A stretch of DNA of 64,000 bases from an uncultured Gemmatimonadaceae bacterium (GCA_963781585.1 CAWAGQ010000009.1:64001-128000); one strand, 5' to 3'. Counted from the stretch's first letter, positions 1 to 64,000 are shown. The notes: generated from the letters alone by a model not told the origin. Numbers and translations: made by a program.

Positions 1-624
1 GCGCGCACGACGATAGAATTTCTGCACCGTCCACGGACCGAGACCGGCGGTGGCGGCTCTGGGGAAGCGTACCGTGTCCCCGGCCAGGTCATACGCTTCT
101 CTCGCGACGATACCCGAGACCTGGTGCTGACCGTGGCCGTCGCGCGGGGTGCCGGTGAAGATTGCCACGATCACGTGGGGGCGGAACGCGCGGACCACGG
201 TAACCACGTCTTGCAGCACGGAATCATGCGGCCACTGTGCGAACGACTCGGCGGCCGACTTGGAGAAGCCGAAATCGTAGGCCCGGCTGAAGAACTGCCT
301 GCCACCGTCGATGCGACGGGCGGCCAGCAACTCCTCGGTGCGAATGGCGCCTAACGACTGGCCGAGTTCGTTGCCGATCAGGTTCTGACCGCCGTCTCCA
401 CGGGTGAGCGACAGGTACGCCGTTTCGACATGGCGGCCGGTGGCCAGCCACGCGATCAGCTGGTTGTCCTCGTCGTCGGGATGGGCGGCGATGACGAGCA
501 CGCGTCCGGACACCGAGAGACCGGACACCAGCTCACCGAGGGCGGCGGCGCCACGCTCCTGGGCCTTACCGGCGCGGCCGAAAACGAGGGAGCAGGCGAT
601 GGCAATGCAGATGCGTCTGTGCAT
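1..624 (-). CDS. PIG-L/LmbE family deacetylase with signal peptide; partial, runs off the window start
   Basis: Not in the ORF track; translated by hand from ATG at 624: MHRRICIAIACSLVFG...RVLVIAAHPDDED...YLSLTRGDGGQNLIGNELG...IRTEELLAARRIDG...AYDFGFSKS...GHGQHQ. Carries the HPDDE metal-binding motif and is open to position 1. Confidence 0.9.
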   Translation of the reverse strand, partial: MHRRICIAIACSLVFGRAGKAQERGAAALGELVSGLSVSGRVLVIAAHPDDEDNQLIAWLATGRHVETAYLSLTRGDGGQNLIGNELGQSLGAIRTEELLAARRIDGGRQFFSRAYDFGFSKSAAESFAQWPHDSVLQDVVTVVRAFRPHVIVAIFTGTPRDGHGQHQVSGIVAREAYDLAGDTVRFPRAATAGLGPWTVQKFYRRAR

Positions 625-627
625 GGT

Positions 628-693
628 GTCGAGTGAGCGTGCGTGAGCGACCGGCTGCGGGTCGAGTGAGCGTGCGTGAGCGACCGGCTGCGG
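628..693. repeat. Perfect 33-bp direct tandem duplication (GTCGAGTGAGCGTGCGTGAGCGACCGGCTGCGG x2)
   Basis: 628-660 is identical to 661-693; lies immediately upstream of the PIG-L start codon. Confidence 0.9.
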
Positions 694-798
694 GCGGTGA
701 CGTCCAAGGCATGGGGCCATGGGCGATCCAACCGGACCCCCATGGACCGCGAGCCCCCAGCCGCGACCGGTTGTTGTGCGACCTCCGGTGAAACGGGT

Positions 799-3552
799 TC
801 AGCGTCCGGCGCCGACCCGCGGAGGCCTGAATCCCGGAATATTCGGCGCGGCCAGCACATCCGCCACAATGCGTGCCTGTTCGGCCTGGTGCACCGTCAC
901 CGACCCTTCCGCCGGGCTGGCCCGCTCGGGGCGGCCGACGTAGCGGATGATCAGGGCGTTCCCCGCCGAGGCCCGCAGTCGCGGAGCAACGTAGCTCCAG
1001 GAACCCATGTTCTTGGGTTCCTCCTGCGCCCACACGATCTCCACCACGTTCGGATACGCGTCCACGACCCGCGACACCTCGTCATGCGGCCAGGGGTACA
1101 GCTCCTCCACACGCGCGACCGCGAGGTGCCTGGGCTTCTCTCCGGCGACCAACTCGTAGTAGAGTTTGCCGGTGCAGAAGACCAGCCGCGTGATGTCGTC
1201 GCGCGCCGGCACTGCGGGGTCGTCGATCACCTGCTGGAATCTCCCCTGCGTGAGGTCCTGGAGGCGTGAGGCCGCCGCCGAGAGCCGAAGCATCGACTTC
1301 GGCTGCATCAGAACCAACGGCCGGCGCACGGGCTCCCAGGCCTGGCGGCGCAGAATGTGAAAGTACTGCGCGGGCGACGTGGGATATGCAACGCGGATAT
1401 TCCCTTCGGCGCACAGCTGGAGGAATCGCTCCAGCCGCGCACTCGAATGCTCGGGGCCCTGCCCTTCGTAACCGTGCGGGAGGAGCAGCACCACCGAGGA
1501 GTCCTGTCCCCACTTCACGGTGTCGGCGGCGATGAACTGGTCGATGACCGGTTGCGCCATGTTGGCGAAGTCCCCGAACTGCGCTTCCCACAGCACCAGG
1601 GCGCCGGGGGTCGCAGTGCTGAAGCCATACTCGAAAGCCAGCACCGCCATTTCGGTGAGCGGACTGTTCCAGACCTCGAACCGGCCACTCGCATCAGGCA
1701 GGTGCTGGAGCGGCGTGTACGCAGCGCCGCTGTCGACGTCGTGGAGCACGGCGTGGCGGTGCGAGAAGGTGCCCCGTTCGGTGTCCTGACCGGTGAGTCG
1801 GACGTCGACCCCCTCGGCCAGCAGAGCTGCAAACGCGAGTGCTTCGGCATGTCCCCAGTCGATATCGGCGTCACCGTGCATGGCCGTGCGGCGCCGCTCG
1901 AGCTGGCGGGCCAGTCGCTCGTGGACGTGGAGATCGGACGGCCAGGTGAGCAGGCGCTCGTTGAGCGAGATCAGCAGCTCGGCGCGCACCGCGGTTTCAT
2001 GGGGGGGCGCCGCGTCGCCGGAACGCGCGCCGTCCGACTCGGGCTCCGGCTCGGGGTGCCGCGCGGCGTGGGCGGCTTCGAGTCGCGCCATCACCGTGCG
2101 TTCCTCCTCCTCGACGTCCTCCTGGGTGATGACGTTCTCGCGCACCAGCCGTTCGGCCCAGATCTGGCGTGCCGGCGGGTGCGCGCGAATGGCGGCGTAC
2201 AGCTTCGGCTGCGTGTAAGCGGGCTCGTCGCCCTCGTTATGCCCCCAGCGTCGGTATCCGACCAGGTCCACCAGGAAGTCCTTGCCGAACTGCTGCCGGT
2301 AGGCGATCCCCAGCCGGACCGCAGTGACGCACGCCTCCGGATCGTCCGCGTTCACGTGCACGATGGGTACTTCGAAGCCTTTCGCCAGATCGCTGGCGTA
2401 GTACGTGGAACGGCCGTCCGCCGGATTGGTTGTGAACCCGATCTGGTTGTTGCAGATGATGTGGAGGGTGCCGCCGACCCGGTAGGCGCGCAACCGCGAC
2501 AGATTGAGCGTCTCGGCTACCACGCCCTCTCCGGGGAACGAGGCGTCGCCGTGGACCAGGACGGGAAGGACCGCATTTTCGTCGCGTTCGGCGCCGGCGG
2601 CCGCGTAGTGCTGCTGCCGGGCGCGGGCCAGTCCGGTGAGGACCGGATTCACCACCTCGAGGTGGCTCGGATTCGGGAGCAGCGTAAGGCGCACGACGTG
2701 TCCGTCGCCCGGGGTGCGCTCGGCCTCGTAGCCGAGGTGGTACTTCACGTCGCCGGTTTCGCTCTCGTCCAGGTCGGCGTGCTTCCCCTCGAACTCGTCG
2801 AAAATGATGCCTAACGGCTTGCCGAGGATGTGCGCCAGCACGTTGATGCGTCCGCGATGGGCCATCCCGATCACCACTTCGCGGGTGCCGCCGAGGGCGG
2901 CATCGTGTATGGCCACGTCGAGCATCGGCACCAGCGCGTCCGTCCCTTCGATCGAGAAGCGCTTCACGTTCACGTAGGTGCGGTGAATGAAACGCTCCAG
3001 TCCGTCCACTTCGGTGAGCCGGCGCAGCAGCGCGCGCTTCTCGTCCGGCGTGAGGAATCGGCGCAACTCCTCGCCCTCGATGATGCGGCGGAACCAGTCG
3101 CGCTCGTCCTCGCTTTCCAGGTGCTCGAACTCGTATCCGAGGCGGGAGGTGTACAGGCGGCGCAGGCGGGCGGCGACATCGGCCGCGGTGCCCATGGCGA
3201 AGCCGAGGGCGGGCGCCGGCACCACGGCGAGGTCCTCTTCGGCGATGCCGTAAAACGCCGGCGCCAGCTCCGCCGCGCCGGTCGGGGCAGATCCCAGCGG
3301 GTCGAGCGGCACCTGAAAGTGTCCGTAGATGCGGATCGCCTCGATGAGCGCCGCCGCGCCGGCGACCCGGCGCAGGTAGGAGACATCGGCCGCGACCGTC
3401 GTGACCGGGGTCGCGCCGCCGGTCAGCATCTCGGCGAAGCGGAAATACTGGCGCCAGCTCTCGTCGACCGACGTCGGATCGCGCCGATACCGGTCGTACA
3501 GATCGGCGATGAATCCGTCGTTGTAGACGCCGGTCACAGGCGGTATGGACAT
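799..3552 (-). CDS. sucA: 2-oxoglutarate dehydrogenase E1 component
   Basis: 917 aa with KRFSIEG, GMAHRGRIN, GDVKYHLG, HGDASFPGEG, NNQIGFTT, GHNEGDEP, WEAQFGDF and HGYEGQGPEHSSARLERFLQL motifs. Confidence 0.97.
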   Translation of the reverse strand: MSIPPVTGVYNDGFIADLYDRYRRDPTSVDESWRQYFRFAEMLTGGATPVTTVAADVSYLRRVAGAAALIEAIRIYGHFQVPLDPLGSAPTGAAELAPAFYGIAEEDLAVVPAPALGFAMGTAADVAARLRRLYTSRLGYEFEHLESEDERDWFRRIIEGEELRRFLTPDEKRALLRRLTEVDGLERFIHRTYVNVKRFSIEGTDALVPMLDVAIHDAALGGTREVVIGMAHRGRINVLAHILGKPLGIIFDEFEGKHADLDESETGDVKYHLGYEAERTPGDGHVVRLTLLPNPSHLEVVNPVLTGLARARQQHYAAAGAERDENAVLPVLVHGDASFPGEGVVAETLNLSRLRAYRVGGTLHIICNNQIGFTTNPADGRSTYYASDLAKGFEVPIVHVNADDPEACVTAVRLGIAYRQQFGKDFLVDLVGYRRWGHNEGDEPAYTQPKLYAAIRAHPPARQIWAERLVRENVITQEDVEEEERTVMARLEAAHAARHPEPEPESDGARSGDAAPPHETAVRAELLISLNERLLTWPSDLHVHERLARQLERRRTAMHGDADIDWGHAEALAFAALLAEGVDVRLTGQDTERGTFSHRHAVLHDVDSGAAYTPLQHLPDASGRFEVWNSPLTEMAVLAFEYGFSTATPGALVLWEAQFGDFANMAQPVIDQFIAADTVKWGQDSSVVLLLPHGYEGQGPEHSSARLERFLQLCAEGNIRVAYPTSPAQYFHILRRQAWEPVRRPLVLMQPKSMLRLSAAASRLQDLTQGRFQQVIDDPAVPARDDITRLVFCTGKLYYELVAGEKPRHLAVARVEELYPWPHDEVSRVVDAYPNVVEIVWAQEEPKNMGSWSYVAPRLRASAGNALIIRYVGRPERASPAEGSVTVHQAEQARIVADVLAAPNIPGFRPPRVGAGR

Positions 3553-3561
3553 GAATGGAAT

Positions 3562-4734
3562 CTAAGCGGGAATGGACACCGGGAGATGGCCCACCAGGAA
3601 GTGCACGCGGATTCCGCCGTTCGAGGTGCGGAATCGCTCGAGCAGGGGCACGCGCAGTTGGGCATCGAGCCGCCGATCGGTGGAGAGGATGCCGATGTGC
3701 CAGCCGGCGAAGTTCCCGCGCAGCGAGGCACCGAAGTGCGCATAGAGCGCGCGCAACTCATCGCGTCGGCCCAGCCGAACGCCGTACGGCGGATTGGACA
3801 CCAGCCAGCCCGGGGTCGCCGCCGGCGGCACGATGGCGTTGGCGTCGTGGCGGCCGAAGACCACATCGTCTTCGACGTCCGCGCGCGCGGCATTGCCGTT
3901 GGCGGCACGCAGGGCCCATCCGCTCCGGTCAGTGCCGACAATCGGTGCCGAGGTGGAGGTCCGTTCTGCCTCACGCGCCCTGGCCCAGACGCCAGCCCAG
4001 AGGGCTTTGTCGAAGTCGGGCCAGTCCATGAATCGGAACCGGCGGTCGCGGCCCGGCGCGATCCGTCGCGCGAAGCGTGCCGCCTCGATCGGGATCGTCC
4101 CCGATCCACAGAACGGATCCAGGAGCGGCGTCGAACCGTCCCATCCGCTCGCCAGAAGCATCGCGCCGGCAAGGGTTTCCCGCAGTGGGGCCTGCGTCAC
4201 GGCGAGCCGGTATCCGCGGCGGTGGAGCGCCGCCCCGGAGGTATCCACGCTGATCGCACACTCATCGCGCTCGAGACGCACCACGAACAGCTGCGCTTCG
4301 TCTCCATCGTCATCGGGGGCGCTGCCGGCATCGCGTGTCTTCCTCGTGGGTGAGGCGCCGGTAGCGGCGCCGATGGCGTCGTAGATCCGCTCGGCGACCG
4401 CGTCGGAGTGGTACAGCCGTGACTTGTGGCAGGTCACGCGCAGGTGCACGCGGCCTTTTGAGGGAATGATCGACGCCCAGGGAAGGCGGCGGGCGCGGCG
4501 CTCGAGCTCCGCGAACGAGTCGGCATGGAAGCTCGCCAGTCGTACCAGGACGCGACTGGCGGAACGAAGGTGGAGATTGGCGGTGTACAGCACCTCACGA
4601 CCGGCCCGGAATTCCACGCCTCCGGTGATCGAATGCACGCGCGAGGCGCGGAGCAGGCGGAGCTCGGCGGCGACGATGGCCTCGAGGCCCGGCGCCGCGA
4701 CCGCGAAGGCGTCGTAGATGCTTGGGGAGTGCAC
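3562..4734 (-). CDS. THUMP-domain class I SAM-dependent RNA methyltransferase (RlmL N-terminal/YpsC-like)
   Basis: LHRRGYR, APLRETLAGAML, LDPFCGSGTIPIEAA and NPPYG motifs. Confidence 0.9.
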   Translation of the reverse strand: MHSPSIYDAFAVAAPGLEAIVAAELRLLRASRVHSITGGVEFRAGREVLYTANLHLRSASRVLVRLASFHADSFAELERRARRLPWASIIPSKGRVHLRVTCHKSRLYHSDAVAERIYDAIGAATGASPTRKTRDAGSAPDDDGDEAQLFVVRLERDECAISVDTSGAALHRRGYRLAVTQAPLRETLAGAMLLASGWDGSTPLLDPFCGSGTIPIEAARFARRIAPGRDRRFRFMDWPDFDKALWAGVWARAREAERTSTSAPIVGTDRSGWALRAANGNAARADVEDDVVFGRHDANAIVPPAATPGWLVSNPPYGVRLGRRDELRALYAHFGASLRGNFAGWHIGILSTDRRLDAQLRVPLLERFRTSNGGIRVHFLVGHLPVSIPA

Positions 4735-4769
4735 CGGCGAAGTGTAACGTCAGCGCAGGGGGAGTTCCC

Positions 4770-5366
4770 ATGGCACAACGTGGACGAACTGACGCGGCTC
4801 AGAGGGAGGGCAGTTCCCTTGCGACGCTGTCATCTCACTGGTTGCCGCGACGCTCCTGGCGCTCACGGTGGGTTCGCACCGCCGGGCGAGCTGCGACCGC
4901 GGCGGCATTGGTGGCCGGCACAGCAGGCTGCGGCGCGATCACCACCGCTGAGGAAGTAGCCGCGGATACCGTGTCGGCGCCGGGGATCGACGTCGTTGCC
5001 GACGGTGGGATCGCGGCGCTCCACACCATGGCACACATCGACAGTGCCACCGGCGCCGCGTACTGGGTGTTCCGGGCCATCTGCGCACCGGCAGTCAATT
5101 GCACCCCCAACGACTCCCTCAACGGCAAGGTGACGGGCAGCCTGGTCGAGAACCTGTATGAGCGCGCCGCGACACCGGAATTCCGCGCTCTGCGACGCGA
5201 CTATGGCGTCACCGTGGGCAGCGCCGACATGCGCGCCTATACGCTGATCATCCGCGCGAACGGGACGTCCCGGACGCTGCGGGCCGACGATGGAACCATG
5301 CCCACTCTGATGGCGCAGTTCGTGAACGATGTGACGCTCGCGGTCAACGACGTGGTGAGGCGTTAG
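4770..5366 (+). CDS. Hypothetical protein, probable lipoprotein
   Basis: SD-like GGGGAG before ATG 4770; hydrophobic stretch ending in a lipobox-like TAGC. Start is uncertain. Confidence 0.6.
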   Translation: MAQRGRTDAAQREGSSLATLSSHWLPRRSWRSRWVRTAGRAATAAALVAGTAGCGAITTAEEVAADTVSAPGIDVVADGGIAALHTMAHIDSATGAAYWVFRAICAPAVNCTPNDSLNGKVTGSLVENLYERAATPEFRALRRDYGVTVGSADMRAYTLIIRANGTSRTLRADDGTMPTLMAQFVNDVTLAVNDVVRR

Positions 5367-5377
5367 GTACCGGCGGA

Positions 5378-5458
5378 AATCGGGGTCAGCGTCGAACTGC
5401 CGGCAACGCCACCGGTAGTTCGACTCTGACCCCGATTCCGTACAATCGACTCTGACCC
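5378..5458. repeat. REP/REPIN-like element: 26-bp inverted repeat plus a third TCGACTCTGACCC copy
   Basis: AATCGGGGTCAGCGTCGAACTGCCGG (5378-5403) pairs with 5412-5437 at 24/26 positions around an 8-nt loop. An extra copy at about 5446-5458 is followed by a T-run. Confidence 0.75.
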
Positions 5459-5575
5459 GTTTTTTCTCCCTCCGAGGCCGCTGCGCGGCGCGCGTGCTAT
5501 AGTTGAATCGGGCCGGTCGGCCTTTGCCGCCCGGCCCGCGATTCGCCTCCTCCACCCATCCACGGGTTCGTCTCC

Positions 5576-7879
5576 ATGCCTGTTGCCGACACCTCCGAGC
5601 CCGGTCATCGCCCGTCGTACGGAGCGGCCGCGATCGCGGCCCTGCTCGTGTTCATCCTGTACGTCATCACGCTGGGGCCTTCCACGGCCATGTGGGACAC
5701 GAGCGAGTACATCGTGGCGGCGTACGTGCTGGGGTTGCCGCACCCACCCGGCAATCCGCTGTTCGTGCTGCTGGGCCACGTGTTCACCCTGCTTCCGTTC
5801 GGTGGCAGTCCGGCGGTCCGGGTCAATCTGCTGGCGGCCCTGTGCAGTGCCGTCTCAGCGGGTCTCTGGTTCCTGGTGGCGGAGCACGTGCTCGCACGCT
5901 GGCTCACCCATCGATGGCAGCGGATGGCCGGCGGCGGCCTGGCCGCGCTGCTGGGCGCCACGGCGTTCACCGTCTGGAGTCAGTCGGTGGTGAACGAGAA
6001 GGTGTACACGGTCGCGTTGCTGGGCGTCGCCCTGGTCTCCTGGCTCACAATTCGCTGGATGGACCAGCCCGATGGACGGCGCGGCGACCGCCTGCTTGTG
6101 CTCGTCGCGTACCTGCTGGGACTCGGTTACGCGAACCACATGGCGGGCTTCATCCCGGGACCCGCCGTTGCCACCGCGGTGCTCATTCGGCGTCCGGCCA
6201 CCTTGCGGCGCTGGCGTCTGCTCCTGGCGTGCGTCGGTGCACTGGTGCTCGGTCTCACCCCGTTCGCCACGCAGCCGATCCGGGCGGCGCACTTCCCCGC
6301 CGAGAACGAGGGGGAGCCTACCGGGTGTCGAACCGAATTCCACTGGAACTGCACGTTCAGCGCGCGAACGTGGGATGCATTCAAGTACAACTTCAATCGC
6401 GAACAATTCGGGAAGCCGTCGCTCCTGCAACGACAGGCGCCGATCACGGCGCAGGTCGGCATGTGGTGGACGTACTTCCGCTGGCAGTGGTTCCGCGACG
6501 CGTACGATCGTATGCCCGCAGTGCAGGCCGCGATGGCGGGATTTTTCCTGGTGCTCGGGCTCGTGGGCGCGTGGATACACTGGCAGCGCGACCGGCGCAG
6601 CTTCTGGTATTTCGGGCCGCTGATGGGGACCCTCACGCTGCTGCTGATCGTCTATCTGAACTTCAGGTACGGATACTCGCAGTCGCTCCAACTGGGGAGC
6701 GCGGTGCCGCGTGAAGTGCGCGATCGTGACTACTTCTACCTCTGGAGCTTCTCGGCCTGGAGTGTGTGGGCGGCGCTCGGACTGATGTTCGTCTGGGAGT
6801 CGATCGCCGAACTCGTCACCGGCCTGACTTCGCGGGTCAGCGGTGCGGCGCGGCCGCGGTGGCGCGGATGGGCCGTCGCGGCACCGGTGATCGCAGTTGC
6901 CTTCTTTCCACTCTTCGGCAACTGGTCCGTGGCCACCCGGCACCGCGATACGACCACCCGCGACTTCGCGCACGACATGCTCGATTCGGTGGAGCCGTAC
7001 GGCATCCTGGTGGTGGCCGGTGACAACGACACGTTTCCGCTCTGGTACGCGCAGGAAGTGGAAGGCATTCGCCGCGACGTGGTAGTGGCCAACACCGAAC
7101 TCCTGAACACCGACTGGTACGTGCGGCAGCTGATCAGGATGCCCGTCCGCGAGTACGATGAAGCGAAGGGTCCCGCGATCTACCGCGGGAAGGTCTGGTC
7201 GAGGCCATCGGGGCCGGTCCTGCACATGACGCTCGATGAGGCGGACACGATGCCGCTGATGTACCAGGTACAGGACACGTCGGTGTTCGTCGGACCGGGA
7301 GACATTCGGGCGACGATCACGCCGCGCGTGCTGACGAAGGCGGACGTCGCGGTGTTCCACCTGATCCAGGACAACCCCGATCGGCCGATTTACTTCGGGG
7401 TCACGACGGCCGACTACCCGCAGCAGCTGGGACTGGGCCCGTGGCTGGTGACCCAGGGTCTCGCCCGAAAGCTGGCGCAGCACCGTCCGGTCGCGACGCG
7501 CGACACGGTGCTCGTCGCGGGACAGGGCTTCGTGGACGTCGCGCGCAGCCGCGATCTCTGGCTGGAGGATTCACTGGGACCGCGATCGTTCGACCGGAAG
7601 GGCGGATGGCCCGACCGCGCTTCGCTCAACGTGCCGGTGAGCTATCTCGTCACGGGGCTGCTGCTCACCCAGGTGCTGCATTGGGTGGGGCAGGATTCGG
7701 CGGCCACGGCGGTCCTCGCGCAGTCGAAACGGATCGCCGAGGTCACGCGACTGGCCGATCAGATTGACTTCAAGTCGTACGAGACCCCGTCCCGAGCGCC
7801 CGTTCCGCCTGGCCTCGACTCCGACACCAGGCCAAGGGATTCGGTGCCGGTCGGGCGCGGTAGCCCGCGACAGCGCTGA
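5576..7879 (+). CDS. DUF2723 (TMEM260-like) polytopic membrane protein, putative GT-C glycosyltransferase
   Basis: WDTSEY, LPHPPGNPLF, EVRDRDYFY and GDNDTFPLWYAQEVEG motifs; many transmembrane segments. Confidence 0.85.
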   Translation: MPVADTSEPGHRPSYGAAAIAALLVFILYVITLGPSTAMWDTSEYIVAAYVLGLPHPPGNPLFVLLGHVFTLLPFGGSPAVRVNLLAALCSAVSAGLWFLVAEHVLARWLTHRWQRMAGGGLAALLGATAFTVWSQSVVNEKVYTVALLGVALVSWLTIRWMDQPDGRRGDRLLVLVAYLLGLGYANHMAGFIPGPAVATAVLIRRPATLRRWRLLLACVGALVLGLTPFATQPIRAAHFPAENEGEPTGCRTEFHWNCTFSARTWDAFKYNFNREQFGKPSLLQRQAPITAQVGMWWTYFRWQWFRDAYDRMPAVQAAMAGFFLVLGLVGAWIHWQRDRRSFWYFGPLMGTLTLLLIVYLNFRYGYSQSLQLGSAVPREVRDRDYFYLWSFSAWSVWAALGLMFVWESIAELVTGLTSRVSGAARPRWRGWAVAAPVIAVAFFPLFGNWSVATRHRDTTTRDFAHDMLDSVEPYGILVVAGDNDTFPLWYAQEVEGIRRDVVVANTELLNTDWYVRQLIRMPVREYDEAKGPAIYRGKVWSRPSGPVLHMTLDEADTMPLMYQVQDTSVFVGPGDIRATITPRVLTKADVAVFHLIQDNPDRPIYFGVTTADYPQQLGLGPWLVTQGLARKLAQHRPVATRDTVLVAGQGFVDVARSRDLWLEDSLGPRSFDRKGGWPDRASLNVPVSYLVTGLLLTQVLHWVGQDSAATAVLAQSKRIAEVTRLADQIDFKSYETPSRAPVPPGLDSDTRPRDSVPVGRGSPRQR

Positions 7880-7886
7880 CGGCGCG

Positions 7887-9401
7887 TCACCCCTCCACAA
7901 TCGTGCGGATGTCGTCATCGAGGTCGCGGGCGGCACGGCGCCGCGTCACGAACGACACCGCGACGAATACCAGCAGTGACGCCACCAGCGCCAGTGCGGT
8001 CGCGGTGACGCCGGCCGGAAACGTGAACACGCCGAAATGGGCCAGGCTCTCGAAGACGAGAGTCACGACGAGGCCGGTCGACATCGATGCGATTGCGCCG
8101 GACCGGGTACCGCCCGTCCAGTTCATGCCCACGGCCAGCGCCGGCACCAGCGTCGAGGCAAAGAGGCCCCAGCCGAAGATGCCGAGGAACGCAACCAGGG
8201 TGCGCGAGAGTGTGGCCACGAGGGCGGCGACGGCGGCAATGGCAATGGTTGCGACACGCCCCCACAGGAGCTCGTCGCGCACCCGGCGCCCGAGCGCAAC
8301 GGCGAGGTCGTGCGTCACCGCCGCGGCGCCGACGTTGAGAAACGAGTTCACGGTGCTCATGATCGCGGCCGCGACGCCGGCGAACACGATCGCCGCGAGG
8401 GCGAGCGGCGTGTAACCGATCAGGAAGAGCGGCGCGGCATCATCGGGGCGCGCCAGCGCCGGCAGTCCGCCGCGGGCAACCAGCGCCCGGACCACGATGC
8501 CGACGCCGATGAACAGGAGCTGCGCGACGACGATGGCGACCCCGCTGAGGAGGGGATACCACCTGAGCCGACGGGGATCGCGGATCATGTAGAACTTGTG
8601 CAGGACATGGGGTTGCCCGACCGCACCGACGCCGAAGACGAAGTAGAGAGACAGTGCGGCGAGGGGGGTCATTCTGCCCCACGGCGACAGGAAGGCCGGA
8701 TCGACCGGGACGATGGCTCCGGCCGCCCCGCCCAGGCTCGCGCCCACCCGTAACACGTAGGCGAATACCAGCAGCGACGCGACCGCCATGACCGTCCCCT
8801 GAAAGAGATCGGTGTAGACGCCGGCCTTGATGCCGCCCGATGCCGAGTAGGCCAGCGTCACCAGGGTGCCGATCCAGAGGCCTGGCGCGAGTCCGGTGCC
8901 GAAGACGCCGTCGATCACCACGCCTAACGCGAGGACATTGGTGGCCATGTAGCCGACCACCGCCACCAGAATCGCAACCGCCGCCAGTCCCTGCGCGGCG
9001 CGGGACCGATAGCGCGCACCGATCGCATCGGGAATGGTGAACACTCCGCGCGCGTCGGCGAGCAGGCGAAGCCGGGTCCCCAGCGTCCACCCCACCAGCG
9101 ACGACGTGACGGCCACCGGCAGCACGATGAAGGCGGCGCCGAGTCCCTCCGCATAGACGAGCCCCGGACCGCCGATGAACGAGAAGCCCGAGATGGTGGC
9201 CGCCATGGCGGCGATCGACATCGTCCAGATGCCGAGCTGCTTTCCCGCCAGGAAGAAGTCGCCGGCAGTGCGGGTACGCCGAGTGGCCCAGACCGCAATC
9301 GCGGCCACCACCGCAAAGTAGCCAAGCGAGACGCCCGCGATGACCGGTCGCGAAAGCGCCGGCAGCGTCGTCGCCTGGACGGCCAGAAGCCCGGTCAGCA
9401 C
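7887..9401 (-). CDS. Sodium:solute symporter (SSS family, PutP/PanF-like)
   Basis: DFFLAGK, SGFSFIGGPG, TIPDAIGARY, YTDLFQG, GQPHVL and AAIMSTVNS motifs; about 13 TM helices. Confidence 0.88.
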   Translation of the reverse strand: MLTGLLAVQATTLPALSRPVIAGVSLGYFAVVAAIAVWATRRTRTAGDFFLAGKQLGIWTMSIAAMAATISGFSFIGGPGLVYAEGLGAAFIVLPVAVTSSLVGWTLGTRLRLLADARGVFTIPDAIGARYRSRAAQGLAAVAILVAVVGYMATNVLALGVVIDGVFGTGLAPGLWIGTLVTLAYSASGGIKAGVYTDLFQGTVMAVASLLVFAYVLRVGASLGGAAGAIVPVDPAFLSPWGRMTPLAALSLYFVFGVGAVGQPHVLHKFYMIRDPRRLRWYPLLSGVAIVVAQLLFIGVGIVVRALVARGGLPALARPDDAAPLFLIGYTPLALAAIVFAGVAAAIMSTVNSFLNVGAAAVTHDLAVALGRRVRDELLWGRVATIAIAAVAALVATLSRTLVAFLGIFGWGLFASTLVPALAVGMNWTGGTRSGAIASMSTGLVVTLVFESLAHFGVFTFPAGVTATALALVASLLVFVAVSFVTRRRAARDLDDDIRTIVEG

Positions 9402-9471
9402 CGGCTCGGCGTATCCGCGCCGACGACCCGATCGCGGTCGGTCGGCAACGCGCTACCCGTCCGATCGCTGG

Positions 9472-9981
9472 TCATTCACGCGGACGCGCTGGTTCCTTCG
9501 GGGTGTCGCCCGCGGCATCCGTGGGAATCGACCGCGCATCAGGCACGTGGCGCATGACACGGTCCGGATCGAGGGGCGATGCGTCGAAGGTCCACGCGTA
9601 CCCGAGCGACACGAGCACCAGCAGCAGCGCCCCCGCGCCGTACATGACAATTGCGGACGGAAGCGGGAGACCGAGGGCTACGCGGGTTTCCGTCCGACCA
9701 CCGGAGGACCACAGCAGGCCGGCCGCGAAGGACGCCAGCAGCGCAAGGAATGTCCCGATGAACAGGCCCGTCATCGCACGCGACCGGCGCCCCGGGCGCA
9801 GCGCTCCCAGCGCCATCATGGACGTCACGAGACCGGCCACACCGACGGCCATCAACCAGGCGCCGACGCGCTCGCCGGCATCGCCGGCGAACGCGGACAG
9901 ACAGGCGGCGGCCACCAGCACTGTGGACAGCACCACCAGGCGGAACGGGTAGTGCGGTTCCGGCGTGAACGGAGGCCTCAT
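9472..9981 (-). CDS. Hypothetical membrane protein (about 4 TM)
   Basis: Hydrophobic segments; co-oriented between msrQ and the SSS symporter. Confidence 0.65.
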   Translation of the reverse strand: MRPPFTPEPHYPFRLVVLSTVLVAAACLSAFAGDAGERVGAWLMAVGVAGLVTSMMALGALRPGRRSRAMTGLFIGTFLALLASFAAGLLWSSGGRTETRVALGLPLPSAIVMYGAGALLLVLVSLGYAWTFDASPLDPDRVMRHVPDARSIPTDAAGDTPKEPARPRE

Positions 9982-9997
9982 GGGTGCGGGAACGCCG

Positions 9998-10750
9998 CTA
10001 CACGGCCGCCGTCGATTGCGCGATGGTCCGTTCGCGCGCCATCCGCTTGCGCCGTGTGGCCGTCGCGGCCGACACCCGGTATCCCAGCAGCGCCGTGAAG
10101 ATGACGGCGAAGATGAGGGGGTCGGTGATGTCGCGTTTCACGGACATCCAGAAGTGGATCGTGCCCAGGACAGCGGAGGCGTAGACCGTGCGGTGGAGGG
10201 CATTCCAGCGCTTGCTCCCGAGCCACCGGATCGACGCCTTGGTGGACGTGAGTGCGAGCGGCACCAGCAGGAGGAAGCCGATCATCCCGAGCGTGATGTA
10301 CTTCCGCTTCATGACGTCTGCTACGAGGTCGGCCCAACGCAGCTCCACATCGAGCACGAAGTAGATGGTGAGGTGTGAGACGATGTAGAGGAACGCGAAG
10401 AGCCCGAAGATGCGGCGGTAGGGGATGAGCCATCCTTGCCGGGTGAGGCGGATGGCGGGGGTCACAGCGAGGCAGGCGGCGAGGAATCGCAGATTCCAGT
10501 CGCCGGTGAAGTGCTCCATCGCCTTGATGGGGTTGGCGCCGAAGTGGCGCGTGCCGGCGTAGTAGTCGGAGAGGAAGCCGAAGACGAGCCAGGCGAAGGG
10601 CAGGAAGCCGGCGGCGATGACGAGCGGTTTGAGCCAGCGCGGGGGTTTGATGGCGCGCGCGTTGGAACGGTGACGCGCTGTTGCGGCATCGGCACCATAT
10701 TCTGTTTTGGGGGGGGCCCCCCGCGCTTCCATCGTCCGCGGCGCCGTCAT
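9998..10750 (-). CDS. msrQ: Protein-methionine-sulfoxide reductase heme-binding subunit
   Basis: EHFTGDW, RRIFGLFAFLY..SHL, LALTS and WNALHRTVY..IHF motifs. The ATG at 10750 overlaps the msrP stop (TGATG). Confidence 0.92.
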   Translation of the reverse strand: MTAPRTMEARGAPPKTEYGADAATARHRSNARAIKPPRWLKPLVIAAGFLPFAWLVFGFLSDYYAGTRHFGANPIKAMEHFTGDWNLRFLAACLAVTPAIRLTRQGWLIPYRRIFGLFAFLYIVSHLTIYFVLDVELRWADLVADVMKRKYITLGMIGFLLLVPLALTSTKASIRWLGSKRWNALHRTVYASAVLGTIHFWMSVKRDITDPLIFAVIFTALLGYRVSAATATRRKRMARERTIAQSTAAV

Positions 10751-11748
10751 CAGTAATAGCGGCGCAAATCCATTCCGGCGTAGAGCCTCGCCACCTGGTC
10801 CGCGTAGCCGTTGAACATCAGTGTCGGCTTCGACCGGAAACTGCCGATGATGCGCTCCCGGGCCTGGCTCCACCGGGGATGGTCCACCTCGGGATTCACG
10901 TTCGCGTAGAACCCGTACTCGTTAGGCGCGGCCACGTTCCATGCCGTCCTCGGCTCCTTGTCGGTGAGCCGGATCTTCACAATCGACTTGCATCCCTTGA
11001 ACCCGTACTTCCACGGCACCACGTGGCGCAGCGGCGCACCGTTCTGGCCCGGCAGCATCTTCCCGTACACTCCCACCACGAACAACGCCAGCGGATGCAT
11101 CGCCTCATCCATCCGCAGCCCTTCCACGTAGGGCCACTCCAGCACCGGAATCCGTTGACCGGGCATCTGCTTCGGATCGTAGAGCGTCGTCAGCTCGACA
11201 TACTTTGCCGAGGGCTGCGGCTGCGCCGCCTTGAGCAGATCGGCCATCGGGAAGCCCATCCACGGAATGACCATCGACCACGCCTCCACACAACGGTGCC
11301 GGTAGATCCGCTCCTCCAGCTTGTACGGCTTGATGAAGTCCTCGAGATGGTAGTCCGCCGGCTTCGCCACCATCCCTTCCACCCGCACCGTCCACGGCGT
11401 GGTGCGGAAGTTCTTCGCGTTGGCCGCGGGATCTTCCTTGTCCGTCCCGAACTCATAGAAGTTGTTGTAGCCGGTCACGTCGTCCAGTGACGTCAGTTCC
11501 TTCCTCAGCTCGGCGCCGAACTCCGGGGTGCCCTGGCCGCCCGGTGTGGGCTCCGCGTCACCCGGGACGCTGCCCCCGACGCCGCGCACCGCGTCGAGGG
11601 CGCGAGCCAGAGCCGGTGCGGCCACGCTGGCGGCGGCGATTCCGAGCAGGCCGGCCTTCCGCAGGAAATCGCGGCGCCCATGATATGTCGCCTCGTCAGT
11701 GATCTCCGACGAGCGGACCGGATGCGGCGGAGTGACACGAATCAGCAT
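10750..11748 (-). CDS. msrP: Protein-methionine-sulfoxide reductase catalytic molybdo-subunit
   Basis: Tat signal [41 protein letters not shown] and HPRWSQARE motifs. Confidence 0.97.
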
Positions 11749-11848
11749 GAAACACGCTCCTCACGGTGCAGGTCCTTCCCACAAGGCCAGGGCGCGACGG
11801 CGCCACAGGCTACTTATCGCCAAATCGTCGCCTGAGGTTCCCGTATCG

Positions 11849-12352
11849 TCAAACGGCCGGCGGCTGCATGCCCCACCGGGCCCACGACTGCTTCGACGGT
11901 CCCACCACATCGGGCACCTCGCATCCCGCCTGACGCATGAGCACGGTCATCTGGCCGCGGTGATGCGCTTCGTGCACGATCATGGCGAGGAGCGTGTATC
12001 CCCTCGTCCAGGGCTCTCCGTACATGTCGTCCACCACGCGCAGCGTTTCGTCGTTCCATTTCCCCGTGACTTGTGATAGAGTCGAAAGGCTCGCCGTGGC
12101 GTAGGCGTCCGCAACCTCCTTCGCCGTGGCCGGGACCGGTGCCCGCACCGGCGGACCCGCGATCTCGAGCCCGGTGCGCCGCATGGTGTCACCGACGCTG
12201 GTTGTAAGGTGCCAGGCGATCCGGCCGAGCGTGCGATAGCCTTCGGCCACGACTTGAGCGAGCGAGGCGTCGGTGAGGGCGTTCATGAGGCGTTGCGTGG
12301 CAGTAATCTGGTTTTCGTACGCCCCGCGAAAGGAGGCGATCGTCTCGAACAT
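11849..12352 (-). CDS. DinB family protein
   Basis: RTLGRIAWH and HEAHHRGQMTVLMRQAG motifs; start taken at MFETIAS. Confidence 0.88.
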   Translation of the reverse strand: MFETIASFRGAYENQITATQRLMNALTDASLAQVVAEGYRTLGRIAWHLTTSVGDTMRRTGLEIAGPPVRAPVPATAKEVADAYATASLSTLSQVTGKWNDETLRVVDDMYGEPWTRGYTLLAMIVHEAHHRGQMTVLMRQAGCEVPDVVGPSKQSWARWGMQPPAV

Positions 12353-12468
12353 GGTCTTCCTCGTGGAGTGATCCCCACGGAACAAGGCATCCCGGCACCG
12401 AATCGTGCAACGGCAGCGCAGCGGCATACGCGCCGTTCATCCCTGTTGACCTGAACTCTTCGCGACTC

Positions 12469-13578
12469 GTGGTCACAACGTTCCTGGGAAATTCCCTCAT
12501 CGACTGGATCAGAGCGGGCGTGGTCTTCACGCTCGTTCTGGTGGGGCTGCTCACCGCGCGCCGCGTCATCGTAGGCCGCCTCGAAGCCATCGCGAAAAAG
12601 ACGACGACCGACGTCGACGACTTCTTCGTCAGCCTGCTCCGGAGCATCCGGCCGTATCTGATCGTCGCGCTGGCGCTCGCCACCGCGGCGCGTGTCCTGG
12701 TCTTCCCCAGCGGTGTCACCGCGTCGGTGGACAAATGGATCCACGTGATCACGCAGCTGGCGATTCTCCTCCAGGTGGGCCTGTGGGGGAACGCGCTCAT
12801 CGCGTACTGGATCCGGCACTGGGCAGAACGGCGCGTCGGCGAGAGCGTCAGCATCACGACGCTGGCTGCCTTCGGCGCGCTGGCGCGCGTCGCCGTATGG
12901 CTGCTCCTCGCCCTGTTCGCGCTGCGGAACACCTTCGGACAGGAGATCACACCGCTCATCACCGGTCTGGGCATCGGCGGCGTGGCCGTGGCCCTGGCGG
13001 TGCAGAATATCCTCGGCGACATCTTCGCCGCGCTCGCGATCGTGGTGGACAAGCCCTTTCTGGTCGGTGAGGCGATGACGGTAGGCGACCTGACAGGCAT
13101 CGTGGAGCACATCGGCCTCAAGACCACGCGTCTGCGCAGCGTGAACGGCGAACAGCTGGTGTTCTCCAACAGCGACCTGCTCCAGTCGCGAATGCGCAAC
13201 TGGTCGCGAATGCGGGAACGGCGCGTCGTCTTTTCGATCGGCGTGACCTATGACACGAGCCCGGCGCTGGCGCGCCACATACCCGATCTGGTGCGCGACA
13301 TCGTCAGCGCCACCGACAAGGCCCGGTTCGACCGGTGCCATTTCGTCGCGTACGGCGATTCCTCGCTCAATTACGAGATCGTGTACTGGGTCACGACGCC
13401 AGACTACCTGGACTACCGCAACACGCTGCACGCGGTCAACGTGGGAATCCTCGCCAGGTTCGCGGAGGTCGGCATCGAGTTCGCGTTCCCGACGCGAACC
13501 CTGCAGATCCAGTCACCGGAGCGTGCAATTGCCGCCGACGGCGCCCCGCAGGCCCCGTCGTCAGCGCCCCGCGCCTAG
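12469..13578 (+). CDS. Small-conductance mechanosensitive channel (MscS family)
   Basis: GLGIGGVAVALAVQNILGDIF, DKPFLVGE, GLKTTRLRS and IEFAFPT motifs. Confidence 0.93.
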   Translation: MVTTFLGNSLIDWIRAGVVFTLVLVGLLTARRVIVGRLEAIAKKTTTDVDDFFVSLLRSIRPYLIVALALATAARVLVFPSGVTASVDKWIHVITQLAILLQVGLWGNALIAYWIRHWAERRVGESVSITTLAAFGALARVAVWLLLALFALRNTFGQEITPLITGLGIGGVAVALAVQNILGDIFAALAIVVDKPFLVGEAMTVGDLTGIVEHIGLKTTRLRSVNGEQLVFSNSDLLQSRMRNWSRMRERRVVFSIGVTYDTSPALARHIPDLVRDIVSATDKARFDRCHFVAYGDSSLNYEIVYWVTTPDYLDYRNTLHAVNVGILARFAEVGIEFAFPTRTLQIQSPERAIAADGAPQAPSSAPRA

Positions 13579-15920
13579 CGCCCAGCCATGCACCGGTCCA
13601 GGGCGGCACCGCCAGGAGGCGACGGGAAGGCCGTGCGCGCCTCGCCGGCTCGCTCACCGGCCAGAGCGCGCCAGAGAATGGCATCTCGCAGATCCCGCAG
13701 CATCGCCTCGGTGAGCTCAGGGTTCCACGGCGGTCCGTCGAACACCCGCAGCGGCCCGCTACCCGCCGGGGCGTAGTGGCTGGCAAACGCCCGCCACCTC
13801 CGCACCACGCCGCGCGCACGCGCCTCGGCCGCCAGGCCGATCATGGTCCGCGCCGCGCGACCATCCGTGCTGCGGTCGGCGTAGGCATCCACCAGGCACT
13901 CCCACGCCCCGGACGACCCCGCCTCGCTCCGGAATAGCGCCGTCGCCGCATCCGTGGCGGAGAAGGCGAAGGTCGACGGGTGATGCAGATCGATGGCCGA
14001 GATCGGCGCCTCGAGCACGTCACGCACCAGCTCCTGCACCGAGTACCGTCGATCGGCCCCGTACCGGTCCGAATACCATTCCCGCAATTCCGCCGGGACA
14101 ATCGTCATTCCCTCGAGCGCGCTGAGCGTGGCACTCCCACCGTCGTGCGCCAGTTCAGGCGACATGGCCGATCCGTATCCTGTGAGCATCGCGTCCTGCA
14201 CGGCACTCAGATAGCCGTTCATGCGTCCGTCGCGTGACAGGGAGGCACTGACGAACCAGTCCACGCTCCGCGCAAAAACTTCGGTCGGACGCGTCCGCGG
14301 GTCGGTACGCCCGTACAGCGTGTCGGGCCTGAGAGCACTCGCCATCTGTCGAAGCGCACCAGCCAGCAGATCGGTAGACTGCCGCACCGCACGGTCGGTG
14401 CGATACCCCACGGTGCTGCCGTAGTAATGCCGAGCCGCGAGCCAATCGAGGTCGTGCGCGAGCTCGTGCGCCATCACGCCCGCGCTGCTCGCCACCGGGA
14501 AGTAGATCGTGCGGCTCACGGGATCGTGAAGCGCGAGCGCGCGCTCGTGCAGCGGGCTGTCGCCGAAGTGCACGTGCAACCCGTGGGGATCGTACGCCGG
14601 GAAGACGCGGCGGAAGTCGTCCAGCGCATTGGCCAGATTCCGCCGGAGGTATGCCCGCCAATCGGTCGGAACGTCGCGATCGAAGGACAACGACACTCCA
14701 TAGCGCAATTGCAGGTCACGCGCACCCGGTGCCTCGTCGTCGGGCAACCACGCCCTTTCCTGCGCGTATGGCCGAAGCGAGACGCTTGCGGTCAACACGG
14801 CCGCCGCAGCAACCGGAGTTGGCCGGTCCAGTCGGCTCCTCAACAGGGCGAATTCCGCCGCCAGCGTCTCCTCGCTCCGTGCCATGGCGACGAACCGCTG
14901 CATCACGCCGCGCTCAACCATTGACGTCAGTGTGCGAGCCGCCAAAGGACCATACCCGGTGACTGTGACCGTCACCGGGGCCTCGGGCGGACTGCCTCTG
15001 CTCTGCGCAATGGCGGCCATTCGCCGCGCGACTCCTTCGCCCGGGCGGGCGAGTGCCGGCGCATGTTCCGAGCTGGCGGTCGAGGCCGCGGCTCGGCGCT
15101 CATCGTTGTCATCCACGAACGACGTATCCAGACCTGCCAGTGCGTCGATCCTCGCTACGATTCCCGCAACGTCGTCGACGGCCGCGCGCTCGGCACGCGG
15201 TGGCAACGGGTCGATGAGCGGACGCTCCACCGCGAAATGCCGCGAGTCGCGCCAGACCCGGAGCAGCACGAACGGGTCAGCGTTCGCGTCCTCGGCGGCT
15301 TCGATCAGGCGCTGAGCGTCGCGCATCGCAAGTACGCGATCCCGAATCTGCGCCGCGGCGCATGAGGCCAGCTCGATTGCCCGGGGGGCCGCACCCTCGG
15401 TTGCAACGGCGAGCTGATAGGCCAACCGCACCGCCAGCTCGCCCGTGCGCGGATCGTGCTCCCGGCGCACGGCCGCTTCGATGAGGGAGAGATGCTGGGC
15501 GCCCGCGCCCCCTTCCCGTGCCTCGGCATCCGGGCTGGCCATGTCCAGCGCGCCGGGATCGATCTGATAGCCCTGTCCGGACAGCGTACGCGCCAGCAGG
15601 GAAAAAGCCAGCTGCCGGCGCCGCGACGTCTCCACCGAGGAGTCGCGCAGCACCTGGTCGATCAGTCGGAAGGGACTCCCCACCCCAAGTCGCTGCCGCT
15701 CCAGATAGAGCGCCATCAGCGCGTCCGATGCCGGGATGGCGTTCGCCGGTTGGACCGACAGCGCCAGCTCCAGCGAGTCAGCGAAGCGTTCGCCCTGAAG
15801 AAGCTGGGGGCGGTATGAGACACGATCGGACCGGGACGCCGAACGCACGGCGAGCACGCCCAAGGCGGCCGCGGCTACCGCCGCGCATCCGATTGCCAGA
15901 AGCCACTTCGACTGTCTCAC
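13575..15920 (-). CDS. Large hypothetical exported protein with a zincin-like HExxH motif
   Basis: 781 aa; N-terminal hydrophobic anchor or signal; MAHELAHDLD with a downstream PTEVFAR. Confidence 0.7.
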   Translation of the reverse strand: MRQSKWLLAIGCAAVAAAALGVLAVRSASRSDRVSYRPQLLQGERFADSLELALSVQPANAIPASDALMALYLERQRLGVGSPFRLIDQVLRDSSVETSRRRQLAFSLLARTLSGQGYQIDPGALDMASPDAEAREGGAGAQHLSLIEAAVRREHDPRTGELAVRLAYQLAVATEGAAPRAIELASCAAAQIRDRVLAMRDAQRLIEAAEDANADPFVLLRVWRDSRHFAVERPLIDPLPPRAERAAVDDVAGIVARIDALAGLDTSFVDDNDERRAAASTASSEHAPALARPGEGVARRMAAIAQSRGSPPEAPVTVTVTGYGPLAARTLTSMVERGVMQRFVAMARSEETLAAEFALLRSRLDRPTPVAAAAVLTASVSLRPYAQERAWLPDDEAPGARDLQLRYGVSLSFDRDVPTDWRAYLRRNLANALDDFRRVFPAYDPHGLHVHFGDSPLHERALALHDPVSRTIYFPVASSAGVMAHELAHDLDWLAARHYYGSTVGYRTDRAVRQSTDLLAGALRQMASALRPDTLYGRTDPRTRPTEVFARSVDWFVSASLSRDGRMNGYLSAVQDAMLTGYGSAMSPELAHDGGSATLSALEGMTIVPAELREWYSDRYGADRRYSVQELVRDVLEAPISAIDLHHPSTFAFSATDAATALFRSEAGSSGAWECLVDAYADRSTDGRAARTMIGLAAEARARGVVRRWRAFASHYAPAGSGPLRVFDGPPWNPELTEAMLRDLRDAILWRALAGERAGEARTAFPSPPGGAALDRCMAGR

Positions 15921-16122
15921 TGCAACACCATCAGAATGTCCCGCTCATCCGTGGGTTCGAACCCAAATGGTCGTTCTGTCCCCTTGTCCGCCTGCTGGCC
16001 AGCCGGAACCGGGTGACCGACGTCCGCATGCAGATTCGACAGATGAACCCCGGAATTGGTCACCCGCCAATCATACATCGGTTCCCGGCACTGCTGACCG
16101 CGGCGATTACCTTTACCTCACA

Positions 16123-16788
16123 TTGCGCCCTGCTTCCGCCCTCCTCGGACCAGCCATCCTTCCTGGCCTTCCTCTGTTTTCACGCCCTCGCATCCTCTCC
16201 CTTGCGCTCGCCCCGATTCTGGGGTTCGCGGGCAGGCGACTCCCGGCACAGGCTCCGCCGACGTCACACATCGGACTCGAGGCGATCGGCGCGTTGGGGA
16301 TTCACATTGGCCGAGCCTCCGTCGTGCACTCCGCGAGCGGGTTCGACGCCGGTGGCGTGATCGACATCGGCTGGATCCGGTCACCGCGATTCCGGATGCA
16401 GGGAGAATTGGACTGGCTTCGGGCGACGCTCGACGAATTCGTCGCGGCCGACGACAAGAACTATCACGGACACTTCTACGACCTCAGTGGATCAGTGTCG
16501 GGGGTTCTGCTGGGCGGCGGGACGCGCAGTCGCCTGGTGCCCTACGTGGAAGCCGGGGTGGGCGTTCACGCGCTGTCCAGCAGCTTCGGGACGCTCACCT
16601 TGGACGAGCGGTACAATGCGAATCCGTTTGGAGCGCATGTGGGCGCCGGAATGAGGGTCTGGTTGTCGTCCACGGGAAGGCAGGGTGCGTCGCTGGACAT
16701 TCGGCGCGTGATTGCGCAGAACGTGAATCGAACCAGCGTGCGCATTGGCGCGCTGTTCCTGTTTGGGGACCTGGTGCGGCCGCGCTGA
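16123..16788 (+). CDS. Probable small outer-membrane beta-barrel protein
   Basis: Alternating beta-strand pattern; LVPYVEAGVGVH and FGAHVGAGMRV. Start uncertain: TTG 16123 chosen, ORF is open from 15967. Confidence 0.6.
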   Translation: MRPASALLGPAILPGLPLFSRPRILSLALAPILGFAGRRLPAQAPPTSHIGLEAIGALGIHIGRASVVHSASGFDAGGVIDIGWIRSPRFRMQGELDWLRATLDEFVAADDKNYHGHFYDLSGSVSGVLLGGGTRSRLVPYVEAGVGVHALSSSFGTLTLDERYNANPFGAHVGAGMRVWLSSTGRQGASLDIRRVIAQNVNRTSVRIGALFLFGDLVRPR

Positions 16789-16811
16789 AAGGCAGTGGAG
16801 AGCACTTCAGC

Positions 16812-16856
16812 TTGACACTCATACGCTTGCCGGTAATGATACATACGTATGAATCA
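16812..16856 (+). promoter_or_regulatory. sigma70-type promoter with an overlapping palindromic operator for the TetR-efflux operon
   Basis: TTGACA (16812-17), 17-bp spacer, AATGAT (16835-40). Palindrome TGATACATAC-GTATGAATCA (16837-56, 9/10 pairs) spans the ATG. Confidence 0.7.
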
Positions 16857-17466
16857 GACCAAGCCGGTCTCCGAACGCCTCGTCACCGCTGCCCGCGAAC
16901 TGTTCACCCGCAAGGGATTCGAGGAAACGTCGGTCCGTGAGATCACGACCCACGCCGAGGCCAACCTCGGAGCCATCACCTACCACTTCGGTTCCAAGGA
17001 AGCTCTCTTCCACGCGGCGATAGAGAGCGTGGTGGAACCCCTGGTCACCGCGGTGGCGTCCGCCGCCGAGGGTGACGGAAGCGCTCTCGACCGGATCGAG
17101 CAGATCGTCCGAGCCTTTCTCGCCCACGTCGAGCGGAATCCGTGGGCACCAGCGCTTCTGCTCCGCGAGCTGTCGAGCGACCGTCCCATCCCTCCCCCCA
17201 TCCGTCACGGCATGCAGCGGAACCTCGGCCTGCTCGTACGGACCATCACCGCCGGACAGGAAGAAGGCTCCATTCGCGCCGGCGATCCGCTGCTTCTCGC
17301 CCTGAGCGTCGTTGCCCAGCCGTTCTTCTTCACCGTGGCAGCGCGCCTGCTGCGCGAAGCTCTCGGGTTGGACCGCTCCGATCGCACGGCCTACACTCGA
17401 GCCACCGAACACATCGCGATGGGTGTCCGGCGCTTCCTCGCCGCCCATGTGGAACGTGAACCATGA
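16849..17466 (+). CDS. TetR/AcrR family regulator (CecR/YbiH-like position)
   Basis: N-terminal HTH ARELFTRKGFEETSVREIT..ANLGAITYHFGSKEAL. Confidence 0.93.
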   Translation: MNQTKPVSERLVTAARELFTRKGFEETSVREITTHAEANLGAITYHFGSKEALFHAAIESVVEPLVTAVASAAEGDGSALDRIEQIVRAFLAHVERNPWAPALLLRELSSDRPIPPPIRHGMQRNLGLLVRTITAGQEEGSIRAGDPLLLALSVVAQPFFFTVAARLLREALGLDRSDRTAYTRATEHIAMGVRRFLAAHVEREP

Positions 17467-18797
17467 TAGCCACCCTGTTTCTCGTCGCGGCCGCCTTCGC
17501 GCAGGACACCTCGCACCTGACGCTCTCGCAGGTGGTGGATCGCGCTCTTGCCACACATCCATCCGTTGCCGCGGCGCGGGCGCGGCGTGACCACGCCGCG
17601 GCCGAGGTGGGTGAGGCCCGCTCGACCACCAGACCCCGGCTCCTTCTCGACGCATCGGTGAACCAGTTCCAGGAGCCGATGGTCATCGCTCCGCTCCATC
17701 GATTCGATCCCCGGAATCCGCCCTTGTTCGATCGCACACTGGTGCAGTCGGCGCTCTCTCTGAACTGGACGGTCTTCGACTTCGGGAGCCGCGCTGCCGG
17801 TGTCCGTGCGCAGCGGGCGCTCGAAGACGCAGCCGACGACGCGGTCACCAGCGCTACATCGGATCTCATCGCGCAGACGGCCAACGCCTACCTGGAAGCG
17901 CTGACGGCGCGCGAGGTGCTGGCCGCGCAGGATCAGCGACTGACAGCGCTGTCGGCGGAAGCGGACCGCGTGGGCCAGCGACTCGCGCAGGGGAAGGCGG
18001 CCCAGGTCGAGCAGCTGCGTGTGACCGCCGCGTTGAAGCGCGCGGAGGCCGATCGGATTGCGGGAGCGTCGCGACTCGACGTCGCCGAGCGTCAGGTGGC
18101 ACAGCTGACCGATCTGCCGTACACCGACGTGCACCGTTCGACGTTAGGCGGACTGCGGCTGGCCGACACGGCGTTCGCTGCGGACACCACGGCCCGGCTC
18201 CGTGCGTCGCTGGTGGATGCGGCGGATCGGGCCAGCCCGCAGGTGCGGGAGCTGCAGGATCGGGTACGCGCCGCCGGTGCCGGACTCACCGCAGTCCGAG
18301 CCACCGCGCTCCCCGAGCTCCGGCTCGGCAGCGCGTACGTGGATCGCGGCCGGTGGTGGGCCGATTACCGGGCGGAATGGCAGGTCGGCCTGTCGGTCTC
18401 GTATTCGCTCTACGGGGGCGGCTCGCAGTCCAGCGCGATCCGGAAGGCCGCCGCTGACGATCGCGCCGCCGGCGAGCAGCTCCGATTGGCCCGGATGCGC
18501 GTGGACCAGGGCGTGGATCAGGCGCTGGCGGCGCTCCACGAGGCGCACGCGCGGGTCGCCGCGCTGCGCAGCGCGGTCGAGCAGTCGGCCGAGGTCGCGC
18601 GCATCGAACGCCTGGCGCTGGACGTGGGGTCGGGAACCCAGACGGACTATCTGGCGGGGGAAGCAGACCTGCTGGCGGCCAGAGCGAGTCTCGCCGAAGC
18701 GAACCAGGCGCAGATCTCGGCGCGGATCGAACTGGCGCGCGTCGGTGGCGAGCTCTCGCGGGACTGGCTCACTCGGGTACTGGAGGTGGCGCCATGA
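17463..18797 (+). CDS. TolC family outer-membrane efflux protein
   Basis: Signal peptide, duplicated OEP repeats, ATGA-coupled to tetR. Confidence 0.9.
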   Translation: MIATLFLVAAAFAQDTSHLTLSQVVDRALATHPSVAAARARRDHAAAEVGEARSTTRPRLLLDASVNQFQEPMVIAPLHRFDPRNPPLFDRTLVQSALSLNWTVFDFGSRAAGVRAQRALEDAADDAVTSATSDLIAQTANAYLEALTAREVLAAQDQRLTALSAEADRVGQRLAQGKAAQVEQLRVTAALKRAEADRIAGASRLDVAERQVAQLTDLPYTDVHRSTLGGLRLADTAFAADTTARLRASLVDAADRASPQVRELQDRVRAAGAGLTAVRATALPELRLGSAYVDRGRWWADYRAEWQVGLSVSYSLYGGGSQSSAIRKAAADDRAAGEQLRLARMRVDQGVDQALAALHEAHARVAALRSAVEQSAEVARIERLALDVGSGTQTDYLAGEADLLAARASLAEANQAQISARIELARVGGELSRDWLTRVLEVAP

Positions 18798-19792
18798 AGC
18801 GCGCACGCGTGGTGCCGGTGGTGCTTGCCGTCGTGGTGCTGGCGGTGGCGGCGTACGTCGTGTTCCTGCGGCCCCACCCGGACGCGAACGAACTGATGGC
18901 ATCCGGCACGGTCGAAGCCACGGAGGCGGGGCTCGGGACGCAAGCGCCTGGACGAATCGACAGCATTTTGGTTCGGGAGGGAGATCGGGTGCGCACCGGC
19001 CAGGAGTTGGTGGTGATGGACCGCGTGGAGCTGCGCGCGCGGGTCGCGCAGGGGCAGGCGCAGGAGGCCGCAGCGCGCGCGTTGCTGGCGGAGCTCGAGC
19101 GCGGATCGCGCCCGGAGGAAGTCGCGCAAGCACGTGAGGCAGCGCGTGCCACCGAGCAGCGCCTGGCCGATGCGCAACGCGACTTCGATCGGACCCAGCG
19201 ACTGCTGCAGGGAGGCGCGGTGTCGCAGGAGACGCTGGACAAGGCGAAGCTGGCGCTCGACGTGGCGCAGAGCCAGCGCGAACAGACCGCGCAGCAGTTG
19301 CAACTGGTGGAGACGGGACCGAGGCCCGAGCGGGTGGCGGCGCAGCGCGCGGCGGTGGCGCAGGCCGGGGCGATGGTGCAGCAGGCGGAGGCGGCGTTGT
19401 CGCACGCGGTAGTCCGCGCGCCGTTCGACGGCGTGGTGACGGTGCGCGACCGCGAGCCGGGCGAAACCGTGGGTGCCGGAGCACCGGTGGTCACGGTCAT
19501 GAACGTCGACGATCGCTGGGTGCGGATCTACGTCCGCGAGGACCGGCTGGGAGCCGTGCAGCTCGGGCAGACGGCGACGATTACGTCGGACACGTATCCG
19601 GGCAAGCAGTACACGGGAACGGTCTCGTATCTGTCGAGCGAGGCGGAGTTCACGCCCCGCAACGTGCAGACCACCGAGGAGCGCGTGAAGCTGGTGTACG
19701 CGGTCAAGGTGCGGATCACCGGCGACCCGGGGCACGAACTGAAGTCGGGGATGCCGGCGGACGTGCATCTGGACCTCCGCGGCGCGCAGTGA
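18794..19792 (+). CDS. HlyD family periplasmic adaptor (YbhG-like)
   Basis: ASGTVEATE, VRAPFDGVV, AEFTPRNVQT..ER..LVY and LKSGMPADV motifs. Confidence 0.93.
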   Translation: MKRARVVPVVLAVVVLAVAAYVVFLRPHPDANELMASGTVEATEAGLGTQAPGRIDSILVREGDRVRTGQELVVMDRVELRARVAQGQAQEAAARALLAELERGSRPEEVAQAREAARATEQRLADAQRDFDRTQRLLQGGAVSQETLDKAKLALDVAQSQREQTAQQLQLVETGPRPERVAAQRAAVAQAGAMVQQAEAALSHAVVRAPFDGVVTVRDREPGETVGAGAPVVTVMNVDDRWVRIYVREDRLGAVQLGQTATITSDTYPGKQYTGTVSYLSSEAEFTPRNVQTTEERVKLVYAVKVRITGDPGHELKSGMPADVHLDLRGAQ

Positions 19793-19803
19793 GCGGCCGC
19801 GCG

Positions 19804-19838
19804 GAGACCAGAGGTCGGAGGTCGGAGACCGGACGGGA
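19804..19838. repeat. Degenerate 7-nt tandem repeat (GAGACCA GAGGTCG GAGGTCG GAGACCG GACGGGA)
   Basis: Read directly in the hlyD-ATPase spacer. Confidence 0.6.
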
Positions 19839-19865
19839 GCCGCTGTCTGGTGACGAGAAAGTGCG

Positions 19866-20915
19866 ATGACGAATGAGCCGTCGAAGGGCGCCGCGGACCC
19901 GCCGCGCCTGACGCGTGTGGCTGCACCGTCGGCAGTTGTGCGGTCGACGGAGCCGTCGGTCTCGCTGCGCGGCCTCACGAGGCGCTTTGGCGAGCGGACG
20001 GCGGTGGATGGCCTCACGTTCGACGTGGCGGGAGGCGAGCTGTTCGGTCTGGTGGGGCCGGACGGCGCGGGGAAGACGACGACGCTCCGGATGCTGTCCG
20101 GCGTGCTGCGACCGAGCGCCGGCGACGCGTTGGTGGGCGGCGTGAGCGTGGCGCAGGATCCAGAGGGGGTGAAGCATCGCATCGCCTACATGTCTCAGCG
20201 CTTCGGTCTCTACACGGATCTGACGGTCGGCGAGAACATCGAGTTCTACGCCGACCTCTATCTCGTGCCGCGGGCCGACCGGCCGGCGCGGCTGGAGCGG
20301 CTCTATCAGTTCTCCAGCCTGGGGCCGTTCGCGGGACGGCTGGCGGGGCAGCTCTCGGGCGGGATGAAGCAGAAGCTCTCGTTATGCTGCGCCCTCATTC
20401 ACCAGCCGGAGATCCTGCTGCTCGACGAGCCCACGTTCGGCGTGGATCCGATCTCCCGTCGCGACCTGTGGCTGATCGTGCACGAGATGGTGGCCCAGGG
20501 GGTGACGGTGCTGGTGTCGACCTCGTACCTGGACGAGGCGGAGCGCTGCGACCATGTGGCGATGCTCGACCGGGGGCGGGTTGTGGCGCTGGACCGCCCG
20601 GATGCCCTTCAGCGCAGCCTGCCGGGGGAGATGCTGTCGTTGCAGTCGGCCGATGCCCGGCGGGCGGTGGAGGTACTGCGGTCGGCGCCCGGAATCCGCC
20701 GGGCGTCGCTGTTCGGCGACACGGTCCATGTATCGCTAGGCTCGGAGGTGCGGGACTGGCCGGCCGCGGCCCGGCGCCTGGCCGAGGCAAGGGTGCCGGT
20801 GAGCGACGTGCACCGCATCGAACCGTCGCTCGAAGACGTCTTCATCGCGCGCGCGGAACGCGAGGGGTCGGGTCCAAACCGGGCGTCCGACGCCAGTGGT
20901 GCCGATGGCGCCTGA
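19866..20915 (+). CDS. ABC transporter ATP-binding protein (YbhF N-half-like)
   Basis: Walker A GPDGAGKTT, signature LSGGMKQK, Walker B LLLDEP. Confidence 0.95.
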   Translation: MTNEPSKGAADPPRLTRVAAPSAVVRSTEPSVSLRGLTRRFGERTAVDGLTFDVAGGELFGLVGPDGAGKTTTLRMLSGVLRPSAGDALVGGVSVAQDPEGVKHRIAYMSQRFGLYTDLTVGENIEFYADLYLVPRADRPARLERLYQFSSLGPFAGRLAGQLSGGMKQKLSLCCALIHQPEILLLDEPTFGVDPISRRDLWLIVHEMVAQGVTVLVSTSYLDEAERCDHVAMLDRGRVVALDRPDALQRSLPGEMLSLQSADARRAVEVLRSAPGIRRASLFGDTVHVSLGSEVRDWPAAARRLAEARVPVSDVHRIEPSLEDVFIARAEREGSGPNRASDASGADGA

Positions 20916-21924
20916 CGACGCTGGCACCCGTGCATCCGGCGGTACGGCCGGCGCGTCAAACGCGCCGCAGGCACCAGATCGCGACCGCCCGGTGGTCGTC
21001 TCGGTCCACGACCTGACGCGCACGTTCGGCGACTTCGTGGCGGTCGATCACGTCTCGTTCGACGTGCACCGCGGAGAGATCTTCGGATTCCTGGGGCCCA
21101 ACGGCGCCGGCAAGACGACCACCATCAAAATGCTCACCGGTCTGCTCGCGGCGACGTCCGGCTCGGGGACGGTCGCGGGGTTCGACATCCGGACCGAGCC
21201 GGAGTCGATCAAGGCGCGCATTGGCTACATGTCGCAGCTCTTTTCGCTCTATGGCGACCTCACGGTCGACGAGAATATTGCGTTCTTCGCCGGGCTGTAT
21301 GAGGTCACGGGCGAGCGCTTCGCGCGCCGGCGCGACTGGGTGCTGCAGATGGCCGGGCTGGAGGGCGAGCGCGACCGGATGACGGCCGAGCTGGCGCTGG
21401 GATGGAAGCAACGGCTGGCGTTGGGGTGCGCCGTGCTGCACGAGCCGCCGGTCCTGTTCCTCGACGAGCCCACCTCGGGCGTGGATCCCATCTCGCGGCG
21501 CCGATTCTGGGACCTGATCTACTCGTTCGCCGACCGCGGAACCACGGTGTTCGTGAGCACCCACTATATGGAAGAGGCCGAATACTGCCACCGGCTGGCG
21601 CTGATGAACCGGGGACGGCTGATCGCGCTCGACCGCCCGGGCGCGCTGCGCGAGCGTGTGGGTGAGCCGATTCTCGAGCTGCGCGTGGACAACGGACCGG
21701 CCGCGGTGCAGGTGCTGCAGCACGCGCCCGGCGTCCTCGAGGCCACGCTGTTCGGGCGGGCGGTCCACGTCGTGGTGGACGACGAAGAGGCGGCGGAACG
21801 CGCGCTGCCCGGGCTGCTGCAGCAGCGCGGACTGACCAGCCACGCGGTCACGCCGGTGCGCCCTTCGCTCGAGGACGTGTTCGTGTCGCTGGTGCGCCGC
21901 GAAGGCGGCGCCGCCGCCGGGTGA
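20896..21924 (+). CDS. ABC transporter ATP-binding protein (YbhF C-half-like)
   Basis: GPNGAGKTT, degenerate signature LALGWKQR, LFLDEPTSGVDP, THYMEEAEYC. Confidence 0.95.
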   Translation: MVPMAPDDAGTRASGGTAGASNAPQAPDRDRPVVVSVHDLTRTFGDFVAVDHVSFDVHRGEIFGFLGPNGAGKTTTIKMLTGLLAATSGSGTVAGFDIRTEPESIKARIGYMSQLFSLYGDLTVDENIAFFAGLYEVTGERFARRRDWVLQMAGLEGERDRMTAELALGWKQRLALGCAVLHEPPVLFLDEPTSGVDPISRRRFWDLIYSFADRGTTVFVSTHYMEEAEYCHRLALMNRGRLIALDRPGALRERVGEPILELRVDNGPAAVQVLQHAPGVLEATLFGRAVHVVVDDEEAAERALPGLLQQRGLTSHAVTPVRPSLEDVFVSLVRREGGAAAG

Positions 21925-21928
21925 CGCC

Positions 21929-23050
21929 ATGAATCTGAGTACCACGCGCCTGCTCGCGATCGCGCGGAAGGAGGTCGTGCAGTTGCGCCGCGATCCCCGC
22001 AGCCTGGCGATGGCGTTCGTGGTGCCGGCCGCGATGATCGTGTTCTTCGGCTACGTCATCAGTTTCGACGTCAACGACATCCGGATGGCGGTACTGGATC
22101 AGGATCACACGCCACAGAGCCGGGAGCTCGTCGCAGCGTTCGAGGCGGCCGGGCGGTTCCATGTCAGGTCGCGCCTGACGTCGTACGGCGAGATCGAACC
22201 GCTGATGGTGCGGGCCGGCGCGCGGCTCGTGCTGGTCATTCCCCCCGGCTTCCAGCGCGAGCTCTCCACCGGCGGCCCGGCGCCGATCCAGGCGATCGTC
22301 GACGGTGCCGACGCCAACACGGCGGCGATCGCACTCAACTACGCCGACGTCATCGCGGCCTCCTTTTCGGCATCCCGGTCCAGCGGCGCGGCGCGGCGGC
22401 CTGCCCCGATCGTGGTGGGCGATCGCGTCTGGTACAACGAGACGCTCGCCAGCAGCAACATGATCGTCCCCGGACTGGTGGCGATGATCATGATGATCAT
22501 CGCCGCGATGCTGACCGCGCTCACCGTGGCCCGGGAATGGGAGCGCGGCACCATGGAGCAGCTCGCGGCCACGCCGGTCCACCGCGTGGAGGTCATCATC
22601 GGCAAGCTGCTGCCGTATCTCGGCATCGGCCTGTTCGACGTCACCGCCGCGGTGCTGATCGGCATGTACGTGTTCGACGTCCCGTTCCGGGGGAGCCCGC
22701 TCCTCCTGTTCGCGATGGCGATCCTGTTCCTGCTCGGCTCGTTAGGCCTGGGGATCTGGATCAGCGCGGCCGTGAAGTCGCAGCTGCTGGCCACCCAGAC
22801 CTCAATGCTGGTCACCTTCCTGCCGTCACTGATCCTGTCGGGCCTGCTGTTCGACATCGCCAGCATGCCGATCGCGCTGCGCGCCATCTCGACGGTGGTG
22901 CCGGCGCGGTATTTCATCGTCGTGCTGCGGGGCATCTTCCTCAAGGGCGTGGGGCTCGACGTTCTCTGGACCCAGGGCGTTGCGATGGTGCTGTTCGCGA
23001 CCCTCGGCCTCGGGCTTGCCGTGCACGCATTCCGCAAGGAAATCGCATGA
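21929..23050 (+). CDS. ABC-2 transporter permease (YbhS-like)
   Basis: RKEVVQLRRD and AREWERGTMEQL motifs; 6 TM. Confidence 0.93.
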   Translation: MNLSTTRLLAIARKEVVQLRRDPRSLAMAFVVPAAMIVFFGYVISFDVNDIRMAVLDQDHTPQSRELVAAFEAAGRFHVRSRLTSYGEIEPLMVRAGARLVLVIPPGFQRELSTGGPAPIQAIVDGADANTAAIALNYADVIAASFSASRSSGAARRPAPIVVGDRVWYNETLASSNMIVPGLVAMIMMIIAAMLTALTVAREWERGTMEQLAATPVHRVEVIIGKLLPYLGIGLFDVTAAVLIGMYVFDVPFRGSPLLLFAMAILFLLGSLGLGIWISAAVKSQLLATQTSMLVTFLPSLILSGLLFDIASMPIALRAISTVVPARYFIVVLRGIFLKGVGLDVLWTQGVAMVLFATLGLGLAVHAFRKEIA

Positions 23051-24198
23051 TGCGGCCGTGGCTCAGCATCGGCCGCCTCCGCCAGATGGTGCGCAAGGAG
23101 CTGCGCCAGGCGCTGCGGGATCCTCGTTCGCAGCGGATCCTCTTCGTGGCACCGGTGGTGCAACTCCTGATCTTCGGGTACGCCGTGACCACCGACGTGC
23201 GCAACACCGGAACGTTCGTTGTCGACCACGATCGCTCGGCGGAATCGCGCGGGCTGGTGAGCGCGCTGGCGGCCGGCGGCTACTTTCGCATCGTCGGCCG
23301 GAGCGAGCGGTCTGTGGATCTCTCGGCGGCCCTCGACCACGGCGACGCCCTGGTCGGTCTGGAGATCCCGCGCGGCTTCGCCGCGGATCTGGCGAGCGGG
23401 CGCCAGGCCTCGGTTCAGTTGCTCGTCGATGGCAGCACCGCGAACACGGCCAACGTGGCTCATGGCTATGCGATGCGGATCATCGCACGGTTTGCGGCCG
23501 AGCAGGGTGGCGCGGTCGCGGCACGCGCCGGGAGCGAGGTCCCGCCGGCTACGAGCGGCGTGGATTTCCGCGCGCGCGCCTGGTTCAACCCCGACCTCGC
23601 CAGCCGGGTGTACAACGTGCCGGGCGTGATCGGCACCGTGACGATGTTGATGACCCTGCTCCTGACTTCGCTGGCGGTGGTGCGCGAACGCGAGATCGGG
23701 ACTCTCGAGCAGCTGATGGTGAGCCCGCTCCGTCCGTCGGAATTGATTCTCGGGAAGACGGTGCCGGTGGTCCTGATTGCCCTCGTGGATCTGGCGCTGA
23801 TCACGACGATTGCGCTCTTCTGGTTCCACGTGCCGTTTCGCGGAAGCTTCCTGCTGCTGCTGGTCGCGAGTCTGGCCTACATCCTTACTGGCCTCGGCAT
23901 CGGGCTCTTCATCTCGACCGTCTCGAGCACGCAACAGGAAGCGTTCATGTCGATGTTCTTCTTCCTGCTGCCGGCGATTCTGCTGTCGGGGTTCATGTTT
24001 CCGATCGAGAGCATGCCGGTCGTACTCCAGTACCTCACGCTGCTCGATCCGCTACGCCATTTTCTGGTGGTGGTGCGAGGGATCTTCCTGCGGGGCGCCG
24101 GATGGCAGGTGCTGCATCGCGAGATCCTGGTGCTGATGGCGATGGGCGTGACGGTGTTGTGGATCGCCACGACGCGGTTCCGGAAGACGAGCGGGTGA
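23047..24198 (+). CDS. ABC-2 transporter permease (YbhR-like)
   Basis: RKELRQALRD, VREREIGTLEQLMVSP and LSGFMFPIESMP motifs. ATGA-coupled start at 23047, inside the longer track ORF 22537-24198. Confidence 0.93.
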   Translation: MMRPWLSIGRLRQMVRKELRQALRDPRSQRILFVAPVVQLLIFGYAVTTDVRNTGTFVVDHDRSAESRGLVSALAAGGYFRIVGRSERSVDLSAALDHGDALVGLEIPRGFAADLASGRQASVQLLVDGSTANTANVAHGYAMRIIARFAAEQGGAVAARAGSEVPPATSGVDFRARAWFNPDLASRVYNVPGVIGTVTMLMTLLLTSLAVVREREIGTLEQLMVSPLRPSELILGKTVPVVLIALVDLALITTIALFWFHVPFRGSFLLLLVASLAYILTGLGIGLFISTVSSTQQEAFMSMFFFLLPAILLSGFMFPIESMPVVLQYLTLLDPLRHFLVVVRGIFLRGAGWQVLHREILVLMAMGVTVLWIATTRFRKTSG

Positions 24199-24200
24199 GC

Positions 24201-24397
24201 CAGTTGTCAGTTTTCAGCAGCCGGTTTCAGCTGTCCGTTCTTCAGTCGTCCGGTCGCACGGTGTCGCCAATCAGTGTGAACCCTGCCGGGTTACTTCCCG
24301 GAACACCTTGAGCATGCTGAGAACCGAGAGCCAGGGACCGACAGCTGATGACTGACCGTGACTGACAACTGATCACTGATAATCACCGACTACTGAC
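24201..24397. repeat. Inverted pair of degenerate 7-nt tandem arrays (CAGTTNT-type at 24201-24249; reverse CTGANNA-type at about 24317-24397)
   Basis: CAGTTGT CAGTTTT CAGCAGC..CAGCTGT..CAGTCGT, and CTGAGAA..CTGATGA CTGACCG..CTGACAA CTGATCA CTGATAA. Confidence 0.65.
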
Positions 24398-24412
24398 GTT
24401 TCCCGTCAATCG

Positions 24413-24832
24413 ATGCCCCTTCCCCCATCCATCGAAACCGTCCTGCAGCGATTTCAGGTCCTCGGGCGCGAGGAGAAGATGCAGGCGCTGGTGTCGTACG
24501 CGAAGAAGCTCGAGCCGGTGCCTGAGCGATTCATGGCGCTCGACGACGACGCCTTCGCGGTGCCGGAGTGCCAGACGCCGGTGCGCATCTTTCCCGAGCG
24601 GCGCGACGGCCTCCTGCACTTCTACGCCGACGTGGACGTGCGCCGCTCACCGACCGTTGCGGCATTCCTCAGCATTCTCCTCGGCGCCGTGAACGACCAA
24701 CCGCCGAGCGCCACGCTCGCCGTTCCCGACGACTTCGTGCGGATCGTCATGCAGAGCGTCGGGCTCGGAGCACGCGAAGTGGGACTCGAAGCACTGGTGG
24801 CGCGACTCAAGCGCTTCGCGCGGGAGGCGTAG
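24413..24832 (+). CDS. sufE: SufE family Fe-S/sulfur-acceptor protein
   Basis: VPECQTPV conserved Cys motif, FYADV, SPTVAAF; 139 aa. Confidence 0.82.
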   Translation: MPLPPSIETVLQRFQVLGREEKMQALVSYAKKLEPVPERFMALDDDAFAVPECQTPVRIFPERRDGLLHFYADVDVRRSPTVAAFLSILLGAVNDQPPSATLAVPDDFVRIVMQSVGLGAREVGLEALVARLKRFAREA

Positions 24833-25032
24833 CCGGCGCGGCGACGTTCCCGGGGGGAAGGGTTCCGACACCATCGCCGGGCCTCGTCGCGAGTCGGGCG
24901 CGACCGGTTCGCGAGGAGCGCTCGGGTGGCGCGACCGCCGCTCGCCACGCCTTCCCTTTGGCGACGGTCTCTCTGCACTATTCGAGCACGGCGCGTGCCA
25001 CGCGGTGCCCGCCCCAACGCGGAGCGGTTGTC

Positions 25033-25392
25033 ATGGGGGTCCTGCAGATCAGGGTCAAGCGTCATGGTCCGTATACGATCGCGCTGGAGGACGCGGGCGC
25101 GGTGTGCATCGTCGACCACGACGGAAACCAGCTCATCCCCGAGCCGGGACGCCCGATTGTGCTGTGCCGCTGCGGGGGGTCGGGCACCAAGCCGTTCTGC
25201 GATGGAACGCACAAGCGGAATGGATTCCTGCGACCGACGGGTTGGAGACCAGAGGGCGGAGAACAGCGCGTTGGAGGAGGGGGCGCGGCGGCGCGAGAAG
25301 CGGAGGGACGAGGTCAGGGTACCGAGGGACGCAACGAGTTGCCCGTCGAAGGAAGCGCGGAGACGAAAGTCGACGCGCGGAGAGGGAGATGA
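25033..25392 (+). CDS. CDGSH iron-sulfur domain protein with a low-complexity C-terminal tail
   Basis: HGPY...LCRCGGSGTKPFCDGTH; start at ATG 25033 after GGAG. Confidence 0.88.
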   Translation: MGVLQIRVKRHGPYTIALEDAGAVCIVDHDGNQLIPEPGRPIVLCRCGGSGTKPFCDGTHKRNGFLRPTGWRPEGGEQRVGGGGAAAREAEGRGQGTEGRNELPVEGSAETKVDARRGR

Positions 25393-26444
25393 CGCGCGGC
25401 ACCACCGCGCACGCGGCGATGTTTGCGCCGCAATCGGAAGACGAGCTCGAAGATCTGCTTTCCCGGCCCACCGCCGGCGTGATCGACGCGCTGCGCGCAT
25501 GCCCTGGCGACGTGATCGTCCTGGGAGCGGGCGGCAAGATGGGACCGACGCTGGCCCGCATGGTGCGGCGGGCCGCGACCACGCTGGGCGACGGCCGTCG
25601 GGTCTTCGCGGCGTCGCGATTCTCGTCCGATCGCGCCCACGCGCAACTCGAGGCGTGGCGCGTCGAGTCCCTGCGCGTCGACCTCACCGACCAGGCGGCG
25701 CTGCGCGCCCTGCCCGACGTGCCTAACGTGATTTGCATGGCCGGGCAGAAGTTCGGCACCCGCGAGCTCCCTTCCCTCACCTGGGTCACCAACACGGTCG
25801 TCCCGGCGCTGGTGGCCGAGCGGTATCGCGAGGCGCGGATCGTGACGTTCTCCACCGGCAACGTCTATCCGCTGACTCCGGCGTCAGGCAGCGGGTCGCG
25901 CGAAACGGACGCACTCGGCCCGCTGGGCGAGTACGCCTGGTCGTGCGTGGGGCGCGAGCGGGTGCTGGAGCAGGCGTCGCGCGCGCGCGGGACCGCGATG
26001 GCGATCGTGCGGTTGAACTACGCGGTCGATCTGCGCTATGGGGTGCTGGTGGATCTCGCCCGCCGCGTCGCGGCCGGGGAACCGGTCGATCTCCGGATGG
26101 GCGCAGTGAACGTGATCTGGCAGGGGGACGCGACCGCGCAGGCGATTCAGTGTCTGCCGCACGCGGCGGTGCCCCCGTTCGTGGTAAACGTCACGGGTCC
26201 GGAGCGTCTGTCGGTGCGCGCACTGGCGCTCGAGCTGGGGCGTCACGTCGGTCGGGAGCCGGTGTTCTCCGGGAGCGAGGAAGCCGATGCACTGCTGAGC
26301 GACACCCGGCTCGCGCAATCGCTGTTCGGCCGGCCGGCGGTCTCGGCGGAGACGCTGGTGGCGTGGACCGCGGAGTGGCTGCGGGCGGGGCATCCCACGT
26401 CAGGCAGGGCCACGCATTTCGAGGAACGCGAGGGCACCTTCTGA
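25389..26444 (+). CDS. NAD-dependent epimerase/dehydratase family protein
   Basis: LGAGGKMGPTL, MAGQKFGT, FSTGNVYP, YAWSCVGRER and RLNYAVDLRYG motifs. Confidence 0.88.
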   Translation: MTRGTTAHAAMFAPQSEDELEDLLSRPTAGVIDALRACPGDVIVLGAGGKMGPTLARMVRRAATTLGDGRRVFAASRFSSDRAHAQLEAWRVESLRVDLTDQAALRALPDVPNVICMAGQKFGTRELPSLTWVTNTVVPALVAERYREARIVTFSTGNVYPLTPASGSGSRETDALGPLGEYAWSCVGRERVLEQASRARGTAMAIVRLNYAVDLRYGVLVDLARRVAAGEPVDLRMGAVNVIWQGDATAQAIQCLPHAAVPPFVVNVTGPERLSVRALALELGRHVGREPVFSGSEEADALLSDTRLAQSLFGRPAVSAETLVAWTAEWLRAGHPTSGRATHFEEREGTF

Positions 26445-27484
26445 ACGTCCGTCGCCACCTGCTCACCGGCACGGTCATCCCGGCGCACCCGCTGGCCCTC
26501 ACGCCGCGCCGGACGCTCGACGAGCGCCGGCAGCAGGCCCTCACGCGGTACTACCTGGACGCCGGCGCCGGCGGCCTCGCGGTCGCCGTGCACACCACCC
26601 AGTTCGCCATTCGGGGACCGCGCGTCGGGCTGCTGCGACCGGTTCTGTCGCTGGCGGCCGACACGGCGCGGAGCTGGCGCGATCCCGCGCGTCCGGTTGC
26701 CCTGGTGGCCGGCATCTGCGGCGACACGAAACAGGCGGTGATGGAGGCCTCGCTGGCCGCGTCGCTCGGCTACCACGCGGGGCTGGTGAGCCTCGCGGCA
26801 CTGGGTGACGCCAGCGACGACCGGCTGCTCCGGCACTGCCGCGCCGTGGCCGACGTCCTGCCGCTGTTCGGCTTCTACCTGCAGCCGGCCGTGGGCGGAC
26901 GGGCGTTAGGCTACCGCTTCTGGCGGGAGCTGGCCGAACTCGCCGGATTGATCGCCGTGAAAATCGCGCCGTTCAGCCGCTACGCCACGCTCGACGTGGT
27001 GCGCGCCATGGCCGATGCCGGCCGGGACGACGTGGCGCTCTACACCGGCAACGACGACTCGATCATCCTCGACCTGCTCACGTCCTTTCCGTTCGGCGCC
27101 GGCGGCCGCGTTGGCGAGCGGCGGATCGTAGGCGGACTGCTCGGACAGTGGGCAGTGTGGACGCACCGGGCCGTGGAACTCCTTGCCGAAACGCGACGCG
27201 CGTCGTCAAGGGCGCAGATGGGCCGGCGCTGGCTGGCGCGCGCCGCCGCGCTGACTGATGCCAACGGTGCGATCTTCGATGCGTCGAACGGCTTCGCCGG
27301 CTCCATCCCCGGCATCCACGAGGTCCTGCGCCGACAGGGACTGCTGCGCGGCACGTGGTGCCTCGATCCCCGGGAACGGATGTCGCCGGGTCAGTCTCGC
27401 GAGATCGACCGGGTGCTGCGGAGCTATCCGGAGCTCACGGACGACGAATTCGTGGCCGGGAATCTGGATCGGTGGATGGCGTAG
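26441..27484 (+). CDS. Dihydrodipicolinate synthase/N-acetylneuraminate lyase-like family protein
   Basis: VIPAHPLAL, AVHTTQF, FYLQPAVGG, Schiff-base Lys in AVKIAPF, YTGNDD. Start is uncertain: CTG at 26441 overlaps the upstream stop. Confidence 0.85.
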   Translation: MNVRRHLLTGTVIPAHPLALTPRRTLDERRQQALTRYYLDAGAGGLAVAVHTTQFAIRGPRVGLLRPVLSLAADTARSWRDPARPVALVAGICGDTKQAVMEASLAASLGYHAGLVSLAALGDASDDRLLRHCRAVADVLPLFGFYLQPAVGGRALGYRFWRELAELAGLIAVKIAPFSRYATLDVVRAMADAGRDDVALYTGNDDSIILDLLTSFPFGAGGRVGERRIVGGLLGQWAVWTHRAVELLAETRRASSRAQMGRRWLARAAALTDANGAIFDASNGFAGSIPGIHEVLRRQGLLRGTWCLDPRERMSPGQSREIDRVLRSYPELTDDEFVAGNLDRWMA

Positions 27485-27612
27485 GTATCCGGTGAGTCCA
27501 GGGTCCAGAGGGCTGCATGCCCGAACCCGGGAATTCCGGCAGCTCGATCTCGGTGCAATCGATTGACTCGGCGCGCATTCGAATGGTACTTCAGATGGAC
27601 GCTTCCGGAGCT

Positions 27613-27993
27613 ATGATGACGGACGAAATGGGAATCCTCCGCGTGGATGTGACAATCGAGAACCAGCTGCGACCGGGCGAGAGCCGGGTTCTCCGCGGAG
27701 TCATGGTCGATACCGGGGCGGAACTATCCTGGGCTCCAGCCGATGTCCTGGAGGCGCTTGGCATCGCTCGCGTGAAACGCATCGCATTCCAGCAGGCGGA
27801 CGGGACCGTCCTCGACCGGTGGGTTGGCTTCGCCGTGCTGCACGCCGAGGGGGCCGTCACCGTTGACGAGATCGTCTTTGGCGCGCCTGACGACCTGGTG
27901 CTGCTCGGCGCACGCACGTTGGAAGGGATGAACCTGAAGATCGACCTCACCGCAAAGCGGTTGGTGGCCGGCGGACCCATGATGGCCGCCTAA
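27613..27993 (+). CDS. Retropepsin-like (clan AA) aspartyl protease, paralog 1
   Basis: VDTGAELSW catalytic DTG and LLGARTLEG; about 126 aa. Confidence 0.82.
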   Translation: MMTDEMGILRVDVTIENQLRPGESRVLRGVMVDTGAELSWAPADVLEALGIARVKRIAFQQADGTVLDRWVGFAVLHAEGAVTVDEIVFGAPDDLVLLGARTLEGMNLKIDLTAKRLVAGGPMMAA

Positions 27994-28787
27994 CGCCGCG
28001 GCGCCACCCAGTGCTTCGCGGTCGTCCAGGTCGCTGGTGAGAAGAGCCCCGTATCGATCGCCACATCGACCTTCCAGTCCGCATACTGCTCCGCCTGACG
28101 ACGCACGCCGTTGACGGACATCGCGATCTGCGTCGCCAGCCATCCCTTCCCAACGGCCACGTATCCGTCGAGGTGAATGTCCATCGGCGGGGTGGTGGGA
28201 GACGGCTGGAGGATCATCCGTACTACGACGTCGCGTTGCGCGTCGATCCAGATCTGTGGCGAGGTCGTGTCCGTCGCGGTCGCGACACCGATGATCCATA
28301 CGCGGCGGCCCCGCCACGTTCCCGGCGTCACCCGGCTCATGTCTACTCCAGTAGGTGTCAGCTCGCGCACCGTCTCGTCCACCGGCTGCAGATACACGCC
28401 CTCGATGAGCGGGAGGAACTCGTTGCCGCCCGCGCGCGACGTGGCCAGCTTCCCGTCGCGCACCCGATAGGTCGAATCAGCGCTGAAGAGCACGCCATTG
28501 CCGAGTGACGGCTCGCCGATGTCGATCCGGAGCCAGGTGCCATGGTCGGGCGTGTGGCGGAGGGTCTCGTACCAAGTCTCGACAGTGTCAGTGCCATTTG
28601 GCTGGCGCAGCGTGGTCGTCTGCCGGAAGATGAGTGTGCGGTACCACTGCCCCTGATAGGCATCGTGCATGCGCTGCAGCACCTCGGCGCCGGAACGCGG
28701 TACATCCGCCTGGGCGTCGAGGCGTGCGGCCACGATGGAGAGGCCGGCAACCCAGATCGCGGCGATACGTCGAGACGGGAGATGCAT
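27990..28787 (-). CDS. Hypothetical secreted protein (possible LolA-like fold)
   Basis: Signal peptide MHLPSRRIAAIWVAGLSIVAARLDA; WYRTLIFRQ, WYE, WIDAQR; ends GLFSP..W...HW. Confidence 0.7.
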   Translation of the reverse strand: MHLPSRRIAAIWVAGLSIVAARLDAQADVPRSGAEVLQRMHDAYQGQWYRTLIFRQTTTLRQPNGTDTVETWYETLRHTPDHGTWLRIDIGEPSLGNGVLFSADSTYRVRDGKLATSRAGGNEFLPLIEGVYLQPVDETVRELTPTGVDMSRVTPGTWRGRRVWIIGVATATDTTSPQIWIDAQRDVVVRMILQPSPTTPPMDIHLDGYVAVGKGWLATQIAMSVNGVRRQAEQYADWKVDVAIDTGLFSPATWTTAKHWVAPRR

Positions 28788-29223
28788 GGTCGATAGTCCG
28801 TCGGTGGGAGAAACGAGTCGCGTGTCAGGGACGAACACCGCGGCACGAGGTCGGCCCGGAGACGGGAGAAGAGTCGTTGCGCGGACGGAGCGCGCGCCAG
28901 ACCCAGGCACATCACCGATGCTCTGGTCGGCTGCTGTGGGAGATCCGGCCGCCGGCCTTCCGCACCACGGCGACGGAGAGTAGTTCCTCCAGGCCGTATT
29001 CGCCACCATGTGGCCCGGCGGTCCCGACGGGCTTGGCTGACGTCGTGGCAGACGCGTCGGGCATTGGCGCAACGCCCGATCGCGACCCGACTACGCATCA
29101 TCCCCGGCCAGTCGCAAGTCGTACCACATTGAACGATTCGACCCCCGCAATTGTCCACATAGTACGAACATTTCGCTTCCCGTTTCCCGTCGCCCCGCAC
29201 TCCTCCCGTCCCCTCGCGCCATC

Positions 29224-31674
29224 ATGGACACGCTCCTGAAGGACCTGCGCTACGGGCTGCGCCGGGTGCGCAAGAGCCCTGGTTTCTCCACCATCGTCGT
29301 GCTCACGCTGGCGCTCGGCATCGGCGCCAACACGGCGATCTTCACCGTGGTCAACACGGTGCTGCTCCGTCCGTTTCCCTACCGGAACCCGGAGAGGCTC
29401 GTCACCATCGATCACTTCTATCCGTCGCTGAACAATCTCGAGGCGGGGGCATCGGCCCCCGGATTCCGCGACCTGCGCGACAAGGGAGAGATTTTCGACG
29501 GCGTGTTCGTGGAGTCGGGATGGGGGCCGGCGCTGACCGGGATGGGGGAGGCGCGCCGCCTGACCGGTGTCCGCGTCTCGGCGCAGTACTTCAGCACGCT
29601 GGGGGTGAGTCCGGCGCGGGGTCGAGCGCTTCTCCCCGAAGAGGACCAGCCCGGTCACAACAAGTTCGTGGTGATCTCGAACGGGCTCTGGCAGCGCGAG
29701 TTCGGCGGGGATGCGAGCACCGTAGGCCGCTCGATACTCCTCGACAACGAACAGTACCAGATCGTGGGCGTGATGCCGCCGGGGTTTCAGGATTTCTTCC
29801 GTCCCAACAGCGAGATCTGGTCGCCCATCGCACTGCCACCGGCGGCGTTCTCGGACGACCGCCGCACCAACGAGAACATGTCGCTGATCGCGCGGCTCAA
29901 ACCGGGCGTGAGTATCGAGCAGGCACACGCGCGCATGACGGCGTTCGCCGACCAGCTCAAGCAGCAATACCCGAACAATTACGGGCGCACCTGGACCCTC
30001 AAGGTGGCCACGCTCACCGAGAAGAAGAGTGGGCGCATCAAGCCGGCGCTGCTGGTGCTGCTCGGAGCGGTTGGCTTTGTGCTCCTCATTGCCTGCGCCA
30101 ACGTCGCCAATCTGCTGCTGGCGCGGGCGGCCGCGCGTCTCAAGGAGGTCGCGATCCGGTCGGCGTTAGGCGCGAGCCGCCGCGTCCTGGTACGCCAGTT
30201 GCTGGTGGAGAGCCTGCTGCTGGCCCTGATCGGCGGAACGTTGGGCGTGGGGCTGGCGTGGGCCGGAGTGAAGGGTGTGGTGGCGCTTCAGCCGGCCAAC
30301 GTGCCGCGCGTCGACCAGCTCGGCCTGGACGGCACGGTGCTCGGCTTCGCGCTCCTGGTCACGCTGGTGACAGGCCTGCTCTTCGGGATGGTCCCGGCGT
30401 TGCAGACGTCGCGCGGGAACCTGCAGGAGACGCTCAAGGAAGGCGGACGGACGTCGTCGGCCGACCGGAGCGGCCATCGGCTGCGGCAGGCACTGGTGGT
30501 GGCCGAGATGGCGCTGGCGCTGACGCTGCTGGCGGGAGCTGGACTGCTGGTGAAGAGCTTTGCACGCCTGGCCGGCGTGAATCCCGGATTCGATCCCGAT
30601 CGCCTGCTGACCTTCAACGTGGGGCTGGCCGCGGCGAAGTACCCGAGCGACACAGCGCAGCGGGGATTCTGGAATGCCGCTCTGCCGCGGATCGCCGCGG
30701 TGCCCGGGGTGCAGGGCGTCGCGGTCACGTCGACGCTCCCGTTCAGCGGGAACTGGTCCACCGGTAGCTTCTCGGTGGAAGGGTATCAGCCGGCCAAGGG
30801 CCAGCCGGGTCCGTGGGGCGACTTGCGCGTCGTCAATGCCGATTTCTTCAAGGCGATGCGAGTTCCCCTGCTCAAGGGCCGCGCGTTCGACCCCGGCGAC
30901 GACGAGCGTGCACCGGTGCGGGCGATCGTCGACGAGGAAGCGGTCCGGCGGTTCTGGCCCGACGTCGATCCGATCGGCAAGCGGATCACCTTCGGCAACG
31001 CCGAGGATACCAGCGCCCATTGGATCACGGTGGTGGGGGTGGTGGGTCATACCAAGCACGAGGGACTCGACGCCGAGAACCGGTTGCAGGTCTACTTCCC
31101 GATGGCGCAGGCCGCGTCGCTCGGGGCCGGCACGCGCTTCATGTCGTTGGCCGTGCGCACCACCGGCGATCCGCTGCGCGCGCTTCCTGCCGTGTCGGCC
31201 GCGATTCACGAGATCGACCGGGATGTGCCGGTATCGAACACGTCGTCGATGGACGACCTGATCGCGAATTCGATGGGTCAGCGGCGGTTTGCGATGCTCC
31301 TGCTGGTGCTTTTTTCGGCGCTCGCGCTCACGCTGGCCTCGATCGGGATCTACGGCGTGATGTCGTTCTCGGTCACCCAGCGCGCGCACGAGCTCGGCGT
31401 TCGCATGACCCTGGGGGCCACCCGCCGCGACGTGCTCGCGCTCGTTATGCGGAACGGGATGATCCTGGCCCTGCTGGGGGTGGCGATCGGCATCGCCGGG
31501 GCGATCGCGATGCGGCGGGTGATCGCCAACCAGTTGTTCGCGGTGCGGCCGGACGATCCGGCCACGCTGGTGGTGGTGGCGGTCACGCTGATGGTGGTGG
31601 CCGCGGCCGCGATCTTCATCCCCGCGTTACGGGCAACGCGGGTGGATCCGGTGGTGGCGTTGCGGGAGGAATAG
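29224..31674 (+). CDS. Duplicated MacB/FtsX-type ABC permease (ADOP-like)
   Basis: DLRYGLR..TLALGIGANTAIF, LLIACANVANLLLAR, EVAIRSALGA, GIYGVMS..QRAHELGVR and RATRVDPVVALREE motifs. Confidence 0.92.
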   Translation: MDTLLKDLRYGLRRVRKSPGFSTIVVLTLALGIGANTAIFTVVNTVLLRPFPYRNPERLVTIDHFYPSLNNLEAGASAPGFRDLRDKGEIFDGVFVESGWGPALTGMGEARRLTGVRVSAQYFSTLGVSPARGRALLPEEDQPGHNKFVVISNGLWQREFGGDASTVGRSILLDNEQYQIVGVMPPGFQDFFRPNSEIWSPIALPPAAFSDDRRTNENMSLIARLKPGVSIEQAHARMTAFADQLKQQYPNNYGRTWTLKVATLTEKKSGRIKPALLVLLGAVGFVLLIACANVANLLLARAAARLKEVAIRSALGASRRVLVRQLLVESLLLALIGGTLGVGLAWAGVKGVVALQPANVPRVDQLGLDGTVLGFALLVTLVTGLLFGMVPALQTSRGNLQETLKEGGRTSSADRSGHRLRQALVVAEMALALTLLAGAGLLVKSFARLAGVNPGFDPDRLLTFNVGLAAAKYPSDTAQRGFWNAALPRIAAVPGVQGVAVTSTLPFSGNWSTGSFSVEGYQPAKGQPGPWGDLRVVNADFFKAMRVPLLKGRAFDPGDDERAPVRAIVDEEAVRRFWPDVDPIGKRITFGNAEDTSAHWITVVGVVGHTKHEGLDAENRLQVYFPMAQAASLGAGTRFMSLAVRTTGDPLRALPAVSAAIHEIDRDVPVSNTSSMDDLIANSMGQRRFAMLLLVLFSALALTLASIGIYGVMSFSVTQRAHELGVRMTLGATRRDVLALVMRNGMILALLGVAIGIAGAIAMRRVIANQLFAVRPDDPATLVVVAVTLMVVAAAAIFIPALRATRVDPVVALREE

Positions 31675-31703
31675 CGGGCGGGCGATCGCACGCCGGGGGC
31701 ACC

Positions 31704-31747
31704 TTGACGTAGTCTCATATGAGACACATATTGTATCCATATGAAAC
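31704..31747 (+). promoter_or_regulatory. Promoter/operator of the Xre-RES toxin-antitoxin operon
   Basis: TTGACG (31704-09), 17 bp, CATATT (31727-32). Perfect palindrome GTCTCATATGAGAC at 31712-25 and a second CATATG-core copy over the ATG. Confidence 0.7.
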
Positions 31748-32193
31748 GCTCCCCCGTATCGGTCAGACCGGACCAGGTGGCCCGCATCCTGGGAGGCGAA
31801 CGCGTCCTCGGCCGACGCATCCGCACCCTCGAACAACTGCGGCGCGCTGTGGAAGCGGGACTCCCGGTCGCCGCGTTGTCTCGCGTGGCTGAGCACGTCG
31901 CCAGCTACGACGTCGATGCTGCAACCGTCAAGTACCGCATCGTGCCCAAGGCGACGCTGCACCGCCGGGACACCCGGCTGACCCTCGAAGAGAGCGAACG
32001 ACTGGAGCGGCTGGCACGAATCACCGCGTTCGCGGAGTCGGCGTGGGAGGACGCCGCGCTGGCCCACGAGTTCCTCACCAACCCGCAGCCGCAGCTGGAG
32101 GGCATGCGGCCGATCGACCTGACGCGATCCGATCTGGGCGCCCGCCAGGTTGAACAGCTCCTGCTGAAGATCGAGTACGCCCTGCCGGTGTAG
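31741..32193 (+). CDS. Xre/MbcA/ParS-type antitoxin
   Basis: VEAGLP, IVPKATLHRR, LTLEESERLERLARI and C-terminal PQLEGMRPIDL..GARQVEQLL. Confidence 0.9.
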   Translation: MKRSPVSVRPDQVARILGGERVLGRRIRTLEQLRRAVEAGLPVAALSRVAEHVASYDVDAATVKYRIVPKATLHRRDTRLTLEESERLERLARITAFAESAWEDAALAHEFLTNPQPQLEGMRPIDLTRSDLGARQVEQLLLKIEYALPV

Positions 32194-32202
32194 CGCGCCA
32201 CG

Positions 32203-32652
32203 ATGCTCGCATGGCGGGCGTGCAAGACGAAGTACCATCCGTACGATGGCTCCGGCGCCGAGGCCGCGGGCGGGCGGTGGAACTCCGCGGGACGAGCGGT
32301 GATCTACGGCGCCGACTCGTTCGCCGGCGCACTCCTCGAGATCCTCGCGCACAGCATCCGTCCCCGCACGCTCCCCGGACCCCATCATGCGGTCCGTCTC
32401 GACATTCCCGACGACCTCATCGAGCGACTCGACGAGGGTCAGCTTCGGCGATGGAGTGAACGGGGTTCACCCGAAGCCCGTGAATACGGCGACGACTGGC
32501 TCTACGCGTCACGTTCGGCGGTGCTGGTCGTCCCGGCGCTCCCGTCCCGGCCCATCGGGCGCGGTGTGCTGGTGAATCCGCAGCATCCCAACGCGGCACG
32601 AATCACAGTCGGCGCGCCGTTTCGCGTGCCGTGGGATGAGCGGCTCTTCTGA
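32203..32652 (+). CDS. RES domain toxin
   Basis: WR, DGSGA..AGGRWNSAG..IY, LLE, LVNPQHP and WDERLF motifs; directly downstream of the antitoxin. Confidence 0.9.
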   Translation: MLAWRACKTKYHPYDGSGAEAAGGRWNSAGRAVIYGADSFAGALLEILAHSIRPRTLPGPHHAVRLDIPDDLIERLDEGQLRRWSERGSPEAREYGDDWLYASRSAVLVVPALPSRPIGRGVLVNPQHPNAARITVGAPFRVPWDERLF

Positions 32653-32815
32653 CACGAGACACCGACTGCGGAGTGCGGCCAGTGGTTGCCTGAAGCCGGG
32701 GCTGCATGCTGGAATCGGGCCCCCAACAAGGTTGAGCGTCAGGCATTCTCGAAGTGCGTGCCTGCCTCCCTTGCTGCGCTGTCACGACTGCTCTCGACTA
32801 CTGAATGTTGCAGGG

Positions 32816-35101
32816 TCAGAGCCGCACCTCCAGCGCCCGTCCCCGGAACTCTATCCGCGTGGCCGTCGCTGAACCTGCCATTCGCACATCGATCACCCGG
32901 GTGGCCGGCGGGAGAATTTGTGAGCCGGGCGCCAAGCCCAGCGTCAGCCGGCGCTCGGCGTCGTGCCAGTCCAACTGCATCTTCATCCAGCCGCCGCGGC
33001 GGTAGGCGAACGATTCCCCGTCGTCCTCGTAGAGAGCGGTCGTGCCGTCCGCACCCGGATACACGACGAGTGTGAGCGGGGCCTCCACCGTCTCGTCCGT
33101 GTACTGCTTCACCGGGCCGAGTGGCACGATCGCCCCCGCGCGGACGTAGAGCGGCATCGTCGCCAGATCCACCGCCCGTTCGATCTCCCGTCCGCCATCG
33201 ACCTGTTCCTCGGTCCAGTAGTCGAACCAGGTGCCGCGCGGCAGGTACAGACGACGGCTGTTCGCGCTCTTCTCCACCACCGGCGCCACGAGCAGGTCCC
33301 TCCCCCACAGGTACTGATCGCCGCGCGCCGCCGCCGCAGGGTCGTCCGGATAGTGCAGCCACAGCGCGCGCACGATCGGCATGCCTGACTCGTGCCCCTC
33401 GCGTACGACGGAGTAGGTGTACGGCAGCAACCGATAGCGCAACTCGAGGTACTTCCGGCAGATCGGCTCCACCTGCTCGTTATGCAGCTCGGCGGGATCG
33501 GGCTGGAAGCCCTGGGTCTCGGGGGGACCGCCGTCGCCCCCGTTCCAGCCCCACGGCAGATGCAGGTGCCAGTTGCGCCCGTGCGACCGGAACAGCGGAC
33601 AGAACGCCGCGAACTGGAACCAGCGCACGAACAGCTCCCCGGTGAATTCCGGAGTCCCGTAGAATCCGCCGATGTCGGTCCCCCAGTACGGCATCCCCGA
33701 GAGGCCGCAGTTGATGGTGACCGGGACGTGATTGCGCAACGTCTCCCAGAGCGAGAAGACGTCACCCGACCAGAGAAACGCCGCATAACGAGCCATCCCG
33801 GCGTAGCCATTGCGATGCAGAGCGAACGGCCGTTCATCGGGCCGCCACTTTCGCGAACCCTCCCAGTACATGCGGATCCGCGTCAGGCGCGAGGGGGCGT
33901 CGTAGCCGTCGCCCTGGTCCGGCCACCAGCCGTCGATCCCGACGTCGAACAGCGGTTTGTGGACGGTCCAGTAGCACCCGACGTGACGCTCTGGCGGCCA
34001 CCGGTTGTCGGGCGTCCGCCCACTCGGCTCCGGCGCGGGGCAGGGATCATTCACCGTCCCCGTCATTCGCGACCCTTCAGTGACCACGTGGAGCACCACG
34101 CGATAGTGCAGCGCGTGCAGCTCGTCGATCTGCCGCCTGGGATCGGGAAAGTTCGCGGCATTGAAGGTGAACTCGCCGTTGTGCGTGTTCCAGCCAGACG
34201 GCGTGAAGTCGGTGCCCAGATAGATCAGCGCGTCGCACGGGAGTCGCTTGGCGCGCATCGTCTCGGCGACGGAGCGGATCTCGTCCGGGCCGGCCAGGGT
34301 GCGATGCGATTGGAGATAGCCGAGCGACCAGAGGGGCGGCATCTCCGGATAGCCCGTGATGTCGGCGAAGGCACGCATGATGCCCGCGGGGTCCGAGACC
34401 ACGACGAAAATGTCGAGCGGGAGCGGCGCATCCGCCGGCGGCGTGAAGCGTCCGGCGGATGCGCCGGTAAGGTCGAAGGCGCCAAGCGGATGGTGGATGT
34501 AGATGGCCGTCCCGCCACGGATGAGCCATTGAATCGGGACCCGTCCGCCGTTGGTGCGCACCGCGTAGCCGCTCTCGCGGTCGGTGATCTGGCCGCTGCG
34601 CATCCGGTCGGTGCCGCCCGCGCGGTCGAACTGACGTCCGCCTTCGCCGAATCCCAGCAAGGGACCATCACCCGCGAGCGAAAAGGTCAGCCCGCCGGTG
34701 TCGCGATCGATCGAGAGCGACTGTTGCGCTCCGGCAGCCGACCCGGGAGCTGCGAGCGGGCCGTAGATATGGATGGAGAGCGGATCCTCGTCGAGGTGCA
34801 CGCGCAGATCGCCCGCGCGGATACCGGACGCCCGGGTCGCTGCCTGCACGCGCTGCGGGCGTCCCCAAACCGCCTGCACGAGCGCGCCGTCGTTCAGGCC
34901 GGCCTCCGTGGTAGCTGCGCGCGCTCGAATCGTCAGGCGCGTGGTCGTCGGATTCACCGACGAGACGACCAGCTCGACCGGTTGTCCGGCGACGATCAGG
35001 TCATCGCGTCGACCACGGATGATCGTGTCGCCGAGCGCGACGCTCGCACCGGCTGCGCCGAGGCGCTTGAGGGCCTCACGACGAGAGAGCGGCGATGCCA
35101 T
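32816..35101 (-). CDS. Glycoside hydrolase family 31 (alpha-xylosidase/glucosidase-like), Tat-exported
   Basis: SRREALK Tat motif; PPLWSLGY, GWWPD, WSGD, WGTDIGGF, RWFQFAAF.PLFRSH, LRYRLLPYTY and YEDDG motifs. Confidence 0.92.
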   Translation of the reverse strand: MASPLSRREALKRLGAAGASVALGDTIIRGRRDDLIVAGQPVELVVSSVNPTTTRLTIRARAATTEAGLNDGALVQAVWGRPQRVQAATRASGIRAGDLRVHLDEDPLSIHIYGPLAAPGSAAGAQQSLSIDRDTGGLTFSLAGDGPLLGFGEGGRQFDRAGGTDRMRSGQITDRESGYAVRTNGGRVPIQWLIRGGTAIYIHHPLGAFDLTGASAGRFTPPADAPLPLDIFVVVSDPAGIMRAFADITGYPEMPPLWSLGYLQSHRTLAGPDEIRSVAETMRAKRLPCDALIYLGTDFTPSGWNTHNGEFTFNAANFPDPRRQIDELHALHYRVVLHVVTEGSRMTGTVNDPCPAPEPSGRTPDNRWPPERHVGCYWTVHKPLFDVGIDGWWPDQGDGYDAPSRLTRIRMYWEGSRKWRPDERPFALHRNGYAGMARYAAFLWSGDVFSLWETLRNHVPVTINCGLSGMPYWGTDIGGFYGTPEFTGELFVRWFQFAAFCPLFRSHGRNWHLHLPWGWNGGDGGPPETQGFQPDPAELHNEQVEPICRKYLELRYRLLPYTYSVVREGHESGMPIVRALWLHYPDDPAAAARGDQYLWGRDLLVAPVVEKSANSRRLYLPRGTWFDYWTEEQVDGGREIERAVDLATMPLYVRAGAIVPLGPVKQYTDETVEAPLTLVVYPGADGTTALYEDDGESFAYRRGGWMKMQLDWHDAERRLTLGLAPGSQILPPATRVIDVRMAGSATATRIEFRGRALEVRL

Positions 35102-35209
35102 GCCTGAACGATCGCGCCCAGGCGAGCGCCCCGGAAGGTTGCGGCCATCGACGAAACGGTTCGGCGGCGTACGTTGTCGAACCCACAGCGCTCACCCGGA
35201 GCCCTCGCG

Positions 35210-37768
35210 ATGCCGCTGTCCGTTCCATCCCGCTTCGCCGCCTGGCGCGACCTCATCGTCCAGGACACCCGCTACGCACTGCGCGGGTTTCGCCTGCGCC
35301 CGGGGTTCACCGCGATGGTCGTGCTCACGCTGTCGCTCGGGATCGGCGCCAACGCGACGATGTTCGGCATTCTCGACCGGCTCCTCCTGCGCGCTCCCGC
35401 GTACATCGTTAATCCCGACCGCGTGGTCCAGATCCATTCCCACTGGATGGGCAGCACGGGGATGGAGAGCTCGCAGCCGTACGTGGTCTACAAGGACATG
35501 CGCGCTGGCGTCTCTGATTTCCAGGATGTCGCCGTCTCCACACCGACGACGCTCATCGACCGTGCGTACTATCCGCTGGGACGCGGCACGAACGCGGGTC
35601 GCGTCGCCGGCGCGCAGGTCACCCCGAGCTACTTTCCGCTGCTGGGGGTGCGCCCGTGGCGCGGTCGATTCTTCCAGGAAGACGAAGCGGGCGAGCAGAA
35701 CCCGCAGAAGCTCGTCGTCCTTGGTTACGGATTCTGGCAACGGCAGTTCGGCGGACGTGACGACGCCATCGGCCGGAGCATCGAGCTCGGCGCCGACCAG
35801 TACACGATCGTTGGCGTCGCCCCGAAGGGGTTTACCGGGACGCAGCTGAGCGACGTGGACGTGTGGATTCCGATCGCGGCTGCCGATGGCCTGCGGTTCG
35901 CCAAAGGACAGGACTGGAACACCACACGCAACTCGCAGTGGCTGTACATCTTCGCGCGCCTCAAGCCCGGCGTGACGCTCGAGCACGCCCGTGCGGAGGC
36001 CACCGCCGCGTTCCGTCACGGCGAGGAGATCCGGGTCGCGGAATTGAAGGGCCGGAGCACCTGGAGTCCCGATTCCGAAGAGGTCTTCCTCGGCTCGATC
36101 ATTCCCGGGCGGGGCCTCAACGGGTTCGGAATTTCGGGCACGTCGAGCGAGTTGCGGGTCTCGAAACTGCTGGGGGGCGTGGCGATCCTGGTGCTCCTGA
36201 TCGCCTGCGCCAATGTCGCCAATCTGCTGCTGGTGCGCGGGCTCACCCGGCGCCGCGAGATCGCGGTCCGCCTCGCGCTCGGCATCACCCAGCGCCGGCT
36301 GATCGGCCAGCTGGTCCTCGAGGGGATCCTGCTGTCGATCTTCGGCGCGTCAGGCGCGCTGGCCTGCGCCCAGGCGAGCGCGGGATTCATCCGGGTGCTG
36401 CTGCTTGGCGACGCGTCGTGGTCGGGGAGCGCGATCGACGGGCGGGTACTGGCGTTCACCGCGGCGGTCGCGCTGGTCACCGGGCTGCTCACGTCGCTGC
36501 TCCCGGCGTGGCAGTCGAGCCGCCCCGCGCTCACCTCCGCGCTCAAGGCGGGGGTGCGTGAGGGAGGCATGTCGCGGTCGCGGACGCGCACCGGATTGCT
36601 GGTGGGACAGGCGGCGCTGGCGATCGTGCTCCTCGCCGGCGCGGGACTGTTCGTGCGCAGTCTGCGGAAGGTCGCCGATCTGCCGCTGGGGATCGACATC
36701 GACCGGGTTCTGGTTGCCCACATCGAGCACGCCAGCGTGGGAATGAGCAACGCTGAGGCGCGCGAGGTCTATCGACACTTCACCGAGCGTGCGCACCAGG
36801 TGCCCGGAGTCTCGGCGGCGGCTACGTCGATCGGTCTGTCGTTCGGGCTCGGGTGGAGTACACGCCTCTCGGTGCCCGGCCGCCCGAAGCCCGAGGTGAC
36901 GAACAACCCCAGCCAGTACGCGGTCACGCCCGAGTACTTCCAGGTGATGGGGATCCGCCTGCGCACCGGTCGGCTGTTCACCGAGGCCGACCGCGCCGGC
37001 GCTCAGCCGGTCGCGATCATCAACGAGACCACGGCGAAGACCTTCTGGGGCTCGGCGGATCCCGTTGGCAATTGCCTGAAGGTGGGAGCGGACACTATGC
37101 CCTGCACCACGGTGGTGGGGGTCGTGTCGGACGCCCGGCGCCAGCAACTGATCGAGAAACCGGTGTCGCAGCTCTACCGGCCGCTCGATCAGCTTCCGGC
37201 ATCGGTGACCAACTCCACCGTCTCGTTCTTCGGGTACACGATGATCGCGCGTACCACGCGCGACCCGGCGACGCTGCGCGAGCCGTTGCGCCGCGCGCTC
37301 CAGAGCACGGCCGCCGACATCCCGTATGTGGAGGTGGCCCCGTTACGCGATCACCTGGGGCGCCAGACCCGCACCTGGACGCTGGGGGCCACGATGTTCA
37401 GCGCGTTCGGCGGGCTGGCGCTGGTGCTGTCGATGATCGGACTGTACAGCGTGGTGGCGTTCACGCTCGCGCAGCGGCTGCATGAATTCGGCGTGCGGTT
37501 GGCGTTAGGCGCCACCGGCGCAGACCTGCTGCGCCTGACGCTGGTCCGCGGAGTGATGCCGGCAGTGGCCGGGATCCTGGTCGGCGTGGCGCTGGCGCTG
37601 CTGGGGAGCGGGCTGGTGGCGGGCTTGCTGTTCGAACTCTCGCCGCGGGACCCGGCCGTGTTCGCGGCAGTCAGCATCCTGCTGCTGGCGGCCGCGGTGG
37701 TGGCGAGCCTGGTGCCGGCGCTGCGGGCCCGGAAGGTGGATCCGATGATCGCGCTGCGCGCGGACTGA
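35210..37768 (+). CDS. Duplicated MacB/FtsX-type ABC permease (ADOP-like), second copy
   Basis: DTRYALR..TLSLGIGANATMF, LLIACANVANLLL, EIAVRLALG and RKVDPMIALRAD motifs. Confidence 0.92.
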   Translation: MPLSVPSRFAAWRDLIVQDTRYALRGFRLRPGFTAMVVLTLSLGIGANATMFGILDRLLLRAPAYIVNPDRVVQIHSHWMGSTGMESSQPYVVYKDMRAGVSDFQDVAVSTPTTLIDRAYYPLGRGTNAGRVAGAQVTPSYFPLLGVRPWRGRFFQEDEAGEQNPQKLVVLGYGFWQRQFGGRDDAIGRSIELGADQYTIVGVAPKGFTGTQLSDVDVWIPIAAADGLRFAKGQDWNTTRNSQWLYIFARLKPGVTLEHARAEATAAFRHGEEIRVAELKGRSTWSPDSEEVFLGSIIPGRGLNGFGISGTSSELRVSKLLGGVAILVLLIACANVANLLLVRGLTRRREIAVRLALGITQRRLIGQLVLEGILLSIFGASGALACAQASAGFIRVLLLGDASWSGSAIDGRVLAFTAAVALVTGLLTSLLPAWQSSRPALTSALKAGVREGGMSRSRTRTGLLVGQAALAIVLLAGAGLFVRSLRKVADLPLGIDIDRVLVAHIEHASVGMSNAEAREVYRHFTERAHQVPGVSAAATSIGLSFGLGWSTRLSVPGRPKPEVTNNPSQYAVTPEYFQVMGIRLRTGRLFTEADRAGAQPVAIINETTAKTFWGSADPVGNCLKVGADTMPCTTVVGVVSDARRQQLIEKPVSQLYRPLDQLPASVTNSTVSFFGYTMIARTTRDPATLREPLRRALQSTAADIPYVEVAPLRDHLGRQTRTWTLGATMFSAFGGLALVLSMIGLYSVVAFTLAQRLHEFGVRLALGATGADLLRLTLVRGVMPAVAGILVGVALALLGSGLVAGLLFELSPRDPAVFAAVSILLLAAAVVASLVPALRARKVDPMIALRAD

Positions 37769-37771
37769 TAC

Positions 37772-39523
37772 TCAGGGCCGTGTCGACGGAACCGTCACGC
37801 GCGAGGTGTCGTTGAACGCGCGCGGCGCTTTCGGGCACGTGGGCGCCCACCCCATCTCATCCAGGTTGCCGCCACGACCACCACCGCCACCACGCGCGCC
37901 CGCCGGATAGAGCTCGCCCTGCAGCTGGGCGCGCCCGCCGGCGGCGCCACGCCCGCCGCGTCCCCCGCCGCCCCCGCCTCGGCCGCCGCGCCCCGTCGTG
38001 AGATCGGCGCGATCGCGCTTGATGAAATCCGGATCGTCCGACGCGAGATAGGCGAGCATCGCCACGATCGTCGCGTTCCCCTTGAGATCATCGAACACGA
38101 TCTTGTCGAAGCTGTCGCGGTTGGTGTGGTGCGTATATGTGCCGTAGTCCCAGTTGAGCGAGCTGAGGCCGAAGCCCGGCACGCCGTAGCAGTCGAACGA
38201 CGCGTTGTCGGTACCGCCGGTGGCCGGTCCACCCACCCCCGAATACCGTATCTGGTCCTGGAAGACCTGCGGCAGCTTCGACAGCCAGCGCTCCATGTGC
38301 GCCCCCGCGTCAGGCAGCCCCACGCCCGAGGTGCTCTGGATCCGCCCCGTGCCGTTGTCCTGATTGAACAGCGCCTGAAGCTTCCGCAGGATCTCCGGGT
38401 GATCGTACGTCCACGCACGCGAGCCGATCAGTCCCTGCTCTTCTCCCGGCCAGTGCCCCACCATGATCGTGCGCTTGGGATTGGGATACGCGGTCTTGAG
38501 CAGCCGCATCGCCTCCATCATCGTGATGGTTCCGGTGCCGTTGTCGGTGGCGCCCTGCGAGCCGTCCCACGAATCGAAGTGCGCGGACAGCATGACGTAC
38601 TCGTCAGGCGTCGTTGTGCCCTTGATTGTTCCAATGGTGTTGAACACCGGCACGTCGCCGAGGGCCTGGGCGTCGGCGTTGACCCGCAGCTGCGGGCCCT
38701 GCCGCCGTTCGGTCAGCCGATAGAGCAGGCCGTAGTCCTCGCAGCTCATGGCGATGCCCAGCCCGCGCGTATTCCTGGTGTCGTAGACGGTGAACGTGCC
38801 CCAGGCTTCGCCCAGAGCGTTGGCGAAGTTCGAGATGATCACCCCCGCCGCGCCGGCGTTGTCGAGCTGCACGCCGAGGGCACCGGTGGGATTGCCGGCG
38901 GAGACGGGGAATCCGGTGGCTCGGATCCGCGCGTTCCAGTCGTTCACCAGCCGCACGACCGCGGTGTCCATCCGCGCCTTCGATTCCGGCGTCGCCATCG
39001 CCTGCCATTCCTCCTCGGGCCGGCAGGTGGGATACGCCGGCGAGATGAGGACGAACCTGCCCCTGGCGTTAGGGAGCCAGCGCGCGAACTCGGCGCTGTC
39101 CTTCACCGGCGGGAGGATGACGGTGGCGCCGGTGACGTCCCTGCCGCCGGTGCCCGGGCTGTCGCCGAGGATGGTGGCCTCGAGCGTGCGGACGCGCGGC
39201 GCGACCAGGTCGATGTGGCTGTAGCCGCGCCGCCAGCCGCGCCAGGTGCCGTACTGCTCGGTGTGGGCCTCGATGCCCCAGCTCCGGTACATCTTCATGA
39301 CCCAGTCGCTGGCCGCCTTCACGTTAGGCGTTCCGGACAGGCGCGGGCCGATCGAATCGAACAGCGTCTGCGACAGGTCCCAGGTGCGCGAGCTGTCCAT
39401 CCCCAGCGTCCAGATGCGGTTGAGTACCGGATCGCTGGTGGGCCGGGACTGGGCGCGGAGCGCGAGCGGCAGCGCCGCGAGGAAGGCCGCGGCGCCGGTG
39501 AGGGTCCGGATGCAACGGGTCAT
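37772..39523 (-). CDS. M28 family metallopeptidase (carboxypeptidase Q-like) with a Gly/Arg-rich C-terminal insert
   Basis: IGPRLSG, SAHFDSWD, GATDNGTG, GEEQGLIGS, NQDNG, GGTD and HHTNRDSFD motifs. Start MTRCIRT is ATGA-coupled to the VOC gene. Confidence 0.9.
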   Translation of the reverse strand: MTRCIRTLTGAAAFLAALPLALRAQSRPTSDPVLNRIWTLGMDSSRTWDLSQTLFDSIGPRLSGTPNVKAASDWVMKMYRSWGIEAHTEQYGTWRGWRRGYSHIDLVAPRVRTLEATILGDSPGTGGRDVTGATVILPPVKDSAEFARWLPNARGRFVLISPAYPTCRPEEEWQAMATPESKARMDTAVVRLVNDWNARIRATGFPVSAGNPTGALGVQLDNAGAAGVIISNFANALGEAWGTFTVYDTRNTRGLGIAMSCEDYGLLYRLTERRQGPQLRVNADAQALGDVPVFNTIGTIKGTTTPDEYVMLSAHFDSWDGSQGATDNGTGTITMMEAMRLLKTAYPNPKRTIMVGHWPGEEQGLIGSRAWTYDHPEILRKLQALFNQDNGTGRIQSTSGVGLPDAGAHMERWLSKLPQVFQDQIRYSGVGGPATGGTDNASFDCYGVPGFGLSSLNWDYGTYTHHTNRDSFDKIVFDDLKGNATIVAMLAYLASDDPDFIKRDRADLTTGRGGRGGGGGGRGGRGAAGGRAQLQGELYPAGARGGGGGRGGNLDEMGWAPTCPKAPRAFNDTSRVTVPSTRP

Positions 39524-39918
39524 GATGATCTCCCCTGCGAAACGGAGATCCTGAAGCCGTCGGGATCGGTGAGGCTGAACGCCATCGGCCCCCACGGCAG
39601 CGGCGCGGGCTCGCTGTCGAGGGCAATGCCGGCGGCTTTGGCGCGATCGGCGATCGCCCGAAGATCCTGTTTGGTCTCGATCCAGAACCGCAATCCTGCT
39701 CCCTTCACGCGATCGCGCCCCTTTGCACCGTCGTCCAGCCCGAGGCCGAGGCGCGCGCCGCCCGCCTTCAGCTCGCAAAAGGTCACCTTGCCGTTCTCCT
39801 CGTGGCGGCTTGCGACCTCGAATCCAAGGCCCTCGGTATAGAAGCGGAGGCTCTTCTCCACGTCGTTGACGGTGAGGGAGGCGAACATGCTCGACGCCGC
39901 GAGCGGCTCTCTGGTCAT
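39520..39918 (-). CDS. VOC (glyoxalase/bleomycin resistance) family protein
   Basis: LTVNDVEKSLRFYTEGLGF and PWG..FSLTDPDGF motifs. Confidence 0.88.
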   Translation of the reverse strand: MTREPLAASSMFASLTVNDVEKSLRFYTEGLGFEVASRHEENGKVTFCELKAGGARLGLGLDDGAKGRDRVKGAGLRFWIETKQDLRAIADRAKAAGIALDSEPAPLPWGPMAFSLTDPDGFRISVSQGRSS

Positions 39919-40054
39919 CCGGATCTCCTGAGCGGTTCTGGAAACAACCGCAAGGTCAAGGTGCCTCATGTCACTACGATCTGTCGGGCATCCGATCGGC
40001 CACTCCTCGATTCTGCGCGGCGGACGGGCGAGAGGCAACCGCCCGGGGCGCCCG

Positions 40055-40561
40055 CTAGGTTGGCGAGGACTGGGCCGCGAGCTCCCGGTGCCAGGAGTTC
40101 CGGAGCGGCTTTTCGAACGAGGAGCGGTACCCGGCGGCGGTGACGACCGACGTGTCGAAGACGGGGGTGTCACCACTCACCCGTCCGGGCGCCGCCAGAT
40201 CGCGGAACCCCGCGCGATCGGTGCACCGGACCGCGCCACCACTGTCGCGCCAGAAGACCCGCCCGCCCCCGACCAGCGCGGTACCTAACGACGACTGGAG
40301 ACCCTGGAGAATGCGGAACATCGCGTCGATCGAGCACCCGGAGGCGCCAGCCGTGGACTGGTCGACGCCGATCGCGAGGAAATGGTCGTCGCGCCAGTCG
40401 CGGCCGCAGGTGAGTGGTTCGCCGTGCGCGTGCCACTGCCGCAGGTACTCATCCACCGCGGCCAGCATCGGCGCGGCGCGGTCGGCGTCCAGCGGATCCG
40501 TCGCGGCGAAGATCCAGACGCGGGCGTCGGACGGAAGGGAATCGAACGAGACGAGGGGCAT
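40055..40561 (-). CDS. Conserved hypothetical protein
   Basis: FDSLPSDARVWIF, WHAHG.PL and ASGCSID motifs; 168 aa. Confidence 0.75.
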   Translation of the reverse strand: MPLVSFDSLPSDARVWIFAATDPLDADRAAPMLAAVDEYLRQWHAHGEPLTCGRDWRDDHFLAIGVDQSTAGASGCSIDAMFRILQGLQSSLGTALVGGGRVFWRDSGGAVRCTDRAGFRDLAAPGRVSGDTPVFDTSVVTAAGYRSSFEKPLRNSWHRELAAQSSPT

Positions 40562-40571
40562 GGAAGGAATC

Positions 40572-40620
40572 CAGTTTTCAGTTCTCAGGTGGCAGTTCTC
40601 AGTTATCAGCAATCAGCAGT
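40572..40620. repeat. Seven-unit 7-nt tandem array (CAGTTTT CAGTTCT CAGGTGG CAGTTCT CAGTTAT CAGCAAT CAGCAGT)
   Basis: Read directly; fills most of the intergenic spacer. Confidence 0.85.
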
Positions 40621-40633
40621 CGCCGCTTCATTG

Positions 40634-41626
40634 CTACTGCGCCGCGCCGGGCGCGGCGATCGCGCTCGTCACCTCGCCAGGCACCCCCGTGCCCACTACT
40701 TCCGGAGGTTCCAGCGTGGGCAGGAACGCGCTCTCGAGGGCACGGCGGCCAGCGTCCGATACCAGAAACGCCGCGAAGCGCTTTGCCAGTTCCGGATGCG
40801 GCGCGCGGCCGGGCACCGAAAACGCATAACGAATCGGCGCGCCGCGCAAGACGAGCGTATCATCCGGCGTCGAACCGCGCACCCGCACCACCGCCTCACG
40901 ATATGACGCGCTGTCGGACTCGCTGCTCAGGTCGACCGCCTTCGGCAACTGAAGGTACGGGAGACTGCTGGCGCGGGCCATCGACTCGTAGAACCACGCG
41001 TAGTCCAGTTCCCCCGCCTCCAGGAGCGCCACCAGCTCGACTTCCTTGGGCCGCATGTTGCGCGCCGGCGCCGCGCGCTTCAGCGCCGCCGCGAGCCCGG
41101 GCTGGTGGTAGTACCGCTCGGCGAGCTGGAAGACCATCAGGGTGCGATAGCCGGCCGGGTCGAGATCGGGATCGCTCCGCCCGACCTGCACGTCCGGCTG
41201 CTGGAGTGCCTTCCACCATCCGTCAGCCGTAATCTGATCGGCGTGGCGCGACTTCCTCGTGTACGCGAGCACGAGACGGTTCTCCGCGAAACGCACGTAC
41301 CACGTCGTCTGGCCGGGCATCAGGAGATCGGGAAAGACCTCCTGGTCCGCCAGCGCGACAACGTCCGGGATCTTCCCGAGCTCGGTCAGCTTTCGCGCCG
41401 TCTCGAGACTCCCGGCGTTCTCCAGCTGGTACGAGACGTGTTCGCGTACCACGAACTCGTCCAGCGCGGCGCGCATGGGACGGGCCAGACTGCCGGCGGT
41501 GTAGACGACGAGGGGCCCACCCCCGGACTGATTGGGCGCCTCGCGGGCGCGCCCACACGCGGCGAGCCCGATGGCCGTCCACGCGATGACCGCGTAGCGC
41601 ACATCCGGCAGTCGGAACGCTGGCAT
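40634..41626 (-). CDS. Tungstate/molybdate ABC substrate-binding lipoprotein (WtpA-like)
   Basis: Lipobox LAAC; AGSL, GSLETARK, SDPDLDPAGYR, KEVELV, YES.A and GAPIRY motifs. Confidence 0.8.
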   Translation of the reverse strand: MPAFRLPDVRYAVIAWTAIGLAACGRAREAPNQSGGGPLVVYTAGSLARPMRAALDEFVVREHVSYQLENAGSLETARKLTELGKIPDVVALADQEVFPDLLMPGQTTWYVRFAENRLVLAYTRKSRHADQITADGWWKALQQPDVQVGRSDPDLDPAGYRTLMVFQLAERYYHQPGLAAALKRAAPARNMRPKEVELVALLEAGELDYAWFYESMARASSLPYLQLPKAVDLSSESDSASYREAVVRVRGSTPDDTLVLRGAPIRYAFSVPGRAPHPELAKRFAAFLVSDAGRRALESAFLPTLEPPEVVGTGVPGEVTSAIAAPGAAQ

Positions 41627-41779
41627 GGTCGAACGATGCCCTGCTGGCGCGCAAAGGCCAAGTGCTTCGCGCCGGACACGTCGTCCGTGTCGGACGGAGC
41701 ACCTCTGTCCGCGGCACCTCCCTTGTTGATGCTGTTGCCCCCAGGCCCGGGTCTGCACGTGCTTCGCCAGACGCAAACG

Positions 41780-41881
41780 CGAGTCCGACCCTAATTACGC
41801 CGGGGAGAGATGAATTCGAGTTCGACACCAATGAGGGAATTCGAGTCTGACCCTAATTACGCCTGATTACGCTAATTACGC
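41780..41881. repeat. Cluster of three (GAATT)CGAGTC(T/C)GACCC-type REP-like units plus TAATTACGC subrepeats
   Basis: Units at about 41780, 41812 and 41837; same family as 5378-5458 and 48558-48628. Confidence 0.75.
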
Positions 41882-41995
41882 GGACGCCGATTGCGCGCGC
41901 CGTGCTGGTCGGAGCGTGCCCCAGGCGATAGAATCTGCGCGAGCCGAGCACGGCGCGAACCACATTGCCCGATCCCACGGGGCACGGAGACCACG

Positions 41996-43231
41996 ATGGG
42001 CATGATCGCCGAGTGGAAGAACCTCGACCGCCGTCAGCGCAACGCCTTCGCCGCCAGCTTCCTCGGCTGGACGCTCGACGCCTTCGATTTCTTCCTGATG
42101 ATCTTCATCCTCCGTGCGGTGGCGGCGGAGTTCGGGACCAGCGTGAAAGCGGTGTCGGTGGCGGTCACGCTCACGCTGGCGATGCGTCCGCTCGGAGCCC
42201 TGGTCTTCGGGATGCTGGCCGACCGCTTCGGGCGCCGCCCGATCCTGATGCTCGACGTGATGCTCTTCTCGATCCTCGAGCTTGCGTCGGCCTTCGCGCC
42301 CACACTCGCGACGCTGCTCATCCTGCGGGCGGCGTTCGGGTTCGCGATGGGTGGTGAGTGGGGGATCGGGGCATCGCTCACCATGGAGACGATCCCGGCG
42401 CGCGCCCGCGGCATCGCGTCGGGCATTCTGCAGGAGGGGTACGCGTTCGGCTATCTCCTGGCGGCCATCGTGTACGGTCTCCTGTTCGACCGCATCGGCT
42501 GGCGCGGGATGTTCATGGTCGGCGTGCTGCCGGCCCTGCTGGTGCTCTACATCCGACGCAACGTGGAGGAATCGCCGGCGTGGCACCGCATGCAGCAGCG
42601 GCCGCGGCGGCCGCTCGCCGAGGTGTTGCGCGGACATGGCTTGCTGTTCGCCTACGTGGTAGTGCTGATGACGGCGTTCAATTTCTTCAGCCACGGCACT
42701 CAGGACCTGTATCCGACGTTCCTGCAGGCGCAGCGCGGGCTCCCCACGCACACCGTGAGTCTGATCGCGATCATTGCGAACGTGGGGGCGATCATCGGCG
42801 GGATCGTGTTCGGGACGCTGTCGCAGCGAATCGGGCGGCGGCGTGCGATCATCTTCGCGACGCTGCTCGCGCTGCCGATCATTCCACTCTGGGGGTTCAG
42901 CACCAGCGTGGCGCTGCTCGCCTTGGGGGCGGTGCTGATGCAGATCTCGGTGCAGGGGGCGTGGGGGGTGATCCCGGCGCACCTGAACGAGCTGTCGCCT
43001 GACGAGGTGCGCGGGACGTTCCCCGGCTTTGCCTATCAGCTCGGCAATCTGCTGGCGTCCGCGAACGCGACGCTCCAGGCCGGGTTCGCGGCCAGTCACG
43101 GCGGGAATTACGCGCTGGCGCTCGCGGTGGTGGCTGGGGCGTCAGCGGTGGTGATCGCGCTGCTTACGGCGGTGGGGCGGGAGGCGCACGGAGTGGAGTT
43201 CGGCGTGGAGACGGCGGTTCCGGCCGAGTAG
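41996..43231 (+). CDS. MFS transporter, sialate:H+ symporter (NanT/YjhB/JEN1-like) family
   Basis: GWTLDAFDFF, ADRFGRR, MGGEWG, SHGTQDLYPTFL and IPAHLNELSP..RG.FPG..YQLGN motifs. Confidence 0.92.
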   Translation: MGMIAEWKNLDRRQRNAFAASFLGWTLDAFDFFLMIFILRAVAAEFGTSVKAVSVAVTLTLAMRPLGALVFGMLADRFGRRPILMLDVMLFSILELASAFAPTLATLLILRAAFGFAMGGEWGIGASLTMETIPARARGIASGILQEGYAFGYLLAAIVYGLLFDRIGWRGMFMVGVLPALLVLYIRRNVEESPAWHRMQQRPRRPLAEVLRGHGLLFAYVVVLMTAFNFFSHGTQDLYPTFLQAQRGLPTHTVSLIAIIANVGAIIGGIVFGTLSQRIGRRRAIIFATLLALPIIPLWGFSTSVALLALGAVLMQISVQGAWGVIPAHLNELSPDEVRGTFPGFAYQLGNLLASANATLQAGFAASHGGNYALALAVVAGASAVVIALLTAVGREAHGVEFGVETAVPAE

Positions 43232-43362
43232 GTACGCGCTTGCTGACTGGAGACACGGCTTGCGCGGCGCCAGGGCACGCACCCAGCGATCCAGATTCGG
43301 ATCACACCGTGGTCTTCCGACGCGCGATCGACCAGCCGCCAACGCAGCGAAGTAGTCTTGGG

Positions 43363-44172
43363 TCACTTCGTCCAGATCAGGATGACGCCACATCCGCCGT
43401 TCAGCATCTGGTACTGCGGCGGCGCTTCGAGTGGACGGGCATAGACCTCCATGCCCGCCACGTGCGTCGGAATGATGAAATCATCCAGGTCTCTGGCGTA
43501 GCTCTCGGAGGGTTTGACACGATTCAGGTGATTCATGCGCTGCCCGTCGAGGTAGACTGCCATCGGGCAGCGGTTCGTGCCCGCCGGGGCCAGGCAGACA
43601 TTGAGCGGGCACATGTCATTCGGCAGCGGCAGGACTCGCAGAACGCTGACGTTCGGTATGTCCTCCAGCATCTGGGTGAGCCTTCGCGGATTCCTGCGCT
43701 CGATGTCCTCGGCGGTGATGAAATGTCCGGAATTGATCCCCTTCTCACGGTCCGCCATCCGCTCGTAGAAGCCATGGAGAGCGAGCGCGAACGAGCGCGG
43801 CGTGGTCACTTCCTGGCCCTGAAGCTTCTGGGCCACCGGGATCAGGCTCATCGTAACCGTGGTGTCTGCGTGCAGCTCTAGCGTCAGCTGGCCCGGGCGG
43901 TAGCCCAGCCGTCGGAAGTCGAGCACCGCGCGACCGGCGGGCAGCTCCAGCTGGAAGTGCCCGGCGTCATCGGCGACCGTCCGACGGTTCCCGCCCACGA
44001 GCACATTGACGTATGGCACGGGGTGCTGTGCGGTATCAGTGACGGTGCCGGTGAAGTGGACCGGGCCGCCCTGGGCAGCGACGGGCGCCACCGTCGTTAG
44101 GCAGGCGAGGCCAAGCGCGACCATGCGTGGCGGACCACCGCCGGCGAAGGGTCGCACTTTCATCAGTCGCAT
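43363..44172 (-). CDS. Carboxypeptidase-regulatory-like domain + TonB plug-like domain protein without beta-barrel, paralog B
   Basis: GTVTD..PVPYVNV, RRLGY, GFYER, FITAEDIERRN, VYLDG, AGMEVY and C-terminal CGVILIWTK. Confidence 0.75.
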   Translation of the reverse strand: MRLMKVRPFAGGGPPRMVALGLACLTTVAPVAAQGGPVHFTGTVTDTAQHPVPYVNVLVGGNRRTVADDAGHFQLELPAGRAVLDFRRLGYRPGQLTLELHADTTVTMSLIPVAQKLQGQEVTTPRSFALALHGFYERMADREKGINSGHFITAEDIERRNPRRLTQMLEDIPNVSVLRVLPLPNDMCPLNVCLAPAGTNRCPMAVYLDGQRMNHLNRVKPSESYARDLDDFIIPTHVAGMEVYARPLEAPPQYQMLNGGCGVILIWTK

Positions 44173-44186
44173 CGATCGTCTCCCCG

Positions 44187-44972
44187 TTACTTCGTCCAGA
44201 TCAGAATCACCCCACAGGTACCATTCAGCAGCTGGTACTGGGGCGGCACCTCACCAGGATGAGCGTAAACCTCCATGCCGGCTACGTGCGTGGGGATGAT
44301 GAAGTCATCGAGGTCCGTGACGTAATCGGCCGATGGATTCGCACTCGTCAGGCGATTCAGGCGCTGGCCGTCGAGGTACACGCCCATGGGACAGTGGTTC
44401 GTTCCAGTCGGTGCCAGGCAGAAGCCGAGAGGGCACATGTCGCCTGGTTTGGCCGCAACCCGAAGGATGAGGACACTCGGTATGTCCTCCAACACTTGCG
44501 TGAGCTTTCGCGGATTCCTGCGCTCGATGTCCTCACCGGTGATGAAGTGACCCGCACTGATGCCCTTCTCGCGGTCCGCCATTCGCTCGTAGAATCCGTG
44601 GAGCGCGAGCGCGAAGGAACGCGGCGTGGTCACTTCCTGCCCTTGGAGCTTCTGCGCCACCGGGATCAGGTTCACCGCAATTATCGTGTCCGCGTGTAGC
44701 TCCAGCGTGAGCTGCTCCGGGCGGTAGCCCAGCCGTCGGAAGTCGAGCACGGCGCGACCGGCGGGCAGCTCGAGCTGGAAGTGCCCGGCGTCATCGGCGA
44801 CGGTGCGGCGGCTCCCGCCCACGAGCACATTGACATACGGCACGGGATGGTGGGCGGTGTCGGTAACGGTCCCGCCTACGTGTACCGGGGCATCCTGCGC
44901 AGCGACGGGCGTCGCCGTCGTTAGGCAGGCGGTGACAAGCGCGATGACGCCCGGCAATGTGCCGCGGGTCAT
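44187..44972 (-). CDS. Tandem paralog A of the plug-domain protein
   Basis: Same motifs; long stretches identical to 43363-44172. Confidence 0.75.
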   Translation of the reverse strand: MTRGTLPGVIALVTACLTTATPVAAQDAPVHVGGTVTDTAHHPVPYVNVLVGGSRRTVADDAGHFQLELPAGRAVLDFRRLGYRPEQLTLELHADTIIAVNLIPVAQKLQGQEVTTPRSFALALHGFYERMADREKGISAGHFITGEDIERRNPRKLTQVLEDIPSVLILRVAAKPGDMCPLGFCLAPTGTNHCPMGVYLDGQRLNRLTSANPSADYVTDLDDFIIPTHVAGMEVYAHPGEVPPQYQLLNGTCGVILIWTK

Positions 44973-45090
44973 CGATCCGGCCTCGTCAGTCGCATTAAAC
45001 CGCCTCCACGCGGGCGATCACCCGTTTGCGCCATTCACCTGGCGTCGAACCTTGGGCGATGCGCCCTCGTGCCTCCACGTTACACGGTCC

Positions 45091-45102
45091 GGGGGGGGGG
45101 GG
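45091..45102. repeat. G12/C12 homopolymer tract
   Basis: 12 consecutive G, about 120 bp upstream of the minus-strand gene starting at 44972. Confidence 0.9.
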
Positions 45103-45252
45103 AGACAATAGGCGGAAGATTACGATTCGATTAGGGTTGCAGTTCCCCTGTTGCCACGCTGGCCGCATCGGCAGAGCCCGGCCGTGTCCGGACGTCGTCG
45201 ATGACGTCGAACACCGAACGGCGATCCCTAGCGCGTCAGCCCTCGCCCATGG

Positions 45253-45642
45253 TCAGGCGCCGCACGCCGCAGGCGCCGGCCCGGCATCGATGAGCACCCG
45301 TCGCACGGGATCGGGCCTCACATTGAGCCCCTCGAGCGACCGCGCGCCGAGCAGGACGAGATCACCGGGTTCGCCGAACACCACTTCGTCGATCGTCCAC
45401 CGTCCGCCAACGTGAATCCGCGCCTCGCCCGCCCACCGGGAAAGCGCCGACCCGTCCGCCTGACGAAAGTGCCACTCCTTGCGCCGCTCGATGCCGAGAG
45501 ATTCGAGCACCGTGGCCGGAAACCATGACAACTCTGCCCCGGTATCCACCAGCGCCGACGAGACGACGCGTCGCGTACGTGGCTCGAGAGGATTCTCGAC
45601 TTCGACATCGATTCGGAATGATCCCATGTCGTCGCGTACCAT
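45253..45642 (-). CDS. Retropepsin-like aspartyl protease, paralog 2
   Basis: VDTGAELSW and LLGARSLEG; clearly homologous to 27613-27993. Confidence 0.82.
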   Translation of the reverse strand: MVRDDMGSFRIDVEVENPLEPRTRRVVSSALVDTGAELSWFPATVLESLGIERRKEWHFRQADGSALSRWAGEARIHVGGRWTIDEVVFGEPGDLVLLGARSLEGLNVRPDPVRRVLIDAGPAPAACGA

Positions 45643-45742
45643 ACGTCCTCCGCACTCGCCGAGAGGTACGAATCCATTGCGTATCGTGTCAATTCCTTGC
45701 GGCGACCTGCCGGAGTCGTCGGCGTCGGTCCGCCCGGGTCCC

Positions 45743-46651
45743 TTAACCCTCGCCCAGCTCGTGCCGCAGCGCGCCCTTCAGATCCGGATGCGAGAACCGG
45801 AATCCGGACGCCAGCAACCGGCGCGGCAGAACCCGCTGTCCGCCCAAGACCGTCTCCTCGCCCATCCGGCCGTAGAGCAGCTTCACCGCGAACGCCGGCA
45901 CGGGCGCAATCGCCGGCCGGTGCAGCACCCGCGCGAGCACCCGAACGAACTCGGCGTTAGGCACCGGCGCCGGCGCGGTCACGTTCACCGCACCGCCTGA
46001 CGACTCGTCGCGCACGAGGGCCTCGAGCGCCCGCACCGCGTCGGTCCGGCTGATCCAGCTGATCCACTGCCGGCCGCTGCCGATGACGCCGCCCACCCCG
46101 AACTGGAAAATGGGAATGAGGCGCGCCAGGATGCTCCCCCCGGGATGGAGGATGACCCCGGAGCGCGCGCAGACCACCCGGATGCCCGCGTCGGACGCCG
46201 GACGCGTCGCCGCCTCCCAGCCATCCACCACCCCCGCGAGGAACCCCTTCCCCGCGCTGCTCGATTCGTCCAGGTCCTCGTCGCCGCGGTCGCCGTAGAA
46301 CCCCACCGCCGACATGTTCACCAGCACCCGCGGACGCGGGGAGAGCGACGCCATGGTCCGCGCCAGAAGGTCGGTCGGCTGCACGCGGCTCTCGACGATC
46401 CGCCGCCGCGCGTCGGCGCTCCACCGCTGGTCGATCCGCTCTCCGGCCAGGTTAATCGCCGCGTCGATCCCTTCAAGCTCCGCGCGATCGATCTCCCCGC
46501 TCCGGGGATCCCATTCCACGTCCACCGGCTGGGCGGGCCCGTGTCGGCCGATGGTGACGACCTCGTGGCCATGCGCTTCGAGGAGCAGCACGAGGGCCGA
46601 GCCCACGAACCCGCGGGCGCCGGCCACGGCGATGCGGATGCCCGTCGCCAT
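45743..46651 (-). CDS. TIGR01777 family NAD(P)-binding oxidoreductase (YfcH-like)
   Basis: GARGFVG, INLAGE, SAVGFYG, GSGRQWISWI and NVTAPAPV.N motifs. Confidence 0.92.
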   Translation of the reverse strand: MATGIRIAVAGARGFVGSALVLLLEAHGHEVVTIGRHGPAQPVDVEWDPRSGEIDRAELEGIDAAINLAGERIDQRWSADARRRIVESRVQPTDLLARTMASLSPRPRVLVNMSAVGFYGDRGDEDLDESSSAGKGFLAGVVDGWEAATRPASDAGIRVVCARSGVILHPGGSILARLIPIFQFGVGGVIGSGRQWISWISRTDAVRALEALVRDESSGGAVNVTAPAPVPNAEFVRVLARVLHRPAIAPVPAFAVKLLYGRMGEETVLGGQRVLPRRLLASGFRFSHPDLKGALRHELGEG

Positions 46652-46663
46652 GCGGCTGCCTCG

Positions 46664-47299
46664 TCAGGCGCGCCGGGCGCGCGGACGCGGGGTGAAATCG
46701 ACCTCGAGGACGCGATACATGTACCACGACGCCACGGTGCGATACGGCGCCCACGGCGCGCCGATCTTCTCGACCCGTGCCGGTGACGGCAGTTTCCGCA
46801 GCCCGTACGCCTTCTTCACGCCCTTCTGGATCCCGAGGTCGCCGTCGGGGAGGATGTCGGGCCGCCCGAGCCGGAACATCAGGAACATCTGCGCCGTCCA
46901 CTTCCCGATCCCCTTCACCTGCACGAGTTGCGTCATCACGTCCTCGTCAGGCAGTTGGTGCAGCGCACCGACCTGCAGGGCGCCGCTCACCGCGCGCTGG
47001 GCGAGATCCCGCAGGTAGCCGATCTTCTGGCGCGACAGCCCCGCCGTGCGCAGCGGCTCGTCAGGCGTGTCCAGAAACGGGAGCGGATCGATCATGGGGC
47101 CGCCGAGCAGGTCACGCACCCGGCCCAAGATGGTGGCCGCCGCCTTCCCCGAGAGCTGCTGGTACACGATCGCCCGCACAAGGTAGTTGAAGTGCGTGCC
47201 GTCGGCGTGGGGCCGGAGTGTGCACGCACCCACTGTCGCGATGACGCGTGCCAGGACAGGGTCGACGCGCTTCAGATGCTTGAGTGCCCGCTGATGCAT
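46664..47299 (-). CDS. alkA: DNA-3-methyladenine glycosylase II (HhH-GPD)
   Basis: IVYQQLSGKAA, GLSRQK, VKGIGKWTAQMFLMF.LGRPDILP.GD and WAPYRT motifs. Confidence 0.9.
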   Translation of the reverse strand: MHQRALKHLKRVDPVLARVIATVGACTLRPHADGTHFNYLVRAIVYQQLSGKAAATILGRVRDLLGGPMIDPLPFLDTPDEPLRTAGLSRQKIGYLRDLAQRAVSGALQVGALHQLPDEDVMTQLVQVKGIGKWTAQMFLMFRLGRPDILPDGDLGIQKGVKKAYGLRKLPSPARVEKIGAPWAPYRTVASWYMYRVLEVDFTPRPRARRA

Positions 47300-47498
47300 G
47301 CGGGAACTCTAGCGTGGCGTCCGGAAAATTGCAGGTAATGCAGAGCGCGTGGGGGAAGGTGGTGCCCGCCCAGCGCGGGTGGAAGGTAGTGGTGCCCGCC
47401 CGAGCTCGAGTGGCCGGACCTTGATCCCCACCCCGCGGACGATCGCGCACGAGTGATCATCGGCGTCGCCGGCGCTCCGAGGCGCCGCGCCGAGACGG

Positions 47499-48260
47499 CT
47501 ACCGCCCGCTGCCGGCTTCCTGCTGCTCCGCGTTCGCCGCTTCTTCGCGCCGACGCACGGCCGACAGCGATGGGAGCCGCAGCTCGTACTCGACCACGTC
47601 ACCCGACGGATCGCGCCTGATGTCGCCCTCGGCCGACCCATCCGCATGGGCCAGCGCGGCGCGGACCGCGTGCAGCAGACTCCCTTCGCCGGAGAAGAGC
47701 AGCTGTCCTTTCGGACAGACGCCCCGCATGCTCAGGCAGACATCGTCACCGCGCATCTGGTACTCGAGCACAATGGGCTCCGCCCGCTCCGAGCGCCGCA
47801 CGTTGCCGGCCACGCTCGCCAGCAGCACCAGCACGCATCGCAGCAGCGCCGACTGCCTGACGACGATGGGCTCGGTGTCGGGGTCGCCGGTCACCTGGCA
47901 CGCGACGTGGCGGAGGTCGCTGTGGTGCTCGTGCAGGCGCACCGCCTGCGGCAGGAGATCCTGCAACCGCACCGCCTCGGGCACCGCGAGCGACTCGGCG
48001 GTGAGCGCGCGATAGAGATCCATCAGCTCGTGGAGGCGCGCCACTTCGCTTGCCATGCCGCTGGTGAAGCTCTCGTCCATCGATTGCTCATCGGCCAGCA
48101 GGATCATCGCCGCCTGGAGGCTCGAGACGCGATTGGTGAGCTGGTGGTTGAGCCCCTTGAGGACCTTCTCGGCGACGCGCAGCCACTGGTCACCCCAGTA
48201 GCGCGCGGGCGTGGGGCCTTCGATGAACAGGTCGCTGGCGATGAGTCGTTCGAATTCCAT
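47499..48260 (-). CDS. Sensor-less histidine-kinase-like protein (H-box present, ATPase boxes degenerate)
   Basis: GLNHQLTNR H-box-like helix followed by a CA-like region ending VEYELRLPSL; no clear N/G1/G2 boxes. Confidence 0.6.
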   Translation of the reverse strand: MEFERLIASDLFIEGPTPARYWGDQWLRVAEKVLKGLNHQLTNRVSSLQAAMILLADEQSMDESFTSGMASEVARLHELMDLYRALTAESLAVPEAVRLQDLLPQAVRLHEHHSDLRHVACQVTGDPDTEPIVVRQSALLRCVLVLLASVAGNVRRSERAEPIVLEYQMRGDDVCLSMRGVCPKGQLLFSGEGSLLHAVRAALAHADGSAEGDIRRDPSGDVVEYELRLPSLSAVRRREEAANAEQQEAGSGR

Positions 48261-48298
48261 GATCTTCCGGACTGAGAGGGGCGTTCGTGGTCCGCGCG

Positions 48299-48492
48299 AG
48301 GTCAAAGGCCATCGGCCAGAACCGAAGGTCATAGGCCAAAGGTCATGGGCCAGATGCCCACCCCCGCTGCCCCGCGTGTCCCCCCTACCTTGGTGCACCC
48401 TTGCACGGGGTGCCCCCGAGATTGGACGATCCACTTGTGCGCGGGGACACAAGGGAGAGGCCAAAGGGAACTGGTCATGGGCCATGGGCCAT
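48299..48492. repeat. Two degenerate (A/G)GG(C/T)CA(A/T/G) 7-nt arrays (48299-48353 and 48458-48492)
   Basis: AGGTCAA AGGCCAT CGGCCAG..AGGTCAT AGGCCAA AGGTCAT GGGCCAG; AGGCCAA..TGGTCAT GGGCCAT GGGCCAT. Confidence 0.75.
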
Positions 48493-48557
48493 CTGCGACC
48501 GCGACGCTACCATTCGGGTCCACACCGCCGCTGTGCATCTGTCTCGCTGACATGCGC

Positions 48558-48628
48558 GAAATTCGAGTCCGACCCCAACTACCACTGATTACCGAACTTC
48601 TCATTCCCGCGAGATTCGAGTCTGACCC
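48558..48628. repeat. Two direct ATTCGAGTC(C/T)GACCC REP-like units
   Basis: Units at 48561-48576 and 48614-48628. Confidence 0.75.
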
Positions 48629-48653
48629 TCGTTTTCCGCCTCATTCTCCGAGC

Positions 48654-50162
48654 GTGAACTGCCGTTCCCGATCGATCGCCGCCCTCGCAGCCATCCTGCT
48701 CCCGGCCGTCAGCCTGGCCCAGAACGGATCGACCTCCAGCGGCGTGGACGCGGTCACAGCGGCGCTGATCCGGCACCACATCGAGGTCATCGCCGACGAC
48801 TCGATGCTCGGCCGCGACACTCCGAGTCGCGGACTCGATCTGACCGCGCGGTACGTTGCCGCCAACTTCCGGCGACTCGGCCTGAAGCCGGGCGGGGACA
48901 GCGGGACGTATCTCCAGCGCTACCGCATCTCGCCGCACAAGATCGACGTCACGCATTCCGCCGCGGTGTTTCGCGCGGGAGACGTGACCGCCACGGCGTC
49001 CTTCGCGCGCAACGCGCGGTATCTCGCCGGTCCTCGCCATGGACACCCGATCACCGGTCCGGCGGTTCTGCTGGCCGGTGCGCTCGACTCCGCGTTCATT
49101 GCCTCGACGGACCTCACGGGACGCGTCGTCCTCTTTGTGGCCGAGGTCGGCGTGCGAGCGTCGAAGACGAACGCCCTCTACGCGGCGATCGTCGCGCGGC
49201 GCCCGCGGGCCGTTGCCGTTGTCACCGATCGCAGCCCCGCGGCGTTCGCGTCGCTCGTCGCCAGCCAGGCCGGCGGCAACCCCGACGTCGATCTCGACGG
49301 GGACGACGCCCCCGTGGGCTTCGAGGCGCACCAGCGCGCGCTCGCCGGGGTCTTCGCCGCGCTGGGTTTGGACCCCGACGCGCTCCGCGCGTCCGAACGG
49401 CCGGTGCACCAGCCGCTCACCGATCTCACTGTGACGGTGACCCTCTCGGACGTGCCCGGCAGCGACGCCTTCGCGCCTAACGCGGTCGGCATCATTCCCG
49501 GCACCGATCCGGCGCTGCGCAACGAGTACCTCGTCTTCTCGGCGCACATGGATCACCTGGGGACGCATCCGTCGTCCACCAGGGACAGCGTCTTCAACGG
49601 CGCCGACGACGACGCCTCGGGGACGAGCGCGGTGATGGCGCTGGCCGAGGCATTCGCGCGAATGCCCACCAGGCGATCGATCATCTTCCTCACCGTGAGC
49701 GGCGAGGAGAAAGGGCTCTGGGGAAGCCAGTGGTTCACCGCCCACCCGCCGGTGCCCATCGACCGGATCGTCGCCGACCTCAACCTCGACATGATCGGCC
49801 GCAACTGGAAGGACACGATCGCGGTGATCGGCCGCGAGCAGTCCGACCTCGGGGCGACGCTCGCGAGGGTGAACGCGGCGCATCCGGAGCTTGACATGCA
49901 CGCGATCGACGACATCTGGCCGCAGGAGAACTTCTACTACCGGTCGGATCACTACAATTTCGCGCGGCGGGGTGTGCCGATTCTGTTCTTCTTCAACGGC
50001 ACACACGCCGACTATCACCAGCCGAGCGACTCACCGGACAAGATCGACGCGGAGAAGGAGTCGCGTATCGTGAAGCTCGTGTACTACCTGGGGCAGGCGG
50101 TGGGGAACGCGGACGACCGGCCGAAGTGGGATGAAAGGGCGTACCGGCTGATCGTGAAGTAG
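48654..50162 (+). CDS. M28 family aminopeptidase with a PA-like insert
   Basis: GRDTPSRG, SAHMDHLG, NGADDDASG, GEEKGLWGS, NLDMIGR, RSDHYNF and DYHQPSD motifs; GTG start followed by a signal peptide. Confidence 0.92.
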   Translation: MNCRSRSIAALAAILLPAVSLAQNGSTSSGVDAVTAALIRHHIEVIADDSMLGRDTPSRGLDLTARYVAANFRRLGLKPGGDSGTYLQRYRISPHKIDVTHSAAVFRAGDVTATASFARNARYLAGPRHGHPITGPAVLLAGALDSAFIASTDLTGRVVLFVAEVGVRASKTNALYAAIVARRPRAVAVVTDRSPAAFASLVASQAGGNPDVDLDGDDAPVGFEAHQRALAGVFAALGLDPDALRASERPVHQPLTDLTVTVTLSDVPGSDAFAPNAVGIIPGTDPALRNEYLVFSAHMDHLGTHPSSTRDSVFNGADDDASGTSAVMALAEAFARMPTRRSIIFLTVSGEEKGLWGSQWFTAHPPVPIDRIVADLNLDMIGRNWKDTIAVIGREQSDLGATLARVNAAHPELDMHAIDDIWPQENFYYRSDHYNFARRGVPILFFFNGTHADYHQPSDSPDKIDAEKESRIVKLVYYLGQAVGNADDRPKWDERAYRLIVK

Positions 50163-50203
50163 GCCAGGGGCAAACCGGGACGAAGCTCCCGCCTGTGAAC
50201 TGT

Positions 50204-50851
50204 CTATCGCATTGACGCCGGCAGCCGCCGAAGCAGCGCCCCGACCGCTTCGATCTCGTCGCCGTTCACGGTGTGGCCCATTCCAGGATAGATCCTCGTG
50301 TCGACCACGGCGCCCAGCCGCGTCAGCACCTCATCCGTCTCATGCAGGCGGTCGAGCGGGATGTGCGAGTCCACGTCGCTGCACCCGAGGAAGACCGGCG
50401 TGCCGTCGAGCGATCCCGGATAATCGCGCGGCGTGCCGTCGGGGCCGATGAGACCTCCGCTCAGTCCGATGATGGCCCCGTAGCGCCGCGCGTGTCGCGC
50501 CGCGTATTCCAGCGTGAGGCATGCGCCCTGGGAGAAACCGAGCAGGGCGGCGCGCTCGAGTGGAATGCCGGCCCCCGTGATGACCTCCAGCGCGTCGTGA
50601 ATCGCCTGGATGCCTGACGAGATCCCGGGCTCGTTGGACTCGATAGGCGCCATGAAGCGATTCGGGTACCACTGATTGCCGCCGGCCTGCGGCGCCAGAT
50701 AGGCGATGCCGGGGACGTCGAAGACGCGCGTGAGCTCGAGGATCTTCTCCGCCGTGTCGCCGCGGCCGTGGACGAGGATGAGCGCGGCCCGCGCCCGATC
50801 GGGGGGCGGACCGGCGTACGCGAGCGGCTGGTTCTGGTGGGGTGGATGCAA
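50204..50851 (-). CDS. Phospholipase/carboxylesterase (alpha/beta hydrolase)
   Basis: HGRG, WYP.RF, GFSQG nucleophile elbow, D.HIP and GMGH motifs. Confidence 0.9.
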   Translation of the reverse strand: MHPPHQNQPLAYAGPPPDRARAALILVHGRGDTAEKILELTRVFDVPGIAYLAPQAGGNQWYPNRFMAPIESNEPGISSGIQAIHDALEVITGAGIPLERAALLGFSQGACLTLEYAARHARRYGAIIGLSGGLIGPDGTPRDYPGSLDGTPVFLGCSDVDSHIPLDRLHETDEVLTRLGAVVDTRIYPGMGHTVNGDEIEAVGALLRRLPASMR

Positions 50852-50893
50852 AGGTCAGAGGCTATAGGCCAGAGGCCATGGGGCATAGGCTAC
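50852..50893. repeat. Six-unit AGGCCA(T/G)-type 7-nt array; reverse-oriented remnant at 51392-51412
   Basis: AGGTCAG AGGCTAT AGGCCAG AGGCCAT GGGGCAT AGGCTAC; GGCCTTT GGCCTAT GATCTTT after the cupin gene. Confidence 0.75.
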
Positions 50894-51004
50894 TGCTTGA
50901 CACTGGATTGGGAAGGCTTCCGCCCGCGTCTGGCTGCCGCGTGCTGCGCGGGTTATCGTCGGGAACCGATAACGCGCACCTTCACCTGTTCCGGAGTTCC
51001 GCTC

Positions 51005-51391
51005 ATGGCGACGCAACAGGGCGTCACGTTCTATCGCTGGAAGGAGGTCCCGCTGGAAACGGTGACGCCGATGCTGGATCGCAAGCTCATCACCGGCGAT
51101 CGGATGATGATCGCGCAGGTCTTCCTCAAGAAGGGCTGCATCGTGCCGAAGCATTCGCACGAGAACGAGCAGCTCACCTACATCATCGACGGCGCGCTGC
51201 GGTTCTGGATCGGCGACGACGGGAGCGAGGTGATGGACGTGCATGCGGGGGAGGTCCTGCACATCCCGTCACACGTGCCGCACAAAGCCGAGGCGCTGGT
51301 GGATACGCTCGACGTGGACGTGTTCAGTCCGCCGCGTGCGGACTGGCTGAACAAGACCGACGACTATCTGCGGGGAGGGGCGAAGAAGTAG
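51005..51391 (+). CDS. Cupin domain protein
   Basis: PKHSHENEQ, IPSHVPH and DVFSPPR.DWL motifs. Confidence 0.9.
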   Translation: MATQQGVTFYRWKEVPLETVTPMLDRKLITGDRMMIAQVFLKKGCIVPKHSHENEQLTYIIDGALRFWIGDDGSEVMDVHAGEVLHIPSHVPHKAEALVDTLDVDVFSPPRADWLNKTDDYLRGGAKK

Positions 51392-51401
51392 GGCCTTTGG
51401 C

Positions 51402-51710
51402 CTATGATCTTTCTCTAAGCCGGTGTCTCGCTGCCGCGGTCACCCCCACCAGCACTCCCATCACGATGAACCAGATCGCCATTCGCGTCTGCGCCACGTG
51501 GAGGTCCGTTCGAGATACGTAAGTGACTCCGTTCGGCGTGTGGTACGTCCCGCTGGCCAGCGCGCTCAGTGCGTGCCGCGCGAAGAAGAACAGGACCACC
51601 CCGAACGCGACGAGGATGAGGGCGGCGGCATCCCAGAAGCGGTCCGACGCGCGCACTCGGCGCGTTCCGGTGCGCGGCTCGATGGCGTTGAATGGGGAGG
51701 GCTCGGTCAT
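51402..51710 (-). CDS. Small hypothetical membrane protein (2 TM)
   Basis: Two hydrophobic helices; codon usage looks coding. Confidence 0.6.
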   Translation of the reverse strand: MTEPSPFNAIEPRTGTRRVRASDRFWDAAALILVAFGVVLFFFARHALSALASGTYHTPNGVTYVSRTDLHVAQTRMAIWFIVMGVLVGVTAAARHRLRERS

Positions 51711-51948
51711 CCGGTGAGGGTTGCTGGTCTTTCGAGGACGGCCGGCCAAGCCGTCGCGTTTCGATCCGGCACGCTGAGCGGGTCGGCCCGTCCCCCCTCA
51801 GGCCGGTGGTAGCGCCGCGGACAAGGTCGCGAGACGCCGATGTGACATCGCCGCACGAAATTGGACGCGTTGTGCCGCGCCTCACATCCCGCCGGCGACG
51901 TGCGCCCCGCAGGGTTGCCGCCGGCGCCGCCGGATCGTCTTTATCCGG

Positions 51949-53055
51949 ATGTTTCCCGCCCTCTTCCGCCGCCCGCAAGTGGCCCGCGCGCTTGCATTTG
52001 TCGCCCTTCCCCTGGGTGCGATTCCGCTCGTCGGCATAGCCGTCGCGGGGCCGCTCCGCGCGGCGTTCGGCACGCCCGCGCATATCGAGGCGCCACACGC
52101 CGTGCTCGTGAACGTACCGGGCCACGGCACCGCCTCGGCGAACCTCTCCCTCGACTCGCTCGCCGGTCGGAGCGGCAATGTCCGCGTCCGGCTGCTCACG
52201 CGCGACGAGGTGGACTTCTATCCCGGGCTGACCGACCGCCTCGGCGAAGCGGTGCGCACGCCGGGGATCCGCACGGTCCCCTTCCGCACCGACGGGAGTC
52301 AGTTCGCGTTCATCACGCTCACGCCGTGGCATGACAAGCGGGGCACTTTCATCAATACGTACCACGTGGGGTGGTGGCCGGGCGAACGGCAGCTGATGCC
52401 CGCCAACTACGACAACCCCGCCGGATTCATCGAGGTCCGGCCTAACGACGTGGACCTGCGGATCTCCACCCACTTCACGCTCCGCGACTTCATCACTCAC
52501 GACCAGGACAACGTCTGGCCGAAGTACGTGGTGCTCCGCGAAGACCTGCTCGACAAGCTCGAGCTGGTGCTGGCCACGCTGGAAGCGCAAGGCGTCCAGA
52601 CGCGGCACGTGGTCGTGCTCTCGGGATTCCGGTCGCCGCAGTACAACGCGCGCGCGGTGATCGAGGGGGCGGCCTACGCGAGCCGGCACCAGTACGGCGA
52701 TGCCGCCGACGTGATCATCGACGCCGACGGCGACGGCCGGATGGACGACCTCAATCACGACGGCATCGTGAACTTCCGCGATACCGACGTGATCAATCGC
52801 GCGGTCGAGCGCGTGGAGCGCGCCTATCCGGACCTGGTGGGCGGGCTCGGCCTCTATCAGGCGACGGGCCCGCGCGGTCCATTCGCCCACATCGACGTGC
52901 GCGGCACCCGCGCCCGGTGGACGAACAGCGCGGCGGTAGCGCGCGCGCCGAGCGACCAGTGGAACTTCAACTCGGGCTACAATGCCCAGAGCCCGGCCGT
53001 AGGCAAGTGCAAGGCCGAGGGCGCGTTCGCCGCGCTCTGTTCGTCGAATCGTTAG
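51949..53055 (+). CDS. Peptidase M15A (D-Ala-D-Ala carboxypeptidase-like) metallohydrolase
   Basis: HFTLRDF, SGFRSPQYN, SRHQYGDAAD and FAHIDVRG motifs. Confidence 0.88.
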   Translation: MFPALFRRPQVARALAFVALPLGAIPLVGIAVAGPLRAAFGTPAHIEAPHAVLVNVPGHGTASANLSLDSLAGRSGNVRVRLLTRDEVDFYPGLTDRLGEAVRTPGIRTVPFRTDGSQFAFITLTPWHDKRGTFINTYHVGWWPGERQLMPANYDNPAGFIEVRPNDVDLRISTHFTLRDFITHDQDNVWPKYVVLREDLLDKLELVLATLEAQGVQTRHVVVLSGFRSPQYNARAVIEGAAYASRHQYGDAADVIIDADGDGRMDDLNHDGIVNFRDTDVINRAVERVERAYPDLVGGLGLYQATGPRGPFAHIDVRGTRARWTNSAAVARAPSDQWNFNSGYNAQSPAVGKCKAEGAFAALCSSNR

Positions 53056-53281
53056 GCACCCACACAAAACCCAGGCCTCACCGCCCCCGGGGTGACCTCC
53101 CCGGCGCGAGCTTTCGCCCGAGAGACGCGGGCGCGGGCATGCAGCGGAGCCAGCGGTCGCAGCCGGTCGCCATCGCCTCGCATCCGAAGGCGGCCGGGCC
53201 GTCCGTCGTCCGGCCGCGGCCGTCTTGTGACTCCGCGCGGGCGCGGTACATTGGCGGCACACGCTGCCTGTACGAGGCCCC

Positions 53282-53971
53282 ATGTCGCAGCTGTCACGGC
53301 GGTCGTTCGTGGGATGGCTCGGCGGCCTCGCCGCCGCATTCGGGCTCCGCGCCCGGTCGCCCGGCGGGGTCCTGACCGACAATGCGCTCGGCGTCCATCG
53401 TGACGACAGCGATGAGCCTCGCGAGCAGGGAGCCGGGCTCGACATAGCCACGCTCACCCGGATCGGCGAGGTCGTCCTCCCTTCCGAGCTCGGCGCGGCC
53501 GGCGTCGCTCGCGTGTGCCGCGCATTCTCGTCGTGGATCGCCCAGTACCGTCCCGGAGCGGAGCTGGTACATCCATATGGTAGTGCCGAGCTGCGGTTCG
53601 CCGGCCCGTCACCACTCCCGAGGTGGCGCGAGCAGATGGCGGCGCTCGATGCCGCTGGGCGAGAGGCTCACGGTCGCGCCTTCACGGCGCTCGCGAGAGA
53701 CGAACGCGAAGCGCTGCTGCGGACGGCACTCGCGAACGAACGGATCGATCGCATGCCCTCGCCGCTGGGCGCCAACCACGTGGCGCTTGCGCTGGTGTCG
53801 TATTACTTCGACTCGGCGGAGGCAACCGACCTCTGCTATCGCGCCCAGATCGGACAGAACCAGTGCCGGCCCCTGGCGTTCTCCCCGCGCGAGCCGCTCC
53901 CTCTCGCCAACGGCGGCCGGGCGCCGGGCTTCAGTCGGGCCGGTGGAATCGATGAGGGCGCCGGATCGTGA
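53282..53971 (+). CDS. Tat-exported partner of a GMC oxidoreductase (gluconate 2-dehydrogenase subunit 3-like)
   Basis: SRRSFVG Tat motif; FTAL...REALL; GTGA-coupled to the GMC gene. Confidence 0.65.
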   Translation: MSQLSRRSFVGWLGGLAAAFGLRARSPGGVLTDNALGVHRDDSDEPREQGAGLDIATLTRIGEVVLPSELGAAGVARVCRAFSSWIAQYRPGAELVHPYGSAELRFAGPSPLPRWREQMAALDAAGREAHGRAFTALARDEREALLRTALANERIDRMPSPLGANHVALALVSYYFDSAEATDLCYRAQIGQNQCRPLAFSPREPLPLANGGRAPGFSRAGGIDEGAGS

Positions 53972-55571
53972 CCGCTCGCGTGATCGAGACTGACGTCTGC
54001 ATCGTCGGCTCCGGAATCACTGCTGCCATGGTGGCCGAGAAACTCGCCGACGAGCGGAATGCCCATATTCTGGTCGTCGAGGCCGGGTGACGAGATGCCG
54101 CCGCTGGCGGAGTGGTACAAGCTGCGCGAGCGGTCACTCGAGTACGGCGAGAGCCCGTGGCCGCACGATCACATCGACGACATGCAGGCCGAGGGGCCCC
54201 TGCAGTCGCGATCGATGTGCGTGGGCGGCCTGGCCATGCACTGGGGCGGCGTGACCCCGCGGTTCAGTCCCGAGGATTTCAAGACCCAGTCGTTATGCGG
54301 CGTTGGCGCCGACTGGCCGATCAGCTACGACGACCTCGAGCCCCACTATCACGAGGCCGAAGTGCGTCTGGGCGTGGCCGGTGAGGCGGGTCCCGCGGAC
54401 ATCGATCCGCGACGCGATCCGTTCCCGATGCCGATGCTGCCGCTCACGTACAACCTCGAGAAGCTCAAGGGGTGGGCGGCGTCGGCGGGCATTCCGATGT
54501 GGAGCCAGCCGTCGGCGAAGAACTCGGTGCCCTATCGGGGACGGAGCCCCTGTTGCCGGAACGACACCTGCACGCCGATCTGTCCGGTGGGGGCGAAGTA
54601 TTCGCCGGACGCCACGTGGCGAGCCCTCCGGTCGTCGGGGCGTGTGACGCTCATGACGCGCACACTCGTGAGGCGCCTGACGCCGGCCGTCCGGCAGCGA
54701 CCGGATCGAATCGGCGCAGGCCGTGCAGCGCGACCGGCCGGCCGAGCCGCTGGAGATCAGGGCGAAGACGTTTGTGGTGGCCGGCGGATATGTCTGGAGC
54801 TCCCACTTGCTGCTGCTGTCGACCAGCTCCCGGTTCCCCGATGGCCTCGCCAATCGCTCGGGGCTGGTCGGGAAGTATCTCACCGGCCACCGCAACGTGC
54901 AGGGGTACATCGCGCTCCCGATGAAGCTGTATCCGGGGATCAACGGGCAGCACTCGCTGGTGACCAGGCATTTCATGCGGAAACCGCGATACGACCGATA
55001 TCTCCGGCACGACCTGCGGGTGTGGGAGTCGTCATCGGGGCGCGAGGCGCGTCTTCGCGACGACACCGGCGCGCTGATGCTCGGCGACGCGATCCTCACC
55101 GATTGGCGCGAACGGACGCGCACGGGCGTGGCGCGCGTGCGCTGCTACTACGACGTGATCCCGGCGCGCGAGAGCGAGCTCACGCTGGATGCCGGGAAGA
55201 AGAATGCATGGGGCGATCCGCTTCCGAAGCTCTCGTGGCAGGATTCGGAGACGTCGCGCGACCTCAGGGCCTGGAGCGAGGAGCAGGTCCGGGCGCTCTT
55301 CGCGACGATGGCGCGCGCCGGAAACGGGCAGGTGCTGCGGACGGCGAGCGACCGGTTCCAGGATCATCCGGCGGGCGGGTGCCGGATGGGGGACGACGCG
55401 GCAACCAGTGTGGTGGATTCACACGGCCGGAGCCACGATCATGAGAATCTGTTCGTGGTAGGGGCGCCGACGTCGGTGAGCGGAAGCTGCGCGAACGCGA
55501 CGTTGACGTTCTGCGCGCTGTCGCTCCGCGCGGCGGGCGAGGTGGGGCGGGGGTACGGGGCCAAGGGATAG
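53968..55571 (+). pseudogene. GMC family oxidoreductase interrupted by two +1 frameshifts (about 54087 and 54685); pseudogene or assembly error
   Basis: First frame: DVCIVGSG..ILVVEAG then TGA at 54088. Second frame: VGGLAMHWGG, DWPISYDDLEPHY, C..C..ICPVGAKY. Third frame: GLANRSGLVGKYL, HPAGGCRMG, SVVD..GRSHDHENLFV, NATLT. Confidence 0.88.
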
Positions 55572-55580
55572 GCATAGGAA

Positions 55581-55671
55581 AGGCCAAAGGCCATAGGCCA
55601 AAGGCCAAAGGCCAAAGGCCAAAGGCCAAAGGCCAAAGGCCAAAGGCCAAAGGCCAAAGGCCAAAGGCCAA
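55581..55671. repeat. Near-perfect (AGGCCAA)13 tandem repeat
   Basis: 13 units counted, one AGGCCAT variant. Confidence 0.97.
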
Positions 55672-55722
55672 AGTCAGATGAATCACCGTTAACCATTGTC
55701 AACTGCCAACCGGCTCCTCACC

Positions 55723-56979
55723 ATGTTCATTCTCCCTGTCTGTCGCGCCGCTGCGGTGATGCTTGGCGCCGTCCTGATCGCGGCACCGACCGCGGCCCAA
55801 TCGCCCACCATTGCCCTCACTGCCGCCCGGGTCGTCGATGGGGCCGGACACGTCATCCCGAACGGCGTGGTGCTCGTCACGGGCGACCGCATAACGAGCG
55901 TGGGGCCGCGTGCCAGGCAGAGCGGCACGGTGTACGACCTCGGCGACGCCACGATCATGCCCGGCCTGATCGACACCCACGACCACATCGTCTGGTACTT
56001 CAATGCCAAGGGGCGGTACCACACCGGCGATGACGGCGAGACTCCTGTTCAGGGAATGCTCGCCGCCGCGGGCAATGCGTGGGTCACGCTCATGGGCGGC
56101 GTCACCACGCTCCAGAGCCCCGGCGCCGCGCAGGACAAGGATCTTCGCGACGCGATCGCACGTGGCGAGATCCCCGGTCCCCGCATCCTCACGTCGCTCG
56201 GCTCGCTCAGCGAGCGGAGCGGGACGCCGGACCAGCTCCGCGAACGCATCCGCCAGTTCAAGGAGCGCGGGGCGGACTTCATCAAGCTGTTCGCGTCCAA
56301 GAGCATCCGGGACGGCGGCGACCAGACGATGACCGACGAACAGCTCCAGGCCGCCTGCGGCGAGGCCAAGTCGTTAGGACTGCGGACGCTCGTTCACGCC
56401 CACGCGGCGGCGGCGGTGAAGGCGGCGGTGCTTGCCGGGTGCACGTCGATCGAGCACGGCGTGTTCGTCACCCCCGAGGTGCTCCAGCTCATGGCGCAGC
56501 GCGGCACGTACTTCGACCCGCAGTGCGGGCTCGTCTTCCGGAACTACCTCGACAACCGCGCCAAGTACGAGGGCATCGGCAACTATAATGAAGAGGGCTT
56601 CGCGTACATGGAGAAGGCGATCCCCCTCGCCACCGAGGCGATCAGGAAGGCGCTCGCCATACCAGGCCTCAAGGTCATCTTCGGGACCGATGCCGTGGCC
56701 GGAGCGCATGGACGTAACGTGGAGGACCTCATCTGCCGCGTGAACGAGGCCGGACAGAAGCCGCTCGACGCGATCACGTCCGCCACCGGGCTCGCCGCCC
56801 AGTCGATGCAGCTCTCCGATTCACTCGGCACGCTGGCACCCAACAAGATTGCCGACATCATCGCGGTGGCTGGGAATCCGCTGGCCGATTTCACGGCGAT
56901 GCGCCACGTGATGTTCGTGATGAAGGGCGGGATCATCTACAAGAACGTGAAGGCCGCGGACGCGATGGGCGGGCGATGA
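55723..56979 (+). CDS. Secreted amidohydrolase family protein
   Basis: PGLIDTHDH, FIKLF, VHAH, IEHG, FGTD and ADIIAVAGNPL motifs. Confidence 0.92.
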   Translation: MFILPVCRAAAVMLGAVLIAAPTAAQSPTIALTAARVVDGAGHVIPNGVVLVTGDRITSVGPRARQSGTVYDLGDATIMPGLIDTHDHIVWYFNAKGRYHTGDDGETPVQGMLAAAGNAWVTLMGGVTTLQSPGAAQDKDLRDAIARGEIPGPRILTSLGSLSERSGTPDQLRERIRQFKERGADFIKLFASKSIRDGGDQTMTDEQLQAACGEAKSLGLRTLVHAHAAAAVKAAVLAGCTSIEHGVFVTPEVLQLMAQRGTYFDPQCGLVFRNYLDNRAKYEGIGNYNEEGFAYMEKAIPLATEAIRKALAIPGLKVIFGTDAVAGAHGRNVEDLICRVNEAGQKPLDAITSATGLAAQSMQLSDSLGTLAPNKIADIIAVAGNPLADFTAMRHVMFVMKGGIIYKNVKAADAMGGR

Positions 56980-58943
56980 GCATCTGGAGCGCGGTCGCGC
57001 CGCCGCTCGCGCTCGCCTGGCTCGCGGCGTGCGTCTTCGGCGCGCCGCTCCCCGCGCAGAGCACATCGCCGCTGGTGGAGTGGCCCACCTATGGCGGCGA
57101 CGCGGGCGGGATGAAGTACTCCCCGCTCACCGACGTCAATCGCGGTAACGTCGCGCGCCTGGCGCCGGCGTGGTCGTGGGCCACCGGCGAGAACGCCATC
57201 CGCGAGACCGACTCCACGCGCGCGGCGCGGCCGGGGAATTTCCAGGCCACGCCGCTCATGATCGACGACACGCTCTACCTGAGCACGCCGTTCAACCGCG
57301 TGGTCGCATTGGATGCCAATACCGGTCGCGAGATCTGGAGCTACGATCCGGGGGCGTACCGCGCGGGCCAGCCGTCCAATGGGACGGGGCTGGTGCATCG
57401 CGGCGTCGCCGCGTGGACCGACGGACGTGAGCGCCGGATCTTCATGAACAGCCGGTGGCGGCTCATCGCGCTCGACGCATCAACCGGAAGACCGATCGCC
57501 TCGTTCGGCACCAACGGCGAGATCGACCTCACCGCCAGGCTGCCGCGCCCGGTCAACAAGCTCCATTACACCAACACGTCGCCGCCGGTGATCTGGGGCG
57601 ATCTCGTGATCGTCGGCAACGGCGTGGGCGACCGCCTGACCTACCGCGACGATCCGCCGGGCGACGTCCAGGCGTTCGACGTCCACACGGGCCGGCAAGC
57701 CTGGATCTTCCACACGGTGCCGAGGCCGGGCGAGTTCGGGAATGAGACGTGGGCGGATTCATCGTGGAATTTCACCGGGCACACCAACGTCTGGGCGCCG
57801 TTCACGGTGGACAGCGCGCGGGGGCTGGTCTTTCTGCCGGTGAGCACGCCCAGCAACGACTGGTACGGAGGCCGTCGGCTGGGGGCCGGGCTGTTCGGGG
57901 AGTCGCTGGTCTGCCTCGACGCGCGGACGGGAAAGCGCGTCTGGCATTTCCAGGTGACCCATCACGGGCTCTGGGACTACGACCTGCCAGCGCCGCCTAA
58001 CGTCATAACGATCCGGCGCGGCGCCGAGCGGGTGGACGCGGTGGTCGCGCCCACCAAGCAGGGGTTCATCTTCGTCTTCGATCGGCTCACCGGGAAGCCG
58101 CTCTGGCCGGTGGAGGAGCGCGCGGTTCCGCGGAGCGACGTGCCGGGTGAGCAGGCGTGGCCCACGCAGCCGTTTCCCACCAGGCCGCCGCCGGTGGCGC
58201 CGCAGGGGTTCACCGACGCCGACGTGGTCGATTTCACTCCGGCCATCCGCGACTCGGCGCTGGCCCTCGTCCACCTGTATCGCATGGGACCGGTTTTCAC
58301 GCCGCCGTCGCTCGAAGGGACGATCGTCGTCCCGGGGGTGATCGGCGGTGTGGGCTGGGGCGGTGCGGCCTACGACCCTGAGACCAGCACCCTATACGTG
58401 AAGGCGTCGAATTCGCCAGCGTTCATGCGGCTGGTCAAGCGCGACGCGCCGTCGGATACGGTCGACGCTGATTACATGCTCGACCTCGCGAACTCGTCGT
58501 TGAGCCTGCGTTTTCCCGCACCGCCGGGGGAACCATCGGGAGGACGAGTGCCGCCGCTTCCGATCATCAAGCCGCCGTATGGCACGCTGACCGCGATCGA
58601 TCTTGCCACCGGCACGTTCCGCTGGCAGGTGCCGGTGGGCGATACGCCGCAGCTGCGAGATCATCCCGCCCTGCGCGGGGTGACCCTTCCCAAGGCGTTA
58701 GGCGTGTCGGGGTCACCCGGAGCGATGGTCACACGCGGCGGACTCGTCTTCGTGTCCGGCGGAGGAAACGTACTCTACGCCATCGACGCGCAGAACGGGC
58801 ATAACTTGTGGGAGTACGACTTGGGACAACGGGCCTACGCCAATCCGATGACGTACCGGACGCGCGCCGGCCGGCAGTTCGTGGTCATCGCCAGCGGCGC
58901 CGGGTCGAACGCGACCCTGCGCGCGTTCGCGCTGGCGCCGTAG
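56976..58943 (+). CDS. PQQ-dependent dehydrogenase (quinoprotein glucose dehydrogenase-like, no N-terminal TM block)
   Basis: WPTYGGD, FQATPL, RGVA, TSPP, NVW, HHGLWDYD, WPTQPFP, KPPYG and ANPMTY motifs. Confidence 0.93.
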   Translation: MSIWSAVAPPLALAWLAACVFGAPLPAQSTSPLVEWPTYGGDAGGMKYSPLTDVNRGNVARLAPAWSWATGENAIRETDSTRAARPGNFQATPLMIDDTLYLSTPFNRVVALDANTGREIWSYDPGAYRAGQPSNGTGLVHRGVAAWTDGRERRIFMNSRWRLIALDASTGRPIASFGTNGEIDLTARLPRPVNKLHYTNTSPPVIWGDLVIVGNGVGDRLTYRDDPPGDVQAFDVHTGRQAWIFHTVPRPGEFGNETWADSSWNFTGHTNVWAPFTVDSARGLVFLPVSTPSNDWYGGRRLGAGLFGESLVCLDARTGKRVWHFQVTHHGLWDYDLPAPPNVITIRRGAERVDAVVAPTKQGFIFVFDRLTGKPLWPVEERAVPRSDVPGEQAWPTQPFPTRPPPVAPQGFTDADVVDFTPAIRDSALALVHLYRMGPVFTPPSLEGTIVVPGVIGGVGWGGAAYDPETSTLYVKASNSPAFMRLVKRDAPSDTVDADYMLDLANSSLSLRFPAPPGEPSGGRVPPLPIIKPPYGTLTAIDLATGTFRWQVPVGDTPQLRDHPALRGVTLPKALGVSGSPGAMVTRGGLVFVSGGGNVLYAIDAQNGHNLWEYDLGQRAYANPMTYRTRAGRQFVVIASGAGSNATLRAFALAP

Positions 58944-59086
58944 CGCAAGCATCACGTGATCGGGACGGACCCCGAGCGAAAGGGAGCGACCAGAACAGGC
59001 GAAGGGCGTCGGGTGGGCTGCCGCGTTGACTCCAAACCGTGGCATCGCCCGTACGGATGGCGTCGGCACCTCGAACAGGAGAATCC

Positions 59087-59341
59087 ATGGGACTCATCTG
59101 GATGTGCATCATCGGACTCGTCGTCGGTGCGATTGCGAAGTGGATCATGCCCGGCAAGGACCCGGGCGGGATATTCGTGACCATTCTGCTCGGCATCGGT
59201 GGTTCCTTCGTCGCGGGCTTCCTCGGTCGCCTCGTGGGGTGGTACAGCGCGGGCAGTGGCGCCGGGTTGATCGCGTCCGTGCTCGGCGCCATTCTCATCC
59301 TCTGGATCTATCGGAAGATGCAGGCGTCGAAGACGTCCTAG
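59087..59341 (+). CDS. GlsB/YeaQ/YmgE family stress-response membrane protein
   Basis: IIGLVVGAIAKWIMPGKDPGG..LLGIGGSFV; CAGGAG SD sequence. Confidence 0.92.
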   Translation: MGLIWMCIIGLVVGAIAKWIMPGKDPGGIFVTILLGIGGSFVAGFLGRLVGWYSAGSGAGLIASVLGAILILWIYRKMQASKTS

Positions 59342-59386
59342 CGCCGGTCGCGCATGGGACGTCCCCATTCGAACGGAGGATATCCC

Positions 59387-60751
59387 ATGCGCATTCCGGC
59401 CTCGCCGCGCGGGTCGCTCGCTGCCGCTCTGGCCGGGGCAGCGATTGTGGCCGTTTTCGTCGGGACGCCATTGCTCGGCGCGCAAGCGCCCGCGCGGCAG
59501 ACGCAGGCGGATGACTACACGCGCTACGAGCTGCTCGCGCCGGGGTCGGCCAGGTTCCGGATTCTGTATGAGGTAACGGCGACGACGCCGGGGGCCACGG
59601 CGTTCTTCAACGCCATTCGTCGTGGCAGCGTGGCGAGCGACGAGGCCGTGTACGATCGGATGACCGCCGCCAGGCTGCGGTTCGAGGTGGTGAACGGGAC
59701 CGTGGCGCGCGCCGGTGGCGTGCGCGGCGCGGATTCCACGGGCGAGTACATCATGGTGCATCTCGCCCGACCGGTCCCCGACAGCGGCGAGGCGCGGCTC
59801 CTGATCGAGAAGACGTACGAGGACGCAACCAGTTACCTGGTCCGGGGCGACACGATCGTTTTCACCCGCCCGTTAGGCATCAAGCGGAATGCGGTGGTGC
59901 TCCCGGCGGGGTACGAGCTCCTGAGCGTGAACTATCCGTCGCAGGTCCGCACCGAGCCGGACGGAAGGCTGGCGGTGAGCTTCATCAACACCAGCCCGGC
60001 GCAGGTGCCGTACACCGTTCGCGCGCGCTGTGCGAGGAGGGTGCCGGCGGGAGCGCCCTGTCCTGCGCCGGCGGCGCCTTCGGCCGGTCGCGGTGCCGGA
60101 GCCGCGGCGAGCGGCGCGTCGCCGCCAACCACCCCGGCGGCTCAACCGGGGAACGCGGCCGCGGCCACCCCGGAAACGCGGTCACGCGCATCCCGGCTTT
60201 CCGAGCGCGCGCATCAGGACCGGGAAATCGTCTACTTCCTGCAGCAGCCCGAGACCCACGCATTCGATCTCTATCACGACTACACCGAGTCGCGTCCGGG
60301 GGTGGACAAGTACATCAACGTGGTGCGGGCGGGGAGCGCGGTTTCGCGCCCGTCGGCGCGGATCCTCGATACCGGCGAGTCGCTGCCTCACGAGATCCTG
60401 CGCGGGGCGCAGATCACGGCCGCGAAGGTCGACATCGGTGAGCCGGTGACGCCGGGCAGCGAGGTGGTGGTGATCCGCTTCCCGGCGGTGAAGGCGGGTC
60501 AGTCGATCCGGCTGCGGATCAGCGAGACATATTCGGACGCGGCGCGCTACCGGCTCGAGGGCGACGAGCTGGTGTGGGACCGGTCGTTCGGCCGTCCGGC
60601 GAACGCGATGGTGTTGCCGGCGGGGTGGTCGCTCACCAACTGCTCGATTCCGGCGACGGTGTCGATGACCGAGGATGGGCGGGTGCGGCTCGACTTCATC
60701 AATCCGCGGAACGATGAGATTGCGGTGCTGGTGACGGCGCGGCGGCGGTGA
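59387..60751 (+). CDS. Hypothetical secreted protein made of two homologous beta-rich domains
   Basis: Signal peptide; repeated NA(V/M)VLPAG...DGR...FIN blocks separated by a Pro/Ala linker. Confidence 0.8.
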   Translation: MRIPASPRGSLAAALAGAAIVAVFVGTPLLGAQAPARQTQADDYTRYELLAPGSARFRILYEVTATTPGATAFFNAIRRGSVASDEAVYDRMTAARLRFEVVNGTVARAGGVRGADSTGEYIMVHLARPVPDSGEARLLIEKTYEDATSYLVRGDTIVFTRPLGIKRNAVVLPAGYELLSVNYPSQVRTEPDGRLAVSFINTSPAQVPYTVRARCARRVPAGAPCPAPAAPSAGRGAGAAASGASPPTTPAAQPGNAAAATPETRSRASRLSERAHQDREIVYFLQQPETHAFDLYHDYTESRPGVDKYINVVRAGSAVSRPSARILDTGESLPHEILRGAQITAAKVDIGEPVTPGSEVVVIRFPAVKAGQSIRLRISETYSDAARYRLEGDELVWDRSFGRPANAMVLPAGWSLTNCSIPATVSMTEDGRVRLDFINPRNDEIAVLVTARRR

Positions 60752-60833
60752 GGGCCGCGGCTCACGCTCCCGATGCGAACACCACAACACGCCATCGCTG
60801 GCGGTTGGGCGCAGGCGCGCGATGCTCCCGAAC

Positions 60834-61870
60834 TCACTGAGAGGGAAGCAGAAACCGTTCGAGATGCTCCAGATCATCTGCGTCACGGCGCGCGACATAG
60901 ACGTGGCCGGTGCCGAATCCAACGACCCGCGTGTTCGCAGGGAAGGTCACGCGCTGCACCAGTTGGCCCGAGTCGCCAATGACATCGTAGAGCGGACGCT
61001 TACCAGGCACGACGGTTCGTTTGACCCATAGTCTACCGTCCTCCGCGAACATGGCGGCCTTGTCGAGAAAGGGCGGAAGGAATGGCGGCCAGGACCGCGG
61101 CTCCCGGTACGGTGGCGTCTGGAGGGTCGCGGAAGAGCCACCATCCCGCTGGACACTCAGTGTTGGGCCGCGCTCGTTGCGCGCATCACGCCATTCCTGC
61201 TTCACTCGTTCGTCGACCTTTATCGGTAGAAACTGCATCGGACTCCCGTCATGACGCGCGCCGGTTGTCCCCACGATGTCCACCCGGTACGGTTCCGGTC
61301 GCACGATGGCTACACGACCATCGCGGCGAACGGCCCACAGCGTGGTCGCCGCAAATGGGGGCACCACATAACCGGGAGCGGCCGCGACAATTCCTGAACC
61401 AATTACTCGACTTCCCGGTCCGAATCGGTTAGGAATGAACGCCACGGTATCGGCCTGGCAGGTCGAGGTCCAACGCTCGATGGCCGCAGAATCGGTCGCC
61501 AGTAGGCCCTCACGCTCACTCCTGGCAGTGGGCGCCGCCTCAGAATAAAGCCGACCCTTCGCGTCCGCTGCGACAAACACCGATGACCAGGTCGTCACTG
61601 CTCCGGGACAGTCGCGACCGCTGCGGTCCGGCAAGAATCCGCCCGCCGATCCCGTTAACTCACCCCGTTAGGCTGTACAGAAAAGCGGAGCCACTTCTCG
61701 AAGACACTTCCGTCTCCGAGTGCGCGGACTTGCGTGATGCGGGTGAACGATCCTTGGAACTCGGCTTCGACATGATCGACCTCGGCCGTCGGAGTCGACT
61801 GCGCCGCGACATCCTTCGTCAGCATCACCTCAAGAACGCCCAGGATCAGGGACGTGAGCATAATCCGCAT
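60834..61870 (-). pseudogene. Fragmented secreted beta-propeller-like protein (N-fragment 61655-61870, C-fragment 60834-about 61570)
   Basis: Signal peptide plus FTRITQVRALGDG, then a stop. The C-part has DAKGRLY, WAV..DGRVAIVRPEPYRVD, DGRLWV and VYVARRDADDLEHLERF. The middle appears deleted. Confidence 0.6.
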
Positions 61871-61882
61871 CCGTTCTCTTTT

Positions 61883-62500
61883 TCACGTTCCTCCCTCCCC
61901 TGCTACGCGGCCACCGAACGGTGACTTGTCGGCAATAAGAGCCGTGATGACGCGAAGAACTTCGTCGCGTGATGGTGACGCACCGAACAGCCATCCATTG
62001 ACAACGACCGTGGGCGTTGCATTGAGGCCCAGGCTGTCTGCCAGCGCAAGTCCTGCGTCAATTCGCGGCATTCGCGGCGGGTGATGCACGCAGTCGTTGA
62101 ATGCTATGGTGTCCTTCATCCCGGCTTCTCGCGCAAACGAAGCCCATGATTTGAGACCGAGCGAATCCTGCTTCTCAAAGACAATACCAATGAACGCGGC
62201 CAGCATCGATTGCTTGTCAGCACACTCAGCAGCCGTAGCAGCAGGCCGAGCGAACCGGTGAATCTTCAACGGAAAATGAACGAGGACGAGAGAGACATTC
62301 TGACCGAAGCCGCTCAGCACCTGGTGGGATGACCGTCTCATGGTAGTAGCGACATGGTGGGCACTCGAGATCCGTGAACTCCGCGACCTTCACCTTGGCT
62401 GCTCATTACGTACTTGAAGTCCGCTATTCACTATTGACATCCACAGTCGCGCCGGGAGTAGGCGCGGAGGAGGAATGCGAACTGTGGTGGTTTGCCCTGC
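61883..62500 (-). pseudogene. DsbA-like thioredoxin-fold protein with frameshifts
   Basis: Hand translation of 62402-62330 gives AAKVKVAEFTDLECPPCRYYHETVI. This is out of frame with HFPLKIHRFARPAATAAECA...NATPTVVVNG (61883-62341) and with the upstream ORF. The 5' end is approximate. Confidence 0.75.
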
Positions 62501-62839
62501 GACCCTCGATCGCGACGCCGAAAGATAGGGCAAACTCACCACCGTGCCGGTCCAGGACTGACGGGACACATGGATCCGCCCATTGTCGGGAAATGACATC
62601 GAGACTCGCCTCCGGCGTCCTGAACACGGTCTGCGAAAAGTCGACCAGGGAAAACCTGCGCGGCGGCGAGCGCCCCGAAGGCGCAACGACGGCCAGCCGG
62701 CCGAGGTAGCTGCTCGCCACGACGATGAGCTCCTGCTGCCGGGGGCAGGCGATTCTCGCGCTTACAAAGGGTTGCGCCAGAGCCAGGTTCTAATCGACGC
62801 CTGGATCGGGGACGAGGTTCACAACGCGAGCAAATCGCT

Positions 62840-64000
62840 TCAGCAACTCAGCGAACGACGCGTGCCAACTGACCATCCACTCGCCATGCCCGCATCATAA
62901 GGCCTGCTATCAATACTTGATCGTTGTGTTGCCAGAATCTCCTTCACGACGTCACGTGCGCACTTCCAGACGAGGCCATGACCGGCATCTCTAATGATGA
63001 GCACGACGGCACGTGACAGCTCCCCCGCACTGCTAACCAGTTCGGCAGGCGTTATTGGATCCAGCTCACCGACCATAGCGATGATCGGAATGACCTTTTT
63101 CAAGGGGTGCCGAGGAGTGAAACCAACGCGAGGCCATGCACTACATGCTGCCAGCAAGTCAAGCACGAAGGCGCGACTCCAAGACGCCGAGAGGTCTACG
63201 AGGCTCGTCTCCTTAGGCGTCGCGCGAATGTTCTCGCACAAAGTCGAAAGCACGGCGATACCGTTTTGCCTCGCCAGTTCTTCCCTTAAGTCATCGACCG
63301 CGATTTCTAGGGCTACTCTCGATCCTCCCTGCCTTGTCGATTCCAGCAGTCGCACAAATCGTGCTCGTGCCTGCGGATCGGCGAGCTGCTCCTGCAACAG
63401 CAGCGCAAGACCCCGAGCCGTGATCGTGACTACTGTGTCGCCACTCCGGCTACTCGTCCGCACATGGACGACCATTGGTGACACCTGCAGGCGATCGAGC
63501 GCCATCTCGATTCCCTTGGAAAGAGTTTCATCGCCCAAGGTGCACGAACGGTCGACGGAACAGAGTTCTTGCATACGCATGACAGTGCGGCGCGTAGCGA
63601 AAGGCACCTGAGCAAGCCAGGGCGCAAGTGTTAGAGGCGAGTGAAGTACAAGTCCGCTGAGATGCTCCGGATATGCGGCACCATAAAGAAGCGCGGCACG
63701 CGCACCCGACGACAGGCCGTAGATAATGACGTGAGACAGACCGAGCCGCGTTCTCACGAGTTCCAGATCATCGGCCAGCGCTTGGCTTCCGTATTTCGAT
63801 GCCTCGCTCGACGGACCGAGACTGTCACGACACGCTGCGACGCTTCGTGGGGCAAACCGCCGCGTTCCATCGAAATAGAGTTGACATCTCGCCCCACTCG
63901 AACGACCGGTGCCATACGAGTCGAACAGTACGAGATCGTGTCTGGCAAGGAGGTCTCCTAGCGCGGCCTCGGCAAACTCAAGTTCCTGGGTGCCGGCGAG
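62840..64000 (-). CDS. Alpha/beta hydrolase (TAP-like peptidase family); partial, open to the window end
   Basis: DLVLFDSYGTGRS, LADDLELVRTRLG, YGLSSGA nucleophile, GELDPITP and AGHG motifs. The frame stays open from 63757 to 64000. Confidence 0.8.
   Translation of the reverse strand, partial: LAGTQELEFAEAALGDLLARHDLVLFDSYGTGRSSGARCQLYFDGTRRFAPRSVAACRDSLGPSSEASKYGSQALADDLELVRTRLGLSHVIIYGLSSGARAALLYGAAYPEHLSGLVLHSPLTLAPWLAQVPFATRRTVMRMQELCSVDRSCTLGDETLSKGIEMALDRLQVSPMVVHVRTSSRSGDTVVTITARGLALLLQEQLADPQARARFVRLLESTRQGGSRVALEIAVDDLREELARQNGIAVLSTLCENIRATPKETSLVDLSASWSRAFVLDLLAACSAWPRVGFTPRHPLKKVIPIIAMVGELDPITPAELVSSAGELSRAVVLIIRDAGHGLVWKCARDVVKEILATQRSSIDSRPYDAGMASGWSVGTRRSLSC

Follow-up and report, generated by a model that had tools for sequence, protein, structure and literature searches.

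An eight-base word in a Gemmatimonadaceae chromosome

The window analysed here is a 64-kb stretch of a Gemmatimonadaceae chromosome, and for this genome our counts cover that window. It contains 26 copies of a heptamer that reads CGTTAGG (17 copies) or CCTAACG (9 copies) on the + strand, 22 of which extend to the octamer CGTTAGGC/GCCTAACG (14 on +, 8 on -). A recount returned exactly the 26 positions and orientations of the original prediction, as well as its 22 octamers.

At 12 of the 26 sites the word is read in the sense orientation as xCG-TTA-GGn. The octamers of this kind lie in genes for a PIG-L-like deacetylase (349..356, -; gene 1-624, -; TCG-TTA-GGC, S-L-G), SucA, the 2-oxoglutarate dehydrogenase E1 (2809..2816, -; 799-3537, -; CCG-TTA-GGC, P-L-G), a sodium:solute symporter (8922..8929, -; 7887-9401, -; GCG-TTA-GGC), an outer-membrane efflux protein (18142..18149, +; 17463-18797, +; ACG-TTA-GGC), an ABC-2 permease (22740..22747, +; 21929-23050, +; TCG-TTA-GGC), two MacB/FtsX-like permeases (30164..30171, +; 29224-31674, + and 37503..37510, +; 35210-37768, +; both GCG-TTA-GGC) and a PQQ-dependent dehydrogenase (58696..58703, +; 56976-58943, +; GCG-TTA-GGC), and in two ORFs (26904..26911, +; 26363-27484, +; GCG-TTA-GGC and 59871..59878, +; 59447-60751, +; CCG-TTA-GGC). 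Two heptamers are also read in this way, CGTTAGG(T) in an ORF (40284..40290, -; 40055-40561, -; TCG-TTA-GGT) and CGTTAGG(A) in an amidohydrolase gene (56372..56378, +; 55756-56979, +; TCG-TTA-GGA).

Nine sites have the antisense form (G)CCT-AAC-G. Antisense octamers are found in a molybdopterin oxidoreductase gene (10920..10927, +; 10750-11748, -; CCT-AAC-GAG, P-N-E), an ORF whose coding frame was assigned by codon score (25721..25728, -; 25005-26444, +; CCT-AAC-GTG), an M28 peptidase gene (39322..39329, +; 37772-39523, -; CCT-AAC-GTG) that also holds the antisense heptamer CGTTAGG(G) (39067..39073, +; CCT-AAC-GCC), an epimerase/DUF1731 gene (45955..45962, +; 45743-46651, -; CCT-AAC-GCC), another M28 peptidase gene (49475..49482, -; 48654-50162, +; CCT-AAC-GCG), an ORF (52440..52447, -; 51949-53055, +; CCT-AAC-GAC) and the same PQQ-dependent dehydrogenase gene (57995..58002, -; CCT-AAC-GTC). 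Two sites are read as TGC-CTA-ACG, both in signal-peptide regions of paralogues: one is antisense in the N-terminal region of a CarboxypepD_reg-domain protein (44095..44102, +; 43363-44172, -), and the other occupies the equivalent position of its tandem paralogue (44919..44926, +; 44187-44972, -). Three sites overlap stop codons. The heptamer CGTTAGG(T) at 5361..5367 (+) supplies CGT-TAG to the ORF 4971-5366 (+), and the octamer at 53050..53057 (+) does the same for the ORF 51949-53055. The octamer at 27988..27995 (-) contains both stops of convergent ORFs (27613-27993, +, GCC-TAA; 27990-28787, -, CGT-TAG). The octamer at 61666..61673 (+) is intergenic or lies within a weakly supported small ORF (61655-61870, -).

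None of 100 dinucleotide-preserving shuffles of the window reached the observed number of heptamers (mean 2.85, maximum 8) or octamers (mean 0.73, maximum 3); the earlier hand estimate of 2-3 chance octamers was thus too high. An order-3 Markov model expects 0.78 octamers (z = 24). When synonymous codons were shuffled with proteins and pooled codon usage both preserved, coding sequences held 0.53 octamers (maximum 4 among 500 shuffles) versus 17 observed, an observed/expected ratio of ~32. The predicted excess therefore holds under a codon-aware null. The rate in GC-matched relatives outside the clade described below predicts ~0.2 octamers for the window. Overall, CGTTAGGC exceeds shuffles ~30-fold and GC-matched relatives by a factor of roughly 100 or more. 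The octamer was not flagged in the window by a Markov model of maximal order (order 6). Because the 6- and 7-mers of CGTTAGGC are almost confined to the octamer, this null swallows the signal, and its result is therefore no valid refutation of the excess.

Since the word contains AT and the genome is 62-71% GC, every frame requires rare codons: TTA, CCT, CTA and AGG spell CGTTAGGC at conserved amino-acid positions. At conserved A-L-G, V-R and L-T positions carriers use TTA-GGC, GTT-AGG or CTA-ACG where relatives use CTC/CTG-GGC or GTC-CGC, and 15-79% of the synonymous opportunities for the word are taken. A coding-level effect, that is a favoured peptide, a favoured codon pair or TTA-based translational control, could explain why 12 of the 16 TTA codons in called window genes lie inside the word and why two frames are favoured in the window. 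We regard such an effect as highly unlikely, as it conflicts with the use of common codons for the same amino acids in relatives, with the outcome of the protein-preserving shuffle and with the range of contexts used: the word is found in both orientations, in all four open frames, on stop codons and between genes. Among 191 pooled sites the four open frames account for 74, 40, 20 and 16, with 33 sites intergenic and 8 at gene edges, so that ~80% of copies are in frame within genes. The intergenic share is about proportional to the non-coding share of the pooled DNA (~19.5%, a crude figure). CGTTAGGC is a DNA-level signal and no peptide motif, in agreement with the frame independence originally claimed.

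Distribution, conservation and spacing among relatives

We compared 80 related loci of ~22 kb or less each. The word is present in 23 and entirely absent from 57. In the gene tree, carriers comprise an 18-row clade (SH-like support 97) and a trio (L009-L011), and the AU test does not reject one clade that unites them all (p-AU 0.107). Carriers have 2-17 copies of CGTTAGGC per 10 kb and stem from independent MAG projects, whereas three loci inside the clade, L024 (22 kb), L044 and L048, have zero copies of the main word. A pool of 14 word-rich sources, picked after the counts were seen, holds 168 octamers in 236 kb, versus 2 in 651,147 nt of GC-matched loci outside the clade. The excess is restricted to one clade of Gemmatimonadaceae. 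The word is thus lineage-specific, as had been proposed, and its enrichment extends beyond the window to loci of related genomes in independent assemblies.

Flanks of CGTTAGGC show no consensus past the 8 bases, either at window sites or at pooled sites of related loci. Copy number by itself would fit a mobile or repeat element that left dispersed remnants, or an artefact arising from assembly or contamination, but this is scarcely credible for copies with dissimilar flanks that are in frame within conserved genes and recur across independent projects. REP/MITE repeats are mostly extragenic and share an extended conserved sequence or structure, unlike the largely genic CGTTAGGC.

Strand counts fit a 1:1 ratio across ten sources, consisting of loci of up to 22 kb and the 64-kb window (heterogeneity chi2 8.6, df 10, P-value 0.57), and the major-orientation fraction of 0.59 is at chance level. 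Loci with all genes on one strand give 11:8 (L009, 20 kb), 10:4 and 6:10. The original argument against polarity, a 17:9 ratio in the window, was weak by itself; non-polarity is confirmed by the ten sources. A Chi- or KOPS-like role as a polar signal for recombination or segregation is accordingly very unlikely. It would be compatible with an over-represented 8-mer at ~1 per 3 kb, with the 14:8 ratio and with the positive cumulative GC skew of the window; Chi and KOPS/AIMS are likewise over-represented 8-mers inside genes. However, those are strongly co-oriented with replication and CGTTAGGC, in the loci and in the window, is not.

Sites are conserved above background. Between relatives at ≥84% nucleotide identity 58 of 71 sites are kept versus 34% of control 8-mers, and conservation drops to background under 72% identity. 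Given amino-acid identity, close relatives keep 37 of 46 sites versus 37.8% of control 8-mers, in line with the synonymous-site conservation expected of the original prediction.

The copies are also evenly spaced. The summed CV over 8 sources is 5.53, whereas sites placed at random give 7.31 and none of 5000 simulations went as low; 1 of 170 gaps is shorter than 150 nt versus 19.5 expected. For the window alone evenness of the main word is marginal (P-value 0.07). One close inverted pair of the word was found. This spacing pattern argues against a purely local mutational drive.

Related words and one-off variants

One-off variants of CGTTAGGC are enriched at positions 1, 4, 6 and 8: TGTTAGGC (15 versus 0.9 expected), CGTCAGGC (69 versus 17), CGTTATGC (12 versus 0.5) and CGTTAGGT (25 versus 0.5). 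The side-words (T)CGTCAGGC(G) and CTCGTTATGC are enriched as well, to an extent that appears to differ by lineage. In the window, CGTTATGC is the second word. In the context CTCGTTATGC it lies at 2235..2242 (+, antisense within SucA), 20380..20387 (+, sense in an ABC ATPase gene, TCG-TTA-TGC), 31443..31450 (+, sense in a MacB-like permease gene, CTC-GTT-ATG-C), 33478..33485 (+, antisense in a GH31 gene), 33783..33790 (-, sense in a GH31 gene, CGT-TAT-GCG) and 55889..55896 (-, antisense in an amidohydrolase gene). In the contexts TTCGTTATGC and GTCGTTATGC it lies at 40824..40831 (-, sense in a solute-binding protein gene) and 54291..54298 (+, 5' part of a GMC oxidoreductase region), respectively.

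The third, weaker related word, CGTCAGGC, has 25 copies between 11928 and 54682 (12 on +, 13 on -) in all reading frames. They start at 11928, 19906, 20910, 22173, 25882, 26398, 27885, 28093, 32737, 33881, 34931, 36348, 37533, 38308, 38602, 42997, 44346, 45458, 45995, 46662, 46945, 47059, 47855, 50612 and 54675. Eleven of the 25 have the form TCGTCAGGCG; from background, 4.7 copies of the octamer and 0.25 of this 10-mer are expected. Taken together, the three words are not evenly spaced in the window (P-value 0.48-0.74), hence there is no visible substitution of side-words for the main word. The original prediction had not reported CGTCAGGC and CTCGTTATGC, nor the even spacing, the scarcity of close pairs or the clade restriction.

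At positions 2, 6 and 7, G>A variants of CGTTAGGC show no enrichment (1 copy each); background expectations are all below 1, so a depletion cannot be demonstrated. The variant at position 2 is among these, although in the two main frames it leaves the amino acid unchanged. A site-specific methyltransferase acting together with a biased, very-short-patch-like mismatch repair could turn near-words into a functionless word. Repair that restores the C of the bottom strand would yield this G>A pattern with other transitions enriched, and methylases do recognise the cyanobacterial octamer HIP1 (PMC13756078). We nevertheless consider this explanation distinctly unlikely. Such a local drive would treat near-sites independently and predicts neither their mutual avoidance nor even spacing. 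Moreover, the excess is roughly hundredfold or more, the change from CTC-GGC to the word needs at least 2 changes, one of them a transversion, and the word is contiguous, 8 bases long and not a palindrome.

A candidate uptake or self-recognition tag

A few bacteria recognise their own DNA through DNA "self-tags". We know of no such tag from the phylum of Gemmatimonadaceae and, to our knowledge, no sequence-specific uptake-tag system has been described outside Proteobacteria, save for the current HIP1 proposal in cyanobacteria. A literature search found no description of CGTTAGGC.

The excess, DNA-level nature, clade restriction, conservation, non-polarity, even spacing and graded variants of the word are established. 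By analogy with the DNA uptake sequences of Neisseriaceae (DUS) and Pasteurellaceae (USS), we tentatively favour the view that CGTTAGGC serves uptake or self-recognition and that its copies accumulate through molecular drive. Like them, it is short and non-palindromic, occurs in either orientation and lacks chromosomal polarity (uptake sequences show no orientation bias; PMC1939737). It occupies coding and non-coding DNA in several frames independently of peptide, and where it is densest genomes carry ~1 copy per kb. Its sites are conserved within the lineage and relatively evenly spaced (marginally so in the window alone), as expected from uptake-driven molecular drive (PMC7811141). Its one-off variants are partly enriched and, on small counts, seem to differ by lineage, which may resemble the "dialects" of enriched words in Neisseriaceae (PMC3630211).

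There are also differences. The sequence is unrelated and comes from another phylum, Gemmatimonadota (MAGs of uncultured bacteria from soil, freshwater and sediment). At 8 bp it is shorter than either DUS or USS, and its flanks add no consensus. USS reading frames follow preferred codons (PMC2817400), whereas CGTTAGGC needs rare codons in every frame. Uptake sequences are reported as scarce in coding sequence or in non-coding excess (PMC7811141 and PMC1939737), in contrast to CGTTAGGC, for which non-coding DNA has no clear surplus of copies and inverted pairs are almost absent.

In the proposed mechanism, a sequence-specific reader protein would recognise CGTTAGGC, and a natural-transformation DNA receptor would favour word-bearing fragments, which would then recombine into the chromosome. 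As such fragments are preferred and recombined, mutations that create or improve the word would be over-transmitted. Copies would be retained until there is about one per stretch of DNA. The word would be kept at ~1 copy per 0.6-3 kb, in either orientation and within and outside genes, and rare synonymous codons would spell the word wherever amino acids permit. That the putative reader belongs to a DNA-uptake system is something we only infer. Neither com or pilin genes nor a candidate reader were seen in the 64-kb window.

The main rival is an intracellular site, bound by a nucleoid-structuring protein or serving as a strand-discrimination or repair signal within reach of every DNA stretch. 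We judge it unlikely, yet it shares much of the evidence. Conservation above the synonymous background, regular spacing, avoidance of close pairs and orientation independence are what a per-segment signal would display, and evidence of the same types was used for HIP1 (GCGATCGC). PMC5861425 reports HIP1 at 15- to 300-fold above expectation, with sites whose conservation, inside ORFs and between them, goes beyond codon effects, and with weakly conserved one-off variants, lineage variants, a non-random distribution and regular spacing, and proposes a nucleoid or chromosome-structure role. CGTTAGGC is similarly hyper-abundant, with conserved sites and apparent lineage variants. However, HIP1 is palindromic and a site of known methylases, whereas CGTTAGGC is asymmetric; HIP1 has a periodicity of 10-90 kb, and CGTTAGGC shows avoidance below 150-300 nt with kb-scale evenness. 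HIP1 itself has recently been linked to DNA uptake and transformation (PMC13756078). An intracellular role is also at odds with the lability of the trait, which varies in density between none and 17 copies per 10 kb across relatives and is missing from three loci inside the clade, and with the lack of a visible reader in the window. This lability makes a dispensable drive easier to reconcile with the data than a core chromosomal function.

With slightly more reserve than for the tag itself, we suggest that this Gemmatimonadaceae clade may possess a system for sequence-specific DNA uptake or self-recognition, with CGTTAGGC as its own 8-bp tag and evolving dialects. Such a tag would mark conspecific DNA in soil, could affect barriers to recombination between soil bacteria that are abundant, and might offer a handle to transform them. 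Sublineages without the word would follow from loss of the reader, and the lineage-specific side-words (T)CGTCAGGC(G) and CTCGTTATGC from shifts in its specificity. On small counts and a single gene tree, the L009 group, L024 and the window are rich in CGTCAGGC, and CTCGTTATGC is confined to the window's sublineage.

An over-represented octamer in the window

The original prediction proposed CGTTAGG (reverse complement CCTAACG) as the core of a frame-independent, lineage-specific recognition word, and all of its heptamer coordinates proved correct. The heptamer occurs 26 times in the window (17 on the + strand, 9 on the – strand), and 22 of these copies extend to the octamer CGTTAGGC (14 on + and 8 on –). 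Dinucleotide-preserving shuffles (n = 100) contain on average 2.85 heptamers (maximum 8) and 0.73 octamers (maximum 3), and none of the 100 reached the observed counts. GC content is 62–69% along the whole window. An order-3 Markov model expects 0.78 copies of CGTTAGGC (z = 24). A maximal-order Markov model does not flag the octamer; since its 6- and 7-mers are nearly confined to it (27 GTTAGG, 26 CGTTAG, 23 TTAGGC), this null swallows the signal, and we rejected it as an unfair test. Alignment of the 26 window copies revealed no conservation past the eighth base, hence the word stands by itself and is no part of a repeat element.

Gene calls came from a codon model for which long ORFs of high GC3 served as the training set, and they were verified against Pfam. 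The window is ordinary chromosome, encoding SucA, an RlmL-like methyltransferase, a TMEM260-like protein, a PQQ dehydrogenase, two MacB/FtsX 'duplicated' permeases, M28 peptidases and CarboxypepD_reg proteins, among others. Twelve of the 26 copies are read as xCG-TTA-GGn in the sense orientation, nine as (G)CCT-AAC-G in the antisense orientation, and three lie at stop codons. The remaining two, read as TGC-CTA-ACG, occupy matching N-terminal signal-peptide sites in the tandem CarboxypepD_reg paralogues at 43363–44172 and 44187–44972. At 27988–27995, a single CGTTAGGC supplies both stops of two convergent ORFs that overlap by 4 nt (GCC-TAA on +, CGT-TAG on –). Among called genes (1,832 Leu codons), 12 of the 16 TTA codons lie inside the word. 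CCT-AAC accounts for 8 of the 26 Pro-Asn pairs in the window, while CCT makes up 55 of about 1,000 Pro codons. A synonymous-codon shuffle that keeps the proteins and pooled codon usage yields 0.53 coding octamers (maximum 4 in 500 shuffles) versus 17 observed.

Carriers, conservation and spacing

Scanning genome contigs with the TMEM260-like protein (5576–7876) gave 80 loci at 45–71% amino-acid identity (designated by L numbers), all from Gemmatimonadota and mostly from Gemmatimonadaceae MAGs of many projects; the window's own genome is not among them. CGTTAGGC is present in 23 of these loci (173 copies in total) and absent from the other 57. Examples of carriers are L033 (28 in 22 kb), L009 (19 in 22 kb), L071 (16 in 20 kb), L043 (16 in 14 kb), L011 (14 in 12 kb) and L025 (8 in 4.7 kb). 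Fourteen word-rich sources, a pool picked by its counts, hold 168 copies in 236,345 nt, versus 2 in 651,147 nt of GC-matched non-clade loci unconditioned on the word. A FastTree phylogeny built from 74 rows of the query protein, omitting the six short proteins of L012, L014, L021, L037, L058 and L079, places the carriers together with the window in a clade of 18 rows (SH-like support 97), except for the trio L009–L011, which sits separately on an unresolved base. Three loci within the carrier clade, L024 (22 kb), L044 and L048, are devoid of CGTTAGGC. One clade for all carriers was not rejected by the AU test (39-row IQ-TREE, p = 0.107), which is no proof of a single origin; the group was named after tree inspection, and the tree is that of a single membrane protein, not of species.

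We pooled 191 octamers from 21 sources (336 kb; L018 with two sites and L032 and L070 with one each were excluded). Within genes, 74 sites are xCG-TTA-GGC, 40 xxG-CCT-AAC-G, 20 xGC-CTA-ACG and 16 xxC-GTT-AGG-C; a further 33 are intergenic and 8 lie at gene edges or stops. As about 19.5% of the pooled DNA is non-coding by crude gene calls, density is about equal within and outside genes. No single base rises above 47% at any flanking position, and this absence of a flank consensus, together with the many independent MAG projects, excludes a repeat element or artefact. Strand counts are close to 1:1 in the ten sources with at least eight copies (chi2 8.6, df 10, p = 0.57), which, on the scale of these loci and the window, excludes a polar motif of the Chi or KOPS type; L009, in which 20 kb of genes share one strand, shows an 11:8 split. 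In the pooled word-rich loci, sites are commonest in the middle fifth of genes (quintiles 21, 29, 47, 24 and 27), a surplus that may be a consequence of even site spacing given the usual length of genes, or of gene starts truncated in our calls.

Codon alignment of the query gene reveals how the word is accommodated. Carriers spell conserved A-L-G, V-R and L-T as TTA-GGC, GTT-AGG and CTA-ACG, whereas their relatives use CTC/CTG-GGC or GTC-CGC at these positions. At one A-A-L-G-L position L062, L033, L025, L010 and L011 carry the word, and L048, L034 and L043 carry near-words. The L033 group uses 14 of 36 [ASPT]-L-G, 15 of 19 P-N-[VADEG] (heptamer) and 12 of 26 [SRGC]-L-T opportunities; the window uses 10 of 68 [ASPT]-L-G and 7 of 17 P-N-[VADEG]. 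The densest genomes thus use a large share of their synonymous opportunities for the word. A peptide or codon effect is excluded by the synonymous shuffle, by the multiple frames and intergenic sites, and by codon choice compared with relatives.

None of the 80 loci is syntenic with the window outside the query gene, and the window's query gene contains no site; for this reason conservation was assessed only among the relatives. In pairwise nucleotide alignments (ordered pairs, hence non-independent counts), 58 of 71 sites are conserved at ≥84% identity versus 34% of control 8-mers, and 46 of 87 at 78–84% identity versus 20% of controls. The excess fades with distance, and below 72% identity site conservation is 7% versus 8% for controls. 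Within 4-codon contexts of identical amino acids, 37 of 46 sites are nucleotide-identical versus 37.8% of 51,299 control 8-mers (Fisher test, p = 4.6e–9; four phylogenetically separate pairs, shared sites counted twice). Sites are also spaced more evenly than random (summed CV 5.53 versus 7.31 in 8 sources; 0 of 5000 simulations as low), the evenness of the main word in the window alone being marginal (P = 0.07). Gaps below 150 nt number 1 of 170 versus 19.5 expected, and gaps below 300 nt number 20 of 170 versus 36.6 expected; the sole close pair, in L033, is inverted. Such mutual avoidance is not predicted by a local drive of methylase and repair acting purely per site.

Candidate roles of the word

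Our data, drawn from the 64-kb window and from relatives' loci of up to 22 kb, show that CGTTAGGC is a clade-specific word at the DNA level, positively maintained and read in either orientation, and that it is counted per DNA stretch and not per site. Two models remain: an uptake or self-recognition sequence resembling the DUS of Neisseriaceae and the USS of Pasteurellaceae, or an intracellular per-segment signal. We favour a putative role in uptake on several grounds. Uptake sequences are described as having unbiased orientation, occurring in ORFs and being relatively evenly spaced (PMC1939737), and CGTTAGGC matches them in all three respects. Evenness is described as an expected product of molecular drive by uptake (PMC7811141), and Neisseriaceae dialects follow phylogeny (PMC3630211). 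The word is also labile between close relatives. Three differences from DUS and USS count against this reading: the word is short, it lacks a non-coding excess, and inverted pairs are almost absent. It also counts against uptake that arguments from conservation and spacing were made equally for HIP1, the hyper-abundant cyanobacterial octamer (PMC5861425), whose once-proposed role an intracellular signal would resemble. HIP1 itself is now proposed to function in transformation (PMC13756078).

A search of open full-text literature returned no description of CGTTAGGC, nor of a Gemmatimonadota sequence that resembles uptake sequences. In these texts, 'gemmatimon' never occurs together with either orientation of the word, nor 'Gemmatimonadetes' with 'uptake sequence'; the raw CGTTAGGC string is present in 478 papers, and among the 25 matches listed it belongs to primers or unrelated sequences. 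To our knowledge, sequence-specific DNA uptake has been demonstrated only in two proteobacterial families. Cyanobacterial HIP1 is a recent candidate (PMC13756078). Genomic hallmarks like those of uptake sequences now appear in a different phylum, one that is soil-dwelling, globally abundant and largely uncultured, which suggests that DNA self-tagging is commoner than thought. As a concrete 8-bp probe, CGTTAGGC lends itself to a search for its reader by phylogenetic profiling, to uptake-bias testing, to studies of recombination barriers in metagenomes, and to binning or classifying Gemmatimonadaceae contigs; it might also improve the genetic tractability of the family. Should its function prove intracellular, the word would define a novel class of chromosomal signals placed at even intervals.

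Related words, tandem arrays and other features

One-off variants of CGTTAGGC at positions 1, 4, 6 and 8 are enriched versus the unconditioned background (TGTTAGGC, 15 versus 0.9; CGTCAGGC, 69 versus 17; CGTTATGC, 12 versus 0.5; CGTTAGGT, 25 versus 0.5; CGTTAGGG, 9 versus 0.9). G>A changes at positions 2, 6 and 7 show no such enrichment (1 each), even though the one at position 2 is synonymous in the two main frames. This pattern looks like a recognition logo, not neutral decay. Three related words occur in the window: CGTTAGGC (22 copies), CGTCAGGC (25 versus 4.7 expected, including TCGTCAGGCG, 11 versus 0.25) and CGTTATGC (8 versus 0.1). Every CGTTATGC copy is preceded by T, and six are CTCGTTATGC, which elsewhere occurs only in L035 (2 copies), L048, L026 and L042, with none in the 651-kb background. 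High counts of CGTCAGGC extend to the L009 group and to L024, a locus that lacks the main word; in the L033 and L074 groups it is much lower, at about twice the background level. The three words do not jointly tile the window evenly (union CV 0.96–1.04, P = 0.48–0.74; circular shifts, 0.43); a two-word combination (A+C) is marginal (P = 0.04).

We dropped the claim that other clades use different words ('dialects'), because the top 8-mers of their loci are nearly all local tandem arrays of 7–14-nt units. The only dispersed one is CACGGGCA, in L073 and L064, from a clade without CGTTAGGC (11 copies in 16 kb versus 1.5 under an order-3 Markov model; 8 copies in L064). It might represent a word of a different lineage, or an effect of coding. 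The arrays are intergenic, with 7-nt units (some 8–14 nt) that differ by genome, and appear to be microsatellites of a type that occurs across the family. In the window, AAAGGCC is repeated 13.6 times at 55579–55673, between GMC oxidoreductase and amidohydrolase genes. Relatives carry arrays in L030 (7852–7921), L054 (13585–13660 and 7917–7960), L035 (7120–7260), L056 (15076–15115 and 16458–16480), L040 (13435–13490), L020 (11183–11300), L066 (11019–11470) and L060 (16294–17240). Several relatives have two arrays, inverted to each other and about 80–700 nt apart.

The GMC-family oxidoreductase region of the window (54059–55571) shifts from frame +1 (54100–54550) to +2 (54700–55450), and Pfam GMC_oxred_C matches the C-terminal part only; either a frameshift in the gene or an error in the sequence is the probable cause. 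Two long ORFs without Pfam matches, 25005–26444 and 25733–27484, overlap; codon score prefers the former up to about 26360 and the latter beyond, so that 25005–27484 holds either overlapping genes or a frameshift. An Xre-like antitoxin and RES-domain toxin pair (31777–32652) lies within 30171–37503, one of the two longest stretches free of the main word. Finally, a perfect tandem duplication of 33 bp (2.0 copies) is located at 628–694.
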